This document shows, in pieces, positions 1-64,000 of a stretch of 64,000 nucleotides of DNA. The notes under the pieces are model-generated. The model ran no database searches, had not been told where the DNA came from, and saw only the letters and a list, made by a program, of their open reading frames with translations. The stretch comes from Candidatus Woesearchaeota archaeon (GTDB lineage: Archaea > Nanobdellota > Nanobdellia > CAYMVK01 > CAYYFB01). The translations under genes were made by a program, and so were the position numbers. Every line of letters starts with the position of its first letter. Position 1 is the stretch's first letter. Location: positions 42,283 to 106,282 of the forward strand of contig CAYYFB010000002.1 of the NCBI GenBank assembly GCA_964471255.1, read 5' to 3'.

Positions 1-2
1 TC

Positions 3-437
3 ATAGATAAAACACCAACATCTACGGGTATAAAGTCCTATGCAGATTGCAGGATTAGGATTGGAGTGGAAACTGCTGGAGATGCATTTAACGGCACAAT
101 CGACGAAGTCCGCATCTACAATAGAGCCCTGAGTAGAGAAGAAATAATAAATCTCTATGCCCCATTACAATTGTCCCTTCTTAACCCTGAAGATAAAGAA
201 GTAAATATTTCTGGAGCTTTCCTAACTTTAACTGGAGAAGAATACCATTGTTCCGGAAAGCTTATTGAAAACAAGACCTTCTTTGGTAATCCAAAAATAC
301 CTCCTAGAGGCACATCAGTAATAAAAATTAGTTTAGCAAGCTTTGGCTGTAAATCCCCTCCAACTGGAAAGACCTATAAGCTTTGTATCTATTTAGGAGG
401 AAAGGAAAGTTGTACATACTTCAACTATGTTACCTAA
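3..437 (+). CDS. C-terminal part of a LamG/concanavalin-like surface protein (5' end lies outside the window)
   Basis: The frame is open from the window edge. It carries the motif FNGTIDEVRIYNRALSREEI typical of LamG-domain proteins, and its Cys-containing tail (CSGKLI...C...C) parallels the full-length paralog at 24864..25949. Confidence 0.6.
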   Translation: MDKTPTSTGIKSYADCRIRIGVETAGDAFNGTIDEVRIYNRALSREEIINLYAPLQLSLLNPEDKEVNISGAFLTLTGEEYHCSGKLIENKTFFGNPKIPPRGTSVIKISLASFGCKSPPTGKTYKLCIYLGGKESCTYFNYVT

Positions 438-1572
438 AGAATTTAGAGAAAAAGTTATAGAAATAAAAGATCACTTAAGAAATTATTCTGAAGCCTTGGT
501 TGTTTTCCATGATGATGCAGATGGGTTATGTTCTGGAGCAATAATTAAGGAAACACTGGAGCGGGCTGGAATAAATGCAAAAATGGTTTGTTTAGAAAAA
601 ACATATCCATTCGCGCTCCAGAAAATCCATTCAGGGGAGGGAGGATTAATATTTTATTGTGACATTGGATCCGCTCATGCGGATTGGATTGGAAATTTCA
701 ACCGCTCCAGAAATCTAGTAATTATTCTAGATCATCATGATCCCACAGCTACTAAGGATCCAAAGGTTATAGATCTTAACCTAGAATATTGGGGATATAA
801 AGGAGAATCGGATTTTTCTGGAGCGGTAATTTGTTATCTTTTTTCAAAAATAATTTCGCCGGCTAATAAGGACCTATCTTATTTAGGGGTAATAGGGGCT
901 AGTGAATTGCCTGGAGGGTTTGTTGGATTTAATAAAGAAGTTTTAAAGGAAGCTAAAGAATTAGGTCTAATTACCCAGGATCTTTACATAAAAAAATTAG
1001 GAATGGATGTTAAGGAAGTTTTTTCTGTTTTGCAGGTTTTGGGGGCTGTGGGATATTACCAAGGCGGTCCAGAAATAGGAATAAAATTGATTCTGGAGGG
1101 GCCAAAAGAGTCTTATCTAAATTTTGCAAAAGAACTTAGGGAAAAAAGGAAAAAGCTTAATAAAATCTTACTAGGCAAATTAAGAGCTGGAGAGTTGAAA
1201 CAGGGAAAAATTATTCAATGGTTTGACGCTAAAGATTTATACAAAGGAATGGGTTCAAAAGTAATTGGCCAATTTTGCTCGTTTCTCTCTTACCAAAGAC
1301 TTGTCAATCCAAGGAAATATATACTAGGATTCATGAATCTTGAGGGATATTTGCCAGGGATTGGTAAGTTTGAAGAAAAGTATTCTAAGTTCTCTGTAAG
1401 AGTCCCAGTGTTTTTGAGGAAGCTTATTGAAGCTGGTAAAGCAAAAGATTGTGTCGAATTAGGAAAAGCAAGCTATAAATATGGTGGATTTATAGATGGT
1501 CACAAATTTGCAGCCAGCGGGATAGTAAAGAGAGAATTAATAGAAGCTTTTACAGAAGAAGTAGATAAATAG
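427..1572 (+). CDS. DHH-family phosphoesterase (RecJ-like)
   Basis: It has an N-terminal HDDADGLCSG motif, an ILDHHD (DHH) motif and a C-terminal GGFIDGHKFAASG (DHHA1-like) motif. Confidence 0.65.
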   Translation: MLPKEFREKVIEIKDHLRNYSEALVVFHDDADGLCSGAIIKETLERAGINAKMVCLEKTYPFALQKIHSGEGGLIFYCDIGSAHADWIGNFNRSRNLVIILDHHDPTATKDPKVIDLNLEYWGYKGESDFSGAVICYLFSKIISPANKDLSYLGVIGASELPGGFVGFNKEVLKEAKELGLITQDLYIKKLGMDVKEVFSVLQVLGAVGYYQGGPEIGIKLILEGPKESYLNFAKELREKRKKLNKILLGKLRAGELKQGKIIQWFDAKDLYKGMGSKVIGQFCSFLSYQRLVNPRKYILGFMNLEGYLPGIGKFEEKYSKFSVRVPVFLRKLIEAGKAKDCVELGKASYKYGGFIDGHKFAASGIVKRELIEAFTEEVDK

Positions 1573-1586
1573 CTCTGGAGCGGCCC

Positions 1587-2195
1587 TTAATCTTCAATTT
1601 CTATTATCTCCCCCTTCGGTCCAGGATTTATGACAAGGGTTTTACCCACTTTTACTTTTTTTCCAAAGGTTTCATGCATATGGCCACAAATTAAAATATC
1701 TGGTTGATATTTCTTAATAAATTCTACAAGTTTTTTATTTGCTTCAAATCCTAGAGTTAACTCTGGAATTTCTGGAGGCTCATGCACCAGCACTATTTTT
1801 ACTTTTTTATCCTTTATCTTCTCAAAATTTTCCCTCAGGCTTTCAAATATCTCCTCTTCACTTAAGAAATTAGGGCCAACCTTTGTAGCTCCTCCTACTC
1901 CTATTATACCAACATTTCCTAATATAAAATAGGATTTATGCACATTGTAAATCATTGGCCTATAAAGATTAACTAAAAAATCTATGGTCGGATTTGTCTC
2001 CTCATTACCTGGTATTAATATTATTCTCTTTCCACTTTTCTTAAGTTCTCCAACTATCCCTTCTAATTTAGTTTCTAAATGAGTTAAGTCTCCAGCTATA
2101 AGAATTGCATCAACATTTTCTTCCTTTGCTTTCTTAACAAGCTCCCTTATCCTCCCTAATTCACCATGCAAATCTGAGGCAACTAGAATTTTCAT
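1587..2195 (-). CDS. Calcineurin-like metallophosphoesterase (YfcE/MJ0936-like)
   Basis: Motifs are MKILVASDLHG, IAGDL, GNEE and GHMH. I moved the start to the ATG at 2195, because the tracked N-terminal 42 aa is a low-complexity overlap with the divergent gene. Confidence 0.65.
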   Translation of the reverse strand: MKILVASDLHGELGRIRELVKKAKEENVDAILIAGDLTHLETKLEGIVGELKKSGKRIILIPGNEETNPTIDFLVNLYRPMIYNVHKSYFILGNVGIIGVGGATKVGPNFLSEEEIFESLRENFEKIKDKKVKIVLVHEPPEIPELTLGFEANKKLVEFIKKYQPDILICGHMHETFGKKVKVGKTLVINPGPKGEIIEIED

Positions 2196-2205
2196 AATTA
2201 GGATT

Positions 2206-2700
2206 ATGGGAGGAAAGTTGATAGTCATTACCGGCTCTCCAGGAGTTGGAAAAACAACACTTGCAAAGGAACTGGAAAAACTTGGAGTTGGAAAAATGCT
2301 TCCTGAAGAAATAGTATCCAAATGTGTTGTTTCTTATGACCCTTACCTTGAAACGAAAGTAATAGACGAAAGAAAACTTGCTTCAGTTCTAAAAGAATTT
2401 CTTGACAAAAATGATGGAATTTATATATTTGCATCACATATTTCCCATTTTTCGCCAAAAGAATGCGTTCTATTATATATTCTGCTTACATGCGATCCAA
2501 ATGAATTAAAGAGAAGACTTGAAAAAAGAAAATTTGATTCTTTTAAAATAATGATGAATATTCTTAGCGAAGAATATGGAATAATTAAAAAAGAGCTTGA
2601 AGAAATGGGAATTCATTATCTGGAATTTAAAACTGATAAAAAATCTATAAAGGAAATTGCTGAAATTATTATGAAAAAAATTAGAACATTTTCTCCCTAA
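2206..2700 (+). CDS. Fap7/AK6-like P-loop nucleoside kinase/NTPase
   Basis: It has the P-loop ITGSPGVGKTTLAKEL and, at about 164 aa, the size and layout of archaeal adenylate-kinase-like Fap7. Confidence 0.55.
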   Translation: MGGKLIVITGSPGVGKTTLAKELEKLGVGKMLPEEIVSKCVVSYDPYLETKVIDERKLASVLKEFLDKNDGIYIFASHISHFSPKECVLLYILLTCDPNELKRRLEKRKFDSFKIMMNILSEEYGIIKKELEEMGIHYLEFKTDKKSIKEIAEIIMKKIRTFSP

Positions 2701-2707
2701 CTTAGTT

Positions 2708-3187
2708 ATGGGCAATTTTGAGATCCAGCCCTTAGCTCAATTCCAAGCCACCCTCGATGTATACTTGAACACCATCGTAATAACCCTCTGGGATATTCTA
2801 GAACACATCTCTTGGTACGGTTCTTTTATTTTAGAGAGAGAAGGAATAGAAAAAGGAGTTAAGGGCTATACTATACAAACTAGCTTATATGTATTTTCCT
2901 TAGAGAAAACCCTATCGGGTACTATCTCTTTAAGAATAGCACTTCGGGGCTCAGAGCAATATCGCACCCTTTTACTAGTTGCTGATCCTGAAAGTCAGAA
3001 ACTTAGGTTTTTCCCAGAGAATCTTAATTATCTTGCTCCCTACATCAAAACACTGGCGGAAAAAATAAAGAAGGTTTATAAAGATTTTAGAAAAGAATTA
3101 GCAAAGAGAAGACAGAATGCTTCTCTATCAAAGTCTCAAATTGCAGATAGAATAAGAAGGCTCGATAGCCTTCTTAAGAGAATATAG
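2708..3187 (+). CDS. Hypothetical protein
   Basis: It is an ORF of 159 aa in a compact gene context with no motif I recognise. Confidence 0.3.
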   Translation: MGNFEIQPLAQFQATLDVYLNTIVITLWDILEHISWYGSFILEREGIEKGVKGYTIQTSLYVFSLEKTLSGTISLRIALRGSEQYRTLLLVADPESQKLRFFPENLNYLAPYIKTLAEKIKKVYKDFRKELAKRRQNASLSKSQIADRIRRLDSLLKRI

Positions 3188-3208
3188 AAAAATATCCCTC
3201 CTATCATC

Positions 3209-5308
3209 ATGGGAGTACTACCAGATACTTCTGCAGTAATAGAGGGGGTTATATCTGATTTACTAAGAAAGGGAAAAATAAGGGGGCCAATAGTTATCCA
3301 TAGGGCTGTTGTTTCTGAGCTAAATCATCAGGCCAATCAAGGAAAAATAACTGGGATGCTTGGACTAGAGGAAATAAAAGAAATAAGGAAAATAGGAAAA
3401 ACACTAGGGGTAAAAGTAGAGATAGTTGGAGATTATCCTACTAAAAGAGAAATAGAACTTGCGAAAATGGGGGAGATAGATTTGCTCCTAATTGAATATG
3501 CTTTTAATAATAATCTTACTCTTATAACTTCCGATACAGTTCAAGCTAAAACAGCTGAGGCTATGGGGGTTAGGGTCTTCTATATAGAGCCAAAAGTAAT
3601 AAGAACGCTCGAATTTGAAAAGTATTTTGATGAGGAAACAATGAGTGTGCATCTAAAAGAAAATACTTACCCAACTGCTAAAAAAGGAACTCCAAAGAAG
3701 TGGAGGTTTGTTAAAATTTCCGATGAGATTATAAGTAAAGAGTATTTAGAAAAACTGTCCTATGATATAATAGAATTCGCAAAACAGGACCCCCTTTCTT
3801 TCGTAGAGATTGATAGGAAAACAACCACCATAGTTCAGCTTAGAAGCTATCGTATAATTATATGTAGACCCCCCTTCTCTAGCGGTTGGGAAATAACTAT
3901 TGTTAGACCAATCAAAAAACTTTCATTGCAGGATTATAATCTTCCTAGAAAACTGTTGGAAAGATTGGAGAAGAAAGCAGAAGGAATATTAATAGCTGGG
4001 CCTCCTGGAGCGGGAAAATGTGTTACTGGGGATACCCTCATACTTACTGAGCTAGGAAAAATACCAGCAGCAGATTTATATCAGATGGTAAAAAATGGAA
4101 AATCAATTAGAGTTATATCTGTAAGGATGAATAGAATAGAAAAACAAAAAATAAAAAAAGCCTTTTCAAGAAAAGCCAAGATTATAATAAAAATAACGAC
4201 ATCAGGGGGAAGGACTATCAAAGTAACTCCTGCTCATCCTTTATTACTAGGAAAATCTTCGGGAGTCGGTTGGTATAGAGCATCTCAAGCAAATGAAGGA
4301 GATATGATTGCTACATTCGGAGAGGATGAGTTTATTCCTGCCCACCCTTTGATAGCAAATCTTGTTGGAAATACCGGTGGGAAGTTTATTGAAAAATCAT
4401 TTCTTAGATCTAAGCTCGAAGAGATGCCTTTAAAAGATCTTGTAAAAAATAAGGACAAACTGCTTCTTTTAAATAGTCTCATTAGATGGGAGACTATAAA
4501 GAAAATAGAAAGATATGAAACTGAGGAGTTTGTTTACGATTTTGAGTGTGAAAGAGTTCATAATTTCATAGCCAACGGGGTAATTATTCATAACTCTACA
4601 TTTGCCCAAGCCTTGGCAGAATTTTATGCATCAAAAGGAAAAATAGTCAAAACTGTAGAATCCCCAAGAGATTTAAGTCTTCCAGCAGAAATAACACAGT
4701 ATTCAAAAGATTATGGAGATTCAAAAGAGATTCATGATATTTTACTCCTCTCCAGGCCTGACTATACAATATTTGATGAAATGAGAGATGATGATGATTT
4801 TAAGTTGTATATTGACATGAGACTTGCGGGTGTAGGAATGGTAGGCGTGATACATGCTTCCTCCCCTATAGATGCTATTCAAAGATTTATAAGAAGAGCT
4901 GAATTAGGACAAATCCCAAGTATAATAGATACCACAATTTTCATAGAAGGAGGGGAAGTAAGTAAAGTTTATTCTCTCAATTTAACTGTAAAATTGCCAA
5001 CCGGCCTGAAAGATAGGGAACTAACACGACCAGTAATAGAGGTCAGAAACTTTCTTACCAATGAGCTAGAATACGAAATCTACAAATTTGGAGAAGAAAC
5101 TGTTGTTGTTCCAGTACGCAGGTTAAAATCAGAGGCACTATGGAGATTAATGGAAGAATTTGGAATAAAGGAATGGGAAGAAAGAAATGGAAGGATAATT
5201 ATAAAAGTAAATAGAGATGAACTAAAAAGAGTAAGGAAGAGTTTAAGACGCCTCTCCAGAATTCTTAAGAAAAGATTTAAAAGAGAGATAATAGTGGAGG
5301 TAGTATAA
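3209..5308 (+). CDS. PIN-domain + P-loop ATPase + C-terminal KH-like protein (PilT-family, COG1855-type), interrupted by an intein
   Basis: The N-terminus is PIN-like. The Walker A GPPGAGK is followed directly by an intein, and the extein resumes with STFAQ, restoring GPPGAGKST. A Walker B-like IFDEMRD follows. Confidence 0.75.
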   Translation: MGVLPDTSAVIEGVISDLLRKGKIRGPIVIHRAVVSELNHQANQGKITGMLGLEEIKEIRKIGKTLGVKVEIVGDYPTKREIELAKMGEIDLLLIEYAFNNNLTLITSDTVQAKTAEAMGVRVFYIEPKVIRTLEFEKYFDEETMSVHLKENTYPTAKKGTPKKWRFVKISDEIISKEYLEKLSYDIIEFAKQDPLSFVEIDRKTTTIVQLRSYRIIICRPPFSSGWEITIVRPIKKLSLQDYNLPRKLLERLEKKAEGILIAGPPGAGKCVTGDTLILTELGKIPAADLYQMVKNGKSIRVISVRMNRIEKQKIKKAFSRKAKIIIKITTSGGRTIKVTPAHPLLLGKSSGVGWYRASQANEGDMIATFGEDEFIPAHPLIANLVGNTGGKFIEKSFLRSKLEEMPLKDLVKNKDKLLLLNSLIRWETIKKIERYETEEFVYDFECERVHNFIANGVIIHNSTFAQALAEFYASKGKIVKTVESPRDLSLPAEITQYSKDYGDSKEIHDILLLSRPDYTIFDEMRDDDDFKLYIDMRLAGVGMVGVIHASSPIDAIQRFIRRAELGQIPSIIDTTIFIEGGEVSKVYSLNLTVKLPTGLKDRELTRPVIEVRNFLTNELEYEIYKFGEETVVVPVRRLKSEALWRLMEEFGIKEWEERNGRIIIKVNRDELKRVRKSLRRLSRILKKRFKREIIVEVV
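4019..4594 (+). mobile_element. Mini-intein (192 aa) inserted in the P-loop of the PIN/KH ATPase
   Basis: Block A is CVTGDTLI, block B is TPAHPLL (TxxH), block F is VYDFECERVHNFIANG, and block G is VIIHN followed by +1 Ser. It is in frame with both exteins. Confidence 0.8.
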
Positions 5309-5895
5309 TGGAAGAAGAACTCTTAGTCCCCTTGGAAAAATATTTGCTAAGTGGAATCCATATAGGCACCAAAATCAAAACAAAATTTACTGAGCCATTC
5401 ATATTTAGAATAAGACATGACGGTCTCACTATTTTAAATATTGAGGAAATTGATAGGAGATTAAGGATAGCTGCCAATTTTTTATCCAGGTTCGAGGCTT
5501 CTGAGATTGCAGTGGTAGGAAGGAGAATGAGTGCAAGAAAGCCAATTCTAATGTTCTGTAAAGCTACTGGAGCGGTTCCTTTTGTGGATAGATACCTTCC
5601 TGGCACTTTTACTAATCCTGAATATGAATGGTACTTTAATCCATCTGTAGTTCTCATCAATGATCCTTGGGTAGATAGAGTAGCTCTTAATGATGCTTTT
5701 AAAGCTGGGATCCCAATAGTGGCCCTTGTAGCTACTAGTAATGTTCTTTGTAAGGTAGATTTAGCTATTCCATGTAATAATAGAGGGAGGAGGTCTCTTG
5801 CTCTTATATACTGGATTTTAGCTCGGGAGTATCTAAAGAGAAGAGGAATCACAGAGGAATTCACTATTCCCGTAGAAGAATTTATTACAAAATAA
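5308..5895 (+). CDS. rps2: 30S ribosomal protein uS2
   Basis: The sequence LLSGIHIGTKIKTKF...RHDGLTILNIEEIDRRLRIAANFL is typical of archaeal S2. Confidence 0.85.
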   Translation: MEEELLVPLEKYLLSGIHIGTKIKTKFTEPFIFRIRHDGLTILNIEEIDRRLRIAANFLSRFEASEIAVVGRRMSARKPILMFCKATGAVPFVDRYLPGTFTNPEYEWYFNPSVVLINDPWVDRVALNDAFKAGIPIVALVATSNVLCKVDLAIPCNNRGRRSLALIYWILAREYLKRRGITEEFTIPVEEFITK

Positions 5896-6413
5896 TGAAA
5901 ATAATATTTTTCGAGCCTTTTCCCTCAACCTATCAAGAGATAATACTAGCTTTTCTCAAAAAAGAATTTTCAAAGAAGTTTGGTATTAATTTAAAGGAAA
6001 TAATATATGAAACTGCCCCAGAAGGGAGTTGGAATAAAGAGAGGAAACAATATAGTTCTGAAAAGATTTTGGACCATCTAATAAAAAAGCATAGGTTTTC
6101 ATTTTTTTCCTTTATAGATTCAGACCTTTACGTAGAGGGACTAAACTTTGTGTTTGGAGTTGCTATCCCTTTTAGAGGATTTATACTTTCTACTTTTAGA
6201 CTTAAGGGGGAACTATTCTTAAGCAGATTAAAGAAAGAAATTTATCATGAGTTTGGTCATGTTTGCGGTCTTTCCCATTGTAAACCTCCATGCGTGATGT
6301 CTTTTAGTAATTCTATAAAAGAAGTTGATAGAAAATCAGAATTCTATTGTGAAAAATGTTTGAGAAAATTATTAAAAAATATAGCTTTAATGAAAAAGTA
6401 TTCTATTTTATGA
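5895..6413 (+). CDS. amzA: Archaemetzincin (zinc metalloprotease)
   Basis: It carries the signature HEFGHVCGLSHCKPPCVMSF plus a distal CEKC, matching HExxHxxGxxxCxxxxCxM...CxxC. Confidence 0.8.
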   Translation: MKIIFFEPFPSTYQEIILAFLKKEFSKKFGINLKEIIYETAPEGSWNKERKQYSSEKILDHLIKKHRFSFFSFIDSDLYVEGLNFVFGVAIPFRGFILSTFRLKGELFLSRLKKEIYHEFGHVCGLSHCKPPCVMSFSNSIKEVDRKSEFYCEKCLRKLLKNIALMKKYSIL

Positions 6414-7258
6414 AAAGAAAACCTGTAGTTGCTGGGAGTTTTTACCCATCTAATCCGGAGAGGCTAAAAGAGATGATAGAATATTGTTTTTCTCATAAAT
6501 TAGGCCCAAAGGAATTTAGAACGAGATCGGAGGTTGTCGGAGGAATTGCTCCTCATGCTGGCTATGTTTACTCAGGGCCCTGTGCTGCCTGGTTTTATTC
6601 CACACTTAAAGAGAATAAGACCTTCATAATAGTCGGACCAAAGCATACAGGATATGGTACTCCTATTTCTATACTAACAAGAGGCGAATGGGAAACCCCT
6701 CTTGGAACAGCGGAGATAGATAGCGAAATTGCATCATATCTAAGAGATACCTGCCCCCTCCTTAAAGAAGATTGGGATTCTCACACTTATGAGCATTCTA
6801 TAGAAGTGCACCTCCCATTTCTTCAATATTTATTTGAAGAAGTGAAGTTTATTCCTATTGTAATAGACTCTTTCTTTTTTGACCCAAAATATACCAAAAA
6901 AATAGGCTCCAGCATTAAGAAAGCTAAAGAGGAATTCGAAGACATTATAGTTATAGCATCTTCAGATATGACCCACTATGGGCCTTGGTACGGATATTAT
7001 CCTTTCGGATTAGGAAAAAATGCTTTAGAAAAAGTGAAAGAACTTGATCTTAAACTTCTTTCTTTTGCAGAGAAGTGTGATATAGATGGGTTCTGGAGGT
7101 TCTATGTAGAAAACCATATGAGTGTTTGCGGAGCCGGACCAATAATTGTATTATTAGCATATAGTGAAAAGGAAGGAGAAGTATTGAAATATTACACATC
7201 AGCAGAAGTAACTGGAGATTATGAGAACTTTGTTGGATATGCTTCTCTAGTTTTTTAA
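6410..7258 (+). CDS. MEMO1-family protein (AmmeMemoRadiSam system protein B-like)
   Basis: It begins KPVVAGSFYPSNPERL and contains GIAPHAGYVYSG. The start was moved to the ATG at 6410, which overlaps the amzA stop (ATGA). Confidence 0.7.
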   Translation: MKRKPVVAGSFYPSNPERLKEMIEYCFSHKLGPKEFRTRSEVVGGIAPHAGYVYSGPCAAWFYSTLKENKTFIIVGPKHTGYGTPISILTRGEWETPLGTAEIDSEIASYLRDTCPLLKEDWDSHTYEHSIEVHLPFLQYLFEEVKFIPIVIDSFFFDPKYTKKIGSSIKKAKEEFEDIIVIASSDMTHYGPWYGYYPFGLGKNALEKVKELDLKLLSFAEKCDIDGFWRFYVENHMSVCGAGPIIVLLAYSEKEGEVLKYYTSAEVTGDYENFVGYASLVF

Positions 7259-8211
7259 GATTCTAATTTTTCTATTTCTTCTTCCAATCCTAACGCTTCT
7301 ACTATCTCTTTGTATCTATTTCTCACAGTTACTTCTGTTACATTTGCAGCATTCGCTACTTCTCTCTGAGTTCTTTTTTCATTGCAATAAAGACTAGCTA
7401 TATATACAGCAGCTGCTGCAACTCCTATAGGGCCTTTTCCAAATATTGCCCCAGCTTCCTCTGCTTTATCTATTATTTCTTTAGCTTTATCAATAACCTT
7501 CTCAGATAATCCAAGACTATTCGCTATTCTCTCAATGAAATCCCTAGGATCTACAGGTATCATTTTGATCCCAAGTTCCCTTAGTATAAATTTGTAGACC
7601 TTCCCTATTTCTTTCTTGGTAACCTTTATACTTTTACTTAAGTCCTCAATAGCTTTTGCCATCTCATCCAGAGTTTTTGGTATTCTATACATCCTACAAG
7701 CTGCATAAAGTACAGCAGCTGCTGCACTATGGATGCTCCTACCTCTTATTAATTTCCTTTTTGCGGCCATCTTGTAAAGTTTAACTGCCTCATCTCTCAC
7801 ATATTCGGGCAATTCTAGTATTTCAGCTATCCTTCCTATTTCCATTAATGCATACTTAATATTTCTCTCCCAAGCTGAATCCAACCTCTGTTCCCAACTG
7901 CTTATCTTCATAAACTCCTCCCTGATTCTTCTAGGAAGTTTTGTTATGTCAGACTTGTCTATCTTTGATTCTGCCTGCCTTGCATGGATAGGAGTTGTTA
8001 TTGAATCTCCACCCCTTCTTTTGAGGAAATCTTCCCCTTCAAATTCCCTCCACTCTCTAGTATGAAAGGCCACATCGGGCACTTCAAATGTTAAACCACA
8101 CTCCAGACAATAGGCTTCTCCTCTTGAATAATCAAAGATTATTTTAACTGATCCGCAATCAGGACACCTTAATTTTATTCTTTCCTTTGCCTTTTCTTTT
8201 TTTCTTCCCAT
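7255..8211 (-). CDS. tfb: Transcription initiation factor IIB (TFB)
   Basis: It has the N-terminal zinc ribbon CPDCGS...CLECG and two cyclin-like repeats. Confidence 0.9.
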   Translation of the reverse strand: MGRKKEKAKERIKLRCPDCGSVKIIFDYSRGEAYCLECGLTFEVPDVAFHTREWREFEGEDFLKRRGGDSITTPIHARQAESKIDKSDITKLPRRIREEFMKISSWEQRLDSAWERNIKYALMEIGRIAEILELPEYVRDEAVKLYKMAAKRKLIRGRSIHSAAAAVLYAACRMYRIPKTLDEMAKAIEDLSKSIKVTKKEIGKVYKFILRELGIKMIPVDPRDFIERIANSLGLSEKVIDKAKEIIDKAEEAGAIFGKGPIGVAAAAVYIASLYCNEKRTQREVANAANVTEVTVRNRYKEIVEALGLEEEIEKLES

Positions 8212-8212
8212 G

Positions 8213-8593
8213 TTATTTCACAAGTATCGCATTTACAACTCCATCTTGGCCGGGTCTCGATGTTACTTTCACTTTTCCTATCTCTGTTTCTAGGATGGCC
8301 CCTTTTGTTATTATACCCAACCTAGGAAAGTGTTTATTTGCAGGATTCTCAAGGACTCTCAAGATTTTTACTTTTTTACACCTCTTTTCCTCAGGGATGT
8401 AAACATTAGCATATTCACACGCGAGAAGCCTAACTTTCTTATTTCCTCCCATACATCTGATAATCTTGTTTTTTTGTTCTCCAATTTTTGTTAAGGCGGG
8501 CTCTCTTCCCATCTCTCTTTTCCTTTTATCTCTAAGTTTCCTATACTTGCCTCCAGAAATTTTCCTTCTTGATCTAAACTGCCATATAGCCAT
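8213..8593 (-). CDS. rps8e: 30S ribosomal protein eS8
   Basis: It begins [32 protein letters not shown]. Confidence 0.85.
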
Positions 8594-8667
8594 ACTTATC
8601 TATTTAACTATTTCGACGTGCTCCCTTTTTAAGCTTTACTATATTAAAAAACAAAAAAGGCCAAAGA

Positions 8668-8934
8668 TTAAAAATAAAGCCAGCGCTTCTTAACAGCCCT
8701 ATCAAAGACTATCCAGTTATCATACCATTCTTTATTTCTCTCTTTGAGCTCTTTTAGTACCATTTCTCTTAACTCATTTGTATGCACTTCTTCTTTGTCT
8801 TTGATTCTTTCTTCAATTTTCCTAGCTATCTCTCTGGCAACATCTGGAGGGGCTCCAGCTTTTATCATTGAAACTACTAGTTTTTCTGGTATGAATTCCT
8901 CAATACGGCCATCTCTTTTCCTAACCTTTACCAT
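8668..8934 (-). CDS. ATP-cone domain protein
   Basis: The opening VKVRKRDGRIEEFIPEKLVVSMIKAG resembles an ATP-cone opening. Confidence 0.5.
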   Translation of the reverse strand: MVKVRKRDGRIEEFIPEKLVVSMIKAGAPPDVAREIARKIEERIKDKEEVHTNELREMVLKELKERNKEWYDNWIVFDRAVKKRWLYF

Positions 8935-9670
8935 GGGTTTTTTTCTTAAATTTCTCTAAAAGTCTTTTTGCATCTTCTCGCATGTAGATATTATTAAAAA
9001 GAATATAAGAGTCTCTTTTATATTCTTTGAATTTCTTATAGATGAGCTCTATTTCTTTATCAGAATACTTATATCTATAATTTATTCTTCCTTTTTCTAT
9101 CTTTCCGTGTAACCTTACGTAAAGCGGATTGGTAAGTACATAGGGATCTTCTCTTAGTGGATCAAATACTTGAATTAGCTCTAGTTTCTTACATATTTTC
9201 CCAACCGTCCTGTGATCCCAACCTCTTAACTCTAGAGCTAGAAAAAGGCCTTCCCTCTCAATATTATTGAAAAAATTTTCTATTCTTCCTATATTTTCCT
9301 CATTTTCTTTGAAAGAAGGAGGAAGTTGAAAAACAAAAACTTTTGAACCAAGAATTGAACCTATTTTAACCATTTTGCTCCAGAAATCCTTTGTCAAGTT
9401 ATTTAAAGAGAGAAATCCAACTCTGTCTTTTACTTTTTGAAGATCTACGCTTTTGCATCTTCTCCAGGTAGGGGAAGAAGGAGGATGGGTAAGACCCTGA
9501 AACACTTTTAGAGTGAATTCAAATTCTGGAGGGGCTTTCTCTCTCCATTTTTTAGCCCTCTTTTCCGTAATAAGATTATAAAATGTTTCTTGTACTTCAA
9601 CTACCTCAAACTCTTTAAAATACTTATCCATTGCCATAGGAAAACCACAACAACCTATTTTTATCCTCAT
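8921..9670 (-). CDS. DUF72 (YecE-like) family protein
   Basis: It begins MRIKIGCCGFPMAMDKYFKEFEVVEVQETFY, with DUF72-like length and layout. Confidence 0.65.
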   Translation of the reverse strand: MRIKIGCCGFPMAMDKYFKEFEVVEVQETFYNLITEKRAKKWREKAPPEFEFTLKVFQGLTHPPSSPTWRRCKSVDLQKVKDRVGFLSLNNLTKDFWSKMVKIGSILGSKVFVFQLPPSFKENEENIGRIENFFNNIEREGLFLALELRGWDHRTVGKICKKLELIQVFDPLREDPYVLTNPLYVRLHGKIEKGRINYRYKYSDKEIELIYKKFKEYKRDSYILFNNIYMREDAKRLLEKFKKKTHGKG

Positions 9671-9679
9671 ATTCTACTA

Positions 9680-9742
9680 ACATAATGTGATGAGTTTAGC
9701 CTTGTCTGAAGCCTGATGAGTGATGGGCTTACTGAGCAAATA
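9680..9742 (+). ncRNA. C/D-box sRNA (2'-O-methylation guide)
   Basis: The C box GTGATGA (9687-9693) is followed by a 12-nt spacer and the D' box CTGA (9706-9709). The C' box TGATGA (9714-9719) is followed by a 12-nt spacer and the D box CTGA (9732-9735). The element is intergenic. Confidence 0.7.
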
Positions 9743-9767
9743 AATTATAACCTCCTCTGTCTAAGAT

Positions 9768-10865
9768 ATGACAATTTACTTAGTGAGATATAGTGAAATC
9801 TATTTAAAATCAGTAAGAACAAGAAAAAGACTCTTAAATTTGCTAATAACAGACATTCTCAGAAGATGCAAAGAACGAATTCAAAAAATTCAGCTAGATA
9901 AGGGAAGGATAATAATAGAAGGAAAGGAAATTTCAGAGATCCTTAAAAAAGTACCAGGAATTTTCTCTTTCAGTGAGGCAATAAGGGTAAAAAATTGGAA
10001 AGAAGTTCCTGAGGCTGTTTTGAAGTATCTGAAAGGGAAGAAAACCTTTGCTGTCAGAGTAAAGAAAAGTTTAAAGATGGAAAAAAGTAGCTTGGACATT
10101 GCTGCTGAGATTGGAGAGAAAATTTTAGAACTGGCTCCTGAGCTGCGTGTTAACTTAGATAATCCAGACATAGAAATAAATGTAGAAATAAGAAAGAGTG
10201 GAACTTACGTTTTTTTCGAGAAAATACCTGGCTTAGGAGGTCTTCCTTTAGAAAGTGAGGGAAGAGTCGTTTCATTGGTTTCTGGTGGGACAGATTCTTC
10301 TGTTGCAAGTGTTTTAGTGCTAAAAAGAGGATGTTTGCCTATTCTTCTCCACGGAGAAATGAAAAAATTCTGGAGCGGGGATGCTTATGAAAGATTCTAT
10401 AAGTTTGTAGAATATTTTTCTGAATTCTCTCCAGATTCTCCCGTTTACTCCTTTAATCTAGAAGAACTCCACGAAAAGTTCAGGCTTAATAATAGTCTAC
10501 GCTGTTTCTTCTGTAAAGCATGTATGTATAAAGCTGGAGAGATCCTTTGCAAAAAAACAGGGGCAAAGGCGATAGTAACAGGAGAATCTCTAGGACAAGT
10601 TGCTACCCAAACGCTCGAAGCATTGTATTTCCTCTCCAGAACAGTTTCTATTCCTGTTTTCAGGCCTGTTCTTTGCTGGAGTAAGCTTGAGATAGAATCT
10701 TTAGCAAAAAATCTTAACTTATATCGAATTACCGGAAAGAATGTGGGAAAATGTTCACTTCTACCGACCTTCCCTCGCACGACTCTTTCCAAAAATGAAT
10801 TTATTAGACTAAAAAAAGAAATAAAGAGAATTGAGAGAAATATTAGATTTAAAAAGATTTACTAA
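9768..10865 (+). CDS. thiI: tRNA 4-thiouridine synthase ThiI-like (THUMP + PP-loop)
   Basis: The PP-loop [13 protein letters not shown] is preceded by a THUMP-like N-terminal half. Confidence 0.75.
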
Positions 10866-11026
10866 GGCCCCTCAAACCCACATTTTGGACATTTATATCT
10901 TACGGCTAGCAATCTGCAATCTTTGCACCTTATTATCATAGCTTCTCCACAATTTGGACAGGGGAAGATTGTTGACCCTTTCTGATTTCTTATTGGTCTC
11001 TTACAACTTATACATTTGTATTCCAT
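10862..11026 (-). CDS. Small zinc-ribbon protein with four CxxC pairs (54 aa; below the ORF-track length cut-off)
   Basis: My hand translation is [54 protein letters not shown]. This matches the pattern of the archaeal Zn-ribbon RNA-binding/HVO_2753-like family. Confidence 0.6.
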
Positions 11027-11062
11027 ACTAGCTAAGTTTATTATTCAAAAATTAATGCTCTA

Positions 11063-11557
11063 TTGGATATGGAAAAAGAGGAAGAAAAAGTGATAGTAAG
11101 AATATGCGGGGTTGACTTAGATGGTAATTTGCCCATCGAGAGGGGGCTCTGGAGAATAAAGGGGGTTGGATTCTCTTTTGCTCATGCTGTAAGAAGGGCT
11201 TTGGGTTATCCTCCGGAAAAGAAATTAAAAGAACTAAGTGAAGACGAAATAAAAAAAGTAGAAGATTGTATAAGAAATCCTCAGAAATACGGAATACCCA
11301 GCTGGCTTTTCAATAGGAGAAAAGATTATGAAACAGGAGTAGATATGCATTTAACCGGAGGGGACCTTGATGTTGTTACGGAAAGAGATATTGAAAGACT
11401 TAAGAAAATAGAGTGCTGGAGAGGCATCAGACATGAGCTTCATTACCCTGTAAGAGGAAAAAAGACAAAACCAGGTTATACTTTTCCTCCTTATCGTAAA
11501 CATAAAAGAGGAATGGTTGTTGGTGTAGGAAAGAAGAAAGGACCGGGTGCTAAGTAA
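11063..11557 (+). CDS. rps13: 30S ribosomal protein uS13
   Basis: It contains [10 protein letters not shown]...[10 protein letters not shown]. The tracked start is TTG and an ATG lies at 11069. Confidence 0.85.
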
Positions 11558-12072
11558 TGAGAAGGTTCAGGAAAAAATACATTACGCCCTCACATCCTTG
11601 GAGAAAGGATAGGATAATTGAGGAAAGGAAGCTAATAGTCAAATATGGTCTGAAAAATCACAGAGAAATCTGGAGAGCGAAGTGGATACTAAAAAGAATA
11701 AGGGAAAATGCAAAGAATCTAATAAGATTAAGGGGAACTGATGAAGGAGAAAAAAGAAGGAAAGAATTTATGGAAAGACTGTATAAAATAGGCCTCATCG
11801 AAAAAAATGCAAAACTGGATGATGTCCTAGAATTAACTACTGAAGATATACTTGAGAGAAGGTTGCAAACCATTGTTTTTAAACTAGGACTAGCAAAAAC
11901 GATAAGACAGGCCAGACAACTAATTGTTCACCGGCACATAATGGTGGGAGATAGGTTAGTAACTTCCCCTTCATATCTCGTACGGCGGGAAGAAGAGGGC
12001 CTAATAAGGTATAGGGATCCTTCTCTTAAGGAAAAAATATTCAGAGAAGAAGGGGTAGAAAAGCATGAGTAA
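11557..12072 (+). CDS. rps4: 30S ribosomal protein uS4
   Basis: It contains PSHPW and an S4 RNA-binding domain ([27 protein letters not shown]). Confidence 0.85.
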
Positions 12073-12457
12073 AGAAAGATGGGGTGTAGCTCATATTTAC
12101 TCAAGTAAAAATAATACAATAATCCATATTACAGATATCACTGGGGCAGAGACTATAGCTATAGTTTCCGGGGGTTTTGTAACAAGCAGTGACAGATATG
12201 AAGGTACACCAACAGCTGCAATACTTGCCACACGAGCAGCTGCTGAGAAAGCATTAAGGGTAGGGATTACTGCTGTACATGTAAAAGTACGTGCTCCAGG
12301 GGGACACAACGGGCCAAGAATACCTGGGCCTGGAGCAAATGCAGCAATAAGAACCTTAGTAAGGAAAGGCTTAAAAATAGGATTTATTTTAGATGTTACC
12401 CCTATCCCGCATGATGGTTGCAGGAGAAAGGGAGGAAGAAGAGGGAGGCGAGTATAG
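12065..12457 (+). CDS. rps11: 30S ribosomal protein uS11
   Basis: It contains [18 protein letters not shown]...[12 protein letters not shown]...[11 protein letters not shown]. Confidence 0.9.
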
Positions 12458-13195
12458 TTGAAGATAAAAGTATTGAAAGATGAAAACTCTGAATTAGAAT
12501 TTTTAATAGAGTTTGATTCAAAAACGAACTTTCAGTTTCTAAATGCCCTTCGTAGAACAATGATGGGACATATAGAGACATTTGCTATTGAGGATGTTTA
12601 TATCAGAGCTAACTCATCTGCTCTTTGGGATGAATATCTTGCACATAGGTTGGGTTTGCTTGTAATAAGAGCAGAAAAACCTGCGAAAAGGGTTAAGTTT
12701 TTTCTAAAAGTAAAGGGACCTAAGACTGTTTATGCTAAAGATATAAAAGTAGAGGGAAATGCTGAAATAGTCTATCCAGAGACTATTTTAGTAGAACTTG
12801 ATGAAGGCCAAGAAATAGATCTATATGCAACTGGAAAATGGGGAAAAGGAATAGAACATGCAAAATGGTCTCCATGCTTGGCCACTTATAGGCATTACGT
12901 GGAAGTATTCTTTGATAAGAAGGACAAGGAGTTCAAAACTTATTGTGAGAAAAATGGAATCTTGGTTGAGGAAAGGGAAGATAAGTATGTAGCTATAGAC
13001 TGTCTAAAAAGAGAAGGGGTTTTGCAGATAGCCGAATCAAGAGGGTATGAAATAAAAGAATACGATAATAAAGTTGTATTTTATTTGGAGAGCTGGGGGC
13101 AGTTAAAAAAAGAAGACATAGTAGTGTTGGGAGCTGAGACTTTAAAGAGGATGTTAGAAGAATTTAGGCTTAGACTGTTTAAGATAATCAGCTAG
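12458..13195 (+). CDS. rpoD: DNA-directed RNA polymerase subunit D (Rpo3)
   Basis: It sits after S13-S4-S11 and contains FLNALRRTMMGHIETFAIEDV. It uses a TTG start immediately after the S11 stop. Confidence 0.8.
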   Translation: MKIKVLKDENSELEFLIEFDSKTNFQFLNALRRTMMGHIETFAIEDVYIRANSSALWDEYLAHRLGLLVIRAEKPAKRVKFFLKVKGPKTVYAKDIKVEGNAEIVYPETILVELDEGQEIDLYATGKWGKGIEHAKWSPCLATYRHYVEVFFDKKDKEFKTYCEKNGILVEEREDKYVAIDCLKREGVLQIAESRGYEIKEYDNKVVFYLESWGQLKKEDIVVLGAETLKRMLEEFRLRLFKIIS

Positions 13196-13212
13196 GACTT
13201 CTCTTCAGCTAG

Positions 13213-13270
13213 TCAGTTTCCGGATTCCTCATCATATAGAACTATATTATTCATAGGCTTTTTACATCAT
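13213..13270 (-). ncRNA. Candidate C/D-box sRNA (weak)
   Basis: On the minus strand, ATGATGA (13229-13235) is followed by an exact 12-nt spacer and CTGA (13213-13216). The upstream C-like box ATGATGT (13264-13270) is imperfect and no clear D' box is present. Confidence 0.3.
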
Positions 13271-13271
13271 T

Positions 13272-13469
13272 ATGATCTTTCCAGTGAGATGCTTCACTTG
13301 TGGAAAACCCATAGGGCACCTCTGGGAAAAATATCAAAGGTTATTAAAAGAAGGAAAGACCCCCAATTCTGCATTAAACGAGTTAAAAATAAAGAGACCA
13401 TGTTGTAGAGCAATTTTTCTAACTCATGTAGATATGATTAAAAAAATAATGAAGTTTAAAAGAGGATAG
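13272..13469 (+). CDS. rpoN: DNA-directed RNA polymerase subunit N (Rpo10)
   Basis: It contains MIFPVRCFTCGKPIGHLWEKY...RPCCR. Confidence 0.85.
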   Translation: MIFPVRCFTCGKPIGHLWEKYQRLLKEGKTPNSALNELKIKRPCCRAIFLTHVDMIKKIMKFKRG

Positions 13470-13499
13470 GTTTTTCTTCTTAATTAAAATAGAATATAA

Positions 13500-16400
13500 A
13501 TGGGAAATACAGAAATAAAAAAGGCTATTCTTAATGATTACTTCAACCTGATCGAAAAAGAGGCATTTAAAGCATATAAAATTGCCGAAGCTGCCAGAAG
13601 TAAAGGATTCGATCCCACCGAAAAAGTCGAGATAGAAATAGCTAACAATGCTGCTGAACGGGTTCAGAAGCTTGTTTCGTTTAGGGTACCTTCTCTTGCT
13701 GGCACTGATCTCTCTGAAAGAATAAGAAAATATGAGGAAAAGTATGGCTGGCTAGATTGGAGAGTAAGCCTTAAAATAGCTGAAGACGTAGCTTTTGGCG
13801 AGTTTTGTGACTGGAAAAATGAAGTAGAAGGCATTGATGCCGGAATAAGAACAGGGCTTGCCTATATAACTTTGGGGGTTGTTTCCGCTCCTATAGAGGG
13901 AATAATAGGAGTAAAAATAAAAAGAAGGATGGATCGGGGTAATTACCTAGCCATATATTATGGCGGACCTATCAGAACTGCTGGTGGCACTGCCAGCGCT
14001 TTTTCAGTATTAATTGCAGATTATCTAAGGAAAAAATTTGGAATTTCAGAATATGATCCAACCGAAGATGAAATCCAGCGTTATATTATCGAAATAGAAA
14101 TGTATCATTCTTCACAGAGGCTTCAGTATAAACCCGCTCCAGAGGAGATAAAGTACCTTGTAACCCACATCCCTATTGAAGTAACTGGAGACGGAACTTT
14201 AGAAAAAGAGGTCCTTGCAAAGAAAGACTTACCACGTGTAGAAACAAATCTAGTAAGAGGGGGAATGTGTCTAGTATTAGGTGAGGGGCTAGCTCAAAAA
14301 CTAAAAAAATTTAAAAAAATTGAAAAGTGGGCAAAGGATTGGGGGCTTGAGCATTGGGTTAAAATTTCAAAAGAATTTTCCGAGCTACAAAAGAAAATAC
14401 ACTCTGGAGTGGAGAATACAAGTAGTGGTATTGCTCCTAATTACAGATACCTAGAAGAACTGGTAACAGGGCGGCCAATCCTTTCCCTTCCTATGAAAGT
14501 AGGTGGATTTAGAATTAGGTATGGGAGAGCGAGAAACACAGGACTTGCAGCAGTAGGGGTTCATCCAGCCACGATGGAAATTTTAGGGTTCTTAGGAATA
14601 GGGACACAAATTGCAATAGAAAGACCGGGAAAGGCAGCTGCAGTTTCACCCGTAGATACTATTGAGGGGCCTATTGTCAAACTAAAAGATGGATCCGTGG
14701 TTAGAGTGGAATCCTTAGCGTTTGCGAGAAAAATAAAAAGTGAGATAAAGGAGGTTCTCTTTCTGGGAGATATTTTAATAGCATTTGGTGAATTCCTAAG
14801 AAATGGCCATATTCTTATTCCTTCCGGATATGTAGAAGAATGGTGGGCCCAGGAGGTAAGACGGGCATTAAAAGAAAAGAAAATAGATGAGAATCTAAAA
14901 GAAAAAATTAAAAAGATCCTAAGAAACCCACTTAGAAACAAACCAGATGCAAAATTAGCTTTAGAGATTTCGAAAGAATTACAGGTCCCTCTTCATCCAA
15001 AGTACACATACTTCTGGGAAAATATCTCCTCTTCCGATATTATTTACCTTTTTGAGAAATTAAAAAAAGGTTCGTGGGAGGGAGATGTTCTACGCCTAAA
15101 ATATGACAAAAAATTAAAAAAGATACTTGAGAAAATCTGTATTCCACATAGAGTGAATGATAGTGAAATAATAATAGAAGAGGATTCTATAATACTAAAA
15201 GAATTCTTGGATTATTATCTTAAAAAGGAAGAAATAAAAGGAAAGGATGGGCTTGAGGCTTTAAAAAGTTTTGTAAAAATTCCCTTAAGAAAAAAGAGTG
15301 GCATATACTTAGGAGCAAGAATAGGAAGACCTGAGAAGTCAGCTTTAAGAAAATTAAAGGGAAGGCCTCACATGCTTTTCCCTGTAGGAAGCGAAGGGGG
15401 GAGAATGAGGAATTTTATGGAAGCTGTAAAGCAAGGTTCCATAACAGGAGAGTTTCCTATGTTTTTTTGCCGAAAATGTTCCAGATGGACTATATATCCA
15501 AAGTGTGAGAAATGCAACAGTAGAACAATAAGATATTACACATGTAGAATTTGTGGAAAAAAGGTAAGAAGCACAGTTCATTGTGGATATAATTGTCTTG
15601 TAACCGAAAAAAGGAAAATAAATCCAGGGGAATATCTTTCAATAGCTCTCAAAAACTTGGGATTAGAAAGCCCTTCCCTATTAAAAGGAGTAAAAGGAAT
15701 GAGCTCGTTGGAAAAGATACCCGAAAGGATAGAGAAAGGAATTCTTAGAGCATTTCATAAACTCTATGTCAATAAGGACGGAACCATAAGATTTGACGCA
15801 ATAGAATTGCCTCTTACTCATTTTAGACCCAAAGAAATAGGGGTTAGTGTAGAAAAACTCAGAGAGCTAGGATACAAGTTTGATATATATGGGAAGCCTT
15901 TAGTTTCGGAAGATCAAATAGTAGAGCTATTTCCTCAGGATATTATATTGCCCGACCCAAATGTAAGGGGTAAAGAGGAAAAAAGTGCAGCCGAGGTGTT
16001 TTTCCGAGTAGCAAATTTCATAGATGACTTATTGGAAAAATTATATGGCCTTCCACGCTATTACAATCTAAGGAGAAAAGAAGACTTAATTGGACATCTT
16101 TGCATAGCTCTTGCTCCTCACACCTCTGCTGGGACTGTTTGTAGAATTATTGGTTTCTCAAAAACACAAACAATAATTGCTCATCCATACCTCCATGCTG
16201 CTGAGAGGCGCAATTGCGATGGAGATGAGTTGGGTCTTATTCTTCTTTTAGATGGTCTGCTTAACTTTTCTAGAAAATTTCTCCCAAAAAAGAGGGGAGC
16301 TACTCAAGACGCTCCCTTAGTAATCTGTACTAAAATAGATCCAAGATATGTAGATGATGAAGTCTATAACATGGAAGTTGTAGATTCGTATCCTCTGGAA

Positions 16401-16994
16401 TTCTTTGAACTAACTCAAGAACTAGTGGATCCAAAAACCGTTCTTGAAAAGGGATTAATTGAAATTGTAGAACAAAGAATAGGAAATTCAAATCAATTCT
16501 TTGACTTAAAGTTTACCCATGATACAGAGGACATAAATAAAGGTATTAGAATTTCCGCCTACAAAGAGCTGAATACAATGGAGGAAAAGCTAAATGAGAG
16601 CCTAAAAATAGCCCAATTATTGAGGAGTGTTGATGAACGTTATGCTGCGCTTCTTACCATAAAAGCCCACTTTATGAAAGATGTAAAGGGAAATTACAGA
16701 AAATTTTTCTCTCAAGTCTTTAGGTGTGTAAATTGTAACGAAAAATATGAAAGACCGCCTTTATCAGGAAAATGTAGGAAGTGTGGTGGAAGGATCATAT
16801 TAACTGTGCCTGAAGGAGGCGTTAAGAAGTATTTAGATTTTATAGTACGATTAGCCCAAAAGTATCACTTTGATACCTATGAAATGCAGGAGATATTGCT
16901 GCTAAAAGAGAGAATAGATTCCCTCTTTGGACAGGAATATAAGCTAATAGGTTTTCTTAATAACAATAAGTGTGAAACAAAAACTTCTAATTGA
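13500..16994 (+). CDS. dp2: DNA polymerase II (PolD) large subunit DP2
   Basis: It is 1164 aa with DP2-like conserved blocks (GGPIRTAGGTASA, HPYLHAAERRNCDGDE) and Cys clusters near the middle and the C-terminus. No intein is present. Confidence 0.85.
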   Translation: MGNTEIKKAILNDYFNLIEKEAFKAYKIAEAARSKGFDPTEKVEIEIANNAAERVQKLVSFRVPSLAGTDLSERIRKYEEKYGWLDWRVSLKIAEDVAFGEFCDWKNEVEGIDAGIRTGLAYITLGVVSAPIEGIIGVKIKRRMDRGNYLAIYYGGPIRTAGGTASAFSVLIADYLRKKFGISEYDPTEDEIQRYIIEIEMYHSSQRLQYKPAPEEIKYLVTHIPIEVTGDGTLEKEVLAKKDLPRVETNLVRGGMCLVLGEGLAQKLKKFKKIEKWAKDWGLEHWVKISKEFSELQKKIHSGVENTSSGIAPNYRYLEELVTGRPILSLPMKVGGFRIRYGRARNTGLAAVGVHPATMEILGFLGIGTQIAIERPGKAAAVSPVDTIEGPIVKLKDGSVVRVESLAFARKIKSEIKEVLFLGDILIAFGEFLRNGHILIPSGYVEEWWAQEVRRALKEKKIDENLKEKIKKILRNPLRNKPDAKLALEISKELQVPLHPKYTYFWENISSSDIIYLFEKLKKGSWEGDVLRLKYDKKLKKILEKICIPHRVNDSEIIIEEDSIILKEFLDYYLKKEEIKGKDGLEALKSFVKIPLRKKSGIYLGARIGRPEKSALRKLKGRPHMLFPVGSEGGRMRNFMEAVKQGSITGEFPMFFCRKCSRWTIYPKCEKCNSRTIRYYTCRICGKKVRSTVHCGYNCLVTEKRKINPGEYLSIALKNLGLESPSLLKGVKGMSSLEKIPERIEKGILRAFHKLYVNKDGTIRFDAIELPLTHFRPKEIGVSVEKLRELGYKFDIYGKPLVSEDQIVELFPQDIILPDPNVRGKEEKSAAEVFFRVANFIDDLLEKLYGLPRYYNLRRKEDLIGHLCIALAPHTSAGTVCRIIGFSKTQTIIAHPYLHAAERRNCDGDELGLILLLDGLLNFSRKFLPKKRGATQDAPLVICTKIDPRYVDDEVYNMEVVDSYPLEFFELTQELVDPKTVLEKGLIEIVEQRIGNSNQFFDLKFTHDTEDINKGIRISAYKELNTMEEKLNESLKIAQLLRSVDERYAALLTIKAHFMKDVKGNYRKFFSQVFRCVNCNEKYERPPLSGKCRKCGGRIILTVPEGGVKKYLDFIVRLAQKYHFDTYEMQEILLLKERIDSLFGQEYKLIGFLNNNKCETKTSN

Positions 16995-17583
16995 GCGCAA
17001 GATAGTGTTAATGGATGATAGAGAGGACAAACTTATTGAAAAAATTTTAAAAGAAAGAGGAATTCATGTAATTAGAAGGAGATTAGAAGTTGCTGATTAT
17101 GTAATAGGAGATATTGGGATAGAAAGAAAATCTTTCTCAGACTTTGTTAATTCTATTATAGACAAGCGACTATTTGAACAAGCTAGGAATCTAAGAGAGA
17201 ATTTTCAGAAACCTCTTTTCATTGTGGAGAAAGGATATACTCCAGTAAACATAAGTGATAACGCAATTAGAGGAGCCATTTTATCACTTTATACTGACTT
17301 TGGAATTCCGGTTATTTTCTCAAGAGGTCTGGAGGATACAGCAGAGTATATTTACCTTCTGGCGAAGGAAAAGAGAAAGTATATACAAATAGGAAGAAGA
17401 AAGAAGGGAGATGTTAGAATAAATATCTTATGCGCCTTTCCAGGAATAGGAACCAAAAAAGCCGAAGCCTTGCTCCAGGAATTTGGCAACCTAATTTCCA
17501 TATTTGAATCCGATTATTTGAAACTTAAAAAAATACTTGGAGAAAAAATTGCTCTAAAATTTATAGAAACATTGAGGAGGTGA
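16972..17583 (+). CDS. xpf: Short XPF/Hef-type ERCC4 nuclease with HhH2
   Basis: It has the nuclease motif GIERKSFSDFVNSIIDKRLFEQ and the HhH motif FPGIGTKKAEALLQEFG. The start is uncertain (GTG at 16972 or ATG at 17011). Confidence 0.7.
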   Translation: MKQKLLIERKIVLMDDREDKLIEKILKERGIHVIRRRLEVADYVIGDIGIERKSFSDFVNSIIDKRLFEQARNLRENFQKPLFIVEKGYTPVNISDNAIRGAILSLYTDFGIPVIFSRGLEDTAEYIYLLAKEKRKYIQIGRRKKGDVRINILCAFPGIGTKKAEALLQEFGNLISIFESDYLKLKKILGEKIALKFIETLRR

Positions 17584-18512
17584 TGTTTTTCTACATAATA
17601 GTTGGTATAGATGTCGGAATTTGGACTGGAATTGCAATTTCAGACTTAAAAGGAAATATTTCAAAAATTATGAGTCTAAAACACGCCTCTCCAGATGACA
17701 TTGTTAGGATTATAGAAAAGGAAGGAACCCCTATTCTCTTTTGTATAGACGTGAGCAAAATACCTCAAAAAGTAAAAACCATATCCAGAAAGTTTAATGC
17801 AAAGGTTTTTGCTCCAGAAAAGGATCTTTCAAGAGAGGAGAAGGAAAAGTTGGTTAAGGGATATAAATTTAAAACTGATCATGAAAGGGACGCCTTAGCT
17901 GCCATAAAATACTTCTTTAAACAAAAAGGAAACTGGCTAGAAAAGATAGAGAAGGATTGTAAGAAATATTTTGATTTATTTGTAGATGAAATTAAAAGGA
18001 AAGTAATAATAGAAGGAAAAAGAAGCATTGAGGATACTATAAAGGAAGTATTATTTGAACATGATAAAAAACTTAGAGAACTCAGTATTGAAATATTAAA
18101 GTTAAGAGGGAGGGTCCATTACCTAGAAGAAAAGCTTAAAGAAAAGGAGAGACCTAGAATCATAAAAGAAAGTAGTAAGGAAATAGAGAAACTCAAAGAA
18201 ATTATTAGGAAGTATAGAAAGTATATAAGGAAGAAGGAATTCTTCTTTAAGAATATTTCAGAACTGTTAGCGAATAAGGATTATATCCCTTGCAATGCTA
18301 GGATTTTTCTGGAGCGGCTGGACAAAGTAAATGAGGATGTTATTATTGCGTTAAAAGAAATATCTCCCAAAGAGGTTGTCTATAGGAAGGGCAATTTGAA
18401 AGAGGCTGAGAAACTTTTAAAAGCTGGTATTAACATTAGGAAAGAAAAATTAACTCCTGAGGATGTAATAGAAATATTGAAGGGAAAGCCCCCGTCGTCT
18501 AGCCAGGACTAG
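17580..18512 (+). CDS. DUF460-like RNase H-fold (RuvC/YqgF-like) putative nuclease with a coiled-coil tail
   Basis: It contains IVGIDVGIWTGIAISDLKG...ILFCIDVS...HERDALAAIKY. The last ~25 nt overlap tRNA-Glu on the same strand. Confidence 0.55.
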   Translation: MMFFYIIVGIDVGIWTGIAISDLKGNISKIMSLKHASPDDIVRIIEKEGTPILFCIDVSKIPQKVKTISRKFNAKVFAPEKDLSREEKEKLVKGYKFKTDHERDALAAIKYFFKQKGNWLEKIEKDCKKYFDLFVDEIKRKVIIEGKRSIEDTIKEVLFEHDKKLRELSIEILKLRGRVHYLEEKLKEKERPRIIKESSKEIEKLKEIIRKYRKYIRKKEFFFKNISELLANKDYIPCNARIFLERLDKVNEDVIIALKEISPKEVVYRKGNLKEAEKLLKAGINIRKEKLTPEDVIEILKGKPPSSSQD

Positions 18513-18562
18513 GATGCGGGATTCTCGGTCCCGAGGCCCGGGTTCAAATCCCGGCGGGGGCA
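18488..18562 (+). tRNA. tRNA-Glu (anticodon CTC)
   Basis: It folds into a hand-drawn cloverleaf with acceptor GCCCCCG/CGGGGGC, anticodon arm CGGGA-TTCTCGG-TCCCG and T arm CCGGG-TTCAAAT-CCCGG. It is 75 nt with no encoded CCA. Confidence 0.9.
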
Positions 18563-18970
18563 GTGATTTAAGGTAACAATCCTATCTTTATGGACCTTGG
18601 CTTCAGAATTTGGCTTATCCTTTAGATAAGCTCTCAATAATTGGTTGACTATACTGGGATATTCAAGTGTGGCTTTTTAGAAAGAGTATCAATTAAAGAC
18701 GTCTCTCAAGCTGCCTAGAGAAACATTAGGTATTCTAAAAGTTCTCCTGAAATCCTTCTTAGGTGGATATCTAAATAAACTAATGCTATTTTCCATCTCA
18801 CTGCTTCTATGAACAGTGTTCACAACATGAACATTCTGCGGGCTCCCAATACCTTTCAATCCAGAATCTGATCTAACTTCGCCAAAGAGGCCCTAGAATA
18901 TCAAAAGACTCCAAAAATGTAAAGTAAAAGTTTTATGAACAAAATAGTATTTTTAAATGCTGTTAAGAAA

Positions 18971-19327
18971 TTAAAAGACTCTTTTTACGACATTTACTTT
19001 ATCAAATCCCTTATCATTTGAGAATATTGTTGAAATTTCATTATCTATCACAGTAGCAACATGAATAGCGTCCTCGAAATCTAAATTGTATTTTCTCATT
19101 AGCCTTCTGGATATTCAGGGTTCTCTTATTAAGATCCAACAGTTCTATTCCTAAGTCCTCTAATATTTCGATTATATTTTTAAGCTTCGTCAACACATAT
19201 AACGGCCATGTGGTTAATGAAGATGTTGCAAGATCTTTATTCTCTTTGATTATTTTTTAGATTTTTCTCCAAAAACCGGATCTGCGGTTAAAAAATAATA
19301 TATGATATTCACATCAATATATTTCAT
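18971..19327 (-). pseudogene. vapC: PIN-domain toxin VapC, disrupted by two frameshifts
   Basis: Three frames together give MKYIDVNIIYYFL..., ...IIKENKDLATSSL...LLDLNKRTL... and ...YNLDFEDAIHVATVIDNEISTIFSNDKGFDKV. Both frame breaks fall in A-runs, and the start overlaps the end of vapB. Confidence 0.65.
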
Positions 19328-19571
19328 TTGCCATTATCCTCCTTGTCTCTTCCTCTATCTTTTTGTCTAGTTTTTTTGGAGAAAGAGATTTCTTGTTTTT
19401 AATTATTCTATAATATTTTTCTATATTTCTTTCTACTGGTTTTAGAATAATATTCTCGTCGTCATAAGTTATAATAAACTTCCTTGCCTTTATTTTCTTT
19501 CTAATCTCAGCTGGAATATATATCTTCCCCTCAATTATTTTTGTTCTCGTATTTGGTAAAAATTTTTCCAC
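19314..19571 (-). CDS. vapB: AbrB/SpoVT-family antitoxin (VapB-like)
   Basis: EGKIYIPAEIRKKIKARKFIITYDDENIILKP is a looped-hinge-helix motif, and the gene lies directly upstream of the PIN remnant. Confidence 0.6.
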   Translation of the reverse strand: MEKFLPNTRTKIIEGKIYIPAEIRKKIKARKFIITYDDENIILKPVERNIEKYYRIIKNKKSLSPKKLDKKIEEETRRIMANEIY

Positions 19572-19610
19572 TCTATAGAAATTATGGTAAGTTCTAGATA
19601 CCTAAAGAAA

Positions 19611-19643
19611 TCATGAAAATGCCGGAGGCATGGCATTTTATGA
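19611..19643. promoter_or_regulatory. Imperfect palindrome upstream of vapB (possible operator)
   Basis: TCATGAAAATGCC is paired with GGCATTTTATGA, with a nested ATGCC-gga-GGCAT. It lies about 40-70 nt upstream of the vapB start. Confidence 0.3.
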
Positions 19644-19712
19644 AAATACTACAGGACAAGAGAGTAAAAACTAAAAGTTAACAAGTATGACGGTATGTTT
19701 TTCTGGAGCAGG

Positions 19713-20459
19713 CTAATAGTTTTGAAATTTGGATTTAGGAAGATATTTTAGCCTAGAGAGAACAAAAATAGAAGTCATTATTCCAAAATTCAATTCAGAA
19801 GTAGCGTGTAGTAGGAATTTAAGTAAGGGAGGTATTACTCCCTCATAGACTCTTATCCCATGCAGGAGCATCCCTCCTTCAAAAAGTCCGTCAACAAAAC
19901 ATCCTACAGCAAAAGAAACTAAAGTAAGTCTCCTCAGTCCAAGCACCCAATAATTTATTGTAAAAAATATAATTGTTCCCATTAGCTCGATTAAATGGAT
20001 AACTAGAGGCCAGGGTCTTACTATTTCAATTTTCTTTTGAAAGAAACCAAAAGGGAGCAATCTTCCTAAGGGAAAAATTAACCAGCCAATTAAGAAGAGA
20101 AAAACGAGTTGATATACGTATTCCTTATCTTCTCCAATGTAGAAATATTTTATTAAGGAAACTGTGGTCACCATAGCTACGAGCGTTGGATCAAAGCCTA
20201 TGGCAAGTATCACTAATGGTTTTGAAAATTCTGGAGGATTATAGATTTTCCTTATTCCTAAGGACAACAGAATTACTTCGGCAATAAACATACATGTCCC
20301 AGCCGTTAATCCAAAAGCTAATTCTTTCATTTTCTTCTTTTTAAGGAGAAAGGCTATGAATAAAAGGGTAAAAATATAATCAAAGATGCAATATCCAATA
20401 TTAAAAACCCTATTAGTCTCGCTTGGGAGGAAAAAAACAGAAAAAACTTTAGATTTCAT
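19713..20459 (-). CDS. Polytopic membrane protein, function unknown
   Basis: It has multiple hydrophobic segments and no recognisable motif. Confidence 0.35.
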   Translation of the reverse strand: MKSKVFSVFFLPSETNRVFNIGYCIFDYIFTLLFIAFLLKKKKMKELAFGLTAGTCMFIAEVILLSLGIRKIYNPPEFSKPLVILAIGFDPTLVAMVTTVSLIKYFYIGEDKEYVYQLVFLFLIGWLIFPLGRLLPFGFFQKKIEIVRPWPLVIHLIELMGTIIFFTINYWVLGLRRLTLVSFAVGCFVDGLFEGGMLLHGIRVYEGVIPPLLKFLLHATSELNFGIMTSIFVLSRLKYLPKSKFQNY

Positions 20460-21094
20460 TTAATCACCAACGCAAGGAATTCTTGAATATATTTGAAACT
20501 TGGTATCTCATAAACTTGAAAATTCTTTCTAAAAGTAATCTTCTTTCCATATGGATTTACCCATACCAGATTTTTATAACCAAGTCTAGCCAATTTTAGA
20601 AGAAATGGCAAACAATCATCAACTATAATAACTTTTTCAGGCGAATAGTCCCTTACTATGTCCTCCTTCGAAGTTGAAGGAGACAAGAATAGGATTTTAA
20701 CATTACTATTTCCAACCCCCTTCAATAAAGAGAGAACCCAGGGTTTGGGGGAGTAAGTACAAATTAGGATATTATACCTTTGCTTTAATTTTTCAATAAT
20801 TTCTAGGTTTTCTCTTAATTCTCCAACTGTTTCTTCCGGAAGACAAAATCTTAAAAAGAATGCGAGTATTGTACAAAAGTGCCTTATAATTGAAACTAGG
20901 TTCTGATTAAGATTATACCTCAGAAACTCCCCTTTAGGATCCTGCAAATATTCTCTATATCTCTTTGAGAATATTTTTATTCCATATATTCCAAAAATTT
21001 TCTCTACGAGGGCTAAAATTCTGTCCCAATAGGAGATAGTTGGAGCCAAGGTTCCCTCAAAATCCACAAATAGTGTTACTCTTTTTTGCTCCAT
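20456..21094 (-). CDS. HAD-superfamily-like hydrolase
   Basis: It has an N-terminal LFVDFEGTLAP (DxDGT-like motif I variant) and a late IIVDD. Confidence 0.4.
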   Translation of the reverse strand: MEQKRVTLFVDFEGTLAPTISYWDRILALVEKIFGIYGIKIFSKRYREYLQDPKGEFLRYNLNQNLVSIIRHFCTILAFFLRFCLPEETVGELRENLEIIEKLKQRYNILICTYSPKPWVLSLLKGVGNSNVKILFLSPSTSKEDIVRDYSPEKVIIVDDCLPFLLKLARLGYKNLVWVNPYGKKITFRKNFQVYEIPSFKYIQEFLALVIK

Positions 21095-21157
21095 AGGTTT
21101 CTGATAGCTACTCCTTTATAATGACAATGTTTTTAAGTGAGGCTTGGAAGAAGATAA

Positions 21158-22000
21158 GTGATAAAGCATCTCTGCGATTGCCACGTACACCTCCACCCAG
21201 CCAGAATTGAAGCTGATAAGTCTGAAGTAGAAACCATTTTATCTAAAATAGTATCTACTCTTCTAAATATAAGAAGAAATCTTGTAAATCACGGGTATAA
21301 TTTGGAAAGGATCTTAGGAATAATTACTCCCCCATGCGCAGATTATGCATATAGGATTTTCCAAACAGAAGTAAGGAGAGACATTGTCCTTGCTGGATAT
21401 GTGTTCGCTCATTGGGACTGGAAGAAGGATTTTTCGAAATTCGCTTCTCTAATTGAAAGAAGAGTGATAAAGGCGATTAAGATCCACCATTTTATCTCTC
21501 CAGTGCTTGTTCCAGATATTGTAAATGACATAATCAATCTATCATCAAAAATGGGAGTTTCCCTTATATTAATTCATACCAATTCTATTTCCCCTGGATT
21601 TATAGAGATAATAAAGGATTGGGCAGATTCAGGGATGGTTATTATTCTTTTCCATGCCTATTGGCTTTTCTCTCCTTATCAACAATCTTCAATTAAAGGC
21701 CTGTATGGAGAAGAAACCTGGGAATCATTTCTGGAGCTTGCCCTCCGCAGAAACGTTTATATTGGGACATCTCCAAAGGAGCATACTTATTGGACTCCGG
21801 ATCCGGATCTTAGTAGAGCGTATGGCGCCCTTGGAGATAACTTGATCTTTGGAAGCGATTTTAGCCAGATATGCTTAGCTTGGCCTGGTGGGCCTATTAG
21901 AGAATATCTTTCAAGAATAGAAAGGGTTGAAAAAAGTATTGGATTCAATGAAAGGATAATGTATAGGAACTTCATCGATATTTTAAAGAGAATAAAGTAA
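21158..22000 (+). CDS. Amidohydrolase-fold (TIM-barrel) metal-dependent hydrolase
   Basis: It contains CDCHVHLHP near the N-terminus and FGSDFS near the C-terminus. Confidence 0.5.
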   Translation: MIKHLCDCHVHLHPARIEADKSEVETILSKIVSTLLNIRRNLVNHGYNLERILGIITPPCADYAYRIFQTEVRRDIVLAGYVFAHWDWKKDFSKFASLIERRVIKAIKIHHFISPVLVPDIVNDIINLSSKMGVSLILIHTNSISPGFIEIIKDWADSGMVIILFHAYWLFSPYQQSSIKGLYGEETWESFLELALRRNVYIGTSPKEHTYWTPDPDLSRAYGALGDNLIFGSDFSQICLAWPGGPIREYLSRIERVEKSIGFNERIMYRNFIDILKRIK

Positions 22001-22268
22001 TCTTTCGCAATAATTTTTTATAAAACAGTTCTTCCTCTAGTGTGATATTGGTAAATTTAAGTATTTAAGTCTGTATTAAGGGCATTTATGAATAAATTCC
22101 TTATAAAAGAGATTAAAGTTAGAAAGTTAGAATTCTTACTTTAATACTATTTTCCATAAAATTCAAAATAACACATTATTTTTTGAACAATATTTTACCC
22201 TTTCTTTTTATATGTAAAATTTTGTTCAAGTTTTTTAATTTACCTTTATACAGTAGTAACATACTAAA

Positions 22269-22982
22269 ATGATCATGAGCTGGGGTACCTCTTTAGAAAA
22301 ATTAATTGAAAGCATTGGGCCTGTTATACTTCAACCCACGGATGAAAATTGGGAAAGATTTGATGAATGTAGAGACATGCTTTATGAAGAACTTAGAGAA
22401 TATACGGCCACTGGAAGAACTGAAATAGCAAGAAAGGGAATAATTGCCTTATATCTCATAGCTAAAGATATGCTTGAAGGCTATATCCCCGTTACTCCCT
22501 CCTTTTTAGAAAAATTTCCTGTGAAAAAAGCTTTAAGAGCTGGAATAAGAATAAAGAAAAGAGCAGGCAAATATCTTTTCATAGGGGAATTTTCCTCACC
22601 AGACCTTTATGATGCTGCTTTTTCAATCCTAGAAACCGCTATGAAGATTGAGGATTTCTTAATAGAGAAAACAGGCAGCAGGGAGCCCATATTCGAAAAG
22701 GTATGCAGAGATAGTCCTGAAGTAAAAAAGATAATTTTCAATTCCATCGAGAAAACACTAAAAAAAGAAGCAGATCCCAGCTGGAAATATGCTCTTTTCA
22801 GGGCTTTAATATTCCTGGGTTCAGCCATAGCTGTTTATTCAAAGCTTGGCTATATCCCAGCTGAATTCAGTGTATTTATTAAATACCTTAGGAAATATGA
22901 TAAAGAAATGTTAGAAGATGAGTTTGTCAAAGAAACTTGGGAAGAATACAGGAAAAAAATAAAAGATATAATTAATCTATAG
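22269..22982 (+). CDS. Hypothetical protein
   Basis: It is a 237-aa ORF after a 268-nt very AT-rich spacer, with no motif recognised. Confidence 0.3.
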   Translation: MIMSWGTSLEKLIESIGPVILQPTDENWERFDECRDMLYEELREYTATGRTEIARKGIIALYLIAKDMLEGYIPVTPSFLEKFPVKKALRAGIRIKKRAGKYLFIGEFSSPDLYDAAFSILETAMKIEDFLIEKTGSREPIFEKVCRDSPEVKKIIFNSIEKTLKKEADPSWKYALFRALIFLGSAIAVYSKLGYIPAEFSVFIKYLRKYDKEMLEDEFVKETWEEYRKKIKDIINL

Positions 22983-23006
22983 CTTGTTTTTTTCTCTTTA
23001 TTATTT

Positions 23007-23915
23007 ATGAAAATTTATCGAATAGAGGAAAAGATAAAATTCGACGAACTAGATGGAAAAATATTATCTCTTCTTTGTCTTAATCCTAGAAAAAAGATTT
23101 CAGAGATAGCAAAACATCTTGGTATACCAAAAAGCAAAGTTTTATATAGAATTAGGCGAATGGAGAAAAATAACTTGATTCAGGGGTATTCTATCTTAGT
23201 TAATTGGAAATTGCTCGGTTTCAGATATTTCTTCATTGTAATAGACAAAATAGAAGGAGAAGAATTGAAGAAATATGTAAGTAGGGAAGAAAAGATTTTA
23301 AAAGCACACCTTGGTTATGGAGATTTCTTTCTTCTTCTAGAAGTTGTGAGCAAGGATGAAAAGGAATTAAAAGATATCCTGAAAAAAATAAAAGAAAAAG
23401 GGGGAAGGATAAAATATTTGCTTGAATGTTTAAATGTTTTAAGATATTTTCATTTAAATCTCCTCGATTTTGGTTGTCCATTCCCTCCATTCTCTCAAAG
23501 TCATTTAGAGAACGTAGAAATGCCAAAAGATGCCTTTCAATTGATAAAAGAACTGGAGAAAAATTCTAGAGAGAGATTAGTAAATATAGCTCCAAACCTT
23601 TCTTTTAAGAGGAAAAAGAAAATAATTGATTTTCTAATAAGGAAGAGAATAATAGTTCCTTACGTTATCTTGAATACTTCCAGGTTAGGATACAGGAGCT
23701 ATTTTGTTTTGCTTGAGGATTATCACCAAGCTTTAGAGAAGCTCTCTATAATATGCTATGAAACTCTTTTTCCTTATCAATACTTGGCTGTCTTTGACCT
23801 CAAAAAAGAAGAAGAATTCAGGAAACTACTTGAAGAGATAAGAAAAGAAACAAAGGCTGAATTTATGATGGAAACTTCAGAATGGAAATATACAGAATTA
23901 CCTAAGAGTTTCTAA
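23007..23915 (+). CDS. Lrp/AsnC-family transcriptional regulator (tandem-domain, 302 aa)
   Basis: It has the wHTH LDGKILSLLCLNPRKKISEIAKHLGIPKSKVLYRIRRMEKNNLI, and a second HTH-like segment lies near residue 180. Confidence 0.65.
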   Translation: MKIYRIEEKIKFDELDGKILSLLCLNPRKKISEIAKHLGIPKSKVLYRIRRMEKNNLIQGYSILVNWKLLGFRYFFIVIDKIEGEELKKYVSREEKILKAHLGYGDFFLLLEVVSKDEKELKDILKKIKEKGGRIKYLLECLNVLRYFHLNLLDFGCPFPPFSQSHLENVEMPKDAFQLIKELEKNSRERLVNIAPNLSFKRKKKIIDFLIRKRIIVPYVILNTSRLGYRSYFVLLEDYHQALEKLSIICYETLFPYQYLAVFDLKKEEEFRKLLEEIRKETKAEFMMETSEWKYTELPKSF

Positions 23916-24812
23916 TTTTTCATTAATGAATCTCTCAAATTCTTCTTTCTTGCAAGAAGCTCCACAGATAAACTTATCTGCTGCTCCATAATAGAGGATT
24001 AGTTCATCTTTGAACTCGACCAAGCCTGGAGCAAATATAACCCAATTAACCAATCCATAGCATTCATACCATTCCTTTGGATAAAGCAGAGGCTTTTCAG
24101 ACCTTGCTAGGATATTAAGGTCTTTATTAATGATTAGCCAGCCTGGAGCATAGATTTTCTTAAGCGGATGATTTGAAGAGTTATAAATTAGGAGATACTT
24201 TCCATTTCCTAAGCTTACTGGAGCGGGTCCAGTCTCGACTAACCATCCATCAAATTTTTTGCTCCTTGGTTTTAAATATATCCTTTCTATTTTCCATTCA
24301 ATAAGATCTTCTGAGGTTGCTAGATAAGTAAATGTCTTTCCCCAAGGTTTTTCACTTTCCATGCAAAGCATGCAATAGAGCCCATTTACCTTCCAAGGGA
24401 TCAAGAGTCCAGCTTTATAACCTGGTAAAACTAATCTTAATTTTTCCCATTCAATTAAATCGTCAGAAAATGCTATTCCTATCCTTGTCGTTTTGCCATC
24501 ATAGGCTGTAAAAGTCATCCAATATTTTCCTTCAAATCTTACAACTCTAGGATCTTCTACTCCCTTGCTTTCCTCCCAAGAAGTTGGAATTAAGATAGGA
24601 TTGTTTTCATACCTTTTTAAGTCCCTACCATCTTCGCTTATTGCTAGGCAAATAGTTGATTTCCCTAATCCAAGTGCTCTATAGAAGATATAGATCTTAT
24701 TATCCTTTACTAGCGCTGTTGGGTTAAAAACAGAGTCTTTTTCTTCTAGCCTTTCTGGAGTGGGATAAAGCAAAGGATTATTTTCGAATCTTTTAAACAA
24801 ACCTTCCTCCAT
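23898..24812 (-). CDS. GH130/DUF377-like beta-propeller glycosidase or phosphorylase
   Basis: It contains NPLLYPT...SVFNPTALV...IYIFYRA...EDPRVV...YYGAAD. Confidence 0.6.
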   Translation of the reverse strand: MEEGLFKRFENNPLLYPTPERLEEKDSVFNPTALVKDNKIYIFYRALGLGKSTICLAISEDGRDLKRYENNPILIPTSWEESKGVEDPRVVRFEGKYWMTFTAYDGKTTRIGIAFSDDLIEWEKLRLVLPGYKAGLLIPWKVNGLYCMLCMESEKPWGKTFTYLATSEDLIEWKIERIYLKPRSKKFDGWLVETGPAPVSLGNGKYLLIYNSSNHPLKKIYAPGWLIINKDLNILARSEKPLLYPKEWYECYGLVNWVIFAPGLVEFKDELILYYGAADKFICGASCKKEEFERFINEKLETLR

Positions 24813-24863
24813 GTTAAAGGAAGATTAGAACAAAATTTATCAATAGGAGTAATTGTTGTTAGA

Positions 24864-25949
24864 TTAAGAAACAATGAATTGTCTGCAAGTCTCTATTCCT
24901 TTAATTATCAGACATAGTTCATAAACTCCGGATCCTAATAAGTCACAATTAAGGGCCCTTGGCTGGATGTAGATGTCGGTTATGTTATTTGCTTCTAATT
25001 CAATCGGTCCAAAGTAAGAATAGTTATGAATGAGCTTTCCGGAGCAGGAGTAATCTCTAGAAAGACCTTTGAGCTTGAAATAACTTCCATTAATGGGAGC
25101 TTTTTCTTTAGAAGTTAGAGACACTTTAACTGGGCCTAAGTAAATTTGTTTTACTTCCTCTTCGCTTAAAGCTCTGTTATAAATGCGAATTTCATCAATA
25201 ATCGAATTGTCTTTTCCCATAACAACTGCTCGTGTATCCCATTTCATCGTTGAAGCGTTGTGGACGGAACATTTTTCATCATTTAAATAAAACATCATAT
25301 TGTTATTTGAGTCGTACACAAGTGCAAGATGATACCAAATATCTAGTTTGATACTAGGGTGTGCTAGATATACTCTCCCATACTTTTGGTCATTTACGAG
25401 AACATAAAATGCTTCAGAATAATAGTCACGTAAAAAGCTAAAGCCTGTAATTGTCCAACCTCCTTTACAGAGAATATCACGATATGAAGGTGGTCTAGTA
25501 ATTGATTTATACCAAAACATAACAGTGTAGCTCTGTGGTCTTAAACTTGTCGAATCGTTCACTTCAACATAATCATCCACTCCATCAAAGCTTAATGCAT
25601 ATCCATACTTCCCCTCAACCCATTTTGGTGGTGTGTCCCCATCTGCATTTGTAGAGTTAGCATCTAATAAAACTCCATCATTTCCATTCCCGCTCCAGTC
25701 CCTAGTTACATTCCCCTCTCCTTCTTCAAAAGGAAGGAAAAGGACTAATCCCTTCTCTTCATTTATTCCATATACATCCAGTACTTCCACTTTGGGTGTT
25801 ATCCCTTCTAGACTTTTTTCTATAGTCTTCTTCCCAGTCGCCGCAGTCTTTCCTATAATGGAGGAAAATGTATAGAAGGTAACAACTGAAATTGAGATTA
25901 TTATTACAAGAATTAATATTGAAGAAATAACCGGGGATATTGCTTTCAT
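24864..25949 (-). CDS. Archaeal type IV pilin-like (class III signal peptide) LamG-domain protein
   Basis: The N-terminus MKAISPVISSILILVIIISISV is followed by a LamG-like core ending in IDEIRIYNRALSEEEV and a Cys-containing tail paralogous to 3..437. Confidence 0.65.
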   Translation of the reverse strand: MKAISPVISSILILVIIISISVVTFYTFSSIIGKTAATGKKTIEKSLEGITPKVEVLDVYGINEEKGLVLFLPFEEGEGNVTRDWSGNGNDGVLLDANSTNADGDTPPKWVEGKYGYALSFDGVDDYVEVNDSTSLRPQSYTVMFWYKSITRPPSYRDILCKGGWTITGFSFLRDYYSEAFYVLVNDQKYGRVYLAHPSIKLDIWYHLALVYDSNNNMMFYLNDEKCSVHNASTMKWDTRAVVMGKDNSIIDEIRIYNRALSEEEVKQIYLGPVKVSLTSKEKAPINGSYFKLKGLSRDYSCSGKLIHNYSYFGPIELEANNITDIYIQPRALNCDLLGSGVYELCLIIKGIETCRQFIVS

Positions 25950-26022
25950 AATTAATTAACTTTTTTCTATAATTTTCAAACCTGCTCCAGTAAGGACAAA
26001 AACAAAGAAATAGGTTCTTCTT

Positions 26023-26442
26023 ATGTCTGGAGCAGCTCTTGCAATTATCACCGCAATTGTTTGGGGAATTGGAGGAACTTTAGATAAGGTTATTTTGCAA
26101 ACACTTAAAAGCCCAACTGGAGCGCTTCTTGCAGCAACTTGGAGATCTATAATTGTTTCCTTGGTTTTTTTATTTGTAGCATGGTTTAAAAGAATTTCCC
26201 TATCAAAATTTCCAGCAATTTTTATATATCTTGTGATTATTGATGGAATCCTAATAGCCTTGGGTGTTCTTTTTTATTTCAAATCCATAACACTGATTGG
26301 TGCAGGAAGAACAGCGGCCATCTCATCAACCTATCCTTTAATAACAGTAGTCCTAGCGTTTATCCTCTTAAAAGAAAAGATAACAGTAAAACACATATTA
26401 GGATCTATCTTGGCTGTAATTGGAGTAATTCTTCTTTCATAG
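26023..26442 (+). CDS. EamA/DMT-type small membrane transporter (single EamA domain)
   Basis: It is 139 aa with four to five TM segments and an EamA-like end (ILGSILAVIGVILL). Confidence 0.55.
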   Translation: MSGAALAIITAIVWGIGGTLDKVILQTLKSPTGALLAATWRSIIVSLVFLFVAWFKRISLSKFPAIFIYLVIIDGILIALGVLFYFKSITLIGAGRTAAISSTYPLITVVLAFILLKEKITVKHILGSILAVIGVILLS

Positions 26443-26443
26443 C

Positions 26444-27877
26444 TTATTCTTTGGGAAGATAGATGCTATGGGGCTTTAGTTCTGTGGTCCCAACTTGAGT
26501 TACAAATGCAAATTTAGCTTTTTTCCAAAGCTCTTTAATATTTTTTGCACCAACATATCCCATAGAGGCTTTTAAACCTGCAGAAAATTCTTTTACAACA
26601 TCACTAACACTTCCTCTATAAGGAACCCATCCCTCTACTCCCTCTGGAATATCTTTTGCTGGCATAGAATATCTATCAAGCGCCATCCTCTTTCTTCTTG
26701 CCCTTAAACTCCCCATTCCATAGTATTCCTTATAATACTTGCCTTCTAGGGCAATTAGCCTCCCGGGACTTTCTTTGCATCCAGCAAAGATATTTCCCAT
26801 CATTACGCAGCTCGCTCCAGCTGCAAGGGCCAAAGCAACATCCCCAGGATTTTTTACTCCTCCATCAGCAATTATGGGAATATTTACTCCATAATCTAGG
26901 CAAGCATCAGCAACCTGGGCAACAGCAAATAGGGTTGGGGCTCCTACTTTAGTAACAATTGAAGTAGTACAAATTGATCCGCTTCCTATTCCAACTCTAA
27001 ATCCAGATATCTCTTCTAGTTTTGTAATGCAATCTTCAGCAGCTTCATAGGTCCCTATGTTCCCAACTATTAATTCAGAACCTATTTCTTTTAGCAGCCT
27101 CTTTGTTGCTTCAATGCAGTTCCTATTATGAAAATGCGCAACATCAGTTACTAGTATATCTACCCATTTGTCTAGAGCCTTGGCCCTAGGAAGGTCAAAA
27201 GGAGAAATAGCTGCAGCACATAATAATCTTCCCTCTTCATCTCTAATAGCATTCGGATATTTCCCCCTACCTTCTATATCTTTAACAGTTATCAGCCCAA
27301 GCAATCTTCTATTTTCATCTACTATTGGTAATTTTTCAATCCTATGCTTATGAAGGATCTCTTTTGCCTCTTCAATTGTTATCCCTTCTGGAGCGGTTAT
27401 AACATCTTTTGTCATTACGTTTTCCACTTTAAGTTCTGGAGCGGCAAATCTAACATCCCTCCAGGTAATTATTCCAACAAGCCTTTCTCCTTCTAATACC
27501 GGTAATCCATGTATGTTATGCTTTTCCATTAGCTGAATTGCATCCTTAACTGTAGCATCCGGATTTGTAGTAATTACGTCCCTTATTATCCATGCCTCAG
27601 CCCTCTTTACTTTCTTTGCCATCTCAACTTCTTCTTCTATAGTGCAATTCCTATGTAGAACACCTAGACCTCCTTCTCTTGCTAAAGCAATTGCCATCTC
27701 AGCTTCAGTAACTGTATCCATAGGCGCAGAAACAAAAGGTATGTTTAGTTTGTGCTTTGGAGTGACCCAAGTCGAAATATCAACTTCCCTTGGCTCTACT
27801 TCTGTATAACCCGGAAGCAATATAACATCATTGAAAGTTAGGGCCGCTCCAGAATCCTTCAGTTTCTCCCTAAACAT
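26444..27877 (-). CDS. guaB: Inosine-5'-monophosphate dehydrogenase
   Basis: It contains LTFNDVILLPG, a CBS pair, the catalytic loop GIGSGSICTT and GGVKNPGD. Confidence 0.9.
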   Translation of the reverse strand: MFREKLKDSGAALTFNDVILLPGYTEVEPREVDISTWVTPKHKLNIPFVSAPMDTVTEAEMAIALAREGGLGVLHRNCTIEEEVEMAKKVKRAEAWIIRDVITTNPDATVKDAIQLMEKHNIHGLPVLEGERLVGIITWRDVRFAAPELKVENVMTKDVITAPEGITIEEAKEILHKHRIEKLPIVDENRRLLGLITVKDIEGRGKYPNAIRDEEGRLLCAAAISPFDLPRAKALDKWVDILVTDVAHFHNRNCIEATKRLLKEIGSELIVGNIGTYEAAEDCITKLEEISGFRVGIGSGSICTTSIVTKVGAPTLFAVAQVADACLDYGVNIPIIADGGVKNPGDVALALAAGASCVMMGNIFAGCKESPGRLIALEGKYYKEYYGMGSLRARRKRMALDRYSMPAKDIPEGVEGWVPYRGSVSDVVKEFSAGLKASMGYVGAKNIKELWKKAKFAFVTQVGTTELKPHSIYLPKE

Positions 27878-28142
27878 ATAGATTTCAGTTTATCTCCTAT
27901 ATTAAGATTCAACTGAAATAAAAAATTGATATTGGATTGCCGCTCCAGAACCCTTAATAGTACTCTTAGAATGTCAAAACCTTTATCCAAACAAATTCCT
28001 CTTTTCTCTGAGATTCCTATTTTTCTAATTTCTTTTATGCTTATTATTCATGTTAACTCTTCTCGATTGTTTGAAGATTAAAATTAAACTTCCTGTTTGA
28101 TAAATCGGAAATAAGAATTTAAGCCAAATCTACAACATTTTT

Positions 28143-28676
28143 ATGATACTTGGGATCGATGAGCTTCTTAGGCTTGTAAGGGAAAAAGAGCTTGTGAAAC
28201 ACCTTTCCGAAAGGGAAATTCAGAGACCTGAAGGAGCAGGATTTGATATAAGAGTTGGAGAGATATATGAGATTGAAGGGGAGGGATTCTTAGGAGTAGA
28301 AAAAAGAAAAACACCTACTCCAAAGCTAGTAGCTCAATATGGAAAAGATAAAGAATATATTCTCAAACCCGGGGCATATGTCCTTGTTAGGACTATAGAA
28401 GAAGTAAATATTCCTGAAAATCTGGTTATGCTAACCTTTCCAAGAAGTACATTACAAAGATGTGGTATACTGCTTTTGGCAACACAAACCGCTCCAGGAT
28501 ATTCAGGAAAGCTAGTATTTGGGATGAAAAATTTAGGTCCTTGCCCATTCAGAATGGAATTGGGCGCGAGAATAGCCCATGTAATCTTCTTGGAAGTAAA
28601 AGGAAAAACCAGTCTATACAGAGGGCAGTGGAAGGGAGGAAGAGTGGCCACTCCAGAACTGGAGCGGCAAGTATAG
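28143..28676 (+). CDS. dcd: dCTP deaminase/dUTPase-family protein
   Basis: It contains GAGFDIRVGE, PGYSGKLVFGMKNLG and ARIAHVIF. Confidence 0.7.
   Translation: MILGIDELLRLVREKELVKHLSEREIQRPEGAGFDIRVGEIYEIEGEGFLGVEKRKTPTPKLVAQYGKDKEYILKPGAYVLVRTIEEVNIPENLVMLTFPRSTLQRCGILLLATQTAPGYSGKLVFGMKNLGPCPFRMELGARIAHVIFLEVKGKTSLYRGQWKGGRVATPELERQV
28649..28667. repeat. Head-to-head motif pair at the 3' end of dcd
   Basis: CACTCCAGAACTGGAGCGG is an imperfect palindrome ending 9 nt before the dcd stop. Confidence 0.7.
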
Positions 28677-29168
28677 CTAGCTTATTTCTTTAATAACCTC
28701 TTGCCAAAGGATTCCTCCCTCTATTGCTTTATTACCTGTAAGTCTATATCCAAGTCTGGCAAAGAATTCCTTTGAACCCTCATATACATGAGCTCTAATC
28801 CTTTTTATTCCAATTTCCTTGGCTTTCTTTTCCAATTCTTTTACCAATTTGCTTCCTATCCCCTTTCTTCTATATTTCTGAAGAACATAAATATCATTAA
28901 TATACAGCTCCTCTGGGCTAGTTCTGAATGCGTAGAGAAAGCCAACTGTTTTATCTTCAGCCTCTGCAATTAAGATAATTTTGTTTGGATCTCTTAATGC
29001 TTCTTTCATTTTTTCTATAGAAAACCAAGGGAGCTCTCCCCAATATTTCCTATCTAACTCAAATGCTTCTTGCTTTGGAAGATTGTAGATGTCAGAAATT
29101 CCCTCCAGATATATTTCAAAAAGCATTTGATGATCAGAAGCCTTCGCTTGCCTAATAGATACTTCCAT
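28677..29168 (-). CDS. GNAT-family N-acetyltransferase
   Basis: It has the acetyl-CoA motif VLQKYRRKGIGSKLVKELEKKA. Confidence 0.7.
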   Translation of the reverse strand: MEVSIRQAKASDHQMLFEIYLEGISDIYNLPKQEAFELDRKYWGELPWFSIEKMKEALRDPNKIILIAEAEDKTVGFLYAFRTSPEELYINDIYVLQKYRRKGIGSKLVKELEKKAKEIGIKRIRAHVYEGSKEFFARLGYRLTGNKAIEGGILWQEVIKEIS

Positions 29169-29281
29169 GTTTAGTAAATAGATTCTAACTACTCTTTCCT
29201 ATGGTGTGGTTATGTAACGACAGTGGTGTGAAAAAGTAACGATATTAAATAAGAGAACAATTTGGAGATAATTTCCTTATG

Positions 29282-29353
29282 GGGCCGGTAGTCCAGTGGT
29301 AGGATGCCCGCCTCGCAAGCGGGAGGACCCGGGTTCGAATCCCGGCCGGTCCA
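29282..29353 (+). tRNA. tRNA-Ala (anticodon CGC)
   Basis: The cloverleaf has acceptor GGGCCGG/CCGGTCC including the G3:U70 Ala identity pair, and the anticodon loop CTCGCAA. Confidence 0.9.
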
Positions 29354-29397
29354 TTCTCAGAAGCAAGTAATCCTCCTTACAATTACTTCTACTGTAC

Positions 29398-30195
29398 TCA
29401 TTGATGAAGGATTATCCCTTCACATCTAATACCATATTTTTTGACTATGTCTTCTATTTCTTTTCTTAAAAGACTTCCGCTCTTCAATTTCTCCATACTT
29501 CTATAGCTTATCCTACTTAATACCTCTCTAAACCTCTTTCCAGCTCCTTTAAGATTTAAAAATTCAAACCAGTATCCATCCACAAAATCTTTGGTTTCTA
29601 ATATCAAAGACTCAACATCCGTTAGCTCAGGTATTATAGGAGAGATAAAGCAAAAGTTCTTTATTCCGTTTCGGCGAAGTTCCTGGAGTGTATTAATTCT
29701 TTTCTCATAATCTGGGGCATAGGGTTCAAAAATCTTTTTTATTCTTTTTTCAAAGCTATTTAAAGTTATACCTACTTCAACATTTCTATATTCCTTCAAT
29801 AGGTCCATGTCCCTCAGGACTAAGTCCGATTTTGTCAATATCCAAAAAGTATTTCTCTTATCTAAAGCTTCAAGTACTCTCCTAGTTAATTCATACCTCT
29901 TCTCAATTGGCTGATAAGGGTCTGAAACTATGCTGGAAAGGGCCCCAATTCCTGGAAGGATCCTATTTTTGAGATAAATTGGAGCGTTTATTTTTATCTC
30001 AACCCAGCTTCCCCATCTGCCATAGGGCTTAATTTTGCACATGTATTTAGCATAGCAGTATAAACAGGCGTGTGTACATCCAATATAATGATTAATTGCC
30101 CAGTGAGCAAGTTTAGACTTTGAAATAACATTTTTAGTTCGGTTTATTATTATTTTTATTTTTCTGTGATTAATTATCTCCCACTCTATTTCCAC
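29398..30195 (-). CDS. Radical SAM protein (SplB/COG1533-like)
   Basis: It carries the CxxxCxxC cluster IGCTHACLYCYA. Confidence 0.65.
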   Translation of the reverse strand: MEIEWEIINHRKIKIIINRTKNVISKSKLAHWAINHYIGCTHACLYCYAKYMCKIKPYGRWGSWVEIKINAPIYLKNRILPGIGALSSIVSDPYQPIEKRYELTRRVLEALDKRNTFWILTKSDLVLRDMDLLKEYRNVEVGITLNSFEKRIKKIFEPYAPDYEKRINTLQELRRNGIKNFCFISPIIPELTDVESLILETKDFVDGYWFEFLNLKGAGKRFREVLSRISYRSMEKLKSGSLLRKEIEDIVKKYGIRCEGIILHQ

Positions 30196-30243
30196 AAGAA
30201 GTTATATCTGCCGGCTTTTATCACCTCATTGTGACTATAGAGC

Positions 30244-31326
30244 ATGGGCCTAGCCGAGGCGAGAAGAAAATATCAGCGTCGTTTTAGGAGACAGCTGATT
30301 AAGAAATTGAGGGAATATGGGGGAGAGATTGCAAAAATAGTTTTAGAATGTTACCCAAATACACCTGAAGAGCTTTCTGATCTCCTCATAGAAAAACTTA
30401 ATTTTTCCTTCCCTAAATGGATTTTAAAGGAAATCTTAAGAACGATCTATTTACTTGCCATAGCAAGACCTTCTACTTCTCTATCTATTACAGGGCAAGT
30501 AATAGCAAGCTCTATTGGTGTAAATAGAATTAGGGAATACTCTCCGATACCTACACATGTTCCCTCCAGAGGCGGGGAATATAGCAAGAAGATACAGGAA
30601 TTAATGAAGGAGTACATAGTAACAAGAGTTGAGGAATTTTGTCGGTTGAAAGGTAGAGGAAAATTTTCCAAAGGGCTTTATAAGCTTGAAAAGGAGATAG
30701 GAATAACAAATCTAGGAGATATATTGTCTGATTTTGAGAAAGAAGAAGTAAATGAAAAAATTGCAAGAGCTGTTTTGTTGATGATTTCTTACATAGAAAA
30801 GGAACGTCCTATTAGCGAAATAATCAGAGAGCACTTTTTCTATTCCCCACTTCCTTCCGAATGTTCTTTAAGGGATTTATTAGAATCCCCTCTATCTTTT
30901 AGAGCCGTAGTGCTGAGAATGGCACTAGAAGTCCCTGGAGAGGCTGAGGCTATTATCTCTGTTGAGGCTGGTGGTACTCCCTTTGCATCCATTATAGCAT
31001 TTCTTCATAAATTGCCATTTATTTCAATACCAAAGGAGAGAGGCATATCTTCATCCAGCATAACCATTGAAGTAAGGAGATATGGTGTGGACCATGTTGT
31101 AATCAGCGTTCCTATAGGTCTTCCAAGCAATATACAGAGTATAGTAATAATCGATGATATGATAATGACTGGAAGTACCTCAGAAGGTGCCATTAAAATT
31201 CTTTTAGATAGAGGCTACAATGTTTGCAAGGCAATCTATGCAGCAGCCACTTCCTATGGAAGAAGGCGTATAGAAGAATTGATTGGGAAAGGAAGAGTAT
31301 TTTCCTTATATAATATCCCCGGATAG
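30244..31326 (+). CDS. Protein with an unknown ~200-aa N-terminal region and a C-terminal phosphoribosyltransferase domain
   Basis: It has the PRPP-binding loop VIIDDMIMTGSTSEGA, and the N-terminal half is unrecognised. Confidence 0.5.
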   Translation: MGLAEARRKYQRRFRRQLIKKLREYGGEIAKIVLECYPNTPEELSDLLIEKLNFSFPKWILKEILRTIYLLAIARPSTSLSITGQVIASSIGVNRIREYSPIPTHVPSRGGEYSKKIQELMKEYIVTRVEEFCRLKGRGKFSKGLYKLEKEIGITNLGDILSDFEKEEVNEKIARAVLLMISYIEKERPISEIIREHFFYSPLPSECSLRDLLESPLSFRAVVLRMALEVPGEAEAIISVEAGGTPFASIIAFLHKLPFISIPKERGISSSSITIEVRRYGVDHVVISVPIGLPSNIQSIVIIDDMIMTGSTSEGAIKILLDRGYNVCKAIYAAATSYGRRRIEELIGKGRVFSLYNIPG

Positions 31327-31358
31327 TTTCTTCTTAAAATGTAACTAGGAAATTTTGA

Positions 31359-32075
31359 TCATCTCTTAACACAAAGATATACACATGCCCCTTGCCTAAA
31401 TTTCATAAGCCTTCTTCTTTCAAATTCGCCAATTACTTCAAATCCTGCAGACTTCAGAATTTTCTCCATAAGCTTCATAGGATATATCCTAACCTTTACT
31501 TTTCTTTCATAAATTTTCTTCTTACCTTCCCAGATTTCATCAAGAAAAATCCGATAGAGACCTTCAGTCCAAGAGTAAGAAACATGAATAAAATTTTCGA
31601 ATTCATGAGTATTTGCTGAAAGAGGCCGGGTAAGAAAATCTTCTGTAGGAATATCTAAAATTAAAATTCCTTTTCTTCTACAATGCTTATAGAAGTTTTC
31701 TAAAACTCTTATGTTTTCCTTATCAGAAAAGTATCCAAAAGTTGTAAACCAACAAAGGATAATATCAAACTCCCTATTTAGAGAGAAATTCCTCATATCA
31801 GCAACAATATAATATTTTTCATATCCCTTGTTTCTTTTCTTAGCCAATTCCATCAATTCTTTATTTACATCTATTCCCCAAACTTCGTATCCAAATTCTC
31901 TCAAATAGGGATGAATCCTTCCATTTCCGCAGCCTACATCAAGTATTTGGTGATATTCCTCTTTAGTTCCCTTTCTAGCAAACTCTATTAAGGAATGTAT
32001 ATATAATGCCTCAAGATAATTGTCCTCTTCATCTCTATGAATATGCCAAAGAATTTCCTCAGGAAGATTTTTCAT
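31359..32075 (-). CDS. Class I SAM-dependent methyltransferase
   Basis: It has motif I ILDVGCGNGRI. Confidence 0.65.
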   Translation of the reverse strand: MKNLPEEILWHIHRDEEDNYLEALYIHSLIEFARKGTKEEYHQILDVGCGNGRIHPYLREFGYEVWGIDVNKELMELAKKRNKGYEKYYIVADMRNFSLNREFDIILCWFTTFGYFSDKENIRVLENFYKHCRRKGILILDIPTEDFLTRPLSANTHEFENFIHVSYSWTEGLYRIFLDEIWEGKKKIYERKVKVRIYPMKLMEKILKSAGFEVIGEFERRRLMKFRQGACVYLCVKR

Positions 32076-32160
32076 AAAGAAGGAATAGTAATAAGGTGTG
32101 ATGAAAATTAAGTTGCTGATTTATGATGATGGTTTAAAGCGCTGATGTTTACTATTTCTT

Positions 32161-32898
32161 GTGAAAATGCCTAAGATACTTTCCCATAGATGTTCCCACT
32201 TTGGAGCAGAGACAGGCATGGAGGAAGCTATTAAAAAGGCATTAGAAAAAAATATTGATGGTATAGAACTCGATATTTCCCTTACAAAAGAAAGAAAAAT
32301 GGTTATCTTCCACGATGAGGATGTATCAAGATTTCTTCCAGAATCAAAAGAAATAACTGAATTGGAATATAAAAAACTAAAACTATTTCTTGACATACTA
32401 AAGGTAGAAGAGGTTCTTTCGTTAGTAGATGGAAAATTTTTAATAAAATTTGATCTAAAGGCACCAGTTAGGAATGAACTGCTCTCCTTGCTAAAGAACT
32501 ACGACGGAGATGTTCTAATCTACATGGGGGGAAGAGTCCAGGATTACCTCTTCCCCCTCCTCAGGTTTTGGAACAAGGCAAGATCAAATAAAATAAAGGT
32601 TGAAATTGCAGAATATCTTTATTCCTTTAGAACGGATTCATATATAGACGGTGTTTCCTTTTCTCCATCAAATAAGGAAATAAAGCTTTTTAAAGAGTTT
32701 CTTTACGGAAGGAAACATGCCGATATTTATATTGATCTAGATTCCTATCTTGGCAAAAAGACCATAAAGAAGTTATTAGAACTAGAACCGGCCTACATTA
32801 CTTTACATGGAAAAATAGATTATTTCCTGTTTAAGAGAGTATATAAGGGAGCTTTAGAGGAAAAATCTAATGAAAATAGCAAGCATTTACTTCTATAG
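32161..32898 (+). CDS. Glycerophosphodiester phosphodiesterase-like protein
   Basis: It contains SHRCSHFGAE...GIELDISLTKERKMVIFHDEDV. The tracked start is GTG and an ATG lies at 32167. Confidence 0.5.
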   Translation: MKMPKILSHRCSHFGAETGMEEAIKKALEKNIDGIELDISLTKERKMVIFHDEDVSRFLPESKEITELEYKKLKLFLDILKVEEVLSLVDGKFLIKFDLKAPVRNELLSLLKNYDGDVLIYMGGRVQDYLFPLLRFWNKARSNKIKVEIAEYLYSFRTDSYIDGVSFSPSNKEIKLFKEFLYGRKHADIYIDLDSYLGKKTIKKLLELEPAYITLHGKIDYFLFKRVYKGALEEKSNENSKHLLL

Positions 32899-32995
32899 AG
32901 TGAAATCTATATATAAGTAATGGCAATTAGGTTAAAATATTAAGATTTACAGGAGAGGCAAATAAATATGAAAAAATCCAAGTCATCTGATTTCT

Positions 32996-33712
32996 ATGCT
33001 TGAAATAAAAAATCTTTGGGTAGGGGTTGATAATAGAATAATATTAAGAGATATCAATCTTAAAATAAAGAAATCTGAAATACATGCCTTAATGGGCCCA
33101 AATGCAAGTGGAAAAACAACTCTAGCTAAAACGATAATTGGCTTTCCAGGATTTAATATAATTAAAGGGAAGATTTTGTTCAATGGAAAAGACATAACGA
33201 ATTTAGAAATGGAAAAGCGGATTAAGCTAGGAATTTCACTTGCTTTTCAGAATCCTCCTGCTATTCCAGGAATTAGGGTAAAAACGTTATTAAAAACTAT
33301 AAACAAAAATTGGGAAGAGATTATTAAAGAATTAAAGGATCCAATAATAGAGAATTTTTTAGATAGAGAAATCAATGTTGATTTTTCTGGAGGAGAAAGG
33401 AAATATTTAGAATTAATCCAAGTTCTGTGTCAAAAGCCAAAATTCGTTATTTTTGATGAGATAGATTCTGGAATAGATATCGAAAGGGTTAAAGGGATTG
33501 GAAAAATAATAAAAAACCTCTTTAGAAAATCGTCCATTCTCCTTATAACTCATTCGGGAGCAATCTTGGATGTAGTTAGACCAGATAAAATTCATGTTAT
33601 GATTAATGGTGAAATAGTTTGTTCCTCTTCAAGTTGGAAAAAGGTTCTAAGGACAATAAGGTCTTATGGTTATGAAAAATGTAAAAAGTGCAAACTACGT
33701 CCAGATAAATGA
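32996..33712 (+). CDS. sufC: Fe-S cluster assembly ATPase SufC
   Basis: It has Walker A GPNASGKTT, an ABC signature FSGGERK and Walker B FVIFDEIDSGID. Confidence 0.8.
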   Translation: MLEIKNLWVGVDNRIILRDINLKIKKSEIHALMGPNASGKTTLAKTIIGFPGFNIIKGKILFNGKDITNLEMEKRIKLGISLAFQNPPAIPGIRVKTLLKTINKNWEEIIKELKDPIIENFLDREINVDFSGGERKYLELIQVLCQKPKFVIFDEIDSGIDIERVKGIGKIIKNLFRKSSILLITHSGAILDVVRPDKIHVMINGEIVCSSSSWKKVLRTIRSYGYEKCKKCKLRPDK

Positions 33713-34574
33713 CAGGGTTCTTAAAGTCTTAGAGAAAAAGGGAGTGGAAATTTTACCTGTAAGAGAGGCTTGGGAAAAAATAAAATCTATTAGAAAATAT
33801 TTTAAAAAACCTCCTAAATGTGGATATTACGTAAAGGTTAAAAAATCAATTCAATTTCCTTTGGTTCTTTGTATGTTAATTTCAAAAGAAAGATTTAAGC
33901 AAGAATTGGATAATTTGTTGATAGTTGAGGAAAATGTAGAGTGCAATATTTATGCTACTTGTTCTTCTGTGTTTACTGATCTTTGCGCATTGCATAAAGC
34001 TGGGGGAAAGATTATTCTAAAGAAAGGGAGCAAAGTAAACTATTTCCATTTCCATAGATGGGGAAGCTATGACAAAGTTCTAACCAACTATCAGATAATT
34101 CTGGAGCGGGGATCATCTCTCAGTTATCTTTACAAATGTACTTTGGCTCCCCAAAATCTTGAATTAAAGACCTCAATTACGGCTGGAGAAGGATCAAATG
34201 TTCATACAAGGGTAATCTTAGATGCTAGGGGAGGAATATCTAAAGCAATGGAGCACATACTCCTCAAAAAAAGAGCATCGGCAATTTCTGAGTATAGGGT
34301 TGTGGGGAGAGATGGTGCAAATGTGGAAATAGAAGGAAAAATAGAAGCATTAGAGAATTCCAAAGGACATTTAGATTGTAGAGGACTTATTTTAGATAGT
34401 GATTCGAAAATCTCTTTGTCTCCTGTCCTCGTTAACAGAAGTAAGGATGCTATACTTACCCATGAAGCGTCTATTGGGAAAATTTTTGATGAGCAAATAC
34501 TCTACTTGAAAGCAAGAGGTTTAAGTGAAGAAGAAGCCATAAATCTTATTGTCACTGGCTTCTTACATGCATAA
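33666..34574 (+). CDS. sufB: SufB/SufD-family Fe-S assembly protein
   Basis: The C-terminus is THEASIGKIFDEQILYLKARGLSEEEAINLIVTGF, and the gene follows sufC. Confidence 0.7.
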   Translation: MVMKNVKSANYVQINDRVLKVLEKKGVEILPVREAWEKIKSIRKYFKKPPKCGYYVKVKKSIQFPLVLCMLISKERFKQELDNLLIVEENVECNIYATCSSVFTDLCALHKAGGKIILKKGSKVNYFHFHRWGSYDKVLTNYQIILERGSSLSYLYKCTLAPQNLELKTSITAGEGSNVHTRVILDARGGISKAMEHILLKKRASAISEYRVVGRDGANVEIEGKIEALENSKGHLDCRGLILDSDSKISLSPVLVNRSKDAILTHEASIGKIFDEQILYLKARGLSEEEAINLIVTGFLHA

Positions 34575-34776
34575 GAAAATTAAAAATAAACCTTTGAAAG
34601 AGCTTCTAAAGGATGAAGATATTTTAGGTATTTTAATTGAGGAGGGAATCCCATGCCTAACCTGTCCTTTCCTCCCATTAGAAATGAATAATATTACTCT
34701 TTTAGACATTGCTAAGATTTACAACTTGGATTTAGATAAAATCCTAAAAAAGATAAAGGAAAGGAAGAAAAAATGA
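34567..34776 (+). CDS. Small DUF1858-like protein
   Basis: It contains IPCLTCPF...ITLLDIAKIYNLDLDKIL. The start was moved to the ATG at 34567. Confidence 0.4.
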   Translation: MHKKIKNKPLKELLKDEDILGILIEEGIPCLTCPFLPLEMNNITLLDIAKIYNLDLDKILKKIKERKKK

Positions 34777-35501
34777 GGATTAAGCTTATAGACGCTCATG
34801 TACATTTGCATGAATTTAGTAGAGAATACATCTCTAGTTTAAAGGATAGTTTTTACCGTATCCTGGCTGTTTCGGAAGATTACGAAAGTTCATTAAGAAC
34901 TCTAGAGCTTTCTAAGGATTTTGATTTTATTATTCCCGGCATAGGAATTTACCCTAGTGAGATCAACAAGAATAATTTAGAAGGGATTAAGAAAATTCTT
35001 GCCAGAATTGACCATCCTTTTTTCTTTGGAGAAATAGGAATGGATAAAAAATTTAAGAAGATAATCCCTTTGGGGAAACAAAAAGAAGTTCTTGAATTTT
35101 TTCTAAAATTAGCTAAAGACTACGATGTGCCTGTTAATCTGCATAGTCGGTACGCCTGGAGAAATGTTCTTGACTTGGTTCTAAAATATGATCTAGACAA
35201 AGTAATATTTCATTGGTATACTGGCCCGAATGAAATTCTAGAGGAAATTATTGGAAAGAATTACTTTATAACACTAAATTTGGCAATAAAAATTCAGCCA
35301 ATCCAGAAAGAGATACTTGAAATTGTTCCTCTAAAGAATTTGCTCCCTGAAAGCGATGGACCCTATGACTATAGAGGGATCCGACTGGAGCCAAAAACTT
35401 TACTAGAGTTCTATGAAATTGTTTCAGAAAGAAGAAATATCGATATTATCTCATTAGCTGAGCAATTTCTATCCAATTTGCACGGATTATTCAAAATTTA
35501 A
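34773..35501 (+). CDS. tatD: TatD-family metal-dependent hydrolase
   Basis: It contains LIDAHVHLHEF, GEIGMD and a late ESDGP. Confidence 0.7.
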   Translation: MRIKLIDAHVHLHEFSREYISSLKDSFYRILAVSEDYESSLRTLELSKDFDFIIPGIGIYPSEINKNNLEGIKKILARIDHPFFFGEIGMDKKFKKIIPLGKQKEVLEFFLKLAKDYDVPVNLHSRYAWRNVLDLVLKYDLDKVIFHWYTGPNEILEEIIGKNYFITLNLAIKIQPIQKEILEIVPLKNLLPESDGPYDYRGIRLEPKTLLEFYEIVSERRNIDIISLAEQFLSNLHGLFKI

Positions 35502-35604
35502 TTTAAATAGGAAAGGAAATATCCATATATTTTTGTTCTTTGTTTGCCTATTACTCTCCTGTAAATAAGAAAACTTATATACAATATTTTATTCCAAATA
35601 GAAA

Positions 35605-35970
35605 ATGATTGAATACAAGTTCATAAAGCCAGAAGAGATAAAAAGAGCGATAGTAAGAATAAAAGCGAGAAATGTAGAGAAAAATGAATTGCTTGCACTA
35701 ATTGAGAATCTATCAAAATGTCTTGAAAGCAAGGTTCTTTCAACAACTCTCGTAGAATTCCCTGGAGGGGATTATACCATTTCATCAATATTAGCAACTT
35801 CACATGCTGTATTAAGCACCTATACAATTAGAGACGGAAAATGGATAGAAATAGATGTAGGATGGTGCTCCAGAAAAGAATTGGATGAGAAAGAAGTCAA
35901 AAAGAAGATAAAGAAGATACTGGGGGGAAAGTTATTCAACGTGGAAATTCAGGAAATAAGGAGCCAGTAA
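35605..35970 (+). CDS. S-adenosylmethionine decarboxylase (SpeH)-like fold protein, divergent
   Basis: ISSILATSHAVLSTYT...IEIDVGWC parallels the SpeH pattern LAESHISIHTWPE...DVFTC. However, ES is replaced by TS and HT by ST. Confidence 0.4.
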   Translation: MIEYKFIKPEEIKRAIVRIKARNVEKNELLALIENLSKCLESKVLSTTLVEFPGGDYTISSILATSHAVLSTYTIRDGKWIEIDVGWCSRKELDEKEVKKKIKKILGGKLFNVEIQEIRSQ

Positions 35971-36096
35971 AAACAAATAGGAAAAGAGTCCTAACCAAAA
36001 ATATTACCTAACTTACTTCATAGTCTAAAATAAATTTACTTCTTATATTCTCAGCTTCTGTTTAAGAGGCTGCCTATTAGAAGAAGATATAAAACG

Positions 36097-36146
36097 CTGC
36101 TCCAGAACTTCTCTCGGAAATTTCAACCCCATACACTCTGGAGCGG
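36097..36146. repeat. Inverted pair of the motif in the spacer between convergent genes
   Basis: CTGCTCCAGAA (36097-36107) and CTCTGGAGCGG (36136-36146) form an 8-bp stem around a ~30-nt loop. Confidence 0.7.
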
Positions 36147-36237
36147 GAGCTATTTTACCTATATTCAAGACTTTAGCCTAATAAGATACCAAATAATATC
36201 GTTAAACATAGAATTAAAGTTCAATTATCCTAAAGAA

Positions 36238-37059
36238 TTAAGGAATCAATTGCACTTTCCCTGTAAGAATGTCTTCAAGTCTAATGATTGGGTACTGGAG
36301 CGGCCGTCTTGTAAAGGTTAGGTTTATGGGAATGCCTGTCTCTAATGTAAGTCTATCGAATTCTCTCTTTAGTTCTTGAAGTACTGCAGTATCGGAAGAA
36401 CGATAACTAACTACTATGTCAATATCCGAAATGAAGTGCCCTTCTATATAAATGAAAAATCTCCCAGTTCTCACGCTAGATCCATTTGCACCAACATCTT
36501 TGAGAGATATATCATAATCGGAGCAAATTTTCCCTATTTTTCTAAAGGCGGGAAGAATATGTTTTGGGATAGCCTCTTTTTTCTTTTTTAGCCAATACTC
36601 TTCCTTTTTCTTGAGTTCATCCAAAGTAGGAGCAATAAGATCCTTTCTAGCTCTAGTAGCACGTAAAGCTCCCTTCCTTGATCTTGCTTCAACTCTTGTG
36701 TAAAACTCTTCCTCTCCAGTGCTCACTTCCAAGAAATATATTACAGTGCAAGGAGGATAAAATTTATCTTCAATTATCCTGCCTCTAGATAATATTAACT
36801 CGTGAAGAGAAATTGAAGTTCTACGTATTTCTGGGAGATCAGGTAAACCAAACAATTTGCGAACGCGATAGGGTGCAAGTTGGATCATTGCAATATACCA
36901 TTCTTTTGGGGTTTGGGTACTATATCCTAGCATTTGGGCAGCAAAGACCGGTAAGAAATCACAGGAAGCATCATTATGTAATATCTCTAGAAGTCTTGAA
37001 AGGGAATTTATGGCTTTTGGAAAGTTGTTTACCCTAAGTGCTAACATAAGAAAAAACAT
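36238..37059 (-). CDS. Uncharacterised protein with a C-terminal minimal nucleotidyltransferase (Pol-beta superfamily) motif
   Basis: GANGSSVRTGRF...SDIDIVV matches GSxxRG...DxD. The N-terminal ~170 aa are unrecognised. Confidence 0.45.
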   Translation of the reverse strand: MFFLMLALRVNNFPKAINSLSRLLEILHNDASCDFLPVFAAQMLGYSTQTPKEWYIAMIQLAPYRVRKLFGLPDLPEIRRTSISLHELILSRGRIIEDKFYPPCTVIYFLEVSTGEEEFYTRVEARSRKGALRATRARKDLIAPTLDELKKKEEYWLKKKKEAIPKHILPAFRKIGKICSDYDISLKDVGANGSSVRTGRFFIYIEGHFISDIDIVVSYRSSDTAVLQELKREFDRLTLETGIPINLTFTRRPLQYPIIRLEDILTGKVQLIP

Positions 37060-37106
37060 CTTCTTTCCTTTAAAATACTGCTACTATACGATTGTAATCC
37101 TATCTG

Positions 37107-38294
37107 CTAAAAATAGCTTGGTAAAGGTTTTATTCTTAGGTTTTTAAGTAAGATGCTTTTCCCTATTACTTTATTAAATTTCTTTTTTAGCTCTTTAACT
37201 ACAGCCTCTCCAATCATTTTTGGCCTCTTAGAGAGCATATCTCTAATACATTCTCTCATTTGCCATATTCCGACTGGAGCATAGAACTCTTTCTTAACCT
37301 CTCTTATTATAAGAATAGAAGCTTGCCTTTTTCTCCTTTCAAGGGCCTCCAGAACTGCTAGCCTACCTGCGTAGAAAGCCCCTCCAGTAGAGGAAGCATA
37401 AGATGTCCTTCCCCAGTAGGGTTCATAATCCGAAAAAACTATTGGATTATTAGAATTTAAATTCCAAATACTCCCAGGATATTTTATTTCTATTAGCTCA
37501 TATTGATATTTGGAGGGGAAAAGTGCAATTGTGTATTTATTCCCTATATATTCTCCAGTATATAACTCCATATCATCTATCTCTGGGTATTCCCTAATTC
37601 TTTGCAAAAGAAAATCTCCAATATGTTTATCAACAGCTGTAATTGACCATCTGGTTGGAACAAATTTCCTTTGGATCTTTAGCCCTAACAAGCCGGCAGA
37701 AAATATCCTCTGAATCCTGCTAACTGGAATCCCTTTTTTATAAAGAATTATAACTGCCTCCTTTGCTTTCATTTCATCATCTGCTATTACTCTTTCTACT
37801 TTGTTCTCTATTTTTGGCTCATCCAAAAGCTCAATTAACTCATACTCTGCAGGATTTCCAGTGGGGGGTATTCTGGCCCCAAAGTAAAATCTAAATCTTG
37901 GGTTTTTCTTTAATTTAGTAAAGAGATAAATTTCCCTTTTCGAAGCTGCAGCCTCCTGAATTTCATTTATTCCCTCTCTAATATGTGTTTTAGATCTAGC
38001 ATAAACGAGCGATCCTCTCAATTCGAGTATTTTCCTTATATTAAATTTCCTTTTATACCATAATTCTGGATATTCATATATTTCTGAATTAGATTCTGGA
38101 GCGATGAGTAAACCTGTCCATACTTTTGGATATCCAAATCTCCCAACAAAAATACCTGGAGGGGATGGTCCCTCTATTTCTTTCTTTTTTGTCAGGATTT
38201 TTCTCCAATGCTTTATTTTCTGTAATATAGGGCAAGGCCTCCCACACCAGCCCCTTCCTTTACATTTTGCACAAATGGGCTGCTCCAGTGCCAT
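37107..38294 (-). CDS. nreA: NreA-family DNA repair protein (archaeal Nre)
   Basis: It has the N-terminal Cys cluster CAKCKGRGWCGRPCPIL, with Nre-like length and layout. Confidence 0.65.
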   Translation of the reverse strand: MALEQPICAKCKGRGWCGRPCPILQKIKHWRKILTKKKEIEGPSPPGIFVGRFGYPKVWTGLLIAPESNSEIYEYPELWYKRKFNIRKILELRGSLVYARSKTHIREGINEIQEAAASKREIYLFTKLKKNPRFRFYFGARIPPTGNPAEYELIELLDEPKIENKVERVIADDEMKAKEAVIILYKKGIPVSRIQRIFSAGLLGLKIQRKFVPTRWSITAVDKHIGDFLLQRIREYPEIDDMELYTGEYIGNKYTIALFPSKYQYELIEIKYPGSIWNLNSNNPIVFSDYEPYWGRTSYASSTGGAFYAGRLAVLEALERRKRQASILIIREVKKEFYAPVGIWQMRECIRDMLSKRPKMIGEAVVKELKKKFNKVIGKSILLKNLRIKPLPSYF

Positions 38295-38295
38295 A

Positions 38296-38763
38296 TTAGA
38301 AGCTTATTAGACTTTTCTCTATTTCATCCCTTCTTATCTTATATTCACAATACTTACAGACATATCCATCATCTTTTCGCAAAAATATGCTTGAAATAAA
38401 TTTCTTCTCCCTTTCATCATTAGTTATACAAAATGGATTTGGACACTTCAATATATTCACTATCTTTTCTGGAGGGCCAGATCTAACTTTTTTGATAACT
38501 TTATAATCCTCAATGTAATTAAGAGTTGCCTCTGGAGCAACTAAAAATATTATTTGCATATGCTCAACTGTAGGAAAAAAGTTCTCAACTTTTATTATAT
38601 CCTTTTTCCCTATCTTCTTACTTTCAACATTTGAAAGCAAAACCCAAGTATGTGGCAGTTTATCTATACCTAAGATCCTTAATAATATCTTTCCTTTTCC
38701 CGCCGGAATATGATCAATCACAATCCCTTGCCTAATTTTTCTTACTAGTAATTCTTTTTTCAT
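38296..38763 (-). CDS. pyrI: Aspartate carbamoyltransferase regulatory chain
   Basis: It contains VIDHIPAGKG and a C-terminal zinc site CPNPFC...CKYC. It overlaps the end of pyrB. Confidence 0.85.
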   Translation of the reverse strand: MKKELLVRKIRQGIVIDHIPAGKGKILLRILGIDKLPHTWVLLSNVESKKIGKKDIIKVENFFPTVEHMQIIFLVAPEATLNYIEDYKVIKKVRSGPPEKIVNILKCPNPFCITNDEREKKFISSIFLRKDDGYVCKYCEYKIRRDEIEKSLISF

Positions 38764-39683
38764 CCCTTATCACCAAATACAAAAGAAAGTATGGCCATTC
38801 TTGTGTAAAGACCATTTTTGGCTTGTTCAAAATAAAGTGCGTGTTTAGTAGAGTCTAATTCTGGAGAGAGCTCATCAACTCTAGGAAGCGGATGCATAAT
38901 TTTTAATCTTTCCTTGCAACCCTCCAAGCCTTTTGGATCAACTCTATAGCTCCCTCTTACTTTTTCATATTCAAGTGGATCTGGAAATCTTTCCTTTTGG
39001 ATTCTAGTTACATAAAGGACATCCAACTCAGAAATAACCTCCCTATAATCATTAACCAACTCATATTCTATTCCCTTTTTCTCTATTTCCTCGATAACAT
39101 TATCAAATCTTCGATTTATTTGGAGCTGGTCTGGAGCAATGAAATACAGTTTTACTTTCCAATTTGAAAGGGCATAGGAAAGGGAACTAGGAGTTCTTCC
39201 ATATTTTAAATCCCCCATAATTCCTATCTTTAGCCCAGAAATCCTCCCAAAAGCCTCCCATATTGTATAGCAGTCCAAAACTGCTTGAGTAGGATGTTCA
39301 TGACAATTATCTCCTGCATTTATTACTGGAAGACCAGTAAATTCTCTTAAGTAAAGGGGTGCTCCAGCTTTTGGATGCCTAATTACAATACATTGGGCTC
39401 CGTAACCGATGAACATTCTAGCCGTATCTATAAGACTCTCTCCTTTCTCTAAAGACGTTCCTTTAGGGAAGGCAAAGCCCATGACATGGCATCCAATTTT
39501 TTGAGCAGCTTCCTTGAATGAGTTAAAAGTTCTTGTAGATGGTTCAAAAAATAATAACGCAACATTTCCCTTTACAGATGGAATTTTACCGGCCTTTATT
39601 TCCTTGGTTTTTTCAAATATGGCTAATAACTCCTTTTTAGAAAGCTCCTTAGCTGATATAAGACCCCTCTCCAGCATCTCCAA
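38760..39683 (-). CDS. pyrB: Aspartate carbamoyltransferase catalytic chain
   Basis: It contains FFEPSTRT, HPTQA and HPLPR. Confidence 0.9.
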   Translation of the reverse strand: MEMLERGLISAKELSKKELLAIFEKTKEIKAGKIPSVKGNVALLFFEPSTRTFNSFKEAAQKIGCHVMGFAFPKGTSLEKGESLIDTARMFIGYGAQCIVIRHPKAGAPLYLREFTGLPVINAGDNCHEHPTQAVLDCYTIWEAFGRISGLKIGIMGDLKYGRTPSSLSYALSNWKVKLYFIAPDQLQINRRFDNVIEEIEKKGIEYELVNDYREVISELDVLYVTRIQKERFPDPLEYEKVRGSYRVDPKGLEGCKERLKIMHPLPRVDELSPELDSTKHALYFEQAKNGLYTRMAILSFVFGDKG

Positions 39684-39736
39684 GTTATTTGGTACAGGTA
39701 ATTATAAAAGGTTAATTACTTATTAAAGCATGAAAG

Positions 39737-40978
39737 GTGTTCCTCTTCACTCCAAGAGGTACTAAGGATTTTTCCCCTGAATACTCTGTTTTATTTAAGG
39801 AAGTTACAAGGAAGATAGAAGAAATTTTTAGAAGATACGGATTCGAACCACTCTATACACCGATTGTAGAATATTGGGAAACTTTAAGCCAAAAGTATGG
39901 AGCAGAAGAAAAATTGGTTTGGAGATTTAAACTACCCTGGACTGATAAAGAATATGCATTAAGATTTGACCTAACTGTTCCTTTAGCCAGATATTATGCA
40001 AAAAATAGGCCCCCACTACCTTTTAAGAGGTATCAAATAGGCAGGGTTTTTCGATATGAAGAACCACAGAAGGCAAGATATAGAGAATTCTGGCAAGCCG
40101 ATATTGATATTATAGGATCTCCCTATCCGGAGGCTGATGCCGAAATAATAAACACCCTTTCAGCAGTTTACGAAGATTTTGGTCTGGATTATACTGTAAA
40201 ACTAAATGATAGAAAACTAATGGAAATTTTGCTTAAAAGAGAAGGAGTAAAGAATTTCCTAGAAGTTTGTAGATGCATTGATAAGCTTGATAAGATTGGA
40301 GAAGAAGGCGTAAGGAAGCTTCTTTATGAAAGAATTGGAAAGGAAAAAACTGAGAAAATTCTTGAAATAGCAAAAATAAAGACTAGGGATCCTTCAGATT
40401 TGAAGGAAAAAATAGAGCTAGAAAAGGAAATAGAAGAAAGAATCTCCTTCTTAGAAGAAATATATGAATTGCTTGAGAGGAAAGATAGAATCGTTATAGA
40501 TCTTTCCTTAGTTAGAGGGTTAGATTACTACACTGGACCTGTATTTGAAATCTGGGTAAAGGAATTAAACTGCTCAACAGCGGGAGGAGGAAGATACGAT
40601 GAATTAATAGGCATGTTCTTAAACCAAAAAATCCCTGCAACTGGAGGAAGTATTGGAGTAATAAGGTTTCTGGAAGCTGGGATAGAGGCAGGAATTTTTG
40701 GGCTAGAAAAGGGAAGTTATACAGAAATAGGGATTATTTATGAGGAGAATTGCTTTAAAAAAGCTTGGGAAGTTGCAAATAAATTAAGAAAAAGAGGAAA
40801 AAATGTTTATATTGATTTGCTTCGAAGAAGTGTAAGAAAACAAATGGAATATCTAAAAAAGAAAAAAATTAATCAAATATTAATTGTTAAAAAAGAAAAA
40901 TTTGTCTATATAGATAAAGAAAGAAGTATAGAAGAAGAATTGAGAGACCCAGAGGAAGTATTAAAGCTTCTAGAATAA
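39737..40978 (+). CDS. hisS: Histidine--tRNA ligase
   Basis: It contains PRGTKDF, RYEEPQKARYREFWQ and GGGRYD. Confidence 0.85.
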   Translation: MFLFTPRGTKDFSPEYSVLFKEVTRKIEEIFRRYGFEPLYTPIVEYWETLSQKYGAEEKLVWRFKLPWTDKEYALRFDLTVPLARYYAKNRPPLPFKRYQIGRVFRYEEPQKARYREFWQADIDIIGSPYPEADAEIINTLSAVYEDFGLDYTVKLNDRKLMEILLKREGVKNFLEVCRCIDKLDKIGEEGVRKLLYERIGKEKTEKILEIAKIKTRDPSDLKEKIELEKEIEERISFLEEIYELLERKDRIVIDLSLVRGLDYYTGPVFEIWVKELNCSTAGGGRYDELIGMFLNQKIPATGGSIGVIRFLEAGIEAGIFGLEKGSYTEIGIIYEENCFKKAWEVANKLRKRGKNVYIDLLRRSVRKQMEYLKKKKINQILIVKKEKFVYIDKERSIEEELRDPEEVLKLLE

Positions 40979-41108
40979 TACCAAGAGCGTATCCCGCCAG
41001 ATTCAAAGCCAGAAAAGCCTTTAAGATAGTCATTATCTCCTTTATTAGGCCCAATACTTCAACTTGAGTTGCACAAACTGAAATAAAACTCAAAAGAAGG
41101 GTTTATTC

Positions 41109-42596
41109 ATGACAGGGCTTATTGAAGAAATAAGGCGACTATACTTACCTATTTTCTCAATTGATTATGCATTATCTATCCTTGATTGGGATATTGCAAC
41201 CTACATGCCAAGGAAGGTTATAGAAAAAAGAAAATTTGTAATGGCGGAGCTTGAAAAATTAAGAAGGAAGCTTATTCTTAGAAAGGAAGTAAAAGAATTC
41301 ATAAAGAAAGCTGGAAAGGAAGAATTGAACGAAATTGGAAAAGGAATGTTAAGAGAATTAAAAAGAGAAATTGAAATTTATGAAAAACTTCCAGAAGAAT
41401 TTCTTGAAGAGTTTGAGAAAATAAGGAGAGAAGCGAGGGTTGTTTGGGAAGAAGCAAAGAAAAAGAGCAAATTCAAATTGTTTTTACCCTATTTAGAAAA
41501 AATAGTTGAACTAACAAGGAAAAAAGCTGAGTACTTAGGATATGAAAAACATCCATATGATGCATTAATCGATTTGTTTGAAGAAGGTTTTAGAAAGAGG
41601 GATCTAGATAAGTTCTTTAAAGAACTAAAACCAATAGTTAAGAAAAGATTTGAAAAAATAAGGAAATCAGAAAATTACATTGAAACTCATCCGCTTGAAA
41701 AAGAAAAATATGATAAAGAAAAAATGAGAGAGTTAAATTTACTCATTGCAAAAGAAATGGGTTATGATTTTGAAAGGGGAAGGATAGATATTTCAGCACA
41801 TCCATTTACTCTCGACTTGCCCTATACGGATATAAGATTCACAACCTGGTATCATGAGAAAGACTTCCGAAGGAGCCTTTTCGCAACTATTCATGAATGC
41901 GGACATGCTTTGCACCATCTTCAAATTAATCCAGAATTATGGGGGACTCCAGCGGGCTTCGGATCTTTTTATGCATTAGGAGAAAGTCAATCAAGATTTT
42001 GGGAAAACTATATAGGAAGGAGCTATGAATTTGTTAAAGCACATTATAAAATATTTTGCAAATATCTTCCGTTCCTAAAAAATTACTCTAAAGATGACGT
42101 ATACAGATACTTTAACCTAGTAAGGCCTGAAGTAATTAGGGTAGAATCAGATGAGATAACTTATCACTTTCATGTTCTTCTTCGATATGAGGTAGAGATT
42201 GGACTTATAGAAGAGAAAATAAATGCAAAAGAAGTACCAGAAATTTGGAATGAGAAAATGGAAAAATATTTGGGAATAATACCAAAAAAAGATTCTGAAG
42301 GAGTATTACAGGATGTTCACTGGTCTGAAGGATACTTTGGATACTTTCCAACCTATTCGATAGGAAGCGTATTAGCGGTAAGTATTGGGGAGAGAATGAA
42401 AGAAGAATTAAAGGGAATCGAAAAAGACATAGAAAAAAGGAAATTTGAAAGAATTAGGGATTGGCTAAAGAAAAACATCCATTGGTGGGGAGCAGTTTAT
42501 ACAACCAAAGAATTAGCAAAGAGAATAGGAATAGATCTTTTTAATCTCTCAGGCTTTAAGAGATATCTAAAAGAGAAATTTGAAAAGATATATTAA
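41109..42596 (+). CDS. Carboxypeptidase Taq-type metallopeptidase (M32)
   Basis: It contains HECGHALHH, HPF and IRVESDE. Confidence 0.85.
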   Translation: MTGLIEEIRRLYLPIFSIDYALSILDWDIATYMPRKVIEKRKFVMAELEKLRRKLILRKEVKEFIKKAGKEELNEIGKGMLRELKREIEIYEKLPEEFLEEFEKIRREARVVWEEAKKKSKFKLFLPYLEKIVELTRKKAEYLGYEKHPYDALIDLFEEGFRKRDLDKFFKELKPIVKKRFEKIRKSENYIETHPLEKEKYDKEKMRELNLLIAKEMGYDFERGRIDISAHPFTLDLPYTDIRFTTWYHEKDFRRSLFATIHECGHALHHLQINPELWGTPAGFGSFYALGESQSRFWENYIGRSYEFVKAHYKIFCKYLPFLKNYSKDDVYRYFNLVRPEVIRVESDEITYHFHVLLRYEVEIGLIEEKINAKEVPEIWNEKMEKYLGIIPKKDSEGVLQDVHWSEGYFGYFPTYSIGSVLAVSIGERMKEELKGIEKDIEKRKFERIRDWLKKNIHWWGAVYTTKELAKRIGIDLFNLSGFKRYLKEKFEKIY

Positions 42597-43984
42597 AGCA
42601 AATAGCTCATATCCTGATAGAGTCTATATACCTTTCCAGTTAATTCCTTTATTCCTTTTTCCATGTTTTCTATTATTTTCTCAGCGCGCTCCAGACTTAC
42701 CATCCTTTCATCCCTTTCTTCCTTTTTATTATAATCGTAATATTTTATTGAAATTTTTCCCTCTTTGGCCTCTTTTTCGCCAACAAAGATAATAATAGGA
42801 GGTTTTATTGTTGTTTGCATTTTTCTAATTAAGGATGCAATTCCGGTTTTATCTTGAAGAATTGAAGCAACTCTTATTTTTTTGCTTTTAAAGTTTTCCT
42901 CAATTCCCTTAACCTCCATTTCTATTTTCCTATCTATATCTTTCGCTCCAGTTTTTATCCCCACAACAGCCACCTGGAGCGGGGAAAGAGCAAAAGGTAA
43001 TCTTCCTTTACTATATTCCAAATAAGTTCCAAGAAATCTCTCTATTGATCCTAATATTGCCCTATGGATCATGTAAATTTGAATTTCCTTTTCAAATATC
43101 TCACTAATAAGATTGGGCAGCTTGAATCTTATTGGTAGATTAAAATCAAATTGGATAGTAAATAGTTGCCATTCTTTTTCTCCAAATCTCGCTATACCAT
43201 CTATCTTCGGACCATAAAATACAGCTTCCCCAACCCCTTCGTAATATTCAATCCCATATTTCCTTTCTATCTCCTGCGCCACTCCAGACATGAAATCCTG
43301 GATTATTTCCCAATCCTCCCTCTTCCCTGCATAATATTTTCCTAGTTCTGAAAAATCAGCAAAACTAAGTCTAAGCTTTAGATCAGAATCAATTATTGGT
43401 ATATGAAATATCTTTTCATAAATATTTACCACTTCATCTTCAAATATCCTTAGCATTTCCTTCTTTATTTCTTTCAACTCGATAAAAATGTGCCCATCAT
43501 CTTGAGTAAATTGTCTAACTCTAAATAATCCATGCAAGGACCCGCTTGGTTCAAATCTTGCTACTCTCCCTGGTTCAAATATCCTAAATGGGAGCTTTAT
43601 CTTCTGCCTATACTTCTGGAGCAGGTTAATAAATATTAGGATATGATGTGGGCAATTCATTGGTTTTATTGCAAATTCTTTCCCTTCTATCTCTAAAATA
43701 TACATATTTTCCTTGTAGAATTCTAAGTGTCCAGAAATCTTATATAATTCAGAAGAAACTATTGGAAAGGATTCCACTATTTTATAGCCTCTACTAAGAT
43801 GAAAATCGGTTAGAATATCAATCAATATTTTTCTAAAAATCCCTCCTCCGATGCTAAATAAAGGGATCCCTGAACCAAGTAAAGCCCCAAATGGCCTTTC
43901 AAGATTTGATGCTAAGCCTTCTGGCTTTACTATTAAGTCCAAATCATCTGCGAAATCAATATGGTCTTTTTGTCCGAACCTCAC
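42593..43984 (-). CDS. thrS: Threonine--tRNA ligase, catalytic core + anticodon-binding domain only (no N-terminal TGS/editing region)
   Basis: It contains FAIKPMNCPHH and RVRQFTQDDGHIF. It is 463 aa with a GTG start, and nothing ThrRS-like is in frame upstream. Confidence 0.8.
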   Translation of the reverse strand: MRFGQKDHIDFADDLDLIVKPEGLASNLERPFGALLGSGIPLFSIGGGIFRKILIDILTDFHLSRGYKIVESFPIVSSELYKISGHLEFYKENMYILEIEGKEFAIKPMNCPHHILIFINLLQKYRQKIKLPFRIFEPGRVARFEPSGSLHGLFRVRQFTQDDGHIFIELKEIKKEMLRIFEDEVVNIYEKIFHIPIIDSDLKLRLSFADFSELGKYYAGKREDWEIIQDFMSGVAQEIERKYGIEYYEGVGEAVFYGPKIDGIARFGEKEWQLFTIQFDFNLPIRFKLPNLISEIFEKEIQIYMIHRAILGSIERFLGTYLEYSKGRLPFALSPLQVAVVGIKTGAKDIDRKIEMEVKGIEENFKSKKIRVASILQDKTGIASLIRKMQTTIKPPIIIFVGEKEAKEGKISIKYYDYNKKEERDERMVSLERAEKIIENMEKGIKELTGKVYRLYQDMSYLL

Positions 43985-44052
43985 CCTTCATATCGCCTTA
44001 TTTTCCTTATCCTTATAAAGATTTAGTGTAGTTCTTTTTGAATTAGAAAATT

Positions 44053-44511
44053 ATGTGGGCTGGCCATTTAATAATCTCCCTCTTAATACCCTTCTTAATT
44101 GGAAAAACAACTCTTTTTGCATTCATTGTTTCTGTGTTTTATGGATTATTCCCTAATTTGGATGGAGTTATTGAGATAGCACTATCAAAAAAGGGATTTC
44201 ATAGTGGTCCATTTCATTCTATATCCGCCGCCTTCTTTTTCTCTATCCCTCTAATTTTTTACTCAAGATTCTACTTTGCCTTAGGTTTTCTATCCTACTT
44301 ACTTCATTTATTAGCAGACCTGCCAACCGATAAAGGGATAGAAATATTCTGGCCATTTATTAAAAAGAGATATTCCCTCCCTCTTTGGAAAGAAACAGGG
44401 TTTTTTGGAATTTCTAGTATTAAGGGATATTATAGGCAAAAATGGCCAAAGATAATTGAATTCTCCCTCCTTATTCTATTGATACTTTTACTGATTAAGA
44501 ATGTCATTTGA
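44053..44511 (+). CDS. Small membrane protein, YdjM/DUF457-like
   Basis: It has four hydrophobic segments and an LHLLADLPT motif. Confidence 0.4.
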   Translation: MWAGHLIISLLIPFLIGKTTLFAFIVSVFYGLFPNLDGVIEIALSKKGFHSGPFHSISAAFFFSIPLIFYSRFYFALGFLSYLLHLLADLPTDKGIEIFWPFIKKRYSLPLWKETGFFGISSIKGYYRQKWPKIIEFSLLILLILLLIKNVI

Positions 44512-45427
44512 AGATCTAAAGAGTATACTCAGATGTCCTAACTGTAAAAGCAAGTTAGAGTTTTTTGAGGGAAGAATAAAATGTAAAAAGTGCTCCTTTT
44601 TAGGGAAAATAAGGGACGGGATTTTTATTTTTGAGGAAAGTTCTGGAGCGCTTTGCAAATACTATGATCTATACTCTGCCTTCTATGATCTTAACTATCA
44701 CAATCCAACCATAGCCTATGCAAGAGTTAGAGAACAGGAAATTTTAAAAACGTGTTCTGGAGTGGGGGCAGATTTGGGATGCGGTACTGGAGCGCAGACC
44801 ATATTCCTAGCTAGTTCTGGAGCGCGGGTAATAAGCATTGATATTTCATTTAGAATGCTTAAAAGATTAAGGCAAAAGATCTGGAATCTTAATTTCCAAG
44901 AAAAGGTTTTGCCTCTCCAGACAAATATAGAAAACCTCCCGCTCCAGAATGACTCACTAGATTTTGTTATTTCCATGTTTGGAGCACTAAACCATGTTAA
45001 TCTGGAGCGGGCTTTAAAGGAAGTTTCCAGAGTCTTAAAGAAGGGGGGTTTCTTTATTTTTAGCATTCAGACAAAATATGTTTATCATCTCCCCGAGCTG
45101 CTCCAGTTATTGAAAAAAGCAAGGAAGTATTTCTTTAGTAAAGAAGTAATTTTCCCCATAATAAGAGATAAAAAAGGAAGGAGAGTAGGAGTAAAAACTT
45201 TTCTTTATTCATGGAAAGAAATAAAAAGATCGCTGCTCCAGAATGGCTTCGAAATATTAAGAAGGGAAAGCTTATTTCTCTTCCTTAAGCCAAAATTTAA
45301 ATATTTTCCTTTCCTCAAGCTTAGGCCTTTAGAAAAATTAAAAGCAAGACTGGAGCGCGTGGTTGGAAATATTCCTCCTTTTAATTGTTTTGGAGTTTAC
45401 TTAATTTTCCTAGCTAGGAAAAAATAA
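44501..45427 (+). CDS. Zinc-ribbon (Trm112-like) + class I SAM-dependent methyltransferase
   Basis: It contains CPNCKS...CKKC followed by ADLGCGTGAQTIFLA. The gene carries about 9 copies or variants of the CTGGAGCG motif. Confidence 0.65.
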   Translation: MSFEDLKSILRCPNCKSKLEFFEGRIKCKKCSFLGKIRDGIFIFEESSGALCKYYDLYSAFYDLNYHNPTIAYARVREQEILKTCSGVGADLGCGTGAQTIFLASSGARVISIDISFRMLKRLRQKIWNLNFQEKVLPLQTNIENLPLQNDSLDFVISMFGALNHVNLERALKEVSRVLKKGGFFIFSIQTKYVYHLPELLQLLKKARKYFFSKEVIFPIIRDKKGRRVGVKTFLYSWKEIKRSLLQNGFEILRRESLFLFLKPKFKYFPFLKLRPLEKLKARLERVVGNIPPFNCFGVYLIFLARKK

Positions 45428-45540
45428 AATGAAGAGAAGCAAGAAATTTGTTTTCATACCTGCATGCTTAATTGCTCAGGCGATCCGTGCAAAAGGGATA
45501 GTAAAAAAATATCCTGCAATCGTATCTCCAATTCTGGAGC
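44641..45540. repeat. Local cluster of about 10 CTGGAGCG-type motif copies
   Basis: Exact cores start at 44643, 44787, 44817, 45002 and 45350 (+) and at 44940 (-). Variants start at 44757, 45098, 45233 and 45534. Confidence 0.8.
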
Positions 45541-45980
45541 TTTTTAATAAATATCAAATTAATTTAATTCAAATGCCCTGTCCAGAGATCAAGTATAAAG
45601 GATTAATTCGTGAGCCATGTGGAAAGGGGAAGTACGATAATCCAGAGTATAGGAAAATCTGTAGGGAAATAGCAAAGGATGTTGTTAATTCTATAAAGGA
45701 AATAAAGGGTGCTGGATATGAAGTAATTGCTATTTTAGGGATAGAGTATTCACCAAGTTGTGCTGTTAATTATCTTTGGGAAGGCAAGTTGAAAAAAGGG
45801 AAGGGAATATTCATAGAGGAATTGGAGAAAGAGTTAGAAGAAAATAAAATAGAAATAAAAATTTTAGGAATAAATATCCAAAAAATAAAGAAAACCTTAA
45901 AGGAACTAGAGAGCTTTCTAAGAAGTTTTTATGGCCTAAATTTAAAAGACCTAATGTCGTTCATGCACTCTTTACAATAA
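45429..45980 (+). CDS. DUF523 (YbbK/TudS-like) family protein
   Basis: It contains IPACLIAQAIRAKG, MPCPE and YSPSC. Confidence 0.45.
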   Translation: MKRSKKFVFIPACLIAQAIRAKGIVKKYPAIVSPILELFNKYQINLIQMPCPEIKYKGLIREPCGKGKYDNPEYRKICREIAKDVVNSIKEIKGAGYEVIAILGIEYSPSCAVNYLWEGKLKKGKGIFIEELEKELEENKIEIKILGINIQKIKKTLKELESFLRSFYGLNLKDLMSFMHSLQ

Positions 45981-46211
45981 GGCTTTCTTAAATCAATTCT
46001 CCAAATTAGTGTCTCTAAACTGGGCCAGCCAGGGCGGTCGAATTGCCGCATAGCACAGTTTGGATTAGTACAATGAACTCCGGATTCATCCTTCCTTATT
46101 ATATCATTTTTTCTCTTTGCTCAGAACGAATGTAAAGACTAAAAAACACCTCAACTTATATGCAAATGAATTTAAAGCCTATTCATACTCCCCTATACCC
46201 GCTAATACCCT

Positions 46212-46285
46212 TGGGCCCGCGGGGATTCGAACCCCGGACCTCCGGCTCCCGAAGCCGGTGTTCTACCAAGCTAAACTACGGGCCC
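46212..46285 (-). tRNA. tRNA-Pro (anticodon CGG)
   Basis: The minus-strand cloverleaf has GGGCCCG...CGGGCCC and the anticodon arm CCGGC-TTCGGGA-GCCGG. The tracked ORF 46117..46344 over it is spurious. Confidence 0.9.
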
Positions 46286-46441
46286 AGCATAGAAAGAAGA
46301 AATACTCTCAGCACATGTATATAAGAAATATCTTACAGTTCTAATATTTCTCTTGAAAGGAAACCTTTAAGTTTTTAGCTAGGTCAAAAGGAGGGTTTTA
46401 ATTGGGATAAAAGATAAATTAGTGCACGTTATACTACCTTT

Positions 46442-47065
46442 ATGGGTATAGAAGTAGAATTAAGAGGTTTTCTGACCAATAAAGAAAAAAAGAGGGTATT
46501 GCAAGAGTTGTGTACAATCCTTGGACCTCCAGACATAGCAGATGAGGCCGTGGTGTTCTTTGAGGGGAGTTCGGATGTTAAAGCAAAAATAAGTAAGTGG
46601 GGGGTGTATTTCTCCTTAAAAGAAGAATTGCCCGAGAGCAAAAGTAAATCTCTTAGGGAAGAATATACAATAAAAATATCGCTAGAAGATATAGAAGATT
46701 TACTTCTACTATTAGATAAGTTAGGATATGGCATAGGATATTTTTCAACTTACACAAAGTATGAATTTAGTAAGGGAAAACTGAGATTTATCATCAAAAC
46801 AGGCCTCCCTGTCGGTGATTTCTTCGAAATTAAAACAGAAACAGAATCTGAAAAGGAAGTTAAAAGAAAACTGAGAGAATTACAGGAATTTTTGAAGAAT
46901 TTAAAGTTAAAATGGTTTGATGAGAGAGAAAGCGAAAAATTCTTTAGACAATGCTCCGAAATAGTTGAAAAAATTAAAATAGTGAAGGATGGACAAATTA
47001 ACAGGAAATTACTAAGTATAATTGAAAAATATAAAGGTTTGTCAGAAAGAAAAAAGGAAAATTAA
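46442..47065 (+). CDS. CYTH-like (CyaB/thiamine-triphosphatase fold) protein
   Basis: It has the N-terminal IEVELRGFL (ExExK-like) and a late LRFIIKTGLPVGDFFEIKTE. Confidence 0.5.
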   Translation: MGIEVELRGFLTNKEKKRVLQELCTILGPPDIADEAVVFFEGSSDVKAKISKWGVYFSLKEELPESKSKSLREEYTIKISLEDIEDLLLLLDKLGYGIGYFSTYTKYEFSKGKLRFIIKTGLPVGDFFEIKTETESEKEVKRKLRELQEFLKNLKLKWFDERESEKFFRQCSEIVEKIKIVKDGQINRKLLSIIEKYKGLSERKKEN

Positions 47066-47223
47066 TAGACTTTCTTAAACTTAGGAGTAACGATTATTCT
47101 CATTTAGAAAAATACTTCAGAGACATTACTGGAAAGGAGCTTTTATCCTATGAACCAATAAATTATAGGAACGCATTCCTGGTAAAAAGTAGTATTGTTG
47201 TTATTGCATATAACAATCTTAAT

Positions 47224-48054
47224 TTGGTGAAATACTGTCTAGAGTCAATTTCTAAGCAAGACTTGACCCCTGTACAATTTCAAGACATAGAGGTAATAGT
47301 TATTGATGGTGGAAGCAATGTAGATGGAGCTTATCCTATTATAGAAGATTATTTTAGGAAAATAATAGAAAGTAAAGGGATGAAATTTAAAATGGTAAGA
47401 ACAAGCTCCAGAATTAGTAGATCCGATGCTAGAAATCTTGGCCTTCAGCTCAGTAAATCTGATATTATAATCTTCCTTGATGGGGATGTTATTTTACATA
47501 AAGACTATATAAGCGAGACCCTTGTAAGACACCAGTTCTTGAAAAACATAGTTTTGGTAGGCTTTAAAGAAAATATTTCAGTAGAAGAAGCAAGGGAACT
47601 TCTTAAGAGTAATAAGATATCAAAAATTCCAAACATAAGCAAAGATTTTAGAGTTCATACAGAGAGAAAAAGAGAGTGGACAGGCCTTTTTCCTTCAGAC
47701 AAAAAAATAATAAGATGTTTAGAGGAAACAAATTACTTTAAAGACTTTGGTTTTAACAGGAATTTAGGACCTTTCAATCTGGCATGCATGGTAGTTACCC
47801 ACAATGTCTCTGTAAGAAGGGAAGAGGCAATGTTGGCAGGAGGTTTTGATCCCAAGTTTGAAGGATGGGGCCTAGAGGACACCCACTTTGGTGCGAAACT
47901 GATAGCAAGAGGAAATTATATTATTCCTCTTCTTTCCACAGGGGTTTTCCACATCTCCACGGAGACAGAAGAAAAAGAAAGAAAGATAGAAAGTTTGCGA
48001 AGAAATTATAAGATAATGTATGAGCTATTAAATTCAGAATTCTGTATTTTATAA
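47224..48054 (+). CDS. Family 2 glycosyltransferase (tracked TTG start cuts off the conserved N-terminus; frame is open from 47035)
   Basis: It contains EVIVIDGGSNVDG and IFLDGDV. The conserved first strand SSIVVIAYNN is encoded at 47188-47217, upstream of any ATG/GTG/TTG. Confidence 0.6.
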   Translation: MVKYCLESISKQDLTPVQFQDIEVIVIDGGSNVDGAYPIIEDYFRKIIESKGMKFKMVRTSSRISRSDARNLGLQLSKSDIIIFLDGDVILHKDYISETLVRHQFLKNIVLVGFKENISVEEARELLKSNKISKIPNISKDFRVHTERKREWTGLFPSDKKIIRCLEETNYFKDFGFNRNLGPFNLACMVVTHNVSVRREEAMLAGGFDPKFEGWGLEDTHFGAKLIARGNYIIPLLSTGVFHISTETEEKERKIESLRRNYKIMYELLNSEFCIL

Positions 48055-48065
48055 CAAAAACTTTT

Positions 48066-48631
48066 CTAAAAGACTAAGAATAATGTTAATCTCTTCCTTG
48101 GTTCCATCACGGGAACTATGATTATTTTGTGCCCAGTCCTTCTATAAGCTCCGAGTATGGCTTCTTCTTCTTTTTCTCTAAGTTTTTCTATCTCTTCATC
48201 TGTATATTTTCTTCTCCCTCTGCACATATTCCAAGGAAGCCTCTGAAGGAAAAGAACGATATCATATCTTTTTTGACATATCCTCAACAAATAGGAAGGT
48301 ACATGTTCGCCAACTAACTCTATGAACGCTATAGCTTCTGGAAGGCCTCAATCTAAGAAAATCCAAGAACTTTTCCTCTGGATTGCCCGCCTTTCAGCTT
48401 CTCTCTCCATTTCTTCTTGTGTTTGGAAGATTAGCCACTCAAGATAGTGTATATCTTCCTGTTTTAATTTGTGAATATCTATCCCAGACATAGGGAGAAT
48501 TTGCTCCAAACGAGAGAAGGCTTCTTCAACAGTAATATACCCTAATTTCTTTAACATCCCTATTAGAGTTGTTTTACCCGCACAAGAGGGCCTGTCAGAA
48601 CAATTTTTCTAATCCCAAAAGGCTCATTCAT
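48066..48631 (-). pseudogene. AAA_28/NadR-type P-loop ATPase, decayed (1-nt frameshift in the P-loop plus an in-frame TGA)
   Basis: MNEPFGIRKIVLTGP shifts frame to SCAGKTTLIGMLKKLGY. IFLD is followed by TGA (48348-48350), after which the same frame continues GLPEAIAF...RYDIVLFL...IIVPV. Confidence 0.6.
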
Positions 48632-48734
48632 ATTGATATCTTTGTTACTTCTTTATAGTAGTTTATATTTCCTACCAAGTTTTTGCTTGTTATTCAAACT
48701 TTTCTTCGATGGATTCAACTTGTTCATAATTCTA

Positions 48735-49397
48735 TTATTTTAGAGCGTCAGTAAACTCCTTCATTTTCTCATATGGATCTTTTGCTTTAACAACTCCAGA
48801 AGCAATTAAAAACCCTTTGGCTCCTAGCTCTATTCCTTTTTTAATATCCTCTCCTGTCTTAATTCCAGCTCCTATTAATAATGGAACTCTATCCTTACAT
48901 ATTTCTACAGCTTTTTTTACAATCTCTGGCTTTGCTTTGGATACTGAAATATCCCCTCCTATTAATTCTGGGGGCTCATAGGCGATAAAATCAGGATTAA
49001 ATTCCAATATCTTTGATATTAGTTCTAAATCTGGAGCGCAAACTACTGTAATTAAGTCCCATTTTCTTGCAGCATCAATAGTTTTCTTTATCTGATCAAG
49101 CTCAAGCCTATGTTCTGAATGATTAATTAATGTCCCATAAGCTCCAGCATCCCTTATGGCCTTTGGATGAATCCATCCGGTATGTGCCCCAAATTCTATT
49201 GGATCTATATGTTGGGCTAGTACTCTTAATTTAGTAGCTTTTGCTATTTGATAAATATCTGTTGGTTGTACTGCCACCCATATTTCACATCCCAATTCAT
49301 CCTTTGCCCGCTCCAGAATTTTTGCTAATTCTACAGCTCTTTTTCCTATCCCTTTCTCATAAGCTTTAAAATTAATAATAAAGACTACATCTCTCAT
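48735..49397 (-). CDS. tpiA: Triosephosphate isomerase (archaeal short type)
   Basis: It contains FIINFKAYE, LINHSEHR and AYEPPELIG. Confidence 0.85.
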   Translation of the reverse strand: MRDVVFIINFKAYEKGIGKRAVELAKILERAKDELGCEIWVAVQPTDIYQIAKATKLRVLAQHIDPIEFGAHTGWIHPKAIRDAGAYGTLINHSEHRLELDQIKKTIDAARKWDLITVVCAPDLELISKILEFNPDFIAYEPPELIGGDISVSKAKPEIVKKAVEICKDRVPLLIGAGIKTGEDIKKGIELGAKGFLIASGVVKAKDPYEKMKEFTDALK

Positions 49398-49399
49398 TT

Positions 49400-51178
49400 C
49401 TATACACCTAATAGCGACTTATATTCAGAAAAGAATCTATCAAAGTACTCTTTAATCCCTTTATCTTCTTTCATCTTCTCCTTCCACTCTGGAGTTCCTA
49501 TTTCCTCTGCCAGTTTTCTAATTATGTCTAAAACTCTTTTAGACTCCCAAAAAACAGGGGTTGCTCCAGCTTTCTCGTTGTATTTCCAGAACTTCTTAAG
49601 AAGATTTTTTCCTATCTCCAAGTGATTTATTCTCTCACCATATGCTTCAAAGTACAAATCATCTATTATTCCATCTATCCATTTCCTTTGAAACCTGCAT
49701 ATTCCAAAATTATCGTAAGTTATTTCCTTTACTCCTGCATTAAAAACCTCCTTAGCAAATTCTTCCGGCTCCTTAAAATGTCCTACTTCATATACTGTGC
49801 ACCATTTTCCTGGAAGCGGAAGTGGAAGCAATACTCCTATACACCAATAGAAAGTTGGGCAAATACACCATCTCTCCCCAATTGGAATATATACTGCGTA
49901 GTCTTGCAGTCCCATCTCTCTTGATATTGTTCTTAGGTTTTTGTTTTTCCAATTTTTCTCATAGAATTGATTAACTACATTTATTGCTTTTTCTAACCTT
50001 GTTTCTCCATCGATTTTTACTTCTCCCTTTTCATCTAACTCGAGGAAAAATGCTACGATATGCCCCATCTCTATCGCATCAAATCCCAGCTTATCGACCA
50101 ATTCAACAAGTTCCCTAGCATCTTTTAGAAGATATATCCCACAATTAAGGCCTAATGCTTGATAGGGCTCATAATCTATTTTGTAAGTGTCCCAATATTT
50201 CTTGCAGGTAGCTATACATGGTTCTCCGCAAGTTCTAGAACTCTTTTTGTCCAATACATTCTCCTTAAATTTAACGTACCATTCAGTATCCATTATTCTT
50301 TCTCTAAACACTTCCTCTCTCTTTTCTTTATTTTCATAAATCATTCTCCAGTTTTCCCTAATTGTCCAATGCTGGAGCTTAGGATAGTTTCCCCCGAATG
50401 TTCCTTTTTCCCTATATTTTTCGGTTGCATCTAAGATCGCTTTTGGATATTCCATTCCATGAGTGGAAAATACTTTTTTAACAGCATCAATTCCCAGTTT
50501 TGCTTTATAGTTTTCTTCCTTTCCTCCAAAGGCAATTGCTGCTAATCCTTTGTAGGCAAGAAGTGATCCTGCACCCCCTCTCCCGCAAAAATCCTCATAT
50601 AAGATTCCTCTCTCTGTTACCATACAGCTAAACACATTTCCAAAATCTGTAGAGAATGCAGCTGGCCCAATACAAAAGACTCTATAACCCCCTCCTAGAT
50701 GTTCTTTTAGAAATTCCAAAGAAAAAAGTGCCAAAGCCTTATTTCCTTTCTCTTCTTTGTATCCTCTAAAAATCTCAAATAATTTTTCCTTCTCAATCTC
50801 AAAAAACAGGGCTTTCTCATCATTTATCCCTATTATTAATGGAATATCAGATTTTCCCTTTATCCAGAAGATTCGCTCTCCGGTCCTCATTATCCAATAA
50901 CCTCCTCCTCCTGAAGTTGAAGAGAAAAAAGTTCCTGTGAGGGGGGATCTAAATGCTATTGTAACTCTGTGTGTTCCAGGTAAATAAGGAGAATTAAAGG
51001 GGCATGTTCCTATGAATATATCATTTTTCTTCGAATATGGTTCTTCCTCGTAACTTTTTAAAACATTAAGATGATAATGCAATGCTACTTCCAAGACCCC
51101 CAATTTCTCTTTCTCTTCCTCTACCTTTTCATAATCCCTCTTCTCTAGGTCTAAAATCAGCATAAAAAAGTAAAACAA
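49400..51178 (-). CDS. Aldehyde:ferredoxin oxidoreductase-family protein (divergent)
   Basis: It has the N-terminal-domain pattern FRSPLTG...SGGGGYW and a Cys cluster CGEPCIATC. The likely start is MLILDL a few codons inside the tracked ORF. Confidence 0.6.
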   Translation of the reverse strand: MFYFFMLILDLEKRDYEKVEEEKEKLGVLEVALHYHLNVLKSYEEEPYSKKNDIFIGTCPFNSPYLPGTHRVTIAFRSPLTGTFFSSTSGGGGYWIMRTGERIFWIKGKSDIPLIIGINDEKALFFEIEKEKLFEIFRGYKEEKGNKALALFSLEFLKEHLGGGYRVFCIGPAAFSTDFGNVFSCMVTERGILYEDFCGRGGAGSLLAYKGLAAIAFGGKEENYKAKLGIDAVKKVFSTHGMEYPKAILDATEKYREKGTFGGNYPKLQHWTIRENWRMIYENKEKREEVFRERIMDTEWYVKFKENVLDKKSSRTCGEPCIATCKKYWDTYKIDYEPYQALGLNCGIYLLKDARELVELVDKLGFDAIEMGHIVAFFLELDEKGEVKIDGETRLEKAINVVNQFYEKNWKNKNLRTISREMGLQDYAVYIPIGERWCICPTFYWCIGVLLPLPLPGKWCTVYEVGHFKEPEEFAKEVFNAGVKEITYDNFGICRFQRKWIDGIIDDLYFEAYGERINHLEIGKNLLKKFWKYNEKAGATPVFWESKRVLDIIRKLAEEIGTPEWKEKMKEDKGIKEYFDRFFSEYKSLLGV

Positions 51179-51198
51179 AGAATTTAAAAAAGATTTCT

Positions 51199-51684
51199 TT
51201 AGAGTTTATAGCCAATATTTCTTAAAAATTTCTTTCTTTCTTCTATATCTTCCTCCGTTTCAATTCCTTTTGTCTTATACCCATCTATAACTCCCAAAAC
51301 ACCTCTTCCTTGCTCTGTTTCTGCAACTATTACCTCAACAGGATTTGCTGTGGCACAATATAGCGTCACTACTTCGCTTACTTTTTTTATCTTATCAATA
51401 ACATTTATAGGATATGCATTTTTTAAGACTATGATAAAAAAATGGCCAGCCGAAACTTTCATAGCATTTTTCTTTGCTATTTCTATACATTCCTCATCAT
51501 TTCCTGCCCATCTTACTAAACATTTTCCTGAGCTTTCACAGAAAGCAATTCCAAATTTTATTTCTGGAAATGCTTCTTTTAGAGCCTCATAGAGGTCCTC
51601 TACAGTCTTAATGAAATGGCTTTGTCCAAGTATAATATTCCAATTTTCAGGCTTTTCTATCCTAACCGTTTCCAGCTTTATCAT
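51199..51684 (-). CDS. PF04008-like (adenosine-specific kinase family) protein
   Basis: The sequence [19 protein letters not shown]...GIAFCESSG...VIDGYK has family-like layout and length. Confidence 0.55.
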
Positions 51685-52595
51685 AAGTTGTGATACTCAA
51701 GAATTTCTATATCATCAACCCTTCCATCAGAATCCTTATCCACCCCTAAAACTACTGAATAGAATTCCTTCCCCTCCTTATAGATATCAAACAACTTTCC
51801 ATGAGTGAGAGAAAGGATGGCAGCTTTAGTTCCTTCTCCTTTATAACCTGAAAAAATAAGGAGCCATTTTTCACTGTTCCATGGACTCCTAATTTTACAA
51901 ACTAAACCATAAGCATCATCTCTATACTCTTTTCCTGTAAAAGATGAATAAAAAAGCTCAACACCATTCTCAACTCTATATTCTATCTTCAGATATTTTC
52001 TTGATTTATCAATAATATGATTTCCAATAGGACTTCCCACAAGGATTAGATTTTCTTTCTCAAGGAGATCTCTGATAATTACTTCAGCATCTAATATCGC
52101 AGAAATTGGTCTTTTTGTAAATCTAACAAACCTTCCTAGGAAAAGGCATAGCTCTGCTGCCAAAAACCCATATTTTCCTACAGCCCTTGAAGGCCCATGA
52201 GGAAATGGTGACTCTATTGCTATAAGACAATTTAAATACCCCTCTTTAGAAACAAAAGGGTAGAAGAACTCTAATGCTTTAACGGAAATTTCTCCCCGAA
52301 TGATTTTCTTCCATTTTGGATTTATTACTATTGAAATGGCATCCGATTTTAATCTATAAAAATTCCCCGTTTTTTCTACTATCCCTTTTTCTCTTAAATA
52401 GGAAAGATGATAGAGAACTGTCTGTTTTGTTTTATTTATTTTTTCTGATAGATAGGAAAGATCCGAACTTCCCCTGCTGAGTTCTTTCAGAAGTTTAAAT
52501 TTCACTCCAGAAAGGTCTAATCCTTCTTGAAAAATTAAGGTGGAAAGCATCTCTTCTCCTCTTATTATTATACCTTTATCTAACACTTTTTCCAT
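51681..52595 (-). CDS. Winged-helix (ArsR-like) DNA-binding protein with an uncharacterised C-terminal domain
   Basis: It has the w[33 protein letters not shown]. Confidence 0.45.
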
Positions 52596-52650
52596 ATTTT
52601 TCGAACATCTGAAAAAATATTAAAATTTGTTTATCAATTTTTCAACAAAA

Positions 52651-52659
52651 ATTTAAATA
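52651..52659 (+). promoter_or_regulatory. TATA-like box upstream of glmS
   Basis: ATTTAAATA is centred about 26 nt upstream of the glmS ATG, consistent with a leaderless archaeal transcript. Confidence 0.35.
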
Positions 52660-52680
52660 GAGCTAATCCTAGGCTAGGGC

Positions 52681-54408
52681 ATGTGTGGTATCCTAGGAAT
52701 TGTCTCTAAGGAACCCATTAAGATCAAAGATGCTCTTAATAGGCTCAAGAGGTTAGAGTATAGAGGATACGATTCTGCGGGAATAGCTTCGGCTTCAGGC
52801 TTCTTTTTAAAGAAAAAAGGAGATATAGATTCACTTCTGAAAGTTGTTCAAGGAATAAATTCAAAAGATAAAGTAATAATAGCACATACCCGATGGGCTA
52901 CTCATGGAGAAGTATCTGATATAAACTCTCACCCCCATTTAGATTGCTCTGGAGAAATAATGATAGTACACAATGGAATAATAGAGAACTATAAGGAACT
53001 AAGAAAGCATTTAGAGAAGAGAGGACATATTTTCAGATCAGAGACAGATAGTGAGGTTATAGCTCATCTGATAGAGGATGAAGTAAGAAAGGGAAAAGAT
53101 TTAAAAGATGCTGCGCTCCAGTTATTTAGAAAGCTAAAAGGAACTTATGCCATTCTAATCCTAAAGAAAGGGGAAAACAGGGTAATAGCTCTGAGAAAAG
53201 ACTCCCCATTAGTTATTGGGTTAAGCAACCCCACTATATTTATATCCTCGGATGTTCATACCTTCTTAGATCTAACCCAGAAAGTCATTTTGCTCTCGGA
53301 TTATGAGCTTGCAGAAATAACAGAAAACTCAATAAGAATTTTCAATAAGAAGGGAAATTTGATTAAAAAGAAAATTAAAAACTTAACGCTTGTAGAGCTA
53401 AGCGCTAAGAAAAGAGAATTTGAACATTTTATGTTAAAGGAAATATTTGAACAACCTTTGGCAGCAAAAATTCTTATTGAGTCTTTAGAAGGAGAGCAAG
53501 GAGAAAGGATAGACAAACTCTGTGAGCTTATAGAAAAATCTAAAAATATAGTGTTTTTAGGGGCCGGATCTTCCTATCATGCTTCCCTTATAGGAGCTTA
53601 TCTATTAAGAAAACTCGGATTCCTAGCTGAAGCAATCCTGGCCTCTGAATATCAGTTAGGTGTTTACGATAAAGAAACTCTTCTTATTCCTGTCTCACAA
53701 TCTGGAGAAACGATGGATGTGTTGTTAGCTGTAAAAAACTTGAGAAAGAAAGTTTTTCATGTTTTTTCTGTCCTTAATATTCCATATTCAAGCCTGGAGA
53801 GGCTTTCAGACTCTTTTGTATATATCAATGCTGGACTGGAGAAATGTGTTGCAGCAACCAAGACTTATACAAATCAAGTTCTACTTTTCCTTCTTTTGGC
53901 AAAAAAATTGGGGCTTAGGATTCCAATAAGAAAAGCTCCCAACGCGCTTCAAGAAATTATAGAAAAAAATGAAGAAAGATCAATAAAAATTGCTAAAGAA
54001 ATAAAAAATGAAGAGAGCATATACATCATTGGAAGGGGGATAAACCTTTTTGCTGGGATGGAAATCGCATTGAAACTTAAGGAAATAAGCTATATTCATG
54101 CTGAAGTACTTGCTGGAGGGGAGTTAAAACATGGGACTTTAGCGTTAATTGAACCAGGAACAAAAGTTTTATCTCTTAATCCAAAATGGGATAAAAGAAT
54201 TGAAAGTAATATGAAAGAAATAGAAAGTAGGGGAGGGAAAATTTATTCAATAAATAAAAATGGAGATTTTGTAGTTCCTGAAGACAAGTTCCTCTATCCA
54301 GTTTACGCTGTGATTTGCGGTCAGCTTCTGACCTATTATACTGCAAAGGAAAGGGGTCTTCCTATCGACAAGCCAAGAAACCTTGCAAAGACAATAACAG
54401 TATTCTGA
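52681..54408 (+). CDS. glmS: Glutamine--fructose-6-phosphate aminotransferase
   Basis: It has the N-terminal MCGILGI and two SIS domains. No intein is present. Confidence 0.9.
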   Translation: MCGILGIVSKEPIKIKDALNRLKRLEYRGYDSAGIASASGFFLKKKGDIDSLLKVVQGINSKDKVIIAHTRWATHGEVSDINSHPHLDCSGEIMIVHNGIIENYKELRKHLEKRGHIFRSETDSEVIAHLIEDEVRKGKDLKDAALQLFRKLKGTYAILILKKGENRVIALRKDSPLVIGLSNPTIFISSDVHTFLDLTQKVILLSDYELAEITENSIRIFNKKGNLIKKKIKNLTLVELSAKKREFEHFMLKEIFEQPLAAKILIESLEGEQGERIDKLCELIEKSKNIVFLGAGSSYHASLIGAYLLRKLGFLAEAILASEYQLGVYDKETLLIPVSQSGETMDVLLAVKNLRKKVFHVFSVLNIPYSSLERLSDSFVYINAGLEKCVAATKTYTNQVLLFLLLAKKLGLRIPIRKAPNALQEIIEKNEERSIKIAKEIKNEESIYIIGRGINLFAGMEIALKLKEISYIHAEVLAGGELKHGTLALIEPGTKVLSLNPKWDKRIESNMKEIESRGGKIYSINKNGDFVVPEDKFLYPVYAVICGQLLTYYTAKERGLPIDKPRNLAKTITVF

Positions 54409-55352
54409 TGATAATAGGAATTGCTGGAGCAGGAAGAATGGGAGGTATTCATTTAGAGAAGGTTCTGGAACACCCTAAGGTCCAAGAAGTTCTTATTTAT
54501 GATAAACTTCCAGAAAAAGCAGAAAGATTAGCTAGGTGGTCACACAAAGCCAGAGCTGTTTCATCTTTAACAGAGCTTTCTCAATGTGATGGGGTTATAG
54601 TATGCGTCCCACCTCACGCTCTTTATCCCGTAGCTTGTGAGCTTACGGAAAATGGGGCTGTATGTTTATTGCTTGAAAAACCTGGAGCAACGTCCTCTTT
54701 TTTATTAGAAAATATCCTTAGCAAAGCAGAATTGGTTGGGGTTGATAATACATTGCTTGCTGGATATGGTCCTTATTGGGTCAAGGATTTTATGAGAAAA
54801 GGAGAGGAAATTTTGGCTTCGGTTGTCTGGGAATCCAGAAAACCTCCTTGGTCACTAACTAATCCTTTAGAGCTTCTGCTTAATCTAGGATATCATCCAT
54901 TAACGCTTCTTATAGAGAAAAGAAAAATTAAAGAAGTGGCAGGGCATGTAATCGGTGTATTTGACTCAAAGACCAGGTATTCTGCAAAAATAAGGGCCAA
55001 AATTGGATTTTCTGGATTAACAATAAAGCTTGCTTTAGATTTGTCTTACCATTTAAATCGTTCGGAATCTGGGGTAGGAACTAGGGAAATGCTTCTTGAT
55101 AATGGACGCCTAACTCTTAAGCTTACTTATGCGGGGATAAAAGAGAGAGTAACATTAAGGGAAAAATCCGAATCTATACCATCTGTCGTACGTACTTATA
55201 GGGTTGATAAAATCGGAGAGATAGACAATACCTTTCTCTCTTATGCAGAGAAAGAAGCATCAACAGATGAACTTCCTTTTATGCTTTCTCCCTATGCTGC
55301 TTGGAAAGTTCTAAAAATAATTGAGAAAGTTTTGGGGCTGAAGAATACATGA
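54408..55352 (+). CDS. Gfo/Idh/MocA-like NAD(P)-dependent oxidoreductase
   Basis: It begins MIIGIAGAGRMGGIHL (Rossmann). The ATG overlaps the glmS stop (TGATG), and the tracked 31-aa extension lies inside glmS. Confidence 0.5.
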   Translation: MIIGIAGAGRMGGIHLEKVLEHPKVQEVLIYDKLPEKAERLARWSHKARAVSSLTELSQCDGVIVCVPPHALYPVACELTENGAVCLLLEKPGATSSFLLENILSKAELVGVDNTLLAGYGPYWVKDFMRKGEEILASVVWESRKPPWSLTNPLELLLNLGYHPLTLLIEKRKIKEVAGHVIGVFDSKTRYSAKIRAKIGFSGLTIKLALDLSYHLNRSESGVGTREMLLDNGRLTLKLTYAGIKERVTLREKSESIPSVVRTYRVDKIGEIDNTFLSYAEKEASTDELPFMLSPYAAWKVLKIIEKVLGLKNT

Positions 55353-55386
55353 AGGGAGGTATTAAATATTCTTCTCTTTTATACAT

Positions 55387-55962
55387 ATGGGCTTTTACAA
55401 GTACATCTCAGCATTGTGGAAAAGACCGAAAGAAAACCTAAAGGAGCTATATAAGCAAAGGTTAATAAAATGGAGAAAAGAACCTGTAGTTGTTAGAATA
55501 GAGAAACCAACAAGAATCGACAAAGCTAGAAAGTACGGTTATAAAGCAAAACAAGGGTTTGTAGTAGCTAGAGTGAGGGTCCGTGCTGGGGGGAGGAATA
55601 GGCCAAAACCCTCTGGAGGAAGAAAACCTTCAAAATCCGGGTTAAAAAAATTTTATCCAAAAAAAAGCTTACAATGGATAGCTGAGGAAAAAGCGAATAG
55701 AAAATTCCCTAATTTGGAAGTTCTTGGTAGTTATTTGGTTGGAGAAGACTCTATTTATAAGTGGTTTGAGGTTATCCTCGTAGATCCTCATCATCCCCAA
55801 ATAAAAAATGATCCAGATATAAATTGGATTTGTTTTCAAAGAGGAAGGGTATTTAGAGGACTTACACCTGCTGGAAGGACTTCAAGGGGGCTTAGGAATA
55901 GAGGTAAAGGAGCTGAAAAAATTAGACCTTCTATAAGAAGTCATGGAAGAAGAGGCAAGTAA
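55387..55962 (+). CDS. rpl15e: 50S ribosomal protein eL15
   Basis: It begins [16 protein letters not shown] and contains [16 protein letters not shown]. Confidence 0.9.
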
Positions 55963-56992
55963 ACTTGCGAAAAATTTTTTTAAGGAGATAAAGGAAAATA
56001 TAGTAAATGAGGATGTTAATGAATTTTTAGATGAGTTTTCATCTAGAATTGAAAATACTAACGAAATACTTCTCCTTTCTTGCGGAAGAAGTAGAGACTC
56101 CGCATTTCTTTTATTAGACCCAGAATTCTTTCTAAGATATTTTAAAAAGAAAATTTATGATCCGCTCTCTAGAACATTCCCAGCATCTTCACCCAAAAGT
56201 TTTGTCGAAATGTTCCCTGAAACATTTCTTTTTGTTATAAGCGGAAGTGGAAAGACCCCTTATATTGTAGAAAACCTCTCCGAGCTAGCCAGAAAAATTA
56301 AAGAAAAAAGAATTGCCCTCATAACAGGGAGGAAAGGTTCTCCAGCTGATAGAATTGTAAGGGGTAAAAAAGGAATTGTGCTTTATCTTGGACTAGGAAA
56401 AAGAGGCATTCTTAGAGATATATTCGAGTGTTCGGTGGCTTGCTTATCAGTTTTTCTTAAGTCTAGTATAAAAGAACTAATTAAAGATCCAATTAAATGC
56501 TTAGAAAATATCTTCAAAGTGACAGAAAAGGGGATAGAAAATAAAAATGTTAAAATACTGTTAGAAAAGTTGCTCACAAGGGGAAAGCTGATTATCGCCG
56601 GAACGGGAAAATCAGAGGCTATAGCAAGTGCAGCGGCTATAAGACTTAATCACATAAAAGGATATTTTGGAGATACTGTCCAGATTGCTGGAGAACTAAC
56701 TGGAGAGATAAGGAAGGATGATCTTGTTGTCTTTATAACCTTCTCTGGAATGGAAAACAGAATAATAAAAAGATGGTATGAAGAATCACTTAGGAAAGGA
56801 GCATCTATTTTCTTCCTCTCCCCTAAGAAAATAGGAAAAAGTCCTACAATTACTATCCCAACGGACAAAAGAGACATATTCTATCCAGCTGCTTATATCC
56901 TAACGACCTTAATAGCTCTCTTCCTTAAGAGAGAATTTGAAAAGAAAGGTTTTGTTCTGGAGCCACGGGTTAAGCACTCGCTTTTTGTGTAG
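55943..56992 (+). CDS. Tandem SIS-domain sugar-phosphate isomerase-like protein
   Basis: Two SIS-like cores are present: [11 protein letters not shown] and [19 protein letters not shown]. Confidence 0.5.
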
Positions 56993-57113
56993 GGATAGCT
57001 CCTTGAAGGGAAACCTGTATAATTAGAAATAAATCCTCTTAGCGGTCTGTAATAAACTTATAGTAAGCAATAAATAATCTAAAGTAATAACAATATAGTA
57101 AGATATAGCTGAT

Positions 57114-57216
57114 GCGGGGGTAGGGCAGCCAGGAGTGCCCGCGGGGCTCATAAGGCCTTTCTCTCCAAAGGGCCTAAGTAACCCCGAGGTCGGTGGTTCA
57201 AATCCACCCCCCCGCT
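57114..57216 (+). tRNA. tRNA with anticodon CAT (Met or Ile2) carrying a ~28-nt intron after position 37
   Basis: The acceptor is GCGGGGG/CCCCCGC, the D arm GGGC/GCCC and the anticodon stem CGGGG...CCCCG. The loop CTCATA is split from A38 by AGGCCTTTCTCTCCAAAGGGCCTAAGTA (about 57153-57180), and the T arm is GGTGG-TTCAAAT-CCACC. Confidence 0.8.
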
Positions 57217-57311
57217 TCATTTTCTTCTCCCAAAGATAAGGGAAAATTATTTTTATCAAATTCACATTCTAGAAAAAACACCTATTTTAAACAGAAAATA
57301 CCAGAGTTACC

Positions 57312-57926
57312 ATGGAGGAAAATATATATGGGCCTTATTTATCATTTTCTGTAAGAAAAGGGGAGATTAAGCTACCTATGAGAGAGAATCCTCCCCTTAT
57401 AAGGAATATTATTCAAAAATGCTTGCAGGTTGAACCAACATCCGCACTCGTTATAAAGGGCAAAAATGTGCACTCTGTTTCTCTCAAATCTCATTGTGAA
57501 CGTCTGGAAGCAACTTTGGAAATTTCCAATAAGGAAGGACTTACCCTTGACTCATTACTTATCATTAATGCAATAAATTTTACTGTCCTTTATCATCTAC
57601 CTATGCCCATTAGAGTAAATAATTCAATCGATTTACTCTTCTCTTTCCTTTCATCTAAGGAAGGAGCTTTAACCTATTATTTTCTGGCTAAAGGAGATGG
57701 AAAACAGATATATAGGACTGAGATATCTCAAAAAGAAGCAGTAGATTTGGAATATTTGGTTTATTTAAGAGTAGAGAGGATTATCAAAGAAAATGGACTT
57801 AAATTGACAGTCCTACATTCGCCCATCGGTAGGAGGGCTTTACTGGCCCGATCGGAAATTGGAGTAGTAGGAATCTCTGACAAACCCCCTTCTTTTTACA
57901 AGTTCTCTGTATCCCTCCCTTATTAG
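57312..57926 (+). CDS. Hypothetical protein
   Basis: It is a 204-aa ORF with no motif recognised. Confidence 0.3.
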   Translation: MEENIYGPYLSFSVRKGEIKLPMRENPPLIRNIIQKCLQVEPTSALVIKGKNVHSVSLKSHCERLEATLEISNKEGLTLDSLLIINAINFTVLYHLPMPIRVNNSIDLLFSFLSSKEGALTYYFLAKGDGKQIYRTEISQKEAVDLEYLVYLRVERIIKENGLKLTVLHSPIGRRALLARSEIGVVGISDKPPSFYKFSVSLPY

Positions 57927-58882
57927 GAAAATTTCCTTAAAAATGCTTCTAAAAAATATCTTGGAAACTTTCCTCCAGCTGCTTTAGGATGTCCTCCTCC
58001 ACTTCCTCTTAGGTCTTGACAAATTTTCCTAAAAAGTTTTCCCAAATCTATATCATCTAACTCCCTAGTTCTTGCCTCAAAATAGATGTGCTTTCCTTTT
58101 TCATTTAGAACAACTACCACTTTTTGCCTAATCGTATTTGCCAACACATTGGATAGATATCTGTGAATGGGCAAAGCATGATTTATCTTAAATATGACAA
58201 ACCTGTCATTTTCAAATATTTTATTTTGAGAAATGGTAGACAAAGCCTTTAGTTTTTCTCTCTCTGCTTTCTTTGAGAATCTTACTAGTTTAGAAGAATT
58301 AGGGGTTGTGCCTAACAAAGCTGTGGGGATGCTTAAATTATATGCCTCTATAAGAGATAGTACTGCTGTTTTTTTGGCTTCAATCCCAAATAGCTGTACT
58401 GAGGCCACAAGTCTGAGTGCCTTTTTAAGGAAATTTTCATCAATCTCATAGTATTTTCTCGCTAGATTAAGATGTTTTATATAAGATGGGTCTTTGTCTG
58501 AATATGCCCCTAAAGCTGCTATCCAGGCTTCTTTTTCATCTATAGCAAAGTTTTCGTAAACTAAGGTAGTTGTACACTTTCCTATTGAATGAATAATATC
58601 TACTGAGGAGGGAGGGTTTTCGTAAGGATGATGGTCTATGATCATAGTTGAATACTCCTCAAAAATTGCAGGATTTATTTCATCAATTGGAATATCTAAA
58701 ATGTAAATGTGATCAGGATTTATTTTCCTTATTAATTCAATTTCTTTATCCGTAAGCTCTGTATTAAAATCTGGAGATAGAAAATAAGGAAAGGTTTTCT
58801 CCTTATTCAAAACATACAATGAAAGAAGAGCTGCTGAACATATGCCATCTCCATCACCATGAAAGATAATCAGAGGTTTCAT
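57923..58882 (-). CDS. DHH/DHHA1 phosphoesterase (RecJ/GAN-like)
   Basis: It contains [21 protein letters not shown] and [12 protein letters not shown]. It is divergent from rfcL. Confidence 0.65.
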
Positions 58883-58892
58883 AGAAGATAAT

Positions 58893-60098
58893 ATGATATA
58901 CTGGACCGAAAAATACGCACCAAAAAAACTTAACGAAATAGTTGGTCAAGAAAAAGGAATAAAAGAATTAAAAGAGTTTGTTGAAAATTTTAAGCCTGGA
59001 TCTGCACTCCTTATTTATGGGCCTCCTGGAGTAGGGAAGACGGCTTCTGTAAGGGCTTTAGCCAATGAGTATGGATATGATCTTTTAGAAGTCAATGCAT
59101 CAGATGAAAGATCTTCCCAAAAGATTAGAACTATAATTGGCACTGCATGTAAGTTTCAAAGTCTTTTTGGAAGGAAAAGATTGGTTCTTATAGATGAAAT
59201 TGACGGAATGTCTGCAAGGGGGGATAGAGGGGGTATTAGGGAAATTATAAGGATAATAAAAGAAAGCAAGGTTCCTATTATCCTAATAGCTAACGACCCC
59301 TGGGAAAGAAAATTGGCACCTTTGAGAAGACTTTGTAAGTTAGTTAAGTTTGATTCTATTTCCCCTGGCCTTATAGTTAAACATCTAATAAAGATAGCAA
59401 AAAGTGAAGGCATCTTTGTTGATTATGATGTTTTAAGAGAGATCGCCCGAAGAGCAAGAGGGGACCTAAGAGCAGCAATAAATGATTTGCAAACCCTTTC
59501 CATAGGAAAAAAAGTAATAAAAAAGGAAGATTTAACTATTTTGGGATATAGAGACAAAGAAATCTCCATTTTCCAAGCTCTAGGTACTATTTTTAAATCT
59601 AAAAGTATCCGCAATGTTATTGGGATAACATCAACTCTGGATATCGATATACCAGAATTTATCCTTTGGATAGAGGAGAATATTGGTCGGGAATATGAAA
59701 GACTGGATGAAAAATACAAAGCGATGTATTATGTCTCAAGAGCAGACCAGTTCCACGGAAGAACCATCAAAACAGGAAATTGGAGATTTCTATACGTCTA
59801 CTCAGTATTATTAGCTACGATGGGTGTTCTTGTTTCAAAAAGAGAACCTTATAGGAAATTTACTTCCTATAAAAGACCTGAAAAACTAAAAAAACTCAAA
59901 GAATTATATGAAAAAAGGCAAATAATAAGAGAGAATGTCAAAAAGATAGCAAAACATTTGCACGAATCTACAAAAGAGATAATGAACGTTTACGCCCCCT
60001 TTTTCAAATTCTGGCTAAGAGATAAAAAAACAAGGAGAGAATTCGCAAGAAGGTATGATATAAGTGAAAGTTTTGTAGATCTTTTAACTGAGTTATGA
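58893..60098 (+). CDS. rfcL: Replication factor C large subunit
   Basis: It contains [26 protein letters not shown] and LIDEIDG. Confidence 0.8.
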
Positions 60099-60106
60099 GT
60101 GAGAGG

Positions 60107-62140
60107 TTACAATAGGGCTATTTTTCCCTGCTCTGGTGAATATATCTCTCCGACTCTTTTTAATTCATCAAGAATTCTTAAAGTTTCGCTCTTCTCAATA
60201 CCAGCTTTTTCAGCCTCCATCAAGATTGTGTTTAAAGGAATCCTATTCTCATATTCCCTAGAAAGCCTTTCAAGCATCTCCATTATCCTACCAATTTTGT
60301 CTCTCTTACTCGCAGGTATGCCTGTCATTATCCTATCAATGTCTATTGCATTAGACCCAGGCTCTAATCCTACTTCCCTTAAGAAATACTTCATTAGCCT
60401 AATCGCTTTTAATGCATCTTCTCTTTCTACCTTCTCCTTAAGTCTAACTTTTGCATAAGCTTCCGACATTCTTATTAGAGCTTCTAATTGTCTTGGGGAA
60501 ATAGGTATAGGTTTCATTCCCTCATCACCTGGCTTTACACTTCCTCTTAATGTTAAATAAAAGTCTTTTATTTCTTTCATAGCTTCTTCTGTAAGCTTTG
60601 GCCTACAGTATTTCCGGGCATAGATAATATATTTTTTTAATAAATCATAGGGAATCTGTGGTTTTTTCTCCTCAGGATTCATATGAGATTTCAACATGAA
60701 CTCTGCAACATATTTATCTTTTTCTTTATCTGGAATATCCCTTAATGGAAATATTAGATCAAACCTGTTAATTAAAGTCGGAGGTAAATTTATCTGTTCT
60801 GGAATTGGCCTATAGGGATCAAATCTTCCAAATTTTGGATTTGCAGCAGCAAGAACTGAGGTCTCTGCTTTGAGTACTGCATGAATATTCGCTTTTGCTA
60901 TACTTATGGTGTTCTGTTCCAAAGCCTCATGGAACGCCGCTATATCTTCCTTTCTTACTTGATCTAATTCATCTACACAAAGTAAACCTCCGCTCATCAG
61001 CACTAGAGGTCCTGCTTCTAAACACCAACCTCCTAATATTTCATCCCTTACCACTGTAGCTGAAATTCCTGGACCAGTTATCCCTTTGCCAGAGACATAA
61101 GTTGCTCTTGGAGCTATAGCAGCAACATGCTTAAGTATCTGGCTCTTCCCCACTCCAGGATCTCCTACAAGCAAAATATGAATTAATCCCCTGGTCTTAG
61201 TACCATCCGGCCTTTTTTTCTCTACCCCTCCAAAGAGTTGGAGCATTATTGCTTCCTTGATTTCTCTATAACCCGCTATAGACGGTGCTATGCTATTTAT
61301 TATTCTCTCTTCAAGATCGGGAAGTTCCGAAAGTTTCTTAATTTCTTTTATATCTTCTTCTGTTAGCCCTTCTTCTTCAAATTTTGCCTCTAATGCCTCT
61401 ATGTTATTCGCTTCTATGAGATACTCGTACATCTCTTTCCCTCTAACTTTTGTTTTCTTCAGAATACCTATAATTCTTATCCTTCTCCCAGGAATCACAT
61501 ATCTCTGGAAAAATGGGTCAACAAGATCATCCAGAAGAAGCACATCTACCCTCCTTGGCTGTCCTTCTACTCTTTCGGGTATTTCTTCAACTATTAATCT
61601 CTGGGCATCTCTAAGAACCTCTCTAATTGGTTTTGAAGGTAGCAATCTCTTACATATTTTACAAAAAAGATTTCTAGGCGGCTTAGTCAGCGGTTCCACT
61701 TCAAATTCCCATTCCTTTCCACAATAATCACATTTATATATAAAACTTTTTGGTATTGGCCTTACATCACTGGCTGTTTTTATTATCCCCTCAATGACAA
61801 TAAGTTTTCCTATATGAACACTTCTTAGGTTCCTTATTTCATGATAACAGCTAGGGGGCAGCTCTGTAAACCTTACTCTAATCTCTTCTTTTCTACCTAT
61901 TCCTAGCTCCTTTAAAGAGGGGGGCTTAATAGACCTAATAGCATCTTCTATTAGCCTTATTGTTGTTTTTGGATCTTTAAGTATGGCTTCTGCAAGTTTA
62001 AAACTTCTTTTTTCAATCTCCCCGAAATTTAATACGATACTTTTCCTTCCTTTCTGGAGGGCTTCGACTAGTTCGTCGTATATTTCTTCTAGAAACTTTT
62101 CTATTTCTTTTTTTAGCTCCTCCTTAAATCTGTCTTTCAT
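60107..62140 (-). CDS. mcm: Minichromosome maintenance (MCM) replicative helicase
   Basis: It has the zinc motif CDYCG...CKICK, Walker A GDPGVGKSQ, an arginine finger region SRFDLIF-like (NRFDLIF) and a wH C-terminus. No intein is present. Confidence 0.9.
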   Translation of the reverse strand: MKDRFKEELKKEIEKFLEEIYDELVEALQKGRKSIVLNFGEIEKRSFKLAEAILKDPKTTIRLIEDAIRSIKPPSLKELGIGRKEEIRVRFTELPPSCYHEIRNLRSVHIGKLIVIEGIIKTASDVRPIPKSFIYKCDYCGKEWEFEVEPLTKPPRNLFCKICKRLLPSKPIREVLRDAQRLIVEEIPERVEGQPRRVDVLLLDDLVDPFFQRYVIPGRRIRIIGILKKTKVRGKEMYEYLIEANNIEALEAKFEEEGLTEEDIKEIKKLSELPDLEERIINSIAPSIAGYREIKEAIMLQLFGGVEKKRPDGTKTRGLIHILLVGDPGVGKSQILKHVAAIAPRATYVSGKGITGPGISATVVRDEILGGWCLEAGPLVLMSGGLLCVDELDQVRKEDIAAFHEALEQNTISIAKANIHAVLKAETSVLAAANPKFGRFDPYRPIPEQINLPPTLINRFDLIFPLRDIPDKEKDKYVAEFMLKSHMNPEEKKPQIPYDLLKKYIIYARKYCRPKLTEEAMKEIKDFYLTLRGSVKPGDEGMKPIPISPRQLEALIRMSEAYAKVRLKEKVEREDALKAIRLMKYFLREVGLEPGSNAIDIDRIMTGIPASKRDKIGRIMEMLERLSREYENRIPLNTILMEAEKAGIEKSETLRILDELKRVGEIYSPEQGKIALL

Positions 62141-62703
62141 CCTTTTTGAATTTCTCTTATCCTCTTTATTAGGTTAGTTGTTTCCTCTTTTGCTTCTTTG
62201 AGACTTTTTGCACCGGTACAAACAACCCTACCTGAACTAAAGATAAGAAAAGTTATGCTTTTTTCTTTAGAATAGGGTTTATATATAACCCCTGGAAATT
62301 GATCAGGATCATATTCAGCGCCCTCAAGCTCCATAGCTACTTTATTAAGGTTTATTTTCATCTTAAGATCTCCAGAAAGAACAATATTCTGAATTTGATA
62401 CTCAGGTTCTTTAGGAAAATCGACACCCGCTTTTCTTAAACAAGAAATAAGTTCATCAACAAGCCTTTTTACCTCTTCTTCATCCTTGGCTCCAGTTATT
62501 ACGGCTTTTCCGGAGCTAAAAACAAGGGCCGTCTTGCTAGGTTCAGCTTTTGGACTCAATCTAAGAACTAAACCAGGAAATTCTTCAGGATTATAAATTG
62601 CATTTTCTAATTGAAGAGAAACCCTTTCTAAGGGAATTCTAGTGTGCAATCTAACCGTAGTTACCATATTTTGAACCGAAAGCTTCACCTCCATACTTCT
62701 CAT
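62137..62703 (-). CDS. tbp: TATA-box-binding protein
   Basis: It has two TBP repeats (NMVTTVRL..., NIVLSGDL...). The true start is possibly MEVKLSV at 62694. Confidence 0.9.
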   Translation of the reverse strand: MRSMEVKLSVQNMVTTVRLHTRIPLERVSLQLENAIYNPEEFPGLVLRLSPKAEPSKTALVFSSGKAVITGAKDEEEVKRLVDELISCLRKAGVDFPKEPEYQIQNIVLSGDLKMKINLNKVAMELEGAEYDPDQFPGVIYKPYSKEKSITFLIFSSGRVVCTGAKSLKEAKEETTNLIKRIREIQKG

Positions 62704-62713
62704 TTAAATATCC

Positions 62714-62738
62714 CTTTATAAGGTGTTGCATTAAATAG
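62714..62738. promoter_or_regulatory. Divergent TATA-like boxes between tbp and rfcS
   Basis: CTTTATAAGG lies about 24 nt from the internal tbp ATG at 62694, and TTAAATAG lies about 25 nt from the rfcS ATG at 62759. Confidence 0.35.
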
Positions 62739-62749
62739 TCTTTATAAAG

Positions 62750-63733
62750 GTGAAAAGCATGTTTGAGGTTTGGACCGAGAAATATAGGCCAAAAACTTTT
62801 GACGAAGTAAGGGACCAGGAAGAAATAAAGAACACTGTAAGAGCAATGGTCGAGTCGGGTAACCTACCTCATCTCTTATTTGCCGGCCCACCAGGAACAG
62901 GAAAAACAACGCTTGCTCTAGTCACTGCGAGAACATTATATGGAGAACAGTGGAGAGACAATACTTTAGAGCTAAATGCGTCAGATGAACGGGGCATAGA
63001 CGTGATTAGAAGCAAAGTAAAGGATTTTGCTAGGACAAGACCAATAGGGGAGGCTGCTTTTAAGCTTATTATTCTAGATGAGGCAGATGCTCTTACTTCT
63101 GATGCTCAACAGGCTTTGAGGAGAATCATGGAAAATTACACAGCAACGTGCAGATTTATCCTTATTTGCAACTATTCTTCAAGAATTATTGACCCTATTC
63201 AGTCTAGATGTGCTGTATTTAGATTTAGACCATTACCAAAGAAAGATTGTATAGGAATGCTTGCAGATATAGCACAAAGCGAAGGATTGAGTATAGATAA
63301 GGAAGCTCTAGAAGCAATATATGATATCTCGGAAGGAGACATGAGAAAAGCAATAAATATACTTCAGTCCTGTGCTGCGGTTAGCAAAGAAATAACGGCC
63401 GATAAGGTTTATGAGATATCTTCAGTAGCAAGACCTGAAGAGGTAAGGGAAGTATTGGACCTTGCCCTTAAGGGGAATTTCCTTAAAGCAAGGGACTTAC
63501 TATCAGATCTAATGATAAAATATGGACTGGCGGGGGAAGATATAGTTAGACAAATCCAAAGAAGAATTATTGGATTAGGGATACCTGATGACGCCAAGGT
63601 AAAAATGTTGGATAAACTTGGAGAAATTGAATTTAGAATGACTGAAGGATCGGACCCACTAATCCAATTAGATGCCTTTCTAGCATACCTTGGGGTTCTT
63701 GGGAAAGAAATAAAAAGTAGTAAATCAGAATAA
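62750..63733 (+). CDS. rfcS: Replication factor C small subunit
   Basis: It contains [31 protein letters not shown] and SRC. No intein is present. The likely ATG start is at 62759. Confidence 0.9.
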
Positions 63734-63734
63734 A

Positions 63735-64000
63735 TTATTCGTACCTTAAAGCCTCGGCCGGGTGGATTGAGGCAGCCTTCTTAGCAGGGAAATATCCTGC
63801 CACCAACCCCGATAGAAGAGAAAACAAGATAGGAATTAAAAAAGACATAGCATCAACTTTACACTTGTATCCTTCAATTATCTTCTCTTTAATTATCTTT
63901 TCTGAAGAAAGAGTTGCTAGATATCCTAGTAATGTCCCCATTATACCACCAATAGCGCAAATTATAACAGATTCCATTAAAAATATTTTTAATATTTGTT
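63735..64000 (-). CDS. ABC transporter permease, FtsX/MacB-like C-terminal fragment (5' end outside the window)
   Basis: The C-terminus is GLVAGYFPAKKAASIHPAEALRYE, and the frame stays open to the window edge. Confidence 0.6.
   Translation of the reverse strand, partial: QILKIFLMESVIICAIGGIMGTLLGYLATLSSEKIIKEKIIEGYKCKVDAMSFLIPILFSLLSGLVAGYFPAKKAASIHPAEALRYE

Follow-up and report, generated by a model that had tools for sequence, protein, structure and literature searches.

Several systems are known that resemble the pattern described here. At the level of DNA uptake, the DUS has an essential core with a distance-graded influence (PMC3630211), and coding-region signatures of USS and DUS have been reported (PMC2817400). 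The cyanobacterial HIP1 octamer, in turn, is enriched 15- to 300-fold and lies both inside and between ORFs without a peptide or RNA role (PMC5861425). A persistent BREX system of the archaeal genus Haloterrigena has CTGGAG (m6A) as its listed motif (PMC10609329, Table 3), and in some bacteria uptake is known to be biased by DNA methylation (PMC6471742). Sequence-specific DNA uptake, on the other hand, was not found described for any archaeon in the literature searched. We know of no described archaeal equivalent of the hyper-abundant word reported below.

Abundance and placement of the word

The window, i.e. the whole stretch of 64,000 nt that was analysed, is AT-rich (35% G+C) and contains 36 exact copies of CTGGAGCG, 23 on the + strand and 13 on the - strand, all at the coordinates and on the strands given in an earlier note on this DNA. 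The note's rough expectation of well below 1 agrees with 100 dinucleotide-preserving shuffles (mean 0.34, maximum 3). Among the 8-mers of the window CTGGAGCG ranks first, at 64-fold enrichment under an order-2 Markov model, and TTCTGGAGCGG is found 11 times against 0.03 expected. The note had also proposed a codon-preserving shuffle, and its claim survives this check, as synonymous-codon shuffling yields 4.1-4.4 copies (maximum 9), about 3 of which are the copies in non-coding DNA that the shuffle left fixed. The note's list of one-mismatch relatives is right in its positions, except that 38281 has to be corrected to 38280 and that several CTGGAGTG/CACTCCAG copies were missing.

The word occupies about 1.7% of the window sequence, its enrichment carries on through 5 kb beyond the window, and independent Logan contigs (run SRR7051321) match the window sequence at 100%. 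Copies of CTGGAGCG are equally dense in coding (0.57/kb) and non-coding DNA (0.52/kb), and are clumped (variance/mean 2.6 in 2-kb bins, p=1e-4). They are listed here, together with the remaining copies of the hexamer CTGGAG, with gene coordinates and strands in brackets:

556-563, +: DHH phosphoesterase gene (427-1572 +), sense, frame 0, L-E-R; LQN in a 53%-identical homologue
614-621, -: DHH gene, antisense, gene strand GCG CTC CAG (A-L-Q); homologue VIE
703-710, -: DHH gene, antisense, gene strand CGC TCC AGA (R-S-R); homologue QSK
818-825, +: DHH gene, sense, frame 1, TCT GGA GCG (S-G-A); homologue SGA as TCA GGA GCA
1575-1582, +: non-coding, 3 nt past the DHH stop codon, convergent genes either side
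4005-4012, +: PIN-intein-ATPase gene (3209-5308 +), CCT GGA GCG within the Walker-A motif GPPGAGK
5567-5574, +: ribosomal protein S2 gene, ACT GGA GCG (T-G-A)
10370-10377, +: ThiI/THUMP gene, frame 2, TTC TGG AGC GGG (F-W-S-G)
14135-14142, -: PolD large-subunit gene, antisense (P-A-P-E); PSHE in a 63% relative
18309-18316, +: DUF460 gene, L-E-R; relative VRE
24218-24225, +: GH130 gene (23898-24812 -), antisense (P-A-P-V)
25691-25698, -: LamG-domain gene (24864-25949 -), sense, D-W-S-G
26117-26124, +: EamA transporter gene, T-G-A
26813-26820, -: IMPDH gene (26444-27877 -), sense GCT GGA GCG, invariant A-G-A, purely synonymous, conservation percentile 99
27388-27395, +: IMPDH gene, antisense (T-A-P-E), variable CBS region, percentile 46
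27436-27443, +: IMPDH gene, antisense (A-A-P-E), variable CBS region, percentile 10
27845-27852, -: IMPDH gene, sense, S-G-A, unconserved N-terminus, percentile 0
27941-27948, -: non-coding, about 64 nt upstream of the IMPDH start codon
28490-28497, -: dCTP deaminase gene (28143-28676 +), antisense (T-A-P-G)
28659-28666, +: dCTP deaminase gene, sense, L-E-R
34101-34108, +: SufBD gene, L-E-R
36138-36145, +: non-coding, convergent genes either side (35605-35970 + and 36238-37059 -)
36295-36302, +: hypothetical gene (36238-37059 -), antisense (P-L-Q)
38096-38103, +: Nre gene (37107-38294 -), antisense (I-A-P-E)
42687-42694, -: class II aminoacyl-tRNA synthetase gene (42593-43984 -), sense, L-E-R
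42944-42951, -: same synthetase gene, sense, T-G-A; inverted pair with 42974, 22-nt gap
42974-42981, +: same synthetase gene, antisense (P-L-Q)
44643-44650, +: orphan class I SAM-methyltransferase gene (44501-45427 +), copy 1 of 6, S-G-A
44787-44794, +: SAM-methyltransferase gene, copy 2, T-G-A
44817-44824, +: SAM-methyltransferase gene, copy 3, S-G-A
44940-44947, -: SAM-methyltransferase gene, copy 4, antisense (P-L-Q)
45002-45009, +: SAM-methyltransferase gene, copy 5, L-E-R
45350-45357, +: SAM-methyltransferase gene, copy 6, L-E-R
49031-49038, +: triosephosphate isomerase gene (48735-49397 -), antisense (C-A-P-D)
49309-49316, -: triosephosphate isomerase gene, sense, L-E-R
53114-53121, -: GlmS gene (52681-54408 +), antisense (A-L-Q), last copy of the window
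1-64000, strand not specified: 111 further CTGGAG without a following CG (147 in total), spread across the whole window

Twenty of these copies are sense (frames 8/10/2), 13 are antisense (1/5/7) and 3 are non-coding, so the word is indeed read in different frames (all six) and in spacers, the copies or near-copies at 1575, 19703, 25982, 27941, 36097 and 36138 all being non-coding as the note had it. The 23:13 ratio of strands fits the 60:40 coding-strand share (p=0.74), in line with the absence of a strong orientation bias claimed before; the hexamer is split 85:62, compatible sites are occupied to 42% in sense and 34% in antisense, and neighbouring copies only hundreds of bases apart switch orientation (556+, 614-, 703-, 818+). 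Neither strand nor frame nor coding status matters to the word, which is read as duplex DNA.

Motif structure and marks on genes

While the 8-mer was previously taken as the unit, the motif is more accurately described as a compact, non-palindromic footprint of about 12 bp, TT-CTGGAG-CGG, in which the hexamer CTGGAG (also the BpmI/GsuI site) is the invariant core, the flanks are graded and CTGGAGCG is the peak. The 147 hexamer copies (z=17) are partly codon-driven, as the codon shuffle alone expects about 47, and some 70 of them agree with the motif at three or more of its five flank positions (12 expected). Specifically, one-substitution variants at positions 1-6 of CTGGAGCG total 4 copies, not above background, whereas those at positions 7-8 total 75 against about 13 expected. 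The footprint spans -2 to +9, with no distal signal seen outside it around the window copies. The flanks of the copies compared are unrelated, and the word is therefore not a repeat element.

The avoidance of the codons concerned, as claimed before, is confirmed (CTG is 6% of Leu, CGG 3% of Arg and GAG 33% of Glu codons), and GCG makes up 9% of Ala codons in the window. Nevertheless, 33 of the 86 peptide sites able to spell the word synonymously do so, against 1.1 expected, and a halo of one-mismatch sites accompanies them (33/21/9/15 sites with 0/1/2/3 mismatches vs 1.1/11/30/31 expected). At LER sites, 8 of 19 use the rare codons CTG-GAG-CGN (0.03 expected), and tripeptides encoded by the word are themselves 1.8-fold enriched (84 vs 46.9 +/- 6.9). 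Copies mostly fall on poorly conserved residues, as seen in IMPDH (percentiles above) and in the homologue comparisons for DHH, PolD and DUF460, where 5 of 6 sites differ from the homologue. The densest gene is the orphan SAM-methyltransferase, for which a homology search gave no homologue above 31% identity, and ribosomal, transcription and replication genes are sparsely occupied: in the TFB/ribosomal-protein and RFC/MCM/TBP blocks 1 of 24 synonymous-compatible sites is occupied, vs 19 of 25 elsewhere. The word thus enters genes in two ways, through rare synonymous codons and through amino-acid replacement where the protein tolerates it.

The note's view that the DNA word itself is the target of selection or of a generative process is strongly supported by the six frames, the spacers, the unrelated flanks, the codon-shuffle excess, the synonymous recruitment and the tripeptide excess, as against action on a peptide, RNA or mobile element. 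The window PolD is closest to that of Nanoarchaeota/Woesearchaeota, which makes the source archaeon DPANN-like. The word is no commoner than expected in 59 other archaeal loci and in relatives whose PolD is 63%, 52% and 51% identical; in the latter, the nearest sampled (51-63%), neither the word nor a substitute 'dialect' was found. Judging from these sequences, the word is lineage-specific.

Uptake, binding and modification as possible explanations

The best explanation is, tentatively and somewhat short of an even chance, a DNA-level molecular drive of the uptake-sequence (USS/DUS) type. More specifically, (i) a protein that takes part in DNA import or DNA exchange and recognises specific sequence would prefer word-bearing fragments, (ii) alleles gaining the word would pass into conspecifics by transfer and recombination more frequently than alleles losing it and (iii) accumulation would be checked by selection on proteins and on the codon use of highly expressed genes. 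The likeness to DUS/USS proposed in the note gains support from the synonymous recruitment, the tripeptide excess, the weakly conserved positions, the one-mismatch halo, the occupancy and the absence from relatives. The hard core with soft flanks is like the essential core and graded influence of DUS (PMC3630211), the coding-region signatures match those of USS/DUS (PMC2817400), and the occupancy falls inside the 1-2.5% reported for DUS genomes. However, the archaeal copies show neither the concentration in intergenic inverted pairs known from DUS nor the phased AT tracts of USS; genome-maintenance genes of Neisseria are if anything DUS-enriched, whereas the synonymous-compatible sites of the TFB/ribosomal-protein and RFC/MCM/TBP blocks are nearly empty here. 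No gene with a role in DNA import, no pilus or receptor gene and neither DprA nor ComEC is present in the window. We infer an uptake function for the word from sequence, and sequence signatures of this kind do not tell biased transfer apart from direct selection in favour of DNA binding.

Such direct selection is possible but less likely, in the form of a binding-site array for an abundant sequence-specific chromosomal protein acting in nucleoid organisation, condensation or segregation, along the lines proposed for HIP1. The enrichment of the word falls in the HIP1 range and, like HIP1, it is found within and between ORFs without a peptide or RNA role (PMC5861425); protein footprints typically consist of a hard core and graded flanks, the clumped, regionally varying occupancy would suit a domain-like organisation, and the window contains genes for two HTH proteins without assigned specificity (23007-23915 and 51681-52595). 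But the word, being non-palindromic, is without the defining form of HIP1, which together with its variants is widespread in its phylum, while the nearest relatives here have neither word nor substitute. For HIP1 the evidence for selection is conservation between genomes and periodicity, and the cost to proteins seen in the tripeptides is easier to account for by drive than by a requirement for over one site per kb.

A doubtful alternative has CTGGAG recognised by an adenine methyltransferase of Type IIG, Type III or BREX-like kind, and enriched because its methylated copies mark 'self' for defence, methyl-directed repair or discrimination of incoming DNA; if such discrimination depends on methylation, this explanation would merge with the uptake model. 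The invariant part has a length of exactly six bases, is asymmetric and carries A at position 5, the lack of enriched variants at positions 1-6 fits the all-or-none specificity of R-M enzymes, and CTGGAG is both a documented archaeal BREX m6A motif (PMC10609329) and among predicted haloarchaeal recognition sites. Indeed, a strictly invariant hexamer fits a reader of the R-M type no less than an uptake receptor. Still, hosts of R-M systems normally avoid the recognition word or show it at neutral frequency, to which the enrichment runs counter, and strong preferences at five flank positions are unexpected for a six-base reader. The window holds no DNA methyltransferase or restriction gene, its two methyltransferases being small-molecule class I types. 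Methylation-linked short-patch repair, also suggested before, is disfavoured, since a ratchet of deamination and short-patch repair predicts a depleted precursor and none is seen among the 18 one-substitution neighbours (O/E 0.5-1.06 except CTCGAG; 0.77-1.06 for transitions); moreover, m6A creates no T:G mismatch.

A polar signal of the Chi or KOPS type, one strand of which is read by a helicase-nuclease or translocase, is very improbable. The word is a GC-rich 7-8-mer at about 0.5/kb in an AT-rich genome, AGCGG (the Bacillus subtilis Chi, resembling the Chi GAAGCGG of Staphylococcus aureus) forms the end of 24 among the 36 copies, and the window encodes XPF/ERCC4, DUF460, Nre and DHH/RecJ-like recombination/repair proteins. 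The note's Chi-like alternative nevertheless loses ground to the absence of polarity in both 8-mer and hexamer and to the short-range alternation of orientations, co-orientation below about 60% being already the picture in the 64 kb, although a weak skew relative to replication may be present. RecBCD/AddAB are not known in archaea, and no gene for them lies in the window. Scarcely credible, finally, is that the enrichment has no DNA-level cause and results from codon or dipeptide usage, a single recurrent peptide, multiplied mobile or repeat elements, or faulty assembly: although xCT-GGA-Gxx and xCT-CCA-Gxx use favoured codons, as reflected in the hexamers expected from the codon shuffle, this reading is refuted by the unrelated flanks, the six frames and spacers, the identical independent contigs, the rare-codon LER sites and an 8-mer count 8-fold over the codon-preserving shuffle (more after removal of the fixed copies).

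If the uptake-type drive is the true explanation, the organism would acquire conspecific DNA preferentially over host or foreign DNA. As with bacterial DNA-uptake sequences, codon choice and even protein sequences have been reshaped by the word.

Abundance, boundaries and anatomy of the word

A search of both strands recovers all 36 copies of the 8-mer CTGGAGCG that the earlier note had reported, at the same coordinates, with 23 on the plus strand and 13 on the minus strand. The word is real, strong and sharply defined. Specifically, 100 dinucleotide-preserving shuffles of the window contain 0.34 copies on average and never more than three, and under an order-2 Markov model the word ranks first among all 8-mers, being 64-fold over-represented. 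The extended form TTCTGGAGCGG is found 11 times against 0.03 expected, and the G+C content of the window lies at 33-37% along its entire length. Synonymous-codon shuffling, which keeps proteins and codon usage and had been put forward in the earlier note as a test able to refute the enrichment, yields 4.1-4.4 copies and a maximum of nine against the 36 observed; about three of those 4.1-4.4 are simply the non-coding copies that such a shuffle leaves in place. The accompanying list of one-mismatch relatives was correct overall, but the start given as 38281 should read 38280 and some copies had been omitted.

Contigs from an independent assembly (Logan, run SRR7051321) agree with the window at 100% identity over the shared stretch, and the word is therefore not peculiar to one assembly. 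The three Logan contigs of this run extend the window by only 5 kb, on its left side, where two further 8-mers, both in SecY, and 15 hexamers are present. Thus the enrichment, whose absence from the rest of the genome had been named as grounds for rejecting it, persists in the 5 kb beyond the window.

The invariant unit is the hexamer CTGGAG, with 147 copies against 38 under the order-2 model and 47 in the codon shuffle (z=17). Variants of the 8-mer at any of positions 1-6 occur 0-3 times each, which is background, and variants at position 7 or 8 occur 5-24 times each, amounting to 75 copies against about 13 expected. Taken over the 147 hexamers, information is confined to positions -2 to +9 (T, T, CTGGAG, C, G, G, followed by G or C), and outside them neither a significant flank signal nor phased AT tracts were found. 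The five flank positions are strongly non-random (p 1e-4 to 1e-28): TT and CGG are matched at 44-52% against a background of 18-32%, as a genomic proxy for graded positions, and three or more of the five are matched in 70 hexamers where 12 are expected. Good sites lie at about 1.1 per kb and make up about 1.7% of the sequence.

When the 36 copies are aligned with 30 bases on each side, similarity ends about two bases upstream and about two downstream, and the spacings between copies range from 30 to 5909 bp. Because they share no sequence outside about 12 bp, the copies do not derive from a mobile or repeat element, and MITE, REP and CRISPR elements are ruled out. The 18 words that differ from CTGGAG by one substitution show neither enrichment nor the depletion expected of a single precursor (observed/expected 0.5-1.06, except for CTCGAG); for lack of such a depletion, Vsr-type or short-patch conversion is rejected. 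CTCGAG, the XhoI-type palindrome, is the sole clearly avoided neighbour (one copy against 6.8 expected in the codon shuffle, observed/expected 0.15), and its depletion may reflect restriction-site avoidance.

Action on DNA and the mark left on genes

The gene map places 70 ORFs over 91% of the window, and on this map the word is read in multiple frames, as had been claimed: 20 copies are sense (frames 8/10/2), 13 antisense (1/5/7) and three non-coding. Its density is nearly the same in coding (0.57/kb) and non-coding (0.52/kb) DNA. More specifically, among the 86 peptide sites able to spell the word by synonymous codon choice alone (hereafter compatible sites), 33 are spelled with it where codon usage predicts 1.1; sites with 0, 1, 2 and 3 mismatches number 33, 21, 9 and 15 against 1.1, 11, 30 and 31 expected. 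Eight of the 19 Leu-Glu-Arg sites, for example, are written CTG-GAG-CGN, with CTG accounting for 6% of Leu codons and CGN for about 9% of Arg codons, and the occupancy of compatible sites is independent of how rare the required codons are. Occupancy is 42% in the sense and 34% in the antisense direction, and this equality rules out an RNA-level, Shine-Dalgarno-like or peptide cause. The earlier note had also seen no strong orientation bias, and the plus-strand excess (23:13) is indeed what a 60:40 split of coding between the strands predicts (p=0.74), with opposite orientations interleaved at short range. The window shows a drive at the level of DNA, together with its footprint, and it is the cause of this drive that we infer.

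The proteins have not been left untouched. The encoded tripeptides (LER, [STPA]GA, WSG, [PAST]LQ, AP[EDGVA] and RSR) number 84, against 46.9 +/- 6.9 and a maximum of 69 in within-protein shuffles. In an alignment of IMPDH with 25 homologues, conservation at its four copies ranks in percentiles 0, 10, 46 and 99; the copy in percentile 99 covers an invariant Ala-Gly-Ala, where the spelling GCT-GGA-GCG is a matter of codon choice only. Of the six tripeptides that carry the motif in DHH, PolD and DUF460, five are unlike the nearest homologue, and the sixth (SGA) is conserved, with the homologue spelling it TCA-GGA-GCA. The word has thus entered genes both by synonymous recruitment and by amino-acid replacement where the protein is tolerant.

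Two genes may be mentioned in their own right. A class I SAM-methyltransferase gene (44501-45427) carries six 8-mers and ten CTGGAG in 927 bp, and among 5.8 billion proteins its product has no relative at more than 31% identity; no other gene of the window is as dense in the motif or as orphan-like. A PIN-domain ATPase (3209-5308) is split by an intein (Pfam Intein_splicing, residues 286-462), and its Walker-A motif GPPGAGK, immediately upstream of the intein, contains a copy of the word.

Along the window the 8-mers cluster (variance/mean of 2.6 for 2-kb bins, p=1e-4), unlike the remaining hexamers (1.25). Compatible sites are occupied at about 19 of 25 across 24.2-28.7 kb and 42.6-45.4 kb, and at one of 24 across the blocks 6-13 kb (6000-13200) and 53.2-64 kb combined, a difference of Fisher 2e-7 between regions that were picked post hoc, after the data had been seen. 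The first of the poor blocks holds TFB, RpoD-like genes and ribosomal proteins, and the second L15e, RFC, MCM and TBP. The difference could stem from selection on codons where expression is high, from recombination that varies by region, or from domain structure. Density is not explained by masked GC3, which served as a proxy for codon bias or base composition (Spearman -0.16, not significant). Separately, the block 19314-22982 consists of five ORFs without a Pfam match and has no 8-mer and only three CTGGAG in about 3.7 kb, against 2.3/kb window-wide. In Haemophilus, genes without uptake sequences have been described as recent acquisitions, and by analogy this block may be recently acquired DNA.

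Source organism, relatives and other loci

The genes of the window include the PolD large subunit, MCM, RFC, TBP, TFB, ribosomal proteins, aminoacyl-tRNA synthetases, IMPDH and similar housekeeping functions, which, together with an Rfam tRNA match, mark the window as archaeal. The tRNA match itself (57114-57216, 103 nt) was missed by ARAGORN and is probably an intron-containing archaeal tRNA, and the minus-strand ORF 57023-57265 that overlaps it is probably spurious. PolD is identical to a protein on a 184-kb contig present in NCBI, JGI, ENA and Logan. Its next best match is 63% identical, and the named matches (46-52%) belong to Nanoarchaeota or Woesearchaeota, which points to a DPANN-like organism without a close sequenced relative. 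Best identities in protein searches for relatives were 63% for PolD, 60% for IMPDH and 31% for the methyltransferase; a scan of genome collections for closer relatives yielded at most 47% identity, and the one metagenome scan a single 3.5-kb contig with a 53% identical DHH gene. The 64-kb window contains no gene for restriction-modification, a DNA methyltransferase, a pilus, competence or a mobile element, and neither the window nor its 5-kb extension holds competence or DNA-import machinery or a gene for a sequence-specific receptor.

The word shows enrichment in none of 59 archaeal PolD loci. The nearest relatives by PolD identity are locus L060 (63%), L185 and L186 (52% each) and L187 (51%); in all four both CTGGAG and CTGGAGCG are as frequent as expected, and no other word in them is comparably extreme. 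In the closest of them (L060, GCA_054036315.1, 16.8 kb), TATGATCA occurs nine times against 0.8 expected and AGCTGCAG four times against 0.1, a mild enrichment far below that of the window's word. On the above 3.5-kb contig with the DHH relative (Ga0190308_1004378), the single CTGGAG is a full CTGGAGCGG (L061:986-994), which has a chance of about 0.04-0.06 on a contig too short to interpret.

A blind scan for the most extreme 8-mer in 50 loci of at least 10 kb gave p=1e-14 to 1e-22 for the thirds of the window and 5e-9 or weaker for nearly all others. The idea that such a word is a general property of archaeal loci is rejected, as among the other 50 loci (10 kb or longer) only one is comparably extreme. 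This locus, an AT-rich DPANN contig labelled Ca. Nanohalarchaeota (JAFCCC010000001.1, our L057), contains four copies of a perfect 14-bp palindrome, TCCGAGCGCTCGGA, within 25 kb, its 8-mer core being expected 0.06 times. It is a different kind of iterated word from that of the window.

Copies of the palindrome TCCGAGCGCTCGGA in locus L057 (flanks unrelated)
9626-9639, first copy
16588-16601, second copy
18258-18271, third copy
18942-18955, fourth copy

Viral contigs were also scanned for closely spaced pairs of the word, and only chance matches, GC-rich contigs or tandem repeats were obtained.

Known hyper-abundant words and the cause of the drive

Hyper-abundant genomic words are rare, and the known classes (USS/DUS, Chi, KOPS and HIP1) are all bacterial. 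An uptake-type or exchange-type drive is tentatively ranked first among the processes that might have produced the present word, because its DNA-level behaviour, its anatomy and its protein signatures match those reported for USS and DUS. The DUS of Neisseriaceae are words of 10-12 bp whose receptor is the minor pilin ComP. They have an essential short core with graded flanks, occupy 1-2.5% of the genome and fall into lineage-specific dialects (Frye and colleagues, PMC3630211). The word of the window is likewise short, non-palindromic, lineage-specific and hyper-abundant on both strands and in several frames within genes, with a similar occupancy (about 1.7%, against about 1-2.5% in DUS genomes) and an essential core accompanied by graded positions. 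It differs from GCCGTCTGAA and its dialects in having an unrelated sequence and in belonging to a different domain of life.

USS and DUS roughly double the encoded tripeptides and lie preferentially in genes and residues of low conservation, and their one-mismatch variants are over-represented (Findlay and Redfield, PMC2817400); their accumulation has been explained as a molecular drive that arises from biased uptake and is opposed by selection on proteins (PMC2817400). Here too, as with the USS of Pasteurellaceae, the copies are mostly coding, the tripeptides are about doubled, the copies sit in weakly conserved genes and residues, and one-mismatch forms are in excess; unlike USS, with its 9-bp core AAGTGCGGT and phased AT-rich flanks, the word has an unrelated core and its signal is confined to -2 to +9. 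Since occupancy does not depend on codon rarity, the drive appears to be stronger relative to codon selection than has been inferred for Haemophilus.

The signatures of USS and DUS that the window displays are abundance on both strands, the imprint on coding regions and, by genomic proxy, a core with graded flanks. Several observations speak against an uptake origin. Inverted pairs, frequent at terminators in the case of DUS, are absent from intergenic DNA here: each of the three non-coding copies stands alone, and the one inverted pair at close range lies within a gene. Genes for replication carry few copies of the word, contrary to Neisseria, where genome-maintenance genes are rich in DUS. 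Neither sharing nor dialects were found in the sampled relatives, which at 63%, 52% and 51% PolD identity are distant and make for a weak test. Finally, a literature search for archaeal uptake sequences or hyper-abundant words found no archaeal case, and none of sequence-specific DNA uptake. In its fullest form the proposal is a doubtful one. It would make the word the first archaeal uptake-type self-recognition sequence, read by a receptor with a strict CTGGAG core that possibly senses methylation, so that conspecific DNA is imported and recombined over host or foreign DNA, and the resulting drive would have rewritten about 1.7% of the genome, proteins included.

It is rather unlikely, though arguable by analogy, that the copies form an array of protein-binding sites under direct selection, as has been proposed for HIP1; the two HTH proteins encoded in the window (23007-23915 and 51681-52595) are candidate binders. 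This cyanobacterial palindrome (GCGATCGC) is over-represented 15- to 300-fold, a degree similar to that seen here, inside and between ORFs and without a peptide or RNA role, and decades of study have yet to settle its function (PMC5861425). Both are GC-rich octamers enriched within and between ORFs for which peptide and RNA roles are excluded. However, HIP1 and its variants are palindromic, whereas the reverse complement of CTGGAGCG is CGCTCCAG and no palindrome results; the forms of HIP1 with one mismatch show broad conservation, whereas the present word has no enrichment of core mismatches; and HIP1 is phylum-wide, whereas the word of the window is confined to one sampled lineage. Selection on HIP1 is supported by sites shared from genome to genome and by periodic spacing over long distances (periods of 10-90 kb).

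It is unlikely that CTGGAG is a modification word belonging to a methyltransferase of a restriction-modification or BREX system. The hexamer, which is also the BpmI/GsuI site, is asymmetric, six bases long and has an A at position 5, as in BREX, Type IIG and Type III words, and its all-or-none character would suit such an enzyme. The same hexamer, with m6A, is the motif of a persistent archaeal BREX system in Haloterrigena (PMC10609329 Table 3). Against this stand the five informative flank positions, as the specificity of such enzymes would be expected to lie within the word only, and the absence of a depleted precursor; moreover, no DNA-methyltransferase gene is present in the 64-kb window. 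Words of this type are also not known to be enriched in host genomes. A combination with the uptake model is possible, the methylated word then being what is recognised when DNA is imported.

A polar signal comparable to Chi or KOPS is highly improbable. AGCGG, which forms part of the word, coincides with the Chi of low-GC Firmicutes, and Chi and KOPS/AIMS are over-represented GC-rich 5-8-mers; these are strongly skewed in strand relative to replication, unlike the word of the window, whose 23:13 ratio equals the coding-strand share, and the interleaved orientations disfavour the Chi-like alternative that had been raised earlier. Codon usage, a peptide, a repeat or an artefact as the cause has next to no probability left and is regarded as refuted.

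The word represents a known kind of element, the hyper-abundant genomic word under DNA-level drive, in a new domain of life and with an unrelated sequence. Each of the known classes has revealed, or still hides, a major DNA-handling system. As the word is short, strict and defined at base resolution, its cause is directly testable, and it could serve as a binning marker for the lineage and, if uptake is true, as a handle for genetic manipulation. An archaeal equivalent in DPANN, which are poorly understood and mostly uncultured, would indicate either sequence-specific DNA exchange or a new chromosome-organising or epigenetic system. Sequence-specific exchange, if true, would bear on how tiny host-dependent archaea maintain their genomes and distinguish their own DNA from that of the host.

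Follow-up and report, generated by a model that had tools for sequence, protein, structure and literature searches.

A hyper-abundant DNA word in an archaeal genome with a signature known from bacterial DNA-uptake sequences

The octamer CTGGAGCG, which is non-palindromic (reverse complement CGCTCCAG), is hyper-abundant in the archaeal genome studied here. In the window, the whole 64-kb stretch of DNA that was analysed, it occurs 36 times, compared with 0.34 copies expected from dinucleotide shuffles and 4.1 from a shuffle that keeps proteins and codon usage (3 of the 4.1 are fixed intergenic copies). The enrichment is approximately 100-fold. Perfect copies alone amount to 0.56 per kb, a figure that rises to 1.7 per kb when single variants are included. 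Two more copies were found in L001, a 5-kb sequence beyond the window, which brings the genome sequence analysed to 69 kb. We hold this descriptive account of a hyper-abundant word with high confidence. The 17-nt identities between unrelated genes from which the analysis started are chance-level by-products of this lineage-specific word. The genomic signature is one so far known from bacterial DNA-uptake sequences, and our literature searches found neither mention of the octamer in such a context nor a report of archaeal uptake sequences.

Distribution of the word in the window

Perfect copies lie on both strands (23:13, P=0.13, from one 64-kb window), as do the members of the 111-copy family (62:49). 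Genic copies occupy all six frames with a sense:antisense ratio of 20:13 (P=0.30). Three of the 36 copies are intergenic, as against 10% non-coding sequence, so that neither intergenic regions nor terminators are enriched. The copies are as follows, those within the 17-nt identities being given further below.

556..563, plus strand: perfect copy in the DHH gene (LER)
614..628, minus strand: perfect copy with upstream GGATTTT in the DHH gene, antisense (ALQ)
703..710, minus strand: perfect copy in the DHH gene, antisense (RSR)
1575..1582, plus strand: perfect copy, intergenic, between convergent genes
4005..4012, plus strand: perfect copy at the P-loop GPPGAGK of an intein-containing gene
5567..5574, plus strand: perfect copy in the ribosomal protein S2 gene (TGA)
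14135..14142, minus strand: perfect copy in the PolD DP2 gene, antisense (APE)
24218..24225, plus strand: perfect copy in the GH130 gene, antisense
25691..25698, minus strand: perfect copy in the Laminin_G_3 gene (WSG)
26117..26124, plus strand: perfect copy in the EamA gene (TGA)
26813..26820, minus strand: perfect copy in IMPDH (AGA)
27388..27395, plus strand: perfect copy in IMPDH, antisense (TAPE; orthologues TGTE or TAGE)
27436..27443, plus strand: perfect copy in IMPDH, antisense (AAPE; orthologues AESS or ADNK)
27845..27857, minus strand: perfect copy with upstream GGATT in IMPDH (SGA; orthologues AEK or ADH)
27941..27948, minus strand: perfect copy, intergenic, in a divergent promoter region
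28490..28497, minus strand: perfect copy in the dCTP deaminase gene, antisense
28649..28666: dCTP deaminase gene, 3' end, near-palindromic pair CACTCCAG-AA-CTGGAGCG with its perfect copy at 28659-28666
36138..36145, plus strand: perfect copy, intergenic, between convergent genes, with an inverted near-variant at 36098
36295..36302, plus strand: perfect copy, antisense, in the gene at 36238-37059
38096..38103, plus strand: perfect copy in the Nre gene, antisense
42687..42694, minus strand: perfect copy in the class II aaRS gene (LER)
42944..42981: aaRS gene, two perfect copies arranged as an inverted pair, CGCTCCAG-N22-CTGGAGCG
44643..45357: densest cluster, in the 927-bp SAM-methyltransferase gene, with 6 perfect copies (44643, 44787, 44817, 44940 on the minus strand, 45002 and 45350) and 4 near variants
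49031..49038, plus strand: perfect copy in the TIM gene, antisense (CAPD)
53114..53121, minus strand: perfect copy in the GlmS-like gene, antisense, the last copy in the window

Clumping is strong (variance/mean 2.6 in 2-kb bins, P<0.001). Copies concentrate in three clusters of about 1 kb, the densest of which, in the SAM-methyltransferase gene, has a Poisson P=1.8e-5 (1.2e-3 after correction for 67 genes), and the final 11 kb (53.2 to 64 kb; MCM, RFC and TBP genes) contain zero copies. The spacing of close inverted or direct pairs was not significant beyond this general clumping, and tRNA and Rfam scans detected no RNA gene at the copies.

Extent and composition of the word

The earlier note had proposed a functional unit of more than 8 nt whose 5' edge is rich in T and whose 3' edge is rich in G. 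Both edges were recovered, but the extension amounts to only 2 nt per side, giving a unit of ~12 rather than 17 nt. The consensus is T-T-C-T-G-G-A-G-C-G-(G/C)-G, that is TT-CTGGAGCG-G/C-G, in which the CTGGAG positions are invariant, positions 7 and 8 (CG) strongly preferred and the two bases on each side weakly preferred. Among the 36 perfect copies T is found at -2 in 21/36 and at -1 likewise in 21/36, position +9 is G in 24, C in 9, A in 3 and T in 0 (p=1e-14), and 17/36 copies carry G at +10 (p=2e-5). The same flank preferences were displayed by 75 independent near-variant copies. The +9 preference is also seen at a synonymous site, with 8/8 Leu-Glu-Arg copies using CGG or CGC and 0 using CGA or CGT (P=0.0013). 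When the 111-copy family was analysed over +/-60 nt, positions -2, -1, +9 and +10 passed Bonferroni correction together with one stray position, -43; apart from this borderline position there was no distal second motif block within that range.

Copies with a single change at position 7 or 8 exceed expectation 5 to 9 fold, and double variants of CTGGAGCG, in which CTGGAG is followed by two wrong bases, are at background level. Single mismatches at positions 1-6 are not enriched (4 observed vs about 6 expected). Deamination of the word would yield CTGGAGCA and CTGGAGTG, both of which are enriched rather than depleted.

The 17-nt identities

Three 17-mers shared by unrelated genes were found where the earlier note had placed them, with the frames and peptides it had given: GGATTTTTCTGGAGCGG at 810-826(+) and 18301-18317(+), AATTCTGGAGCGGGGAT at 10366-10382(+) and 34097-34113(+), and AAAAATTCTGGAGCGGG at 10363-10379(+) and 49307-49323(-).

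810..826, plus strand: DHH copy of the 17-mer GGATTTTTCTGGAGCGG (DFSGAV, sense frame 1, core 818-825)
10363..10382, plus strand: ThiI copy, belonging to two different 17-mers (core 10370-10377, sense frame 2, KFWSGD)
18301..18317, plus strand: DUF460 copy of the 17-mer GGATTTTTCTGGAGCGG (IFLERL, sense frame 0, core 18309-18316), in a non-conserved C-terminal region that has a window-specific insertion
34097..34113, plus strand: SufBD-like copy AATTCTGGAGCGGGGAT (core 34101-34108, frame 0, IILERGS)
49307..49323, minus strand: TIM copy AAAAATTCTGGAGCGGG (core 49309-49316, sense frame 0, KILERAK)

As had been argued, protein constraint in common does not explain these identities. The three pairs that match over 17 or more consecutive bases compare with 0.14 under a column-shuffle null and with 0.30 (P=0.006) when the null consists of genomic contexts matched at -2, -1, +9 and +10, in a test that is post hoc and in which the copy at 10370 belongs to 2/3 pairs. 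Across all 630 pairs of copies the outer flanks (-12..-3 and +11..+20) show no excess similarity, with mean matches of 5.44 vs 5.42 for the null and a maximum of 13 vs 12.5 (P between 0.34 and 0.73, contiguity not being required). The 17-mers are the upper tail of similarity among the 36 CTGGAGCG copies and no separate unit.

GGAT(T)n-CTGGAGCG forms, two of which had been noticed before, were found at 614-628(-) and 27845-27857(-), and a further form of this type, GGATAAAAA-CTGGAGCG, at 42944-42960(-). The bipartite consensus GGAT-Tn-CTGGAGCGG suggested on their basis did not hold up: it is present in 4/36 perfect copies (post hoc P=0.0013), 1/75 near variants (~1.1 expected) and 0/2 L001 copies.

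Ancestral protein constraint, which had been named as a possible refutation, accounts for the left flank of 810-826 and not for the DUF460, ThiI and TIM sites. The flank at 810-826 reads GAT-TTT-TCT-GGA, encoding Asp-Phe-Ser-Gly in AT-rich codons, and only the rare Ala codon GCG is unusual. It is protein-constrained, since D-F-S-G-A is (near-)invariant in 119 homologues; Asp-Phe-Ser-Gly is present in 114 to 118/119 DHH homologues. Within the first pair the constraint applies to the DHH member, and there to its left flank. At the ThiI site the window reads KKFWSG in place of the PPFTSE of PDB homologues, a change from Thr to Trp at the motif, and at the TIM site the window has changed from Ala to Leu, given that archaeal TIM structures show A-E-K/R. 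The idea that copies were written from a common template is contradicted by the unrelated outer flanks, which resemble one another no more than context-matched genomic controls do, by the absence of indels and by the invariant DHH peptide, and is further unsupported because flank information is narrow and GGAT-Tn is unreplicated. The narrow result is therefore negative: the 17-mers point to neither a longer element nor templated copying.

Pressure on codons and proteins

Among the 86 peptides able to encode the word synonymously 33 do so, compared with 1.07 expected, and 8/19 Leu-Glu-Arg tripeptides are written CTG-GAG-CGS. The codons contained in the word are rare (CTG 6% of Leu, CGN 8% of Arg at 2% each, GCG 9%), and the word contains a CpG in a genome of 35% GC that is depleted in CpG (rho 0.41). 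The tripeptides specified by the word are themselves inflated, with 19 vs 11.1 for LER, 26 vs 12.6 for [SPTA]GA and 15 vs 5.6 for [SPTA]LQ, so that the word roughly doubles them.

The copy at 556..563 is a synonymous recoding to CTG-GAG-CGG, as LER is conserved in 110/119 homologues. In contrast, the three residues at 614..628 are lineage-specific, because homologues show VVE or VIE, and the copy at 26813..26820 entailed a change from Val to Ala, because 126/160 orthologues have VGA. Motif codons in IMPDH match the orthologue majority in 5/14 cases vs 332/463 elsewhere (Fisher P=0.006), and those in DHH are no less conserved than the remainder (7/12 vs 196/369). Gain by point substitution, one of the routes envisaged in the earlier note, is borne out by alignment of the IMPDH and DHH genes, in which 8 motif sites show no indels. 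The same is true of three sites compared with solved structures; the DUF460 site lies within the window-specific insertion. The word entered the double-stranded genome via point substitutions, ignoring strand, gene and reading frame, and it opposes codon usage and CpG depletion at some cost to protein sequence.

Comparison with other genomes

In 160 Bathyarchaeia loci taken as relatives (2.06 Mb) CTGGAGCG was not enriched (67 observed vs 90 expected). The nearest homologues had 73% amino-acid identity for IMPDH, with which genomic and metagenomic contigs were scanned, and 52-56% for DHH, in a protein search, and synteny with the compared loci was not conserved. One locus, L062, has 3 copies vs 0.2 expected, which we judged to be chance after 160 loci had been tested; its flanks are non-consensus. 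A search for motif-dense viral contigs with CTGGAGCG-N10-40-CTGGAGCG gave, among the matches listed, mostly GC-rich contigs at approximately the estimated chance level.

Some of the related Bathyarchaeia contigs show a moderate excess of palindromic HIP-type 8-mers, such as GGAGCTCC in L072 (32 vs 4.6). A polar TGGAGCG word was seen in the unrelated contig L207, which has no phage relative.

Discussion

To our knowledge, only a few bacterial groups (Neisseriaceae, Pasteurellaceae and cyanobacteria) have well-characterised examples of hyper-abundant short words prevailing over codon usage and protein conservation. Where understood, such words signal specific DNA-recognition machinery, namely uptake receptors. 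The pattern would require a process that systematically favours word-bearing alleles at about a thousand loci (we estimate 800 to 1,000 copies genome-wide), which points to a sequence-biased molecular drive more than to selection acting site by site. Among such drives we know of a single well-established one, the preferential uptake and recombination of conspecific DNA carrying uptake sequences (DUS in Neisseriaceae, USS in Pasteurellaceae), and from this we propose a system resembling that of uptake sequences. Its DNA receptor would be strict about CTGGAG and tolerant of variation in the adjoining CG(S) and TT, and would bias the choice of environmental DNA fragments for import and recombination. 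Because 69 kb of genome was our basis, we infer this function: by analogy, and tentatively, the lineage (taken as Bathyarchaeia) may possess an uptake-sequence-like word kept by sequence-biased molecular drive, which we consider quite possible.

The DUS of Neisseriaceae is GCCGTCTGAA, extended to 12 nt, and the USS of Pasteurellaceae is AAGTGCGGT with AT-rich flanks. Given the genome sizes of H. influenzae and N. meningitidis, we take their uptake-sequence density to be similar to that of the word, and placement at terminators and in intergenic sequence, as well as inverted pairs, is typical of Neisseria DUS. The two genomes carry 1,471 and 1,892 uptake sequences, respectively (PMC2817400). 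Like DUS and USS, the word combines a strict core with weaker flanks at about 0.5-1 copy per kb, and its graded motif is like that of uptake-bias models (PMC1939737). It also shares with them the use of both orientations and all reading frames, an approximately twofold inflation of tripeptides (benchmark PMC2817400), a preference for less conserved residues in IMPDH (though not in DHH), gain by point substitution and lineage specificity. It differs from them in its archaeal host, in showing no enrichment at terminators or in intergenic inverted pairs, in having a CpG within a CpG-depleted, 35% GC genome and in that no relative with the word or a dialect of it was found (the nearest at 73% IMPDH and 52-56% DHH identity). 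The unenriched core mismatches constitute a sharper pattern than expected from simple drive-plus-decay and count against the uptake reading, as do the strong clumping, the copy-free last 11 kb, the lack of intergenic or terminator enrichment or of a significant excess of close inverted pairs, the DHH motif codons that are as conserved as the remainder, and the literature searches, which yielded no uptake sequence from an archaeon.

A more doubtful extension is that this is the first archaeal uptake-type species tag, with preferential import and recombination of TT-CTGGAGCG-S-G DNA, possibly read via CTGGAG methylation. If so, the drive would have saturated about 40% of synonymous opportunities and reshaped proteins, and motif-specific natural transformation would occur in an uncultured, globally abundant sediment archaeal class. 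An archaeal word as strong as the bacterial ones would offer a testable handle on DNA exchange or self-recognition in that class; it could be used as pull-down bait and as a marker for binning and recent transfer, and could help to predict a receptor or methyltransferase.

Unlikely in our view is that the word is recognised by a protein that binds or processes DNA and is maintained by selection as a self-mark for Chi-like modulation of an end nuclease, for self/non-self discrimination in defence, or for a chromosome-organising protein; in a variant of this explanation it might be read through CTGGAG methylation by a Type IIG or BREX-like methyltransferase. The six invariant core positions with graded neighbours resemble protein recognition sites, and the clumping into three clusters of about 1 kb is consistent with this explanation. 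CTGGAG is the specificity of BpmI and GsuI (Type IIG). However, hosts as a rule either avoid the target sites of restriction, BREX and methylation systems or are neutral towards them, and do not enrich them 100-fold, and we know of no host genome in which restriction or BREX recognition sites are enriched. The invariant core is identical to a known recognition sequence also in archaea, CTGGAG being an m6A BREX methylation site in Haloterrigena (PMC10609329), but the enriched unit here is an 8-12-mer and a Pfam scan of part of the window genes gave no cognate enzyme and no methyltransferase or nuclease candidate, the sole methyltransferase being a UbiE/COQ5-type small-molecule enzyme. Site-by-site selection at about a thousand sites that alters conserved residues is also hard to sustain. 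As an octamer that is G-rich, non-palindromic and over-represented, the word is similar to Chi, with partial resemblances in CTGG... and ...AGCGG. Chi is GCTGGTGG in E. coli, AGCGG in B. subtilis and GAAGCGG in S. aureus; its orientation closely follows replication, it mostly fits codon usage, and its enrichment is modest. As a lead only, the 3' part AGCGG/GAGCGG is similar to Gram-positive Chi and CTGGAGG to an H. influenzae Chi variant. Unlike Chi, KOPS and ASPS, the word shows a 23:13 strand distribution, rare codons and ~100-fold enrichment in this single window, where the 23/36 split rules out 85% polarity (P=0.0015) but not 75% (P=0.09). RecBCD or AddAB are, as far as we know, absent from archaea, and neither these nor FtsK were found among the window genes that were scanned against Pfam.

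A nicking or mismatch endonuclease that repairs near-cognate heteroduplexes toward the word, in a VSP-like or HIP1-like manner and without DNA uptake, is improbable. Such repair would likewise be indifferent to strand and frame and yield a lineage-specific word, and the HIP-type palindromic 8-mers of some Bathyarchaeia contigs are in its favour. HIP1 of cyanobacteria, GCGATCGC, is a palindromic octamer present about once per kb, for which a link to a methyltransferase is suspected; the word likewise lies inside genes in all frames at a similar density but is not palindromic. Moreover, no neighbouring hexamer is depleted (CTAGAG 1.04, CTGAAG 1.02, TTGGAG 1.05, CTGGAA 1.01), the deamination products are enriched, and known VSP effects are <2-fold and concern one position only. 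A longer mobile or templated unit behind the 17-mers, either a MITE/REP-like element or short-patch copying, is very improbable and has here been largely refuted. The post hoc excess of at least 17-nt pairs and of GGAT(T)n upstream of 4/36 copies would fit it, but GGAT(T)n was not replicated in the 75 near variants and 2 extra copies, positional information ends at +/-2 nt with outer flanks at the null level, comparison with orthologues gave no indels, the DHH flank is an invariant peptide, and, unlike MITE/REP elements, the copies have no extended flanks or terminal structure in common beyond the core. The chance that frequent LER or xGA peptides written in preferred codons generate the word as a protein-level or codon-usage artefact is negligible. 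Conserved peptides do underlie some copies (in DHH LER and SGA, elsewhere the P-loop GPPGAGK and GxGxG motifs), but related genomes with the same proteins are without the word, which uses rare codons, six frames and intergenic sites; the artefact is ruled out by the codon-keeping shuffle (4.1 vs 36) and by the synonymous-opportunity counts.

Abundance and anatomy of the word

The 64 kb contain 36 copies of the octamer CTGGAGCG (23 plus-strand and 13 minus-strand), compared with 0.34 expected from dinucleotide shuffles and 4.1 under a null preserving all protein sequences and codon usage, where 3 of the 4.1 are fixed intergenic copies. In a window that is CpG-depleted (rho 0.41) and has a GC content of 35%, composition predicts the reverse of an octamer that is rich in GC and contains CpG. 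CGN arginine codons are nearly absent (2% each), and 8 of the 48 CGG/CGC codons in 1-64000 lie inside motif copies. Logan contigs, which are independent of the window assembly, match the window exactly, and the word is therefore not an assembly artefact.

Single mismatches at positions 1-6 were not enriched (4 observed, about 6 expected), and those at position 7 or 8 stood 5 to 9 fold above the codon-shuffle expectation. CTGGAG followed by two wrong bases was at background level (36 versus about 30, an expectation obtained by rescaling).

Variants at position 7 or 8
CTGGAGCA, 24 copies
CTGGAGAG, 18 copies
CTGGAGGG, 13 copies
CTGGAGTG, 9 copies

Among the perfect copies, T is found at -2 in 21/36 and at -1 in 21/36, +9 is G24/C9/A3/T0 and +10 is G in 17. 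These flank preferences recur in an independent set, the 75 near variants. The +9 preference holds even at a purely synonymous site: the arginine codon of Leu-Glu-Arg (LER) copies is CGG or CGC in 8/8 (P=0.0013), while CGA and CGT are equally common outside them. No information was detected outside the octamer beyond -2, -1, +9 and +10, so the unit is about 12 nt, TT-CTGGAG-CG-S-G. The earlier note was thus right to propose a unit exceeding 8 nt, T-rich on its 5' flank and G-rich on its 3' flank, but the extension is just 2 nt per side. A G excess about 43 nt upstream (37/111 of the whole family at -43, P=1.4e-4; 14/36 perfect copies at -42) is inconsistent in register and probably noise.

The copies occupy all six reading frames, and the share in intergenic DNA equals the non-coding fraction of the window.

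Reading frames of perfect copies
Sense frame 0, LER, 8 copies
Sense frame 1, xGA, 10 copies
Sense frame 2, WSG, 2 copies
Antisense, RSR, 1 copy
Antisense, xLQ, 5 copies
Antisense, APx, 7 copies
Intergenic, no peptide, 3 copies

Where a peptide could carry the word synonymously, 33/86 do so, compared with 1.07 expected from codon usage. The tripeptides that it specifies are themselves about doubled (LER, 19 versus 11.1 expected; [SPTA]GA, 26 versus 12.6; [SPTA]LQ, 15 versus 5.6).

Origin of the copies

All 8/8 motif sites in the IMPDH and DHH genes align to orthologues without indels. In DHH, LER and SGA are conserved residues among 119 homologues, and these copies are therefore pure synonymous recoding; ALQ stands where the same homologues show VVE or VIE.

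IMPDH sites, window versus 160 orthologues
SGA, orthologues AEK or ADH
AAPE, orthologues AESS or ADNK
TAPE, orthologues TGTE or TAGE
AGA, orthologues VGA in 126/160

IMPDH motif codons match the orthologue majority in 5/14 cases versus 332/463 elsewhere (P=0.006); in the more divergent DHH they do not differ from the rest (7/12 versus 196/369). At the TIM site the window has Leu versus Ala in archaeal structures. At 10340-10390 in ThiI, it reads KKFWSG versus PPFTSE, common to two ThiI structures that align across the site. The Thr-to-Trp and Glu-to-Gly changes fall on the motif and may represent a functional cost of the word.

A pressure at the DNA level, neutral to strand and blind to frame, writes a single 12-nt word through point substitutions, and is strong enough to fill about 40% of its free opportunities and to shift amino acids.

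Identities of 17 nt between unrelated genes

The 17-nt identities that had suggested a unit beyond 8 nt or copying from a common template are present at their coordinates, each in the peptide and frame originally quoted.

Shared strings
810-826, DHH gene, GGATTTTTCTGGAGCGG
18301-18317, DUF460 gene, GGATTTTTCTGGAGCGG
10366-10382, ThiI gene, AATTCTGGAGCGGGGAT
34097-34113, SufBD-like gene, AATTCTGGAGCGGGGAT
10363-10379, ThiI gene, AAAAATTCTGGAGCGGG
49307-49323, TIM gene, AAAAATTCTGGAGCGGG reverse-complemented
614-628 (-), GGAT(T)n-CTGGAGCG
27845-27857 (-), GGAT(T)n-CTGGAGCG

Three pairs of copies share at least 17 contiguous bases, compared with 0.14 expected from column shuffles and 0.30 from genomic flanks matched at -2, -1, +9 and +10 (P=0.006). 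This statistic is post hoc, for the pattern was picked by eye, and copy 10370 contributes to two of the three pairs. Once contiguity is dropped, the 630 pairs taken together are no more alike in their outer flanks (-12..-3 and +11..+20) than matched controls (mean 5.44 versus 5.42 matches; maximum 13 versus 12.5; P between 0.34 and 0.73). The proposed bipartite GGAT(T)n element precedes 4/36 perfect copies (null 0.52), yet just 1/75 of the near variants and neither of two copies lying upstream of the window. The DHH flank at 810-826, GAT-TTT-TCT-GGA, encodes Asp-Phe-Ser-Gly in AT-rich codons that the genome prefers; 114 to 118 of 119 homologues retain these residues, and the sole unusual codon is GCG for a conserved Ala. 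Its DUF460 partner falls in a C-terminal region that is not conserved. The three AATT...GG copies amount to consensus-like copies with A-runs 5' of them. With outer flanks at control level, GGAT(T)n unreplicated and the DHH flank a conserved peptide, a common template is unsupported, and the identities are mostly explained away as evidence of a longer or templated unit.

Distribution along the window

Neither strand bias (23:13, P=0.13) nor transcription-strand bias (20:13, P=0.30) of perfect copies was significant; 85% polarity is rejected (P=0.0015) and 75% is not (P=0.09). Their placement is clumped (2-kb bins: variance/mean 2.6, P<0.001).

Clusters of copies
DHH gene, 8 perfect or near copies
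27388-28666 (1.3 kb), IMPDH 5' end and dCTP deaminase gene, 7 perfect and 2 near copies
44501-45427 (927 bp), UbiE/COQ5-type SAM-methyltransferase gene, 6 perfect and 4 near copies (P=1.2e-3 after correction)

Copies 44757, 44787 and 44817 of the methyltransferase gene are spaced exactly 30 nt apart, as is the inverted pair 42944/42974. This and other close inverted pairs (28649/28659, 36098/36138) are no commoner than clumping predicts. From 53200 to 64000 (GlmS end, SIS proteins, a second DHH/DHHA1 gene, RFC, MCM, TBP) there are no perfect copies and 9 near variants; uniform placement would leave such a gap with an estimated chance of about 0.07, and it contributes to the clumping.

Possible mechanisms

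For a pressure acting at about 0.5 sites per kb, molecular drive would be a better explanation than per-site selection. Such a drive could come from preferential uptake and recombination of word-bearing DNA. The window word shares the footprint of uptake-sequence drive (PMC2817400, PMC1939737), namely use of all frames, doubling of tripeptides, grading of mismatch classes and, for the IMPDH gene but not for DHH, a preference for poorly conserved positions. Since this is the known drive with exactly such a footprint, we tentatively rank an uptake-sequence-like system first, at rather less than an even chance; the archaeal host, the absence of terminator enrichment, the zero enrichment of core mismatches and the clumping speak against it. 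Literature searches returned neither the octamer nor an uptake sequence of any archaeon. As a genomic feature the word is of a familiar type, met here in a further domain of life, and its function is inferred.

The second-ranked reading, which seems unlikely, is a recognition site kept by selection and serving self-marking or DNA processing: the invariant hexamer CTGGAG equals a known Type IIG/BREX specificity of an archaeon (PMC10609329), but weak polarity and the high cost of the word speak against it. Motif-directed mismatch correction is more doubtful still, as precursor words are not depleted and CpG-deamination products are enriched instead. A longer mobile or templated unit is essentially excluded, and a protein or codon artefact even more firmly so.

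Genomic context and related loci

The gene content is that of an ordinary core chromosomal region (PolD DP2, ERCC4, MCM, RFC, TBP, TFIIB, ribosomal proteins, aminoacyl-tRNA synthetases, IMPDH, TIM), assigned to a Bathyarchaeia archaeon. The closest IMPDH relatives are Bathyarchaeia MAGs (<=73% identity), and a collection of 5.8 billion proteins held no close relative of the lineage (top DHH identity 56%). A 699-aa P-loop protein gene (3209-5308) contains an intein (PF14890 match on the identical gene in L001, an extension of the window). A 103-nt tRNA found by Rfam and missed by ARAGORN (57114-57216) probably contains an intron; the three other tRNAs (Glu-CTC, Ala-CGC, Pro-CGG) are intron-less, and none of the four carries the motif.

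The word was not enriched in any of 160 related loci, which total 2.06 Mb and come from JGI metagenomes and GTDB representatives (67 copies versus 90 expected), and no other locus had a comparably over-represented 8-mer. A Nitrososphaeria MAG contig (L062, CAYTHX010000005.1, 35% GC) has 3 CTGGAGCG in 16 kb versus 0.2 expected, which we judged to be chance (P=0.001 before correction for 160 loci; non-consensus flanks). An unrelated viral contig (L207, IMGVR_UViG_3300031974_003504; 13.7 kb, 54% GC), without relatives among 50,697 phage records, carries TGGAGCG 29 times in several frames and CTGGAGCG 15 times versus 1.2 expected; with 24 of the 29 on one strand, its motif is strongly polar, in contrast to the window word. 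Some related Bathyarchaeia contigs (L072 1-21425, L083, L144) moderately over-represent palindromic octamers (GGAGCTCC, 32 versus 4.6 expected; CGTCGACG, 10 versus 0.3; ACCCGGGT, 10 versus 0.37), a pattern that recalls HIP-type words or effects of methylation sites.

What the first reader, a model, noticed from the sequence alone, without database searches (positions are those of the whole stretch)
44641..45540. About 10 motif copies packed into one 927-bp methyltransferase gene
Within the Zn-ribbon/SAM-methyltransferase gene (44501..45427) and the first 110 nt of the next gene, I find exact or near-exact copies starting at 44643, 44757, 44787, 44817, 44940, 45002, 45098, 45233, 45350 and 45534. 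That is roughly one per 90 bp, against about one per 1.8 kb for the window. They occur in both orientations and encode SGA/SGV/TGA/SGA, PLQ, LER, LLQ, LLQ and LER. Spacing is irregular (28 to 182 nt), so this is not a tandem repeat. If the motif is a recognition signal, this gene is a hotspot. If the motif is produced by a mutational or repair process, this locus is unusually exposed to it. A methyltransferase as the host is suggestive but may be coincidental.
Basis: seen in the sequence. Interest (0 to 1): 0.6.

Follow-up and report, generated by a model that had tools for sequence, protein, structure and literature searches.

The report
DNA-word hotspot in a methyltransferase gene
The ten motif copies are real, but this gene is only one of the densest roughly 1-kb patches of a DNA word (CTGGAG-CGG) found all over this small archaeal chromosome, and the host enzyme is an ordinary non-DNA methyltransferase, so the pairing looks coincidental.

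Summary
All ten coordinates check out.

The copies are DNA-level features. They use rare codons (GCG 8%, CGG/CGC 2%, CTG 6%), three reading frames and both orientations.

The gene ranks 2nd of 977 genes and holds the 2nd-densest 900-bp window (about 10x the genome rate; Poisson scan p about 0.002). The word is patchy everywhere, however. A negative binomial with k about 1 fits the gene counts, about 1.7 genes this extreme are expected, and 25 genes carry 5 or more copies.

Patches are positional. Pair excess is 2x below 750 bp and gone by 2 kb, and it crosses gene borders. Density does not track conservation, GC, ancestral amino-acid opportunity or enzyme class.

At tripeptides conserved with the nearest relative, motif spelling rises from 25% to 62% as neighbouring copies increase. 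Local exposure therefore differs at purely synonymous sites.

The enzyme is a Zn-ribbon plus class-I SAM methyltransferase. It is not a DNA methylase, and the genome shows no DNA methylase at all.

Best reading: one "converted" patch of a lineage-specific molecular drive acting in roughly 1-kb tracts.

The parts
44501..45427 (+). Host gene, 308 aa. It has an N-terminal 4-Cys zinc ribbon (C12, C15, C28, C31) and a class-I SAM methyltransferase domain (motif I DLGCGTG at 91-97; D114 at the end of beta-2). It holds 8 exact CTGGAGC copies and 10 CTGGAG hexamers.
   Evidence: ORF. Pfam Methyltransf_11 at 1.6e-22. AF2 model pLDDT 81, with top fold hits TM1389 (2avn), RlmA(I) (1p91), Hvo_0019 and CmoM. 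Invariant residues from alignment A1.
44643..44651 (+). CTGGAGCGC, preceded by TT. Encodes S48-G49-A50 in the linker between the Zn ribbon and the first helix. The Ala codon is GCG, which makes up 8% of Ala codons.
44757..44765 (+). Near copy CTGGAGTGG, preceded by TT. Encodes S86-G87-V88 just before beta-1.
44787..44795 (+). CTGGAGCGC encoding T96-G97-A98 inside SAM-binding motif I (GCGTGA). T-G is typical of the family, so this copy is made by codon choice alone.
44817..44825 (+). CTGGAGCGC(GG), preceded by TT. Encodes S106-G107-A108 before beta-2. 'S-GARV' is also seen in distant homologs. The next codon is CGG, a 2% Arg codon.
44915..44920 (-). Hexamer-only copy CTCCAG (P138-L139-Q140).
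44939..44947 (-). CCGCTCCAG, the reverse complement of CTGGAGCGG, followed by AA. Encodes P147-L148-Q149 in the 'LP[LF]Q' loop before beta-4. It uses rare codons CCG (7%) and CTC (8%).
45002..45010 (+). CTGGAGCGG(G) encoding L168-E169-R170 at the start of a helix. CTG is 6% of Leu codons and CGG is 2% of Arg codons.
45098..45106 (-). CTGCTCCAG, the reverse complement of CTGGAGCAG. Encodes L200-L201-Q202 in a low-confidence segment (195-208).
45233..45241 (-). CTGCTCCAG encoding L245-L246-Q247 at the end of a helix. A distant homolog reads SLLENGF at this position.
45350..45358 (+). CTGGAGCGC encoding L284-E285-R286 in the C-terminal helix. CGC is a 2% Arg codon.
45534..45540 (+). CTGGAGC, preceded by TT, in the downstream DUF523 / 2-thiouracil-desulfurase-like gene (45429-45980). 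Encodes L-E-L.
42593..43984 (-). Neighbouring ThrRS-like gene on the opposite strand. It carries 4 copies (42688, 42945, 42974, 43616), and 4 of its 5 compatible tripeptides are spelled as the motif.
42688..45540 (.). The whole 'converted' patch: 13 CTGGAGC copies in 2.85 kb across three genes on both strands. 13 of 16 motif-compatible tripeptides are realised. The patch is flanked by copy-free gaps of 3.3 kb and 1.9 kb.

Best explanation
The methyltransferase gene sits in one of the densest 'converted' patches of a genome-wide, lineage-specific DNA word. The word has a strict hexamer core, CTGGAG. It has graded flanks, TT on the 5' side and C-G-G(G) on the 3' side.

Shown:
- The word is written at the DNA level by in-place substitutions.
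- It overrides codon preference.
- It is equally dense in coding and non-coding DNA.
- It is absent from relatives and from the probably foreign small contigs of the bin.
- Its density varies along the chromosome with a correlation length of about 1 kb. This variation ignores gene borders, conservation, GC content and enzyme class.
- This gene is the tail of that patchy distribution, not a singular outlier.

About 3-4 of its copies fall on tripeptides that class-I methyltransferases tend to have anyway (GTGA in motif I, S-GA before beta-2, LP[LF]Q). The rest lie in loops, helix ends and poorly ordered segments.

The enzyme is an ordinary Zn-ribbon plus Methyltransf_11 protein that acts on RNA or a small molecule. 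It has no link to the motif.

Inferred mechanism: a sequence-specific molecular drive that works in roughly 1-kb tracts.
- Most likely (about 35-40%): word-biased homologous exchange, that is, uptake- or recombination-biased gene conversion as with Neisseria DUS. Alleles carrying several copies would then spread as a block.
- Next (about 25%): word-directed repair bias acting on locally exposed DNA.

I put about 0.85 on the descriptive part and about 0.35 on the specific mechanism. The single confidence value given is a compromise between the two.
For: **Genome-wide word**
- CTGGAGC occurs 667 times against 31 expected. CTGGAGCGG occurs 251 times against 1 expected.
- The logo shows no flank conservation beyond -2 to +10.
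- One-mismatch variants in core positions 1-6 are at background. Variants at positions 7-9 are enriched 5-111x.
- TCTGGAGCGG occurs 148 times here against 0-3 in each of 30 relatives.
- Density is 0.95/kb in coding DNA and 0.82/kb in non-coding DNA.
- Contigs C5-C51 carry 0.07/kb. Only 5 of 118 genes there have a homolog in the closest relative, against 426 of 674 on the main contigs.

**Rank and tail**
- Searches give the ranks.
- The negative binomial has k about 1.0, P = 0.0022 for this gene, 1.7 genes expected at that level, and 48% of simulations reach the same density.

**Patch scale**
- Pair excess is 2.0-2.2x below 300 bp, 1.8x at 500-750 bp, 1.3x at 1-1.5 kb and 0.96x at 2-3 kb.
- Correlation between adjacent 400-bp blocks is 0.41 within genes and 0.29 across gene borders. 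The confidence interval of the difference includes 0.

**Covariates that do not explain density**
- Identity to the ortholog: rho 0.05.
- Masked GC: rho -0.03.
- Compatible tripeptides in the relative's ortholog: rho 0.12.

**Synonymous-only test**
- 152 conserved, motif-compatible tripeptides are spelled as the motif 25%, 40%, 50% and 62% of the time with 0, 1, 2-3 and 4 or more neighbouring copies. Fisher p = 0.007.
- Hot genes realise 164 of 206 opportunities. Genes with at most 1 copy realise 166 of 938. This patch realises 13 of 16.

**Origin by substitution**
- There is no gap excess (2.2% against 2.7%).
- There is no dip in flanking identity.

**Rare codons in this gene**.

**Enzyme class**.

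**Literature**: in Neisseria, DUS spacing matches conversion-tract length (1.1-1.7 kb) and conversion tracts are DUS-enriched (PMC2397512).
Against: - Recombination tracts are therefore inferred only from spatial statistics.
- No ComEC-type channel was found. Haemophilus USS are reported as evenly spaced rather than clustered (PMC1939737). A DUS/USS-type mechanism is thus an analogy, not a demonstration.
- Some gene-bound component of the clustering cannot be excluded (0.41 against 0.29).
- Motif density correlates weakly and negatively with GC3 (rho -0.19). A covariate such as expression level or local mutation rate could therefore contribute.
- The assembly is about 90% complete, so absent genes are not proven absent.
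Confidence: 0.6

Rival explanations
1. Protein-level cause. Class-I methyltransferase sequences (GxGTGA, S-GA-xV, LPxQ, LER) are naturally rich in tripeptides the motif can encode. A uniform genome-wide drive would then fill this gene more than others.
For: - The gene has the highest density of motif-compatible tripeptides in the genome (9.7/kb against a median of 2.1).
- Conditioning on its amino-acid sequence raises the expected count from 0.76 to 3.5 and weakens the p-value to 0.025.
- 3-4 sites match family-typical residues.
Against: - The argument is circular, because motif copies create their own 'opportunities'.
- Compatible tripeptides in the relative's orthologs barely predict density (rho 0.12).
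- 7 of 13 other class-I-like methyltransferase genes have no copy.
- The excess here lies in classes with low genome-wide realisation (LE+ 2/2, xLQ 3/4 against 20-25%).
- Even at conserved tripeptides, realisation depends on neighbouring copies.
Confidence: 0.1
2. The cluster is itself a selected functional element at this locus. Examples would be an array of binding sites for a word-specific protein, or a dedicated recombination or uptake hotspot for this gene.
For: - It is the second-densest window in the genome.
- In Neisseria, DUS density is reported to be biased towards certain gene classes (discussed in PMC2817400 and PMC2346458).
Against: - Spacing is irregular and orientations are mixed.
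- The density falls within the tail predicted by the genome's own overdispersion.
- The other hot genes are functionally heterogeneous: TruD, PheRS-beta, TRM5/TYW2, amidase, RtcA, diphthine synthase and secreted proteins.
- Every copy is constrained to keep the reading frame of a conserved fold.
Confidence: 0.1
3. Functional link between host and motif. The enzyme would be a DNA methyltransferase, or part of an R-M-like system, recognising CTGGAG. From my memory of REBASE, this is the site of type IIS/IIG enzymes such as BpmI and GsuI. The word would spread through methylation-linked repair, as proposed for cyanobacterial HIP1.
For: - The strict hexamer core is the kind of site such enzymes read.
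- HIP1 abundance is tied to orphan DNA methylases (PMC4390886).
- A weak sub-threshold N6_N4_Mtase hit exists (16.3 bits against a 26.7 cut-off).
Against: - The protein is in the Methyltransf_11/25/UbiE families.
- There is no (D/N/S)PP(Y/F/W) or PCQ motif after beta-4. The only 'IPPF' lies in the disordered C-terminal tail.
- The top 50 fold neighbours include no DNA methylase.
- The Eco57I, N6_Mtase, N6_N4_Mtase and C5 DNA_methylase families have no hit above cut-off anywhere in the genome.
- R-M sites are normally avoided in a genome, not enriched.
Confidence: 0.03

Closest known systems
DNA uptake sequences: Neisseriaceae DUS (GCCGTCTGAA) and Pasteurellaceae USS (AAGTGCGGT)
   Same: - A short (9-12 nt), lineage-specific word at about 1 per kb, on both strands and inside genes.
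- It uses a few reading frames and inflates particular tripeptides.
- One-mismatch forms are barely enriched (2-5x in DUS/USS, PMC1939737).
- The amino acids it encodes are almost as conserved as others (45.6% against about 50% here; compare PMC2817400).
- It is rare in foreign DNA.
- In Neisseria, the kb-scale association with conversion tracts matches the roughly 1-kb correlation length seen here (PMC2397512).
   Different: - The organism is an archaeon with no ComEC homolog detected.
- Uptake bias is untested.
- Copies are clustered (k about 1), whereas Haemophilus USS are reported as evenly spaced.
- Density is independent of gene conservation and of having homologs in relatives. In bacteria, USS favour poorly conserved genes and are missing from genes without homologs (PMC2817400). 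The hottest gene here has no ortholog at all.
Cyanobacterial HIP1 (GCGATCGC)
   Same: A hyper-abundant GC-rich word in coding and non-coding DNA. It is maintained at the DNA level and is 15-300x over-represented (PMC5861425).
   Different: - HIP1 is a palindrome with a quasi-periodic distribution. It co-occurs with orphan DNA methylases that read its core (PMC4390886, PMC13756078).
- The word here is asymmetric, clustered without periodicity, and no DNA methylase is detectable.
Chi / KOPS-type polar words
   Same: Over-represented 8-mers with a role in recombination or segregation.
   Different: Those words are strongly co-oriented with replication. Here the plus/minus counts are balanced (97/102, 98/96, 94/64, 50/56). 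Local orientation does not follow GC skew.
Host protein: Zn-ribbon plus class-I SAM methyltransferases (TM1389/2avn; RlmA(I) 1p91; Trm112-dependent Hvo_0019 6f5z)
   Same: - Rossmann-type methyltransferase fold with GxGxG motif I and an acidic residue after beta-2.
- An N-terminal 4-Cys ribbon, as in RlmA and in Trm112-fused homologs P0005 and P0006.
   Different: At most 33% identity to anything in the databases searched. The substrate is unknown. It is not a member of any DNA-methylase family.

Membership tests
DNA uptake sequence (DUS/USS) | A short word hundreds-fold over-represented, on both strands and lineage-specific | tested here: met
   CTGGAGCGG occurs 251 times against 1 expected. 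TCTGGAGCGG occurs 148 times against 0-3 in 30 relatives.
DNA uptake sequence (DUS/USS) | DNA carrying the word is taken up or recombined preferentially | not testable with these tools
   This needs uptake or transformation assays, or population recombination data.
DNA uptake sequence (DUS/USS) | Competence machinery is present (ComEC-type channel) | tested here: not met
   PF03772 has no match in the genome, while 11 of 14 control genomes match. Caveats: the bin is about 90% complete, and archaeal import systems may differ.
DNA uptake sequence (DUS/USS) | Spacing is even (Haemophilus) or tract-matched (Neisseria) | tested here: inconclusive
   Spacing is not even: 40% of gaps are at most 300 bp against 24% expected. 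The roughly 1-kb correlation length resembles Neisseria conversion-tract sizes (PMC2397512).
HIP1-like word with a cognate DNA methylase | A palindromic word whose core is read by a DNA methyltransferase encoded in the genome | tested here: not met
   The word is asymmetric. PF07669, PF02384, PF01555 and PF00145 have no hit above cut-off.
Chi/KOPS polar sequences | Strand orientation is tied to replication direction | tested here: not met
   Strand counts are balanced, and there is no significant correlation with GC skew in 20-kb bins.
Tandem repeat / MITE / mobile repeat | Conserved flanks or regular period | tested here: not met
   Information content is zero beyond -2 to +10. Spacing is irregular. 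There is no insertion signal against the relative.
DNA methyltransferase (host gene) | Motif IV (D/N/S)PP(Y/F/W) after beta-4, or PCQ/ENV; a Pfam DNA-methylase domain; a DNA-methylase fold neighbour | tested here: not met
   After beta-4 the sequence reads DFVISMFGALNHV. N6_N4_Mtase scores 16.3 bits against a 26.7 cut-off. No DNA methylase appears in the top 50 Foldseek hits.
Class-I SAM methyltransferase, Methyltransf_11 | GxGxG motif I, an acidic residue at the end of beta-2, and a seven-strand Rossmann-like fold | tested here: met
   D91, G93, C94, G95, G97 and D114 are invariant in alignment A1. Pfam E-value is 1.6e-22. The model has pLDDT 81 and matches 2avn at E = 1.9e-15.

The most novel reading that the evidence does not exclude
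The chromosome would be a mosaic of 'converted' and 'naive' segments about 1 kb long. These segments would be the footprints of word-biased DNA exchange (uptake or gene conversion) between cells of a tiny DPANN-like archaeon. The methyltransferase patch, with 13 of 16 compatible sites converted across three genes and both strands, would be one of the most completely converted tracts. This would be the first uptake- or recombination-signal system seen in Archaea. Its tract length could be read directly from motif spacing.
Probability: 0.25. Interest if true: 0.8.

Novelty: new variant of a known kind. Interest (0 to 1): 0.4.

Why it matters
The hotspot itself is not a special element, and the methyltransferase is a bystander.

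The hotspot is useful as a window on how the genome-wide word spreads. It shows three things:
- The word is installed by in-place substitutions against codon preference.
- The probability of installation is set locally, on a scale of about 1 kb, even at purely synonymous sites.
- This local propensity is unrelated to protein constraint.

Any mechanism for the word must explain that signature. It is what a tract-wise process such as gene conversion or biased exchange predicts. If confirmed, it would make DNA exchange in uncultured reduced-genome archaea measurable from sequence alone.

Tried and rejected
1. **Relaxed-constraint explanation.** Motif density against identity to the ortholog in the closest held relative gives rho 0.05. 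I fetched 603 kb of G001 for this. Genes with and without a homolog there have 0.98 and 0.91 copies per kb. Rejected.
2. **GC-patch explanation.** Masked GC against copy number in 1-kb windows gives rho -0.03. Rejected. There is a weak negative GC3 correlation (rho -0.19) that I cannot explain.
3. **Local copying between neighbouring copies.** Neighbours do not share the 9th base more often than chance (0.50 against 0.48, p = 0.24). The run of four CGC variants in this gene has p = 0.028 before multiple testing and is forced by the following codons. Rejected.
4. **Preferred spacing or hairpin pairs.** I found none, apart from a few abutting head-to-head pairs elsewhere in the genome.
5. **Insertion origin.** There is no gap excess at motif residues and no drop in flanking identity.
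6. **My own earlier figure.** I found that 80% of aligned motif tripeptides are incompatible in the relative. This is mostly ordinary divergence at about 47% identity, so I do not use it as evidence for amino-acid change. The per-residue effect is only 45.6% against about 50%.
7. **Replication-polar orientation.** Rejected.
8. **Ortholog comparison at the nucleotide level.** Impossible. The best hits are 31-33% identical.
10. **Literature search for the word itself.** It returned only unrelated primer sequences.
Full report
**Observation**

The region 44400-45700 was read directly and searched for CTGGAGC.

- Plus-strand copies start at 44643, 44787, 44817 and 45350 (all CTGGAGCGC), at 45002 (CTGGAGCGG) and at 45534 (CTGGAGC, in the next gene).
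- Minus-strand copies lie at 44939-44947 (CCGCTCCAG) and at 45098-45106 and 45233-45241 (CTGCTCCAG).
- 44757 is a near copy (CTGGAGTGG).

The copies sit in three frame/orientation classes and use codons that are rare outside the motif:

| Codon | Share of its amino acid |
|---|---|
| GCG | 8% of Ala |
| CGG, CGC | 2% of Arg each |
| CTG | 6% of Leu |
| CTC | 8% of Leu |
| CCG | 7% of Pro |

The copies are therefore features of the DNA, not by-products of the protein sequence.

**The word genome-wide**

The window lies in an 855-kb, 35.5% GC assembly of 51 contigs.

- CTGGAGC occurs 667 times against 31 expected. CTGGAGCGG occurs 251 times against 1 expected.
- A logo of all copies shows information only from -2 (TT) to +10 (C-G-G-g). 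The word is therefore a short oligonucleotide, not a mobile element.
- The core is sharp. Single-base variants at positions 1-6 are at background (0-8 copies). Variants at positions 7-9 are enriched 5-111x.
- Thirty relatives, including one from the same family, have 0-3 copies of TCTGGAGCGG against 148 here.
- Coding and non-coding DNA carry the word at 0.95 and 0.82 copies per kb.
- Strand counts are balanced and unrelated to GC skew. The sense:antisense ratio is 340:262.
- Only the four large contigs (702 kb) carry the word.
- The other 47 contigs (152 kb) have 0.07 copies per kb. Only 5 of 118 genes there have a homolog in the nearest relative, against 426 of 674 on the large contigs. They are probably foreign to this organism.

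**Is this gene a hotspot?**

Against a uniform rate, yes.

- There are 9 copies in 900 bp where 0.84 are expected. This is the second-densest window in the genome.
- The gene ranks 2nd of 977 ORFs (Poisson p 1.4e-6).
- The genome-wide scan probability is about 0.002.

Like for like, the excess is about 10-15x.

The word is overdispersed everywhere, however.

- 674 ORFs have none, where 569 are expected.
- 25 ORFs have five or more, where about 4 are expected.
- A negative binomial with k about 1.0 fits the counts. Under it, 8 copies in 927 bp has P = 0.0022, and 1.7 such genes are expected among 783.
- 48% of simulations contain a gene of at least 600 bp that is at least as dense.

The gene is the tail of a continuum. 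The other hot genes are TruD, PheRS-beta, TRM5/TYW2, an amidase, RtcA, diphthine synthase and large Cys-rich secreted proteins.

**What sets the patches?**

The excess of motif pairs by distance is as follows:

| Distance | Pair excess |
|---|---|
| below 300 bp | 2.0-2.2x |
| 500-750 bp | 1.8x |
| 1-1.5 kb | 1.3x |
| 2-3 kb | none |

Counts in adjacent 400-bp blocks correlate at 0.41 within genes and 0.29 across gene borders. The confidence interval of the difference includes zero.

The local patch illustrates this. It holds 13 copies between 42688 and 45540. It spans a ThrRS-like gene on the minus strand, the methyltransferase and the start of a DUF523-like gene. It skips a small membrane-protein gene that has no compatible tripeptide at all.

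To look for covariates I fetched 603 kb of the closest held relative, G001 (same family, 39.9% GC), and compared all proteins with it.

- Density does not follow identity to the ortholog (rho 0.05). Densities by identity quartile are 0.77, 1.05, 1.15 and 0.92 per kb.
- It does not follow having a homolog at all (0.98 against 0.91 per kb).
- It does not follow masked GC (rho -0.03). There is only a weak negative link with GC3 (rho -0.19).
- Motif-compatible tripeptides in the relative's ortholog hardly predict density (rho 0.12).

Motif-coded residues are nearly as conserved as others (45.6% against about 50%). Flanking identity does not dip, and motif residues do not fall in alignment gaps more often than other residues (2.2% against 2.7%). 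The word therefore arises by substitution in place.

The cleanest test uses 152 tripeptides that are identical in both genomes and could encode the word. At these sites only synonymous choice is at stake. They are spelled as the motif as follows:

| Other copies within 500 bp | Spelled as the motif |
|---|---|
| 0 | 25% |
| 1 | 40% |
| 2-3 | 50% |
| 4 or more | 62% |

Fisher's test for 0 against 2 or more copies gives p = 0.007.

Genes with five or more copies realise 164 of 206 compatible tripeptides. Genes with at most one copy realise 166 of 938.

The chromosome is thus a mosaic of strongly and weakly converted segments about 1 kb long. Neighbouring copies do not share variant bases beyond chance, so local copy-and-paste is not the cause.

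**The host protein**

- Pfam assigns Methyltransf_11/25/31 and UbiE-type domains (E = 1.6e-22). The N6_N4 DNA-methylase model scores below its cut-off.
- The N-terminus is a 4-Cys ribbon. Distant homologs with a Trm112-like ribbon fused to the same domain exist at 25-28% identity.
- No protein above 33% identity exists in 30 relatives, in 5.8 billion proteins or in GTDB genomes.
- Family-typical residues: T-G-A lies in motif I (GCGTGA). S-GA-RV before beta-2 and LP[LF]Q before beta-4 recur in homologs and in PDB 3f4k. The remaining sites are lineage-specific.
- An AlphaFold model (pLDDT 81) places the copies in loops, helix ends or low-confidence segments.
- Its Foldseek neighbours are TM1389, small-molecule methyltransferases, the rRNA enzyme RlmA(I) (which also has a zinc domain), Hvo_0019 and CmoM. 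No DNA methylase appears in the top 50.
- Seven of the 13 other class-I-like methyltransferase genes on the main contigs have no copy.
- The genome has no hit above cut-off to the Eco57I, N6_Mtase, N6_N4_Mtase or C5 DNA_methylase families, and none to ComEC.

The 'methyltransferase as host' lead is therefore a coincidence.

**Mechanism**

Shown: a lineage-specific, DNA-level, substitution-driven word whose installation probability varies on a scale of about 1 kb.

Inferred: a molecular drive acting in tracts.

- The best analogy is the neisserial DUS. Its spacing equals the conversion-tract length (1.1-1.7 kb), and conversion tracts are DUS-enriched (PMC2397512). The sharp core with little one-mismatch enrichment (PMC1939737) and the near-normal conservation of encoded residues (PMC2817400) also match.
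- The differences are the clustering (Haemophilus USS are reported as evenly spaced, and HIP1 as quasi-periodic; PMC1939737, PMC13756078), the independence from gene conservation, the archaeal host and the lack of ComEC.
- A word-directed repair bias remains a serious alternative.

**Relation to earlier notes**

Earlier notes on this genome had already flagged the word and its patchiness. My independent counts agree. This report adds the following:
- the like-for-like ranking of this gene;
- the negative-binomial tail estimate;
- the roughly 1-kb correlation length that crosses gene borders;
- the synonymous-site neighbour test;
- the negative covariate tests;
- the exclusion of a DNA-methylase role for the host.

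**Verdict**

As a singular hotspot it is ordinary within this genome. As a sample of the mosaic it is informative.

Noticed in passing
genome contigs C5-C51 (outside the window): These 47 contigs hold 152 kb, 18% of the bin. They almost lack the word (0.07/kb against 0.94/kb). Only 5 of 118 genes there have a homolog in the nearest relative, against 426 of 674 on C1-C4. They are probably contaminant or mobile DNA, and the true genome is about 0.7 Mb.
   Followed up: partly
genome C3:101860-102140 (outside the window; locus L097 about 1060-1340): An AT-rich stretch that looks non-coding carries 7 CTGGAG/CTCCAG hexamers in 280 bp. Two are abutting head-to-head pairs (CTCCAG-NN-CTGGAG). There is no Rfam match, and only a doubtful 71-aa ORF covers the stretch.
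   Followed up: partly
window 42593-43984 (-): The ThrRS-like gene is short (463 aa) and has a GTG start. Its best tblastn hit in the fetched 603 kb of the nearest relative (the assembly is about 700 kb) is only 24% identical. It may be a catalytic-only or divergent threonyl-tRNA synthetase.
   Followed up: no
window 57114-57216 (+): A tRNA match spans 103 nt against a 71-position model, which suggests an intron-containing tRNA.
   Followed up: no
genome-wide codon usage: Outside the motif, each CGN arginine codon is only 2-3% of Arg codons. Much of the genome's CGG/CGC usage is therefore created by the word itself. Whether a matching tRNA-Arg exists was not checked.
   Followed up: no
window 44501-44511: The YdjM-like membrane-protein gene (44053-44511) overlaps the methyltransferase start by 11 nt, and the DUF523-like gene starts 2 nt after its stop. 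The three genes probably form one operon.
   Followed up: no
genome C1:47958-51797, C2:116365-119799, C4:17210-19966 (outside the window): Three very large secreted proteins are among the most motif-rich genes (13, 9 and 9 copies), two of them with visibly Cys-rich N-termini. The densest 900-bp window of the genome (10 copies) lies in the first.
   Followed up: no
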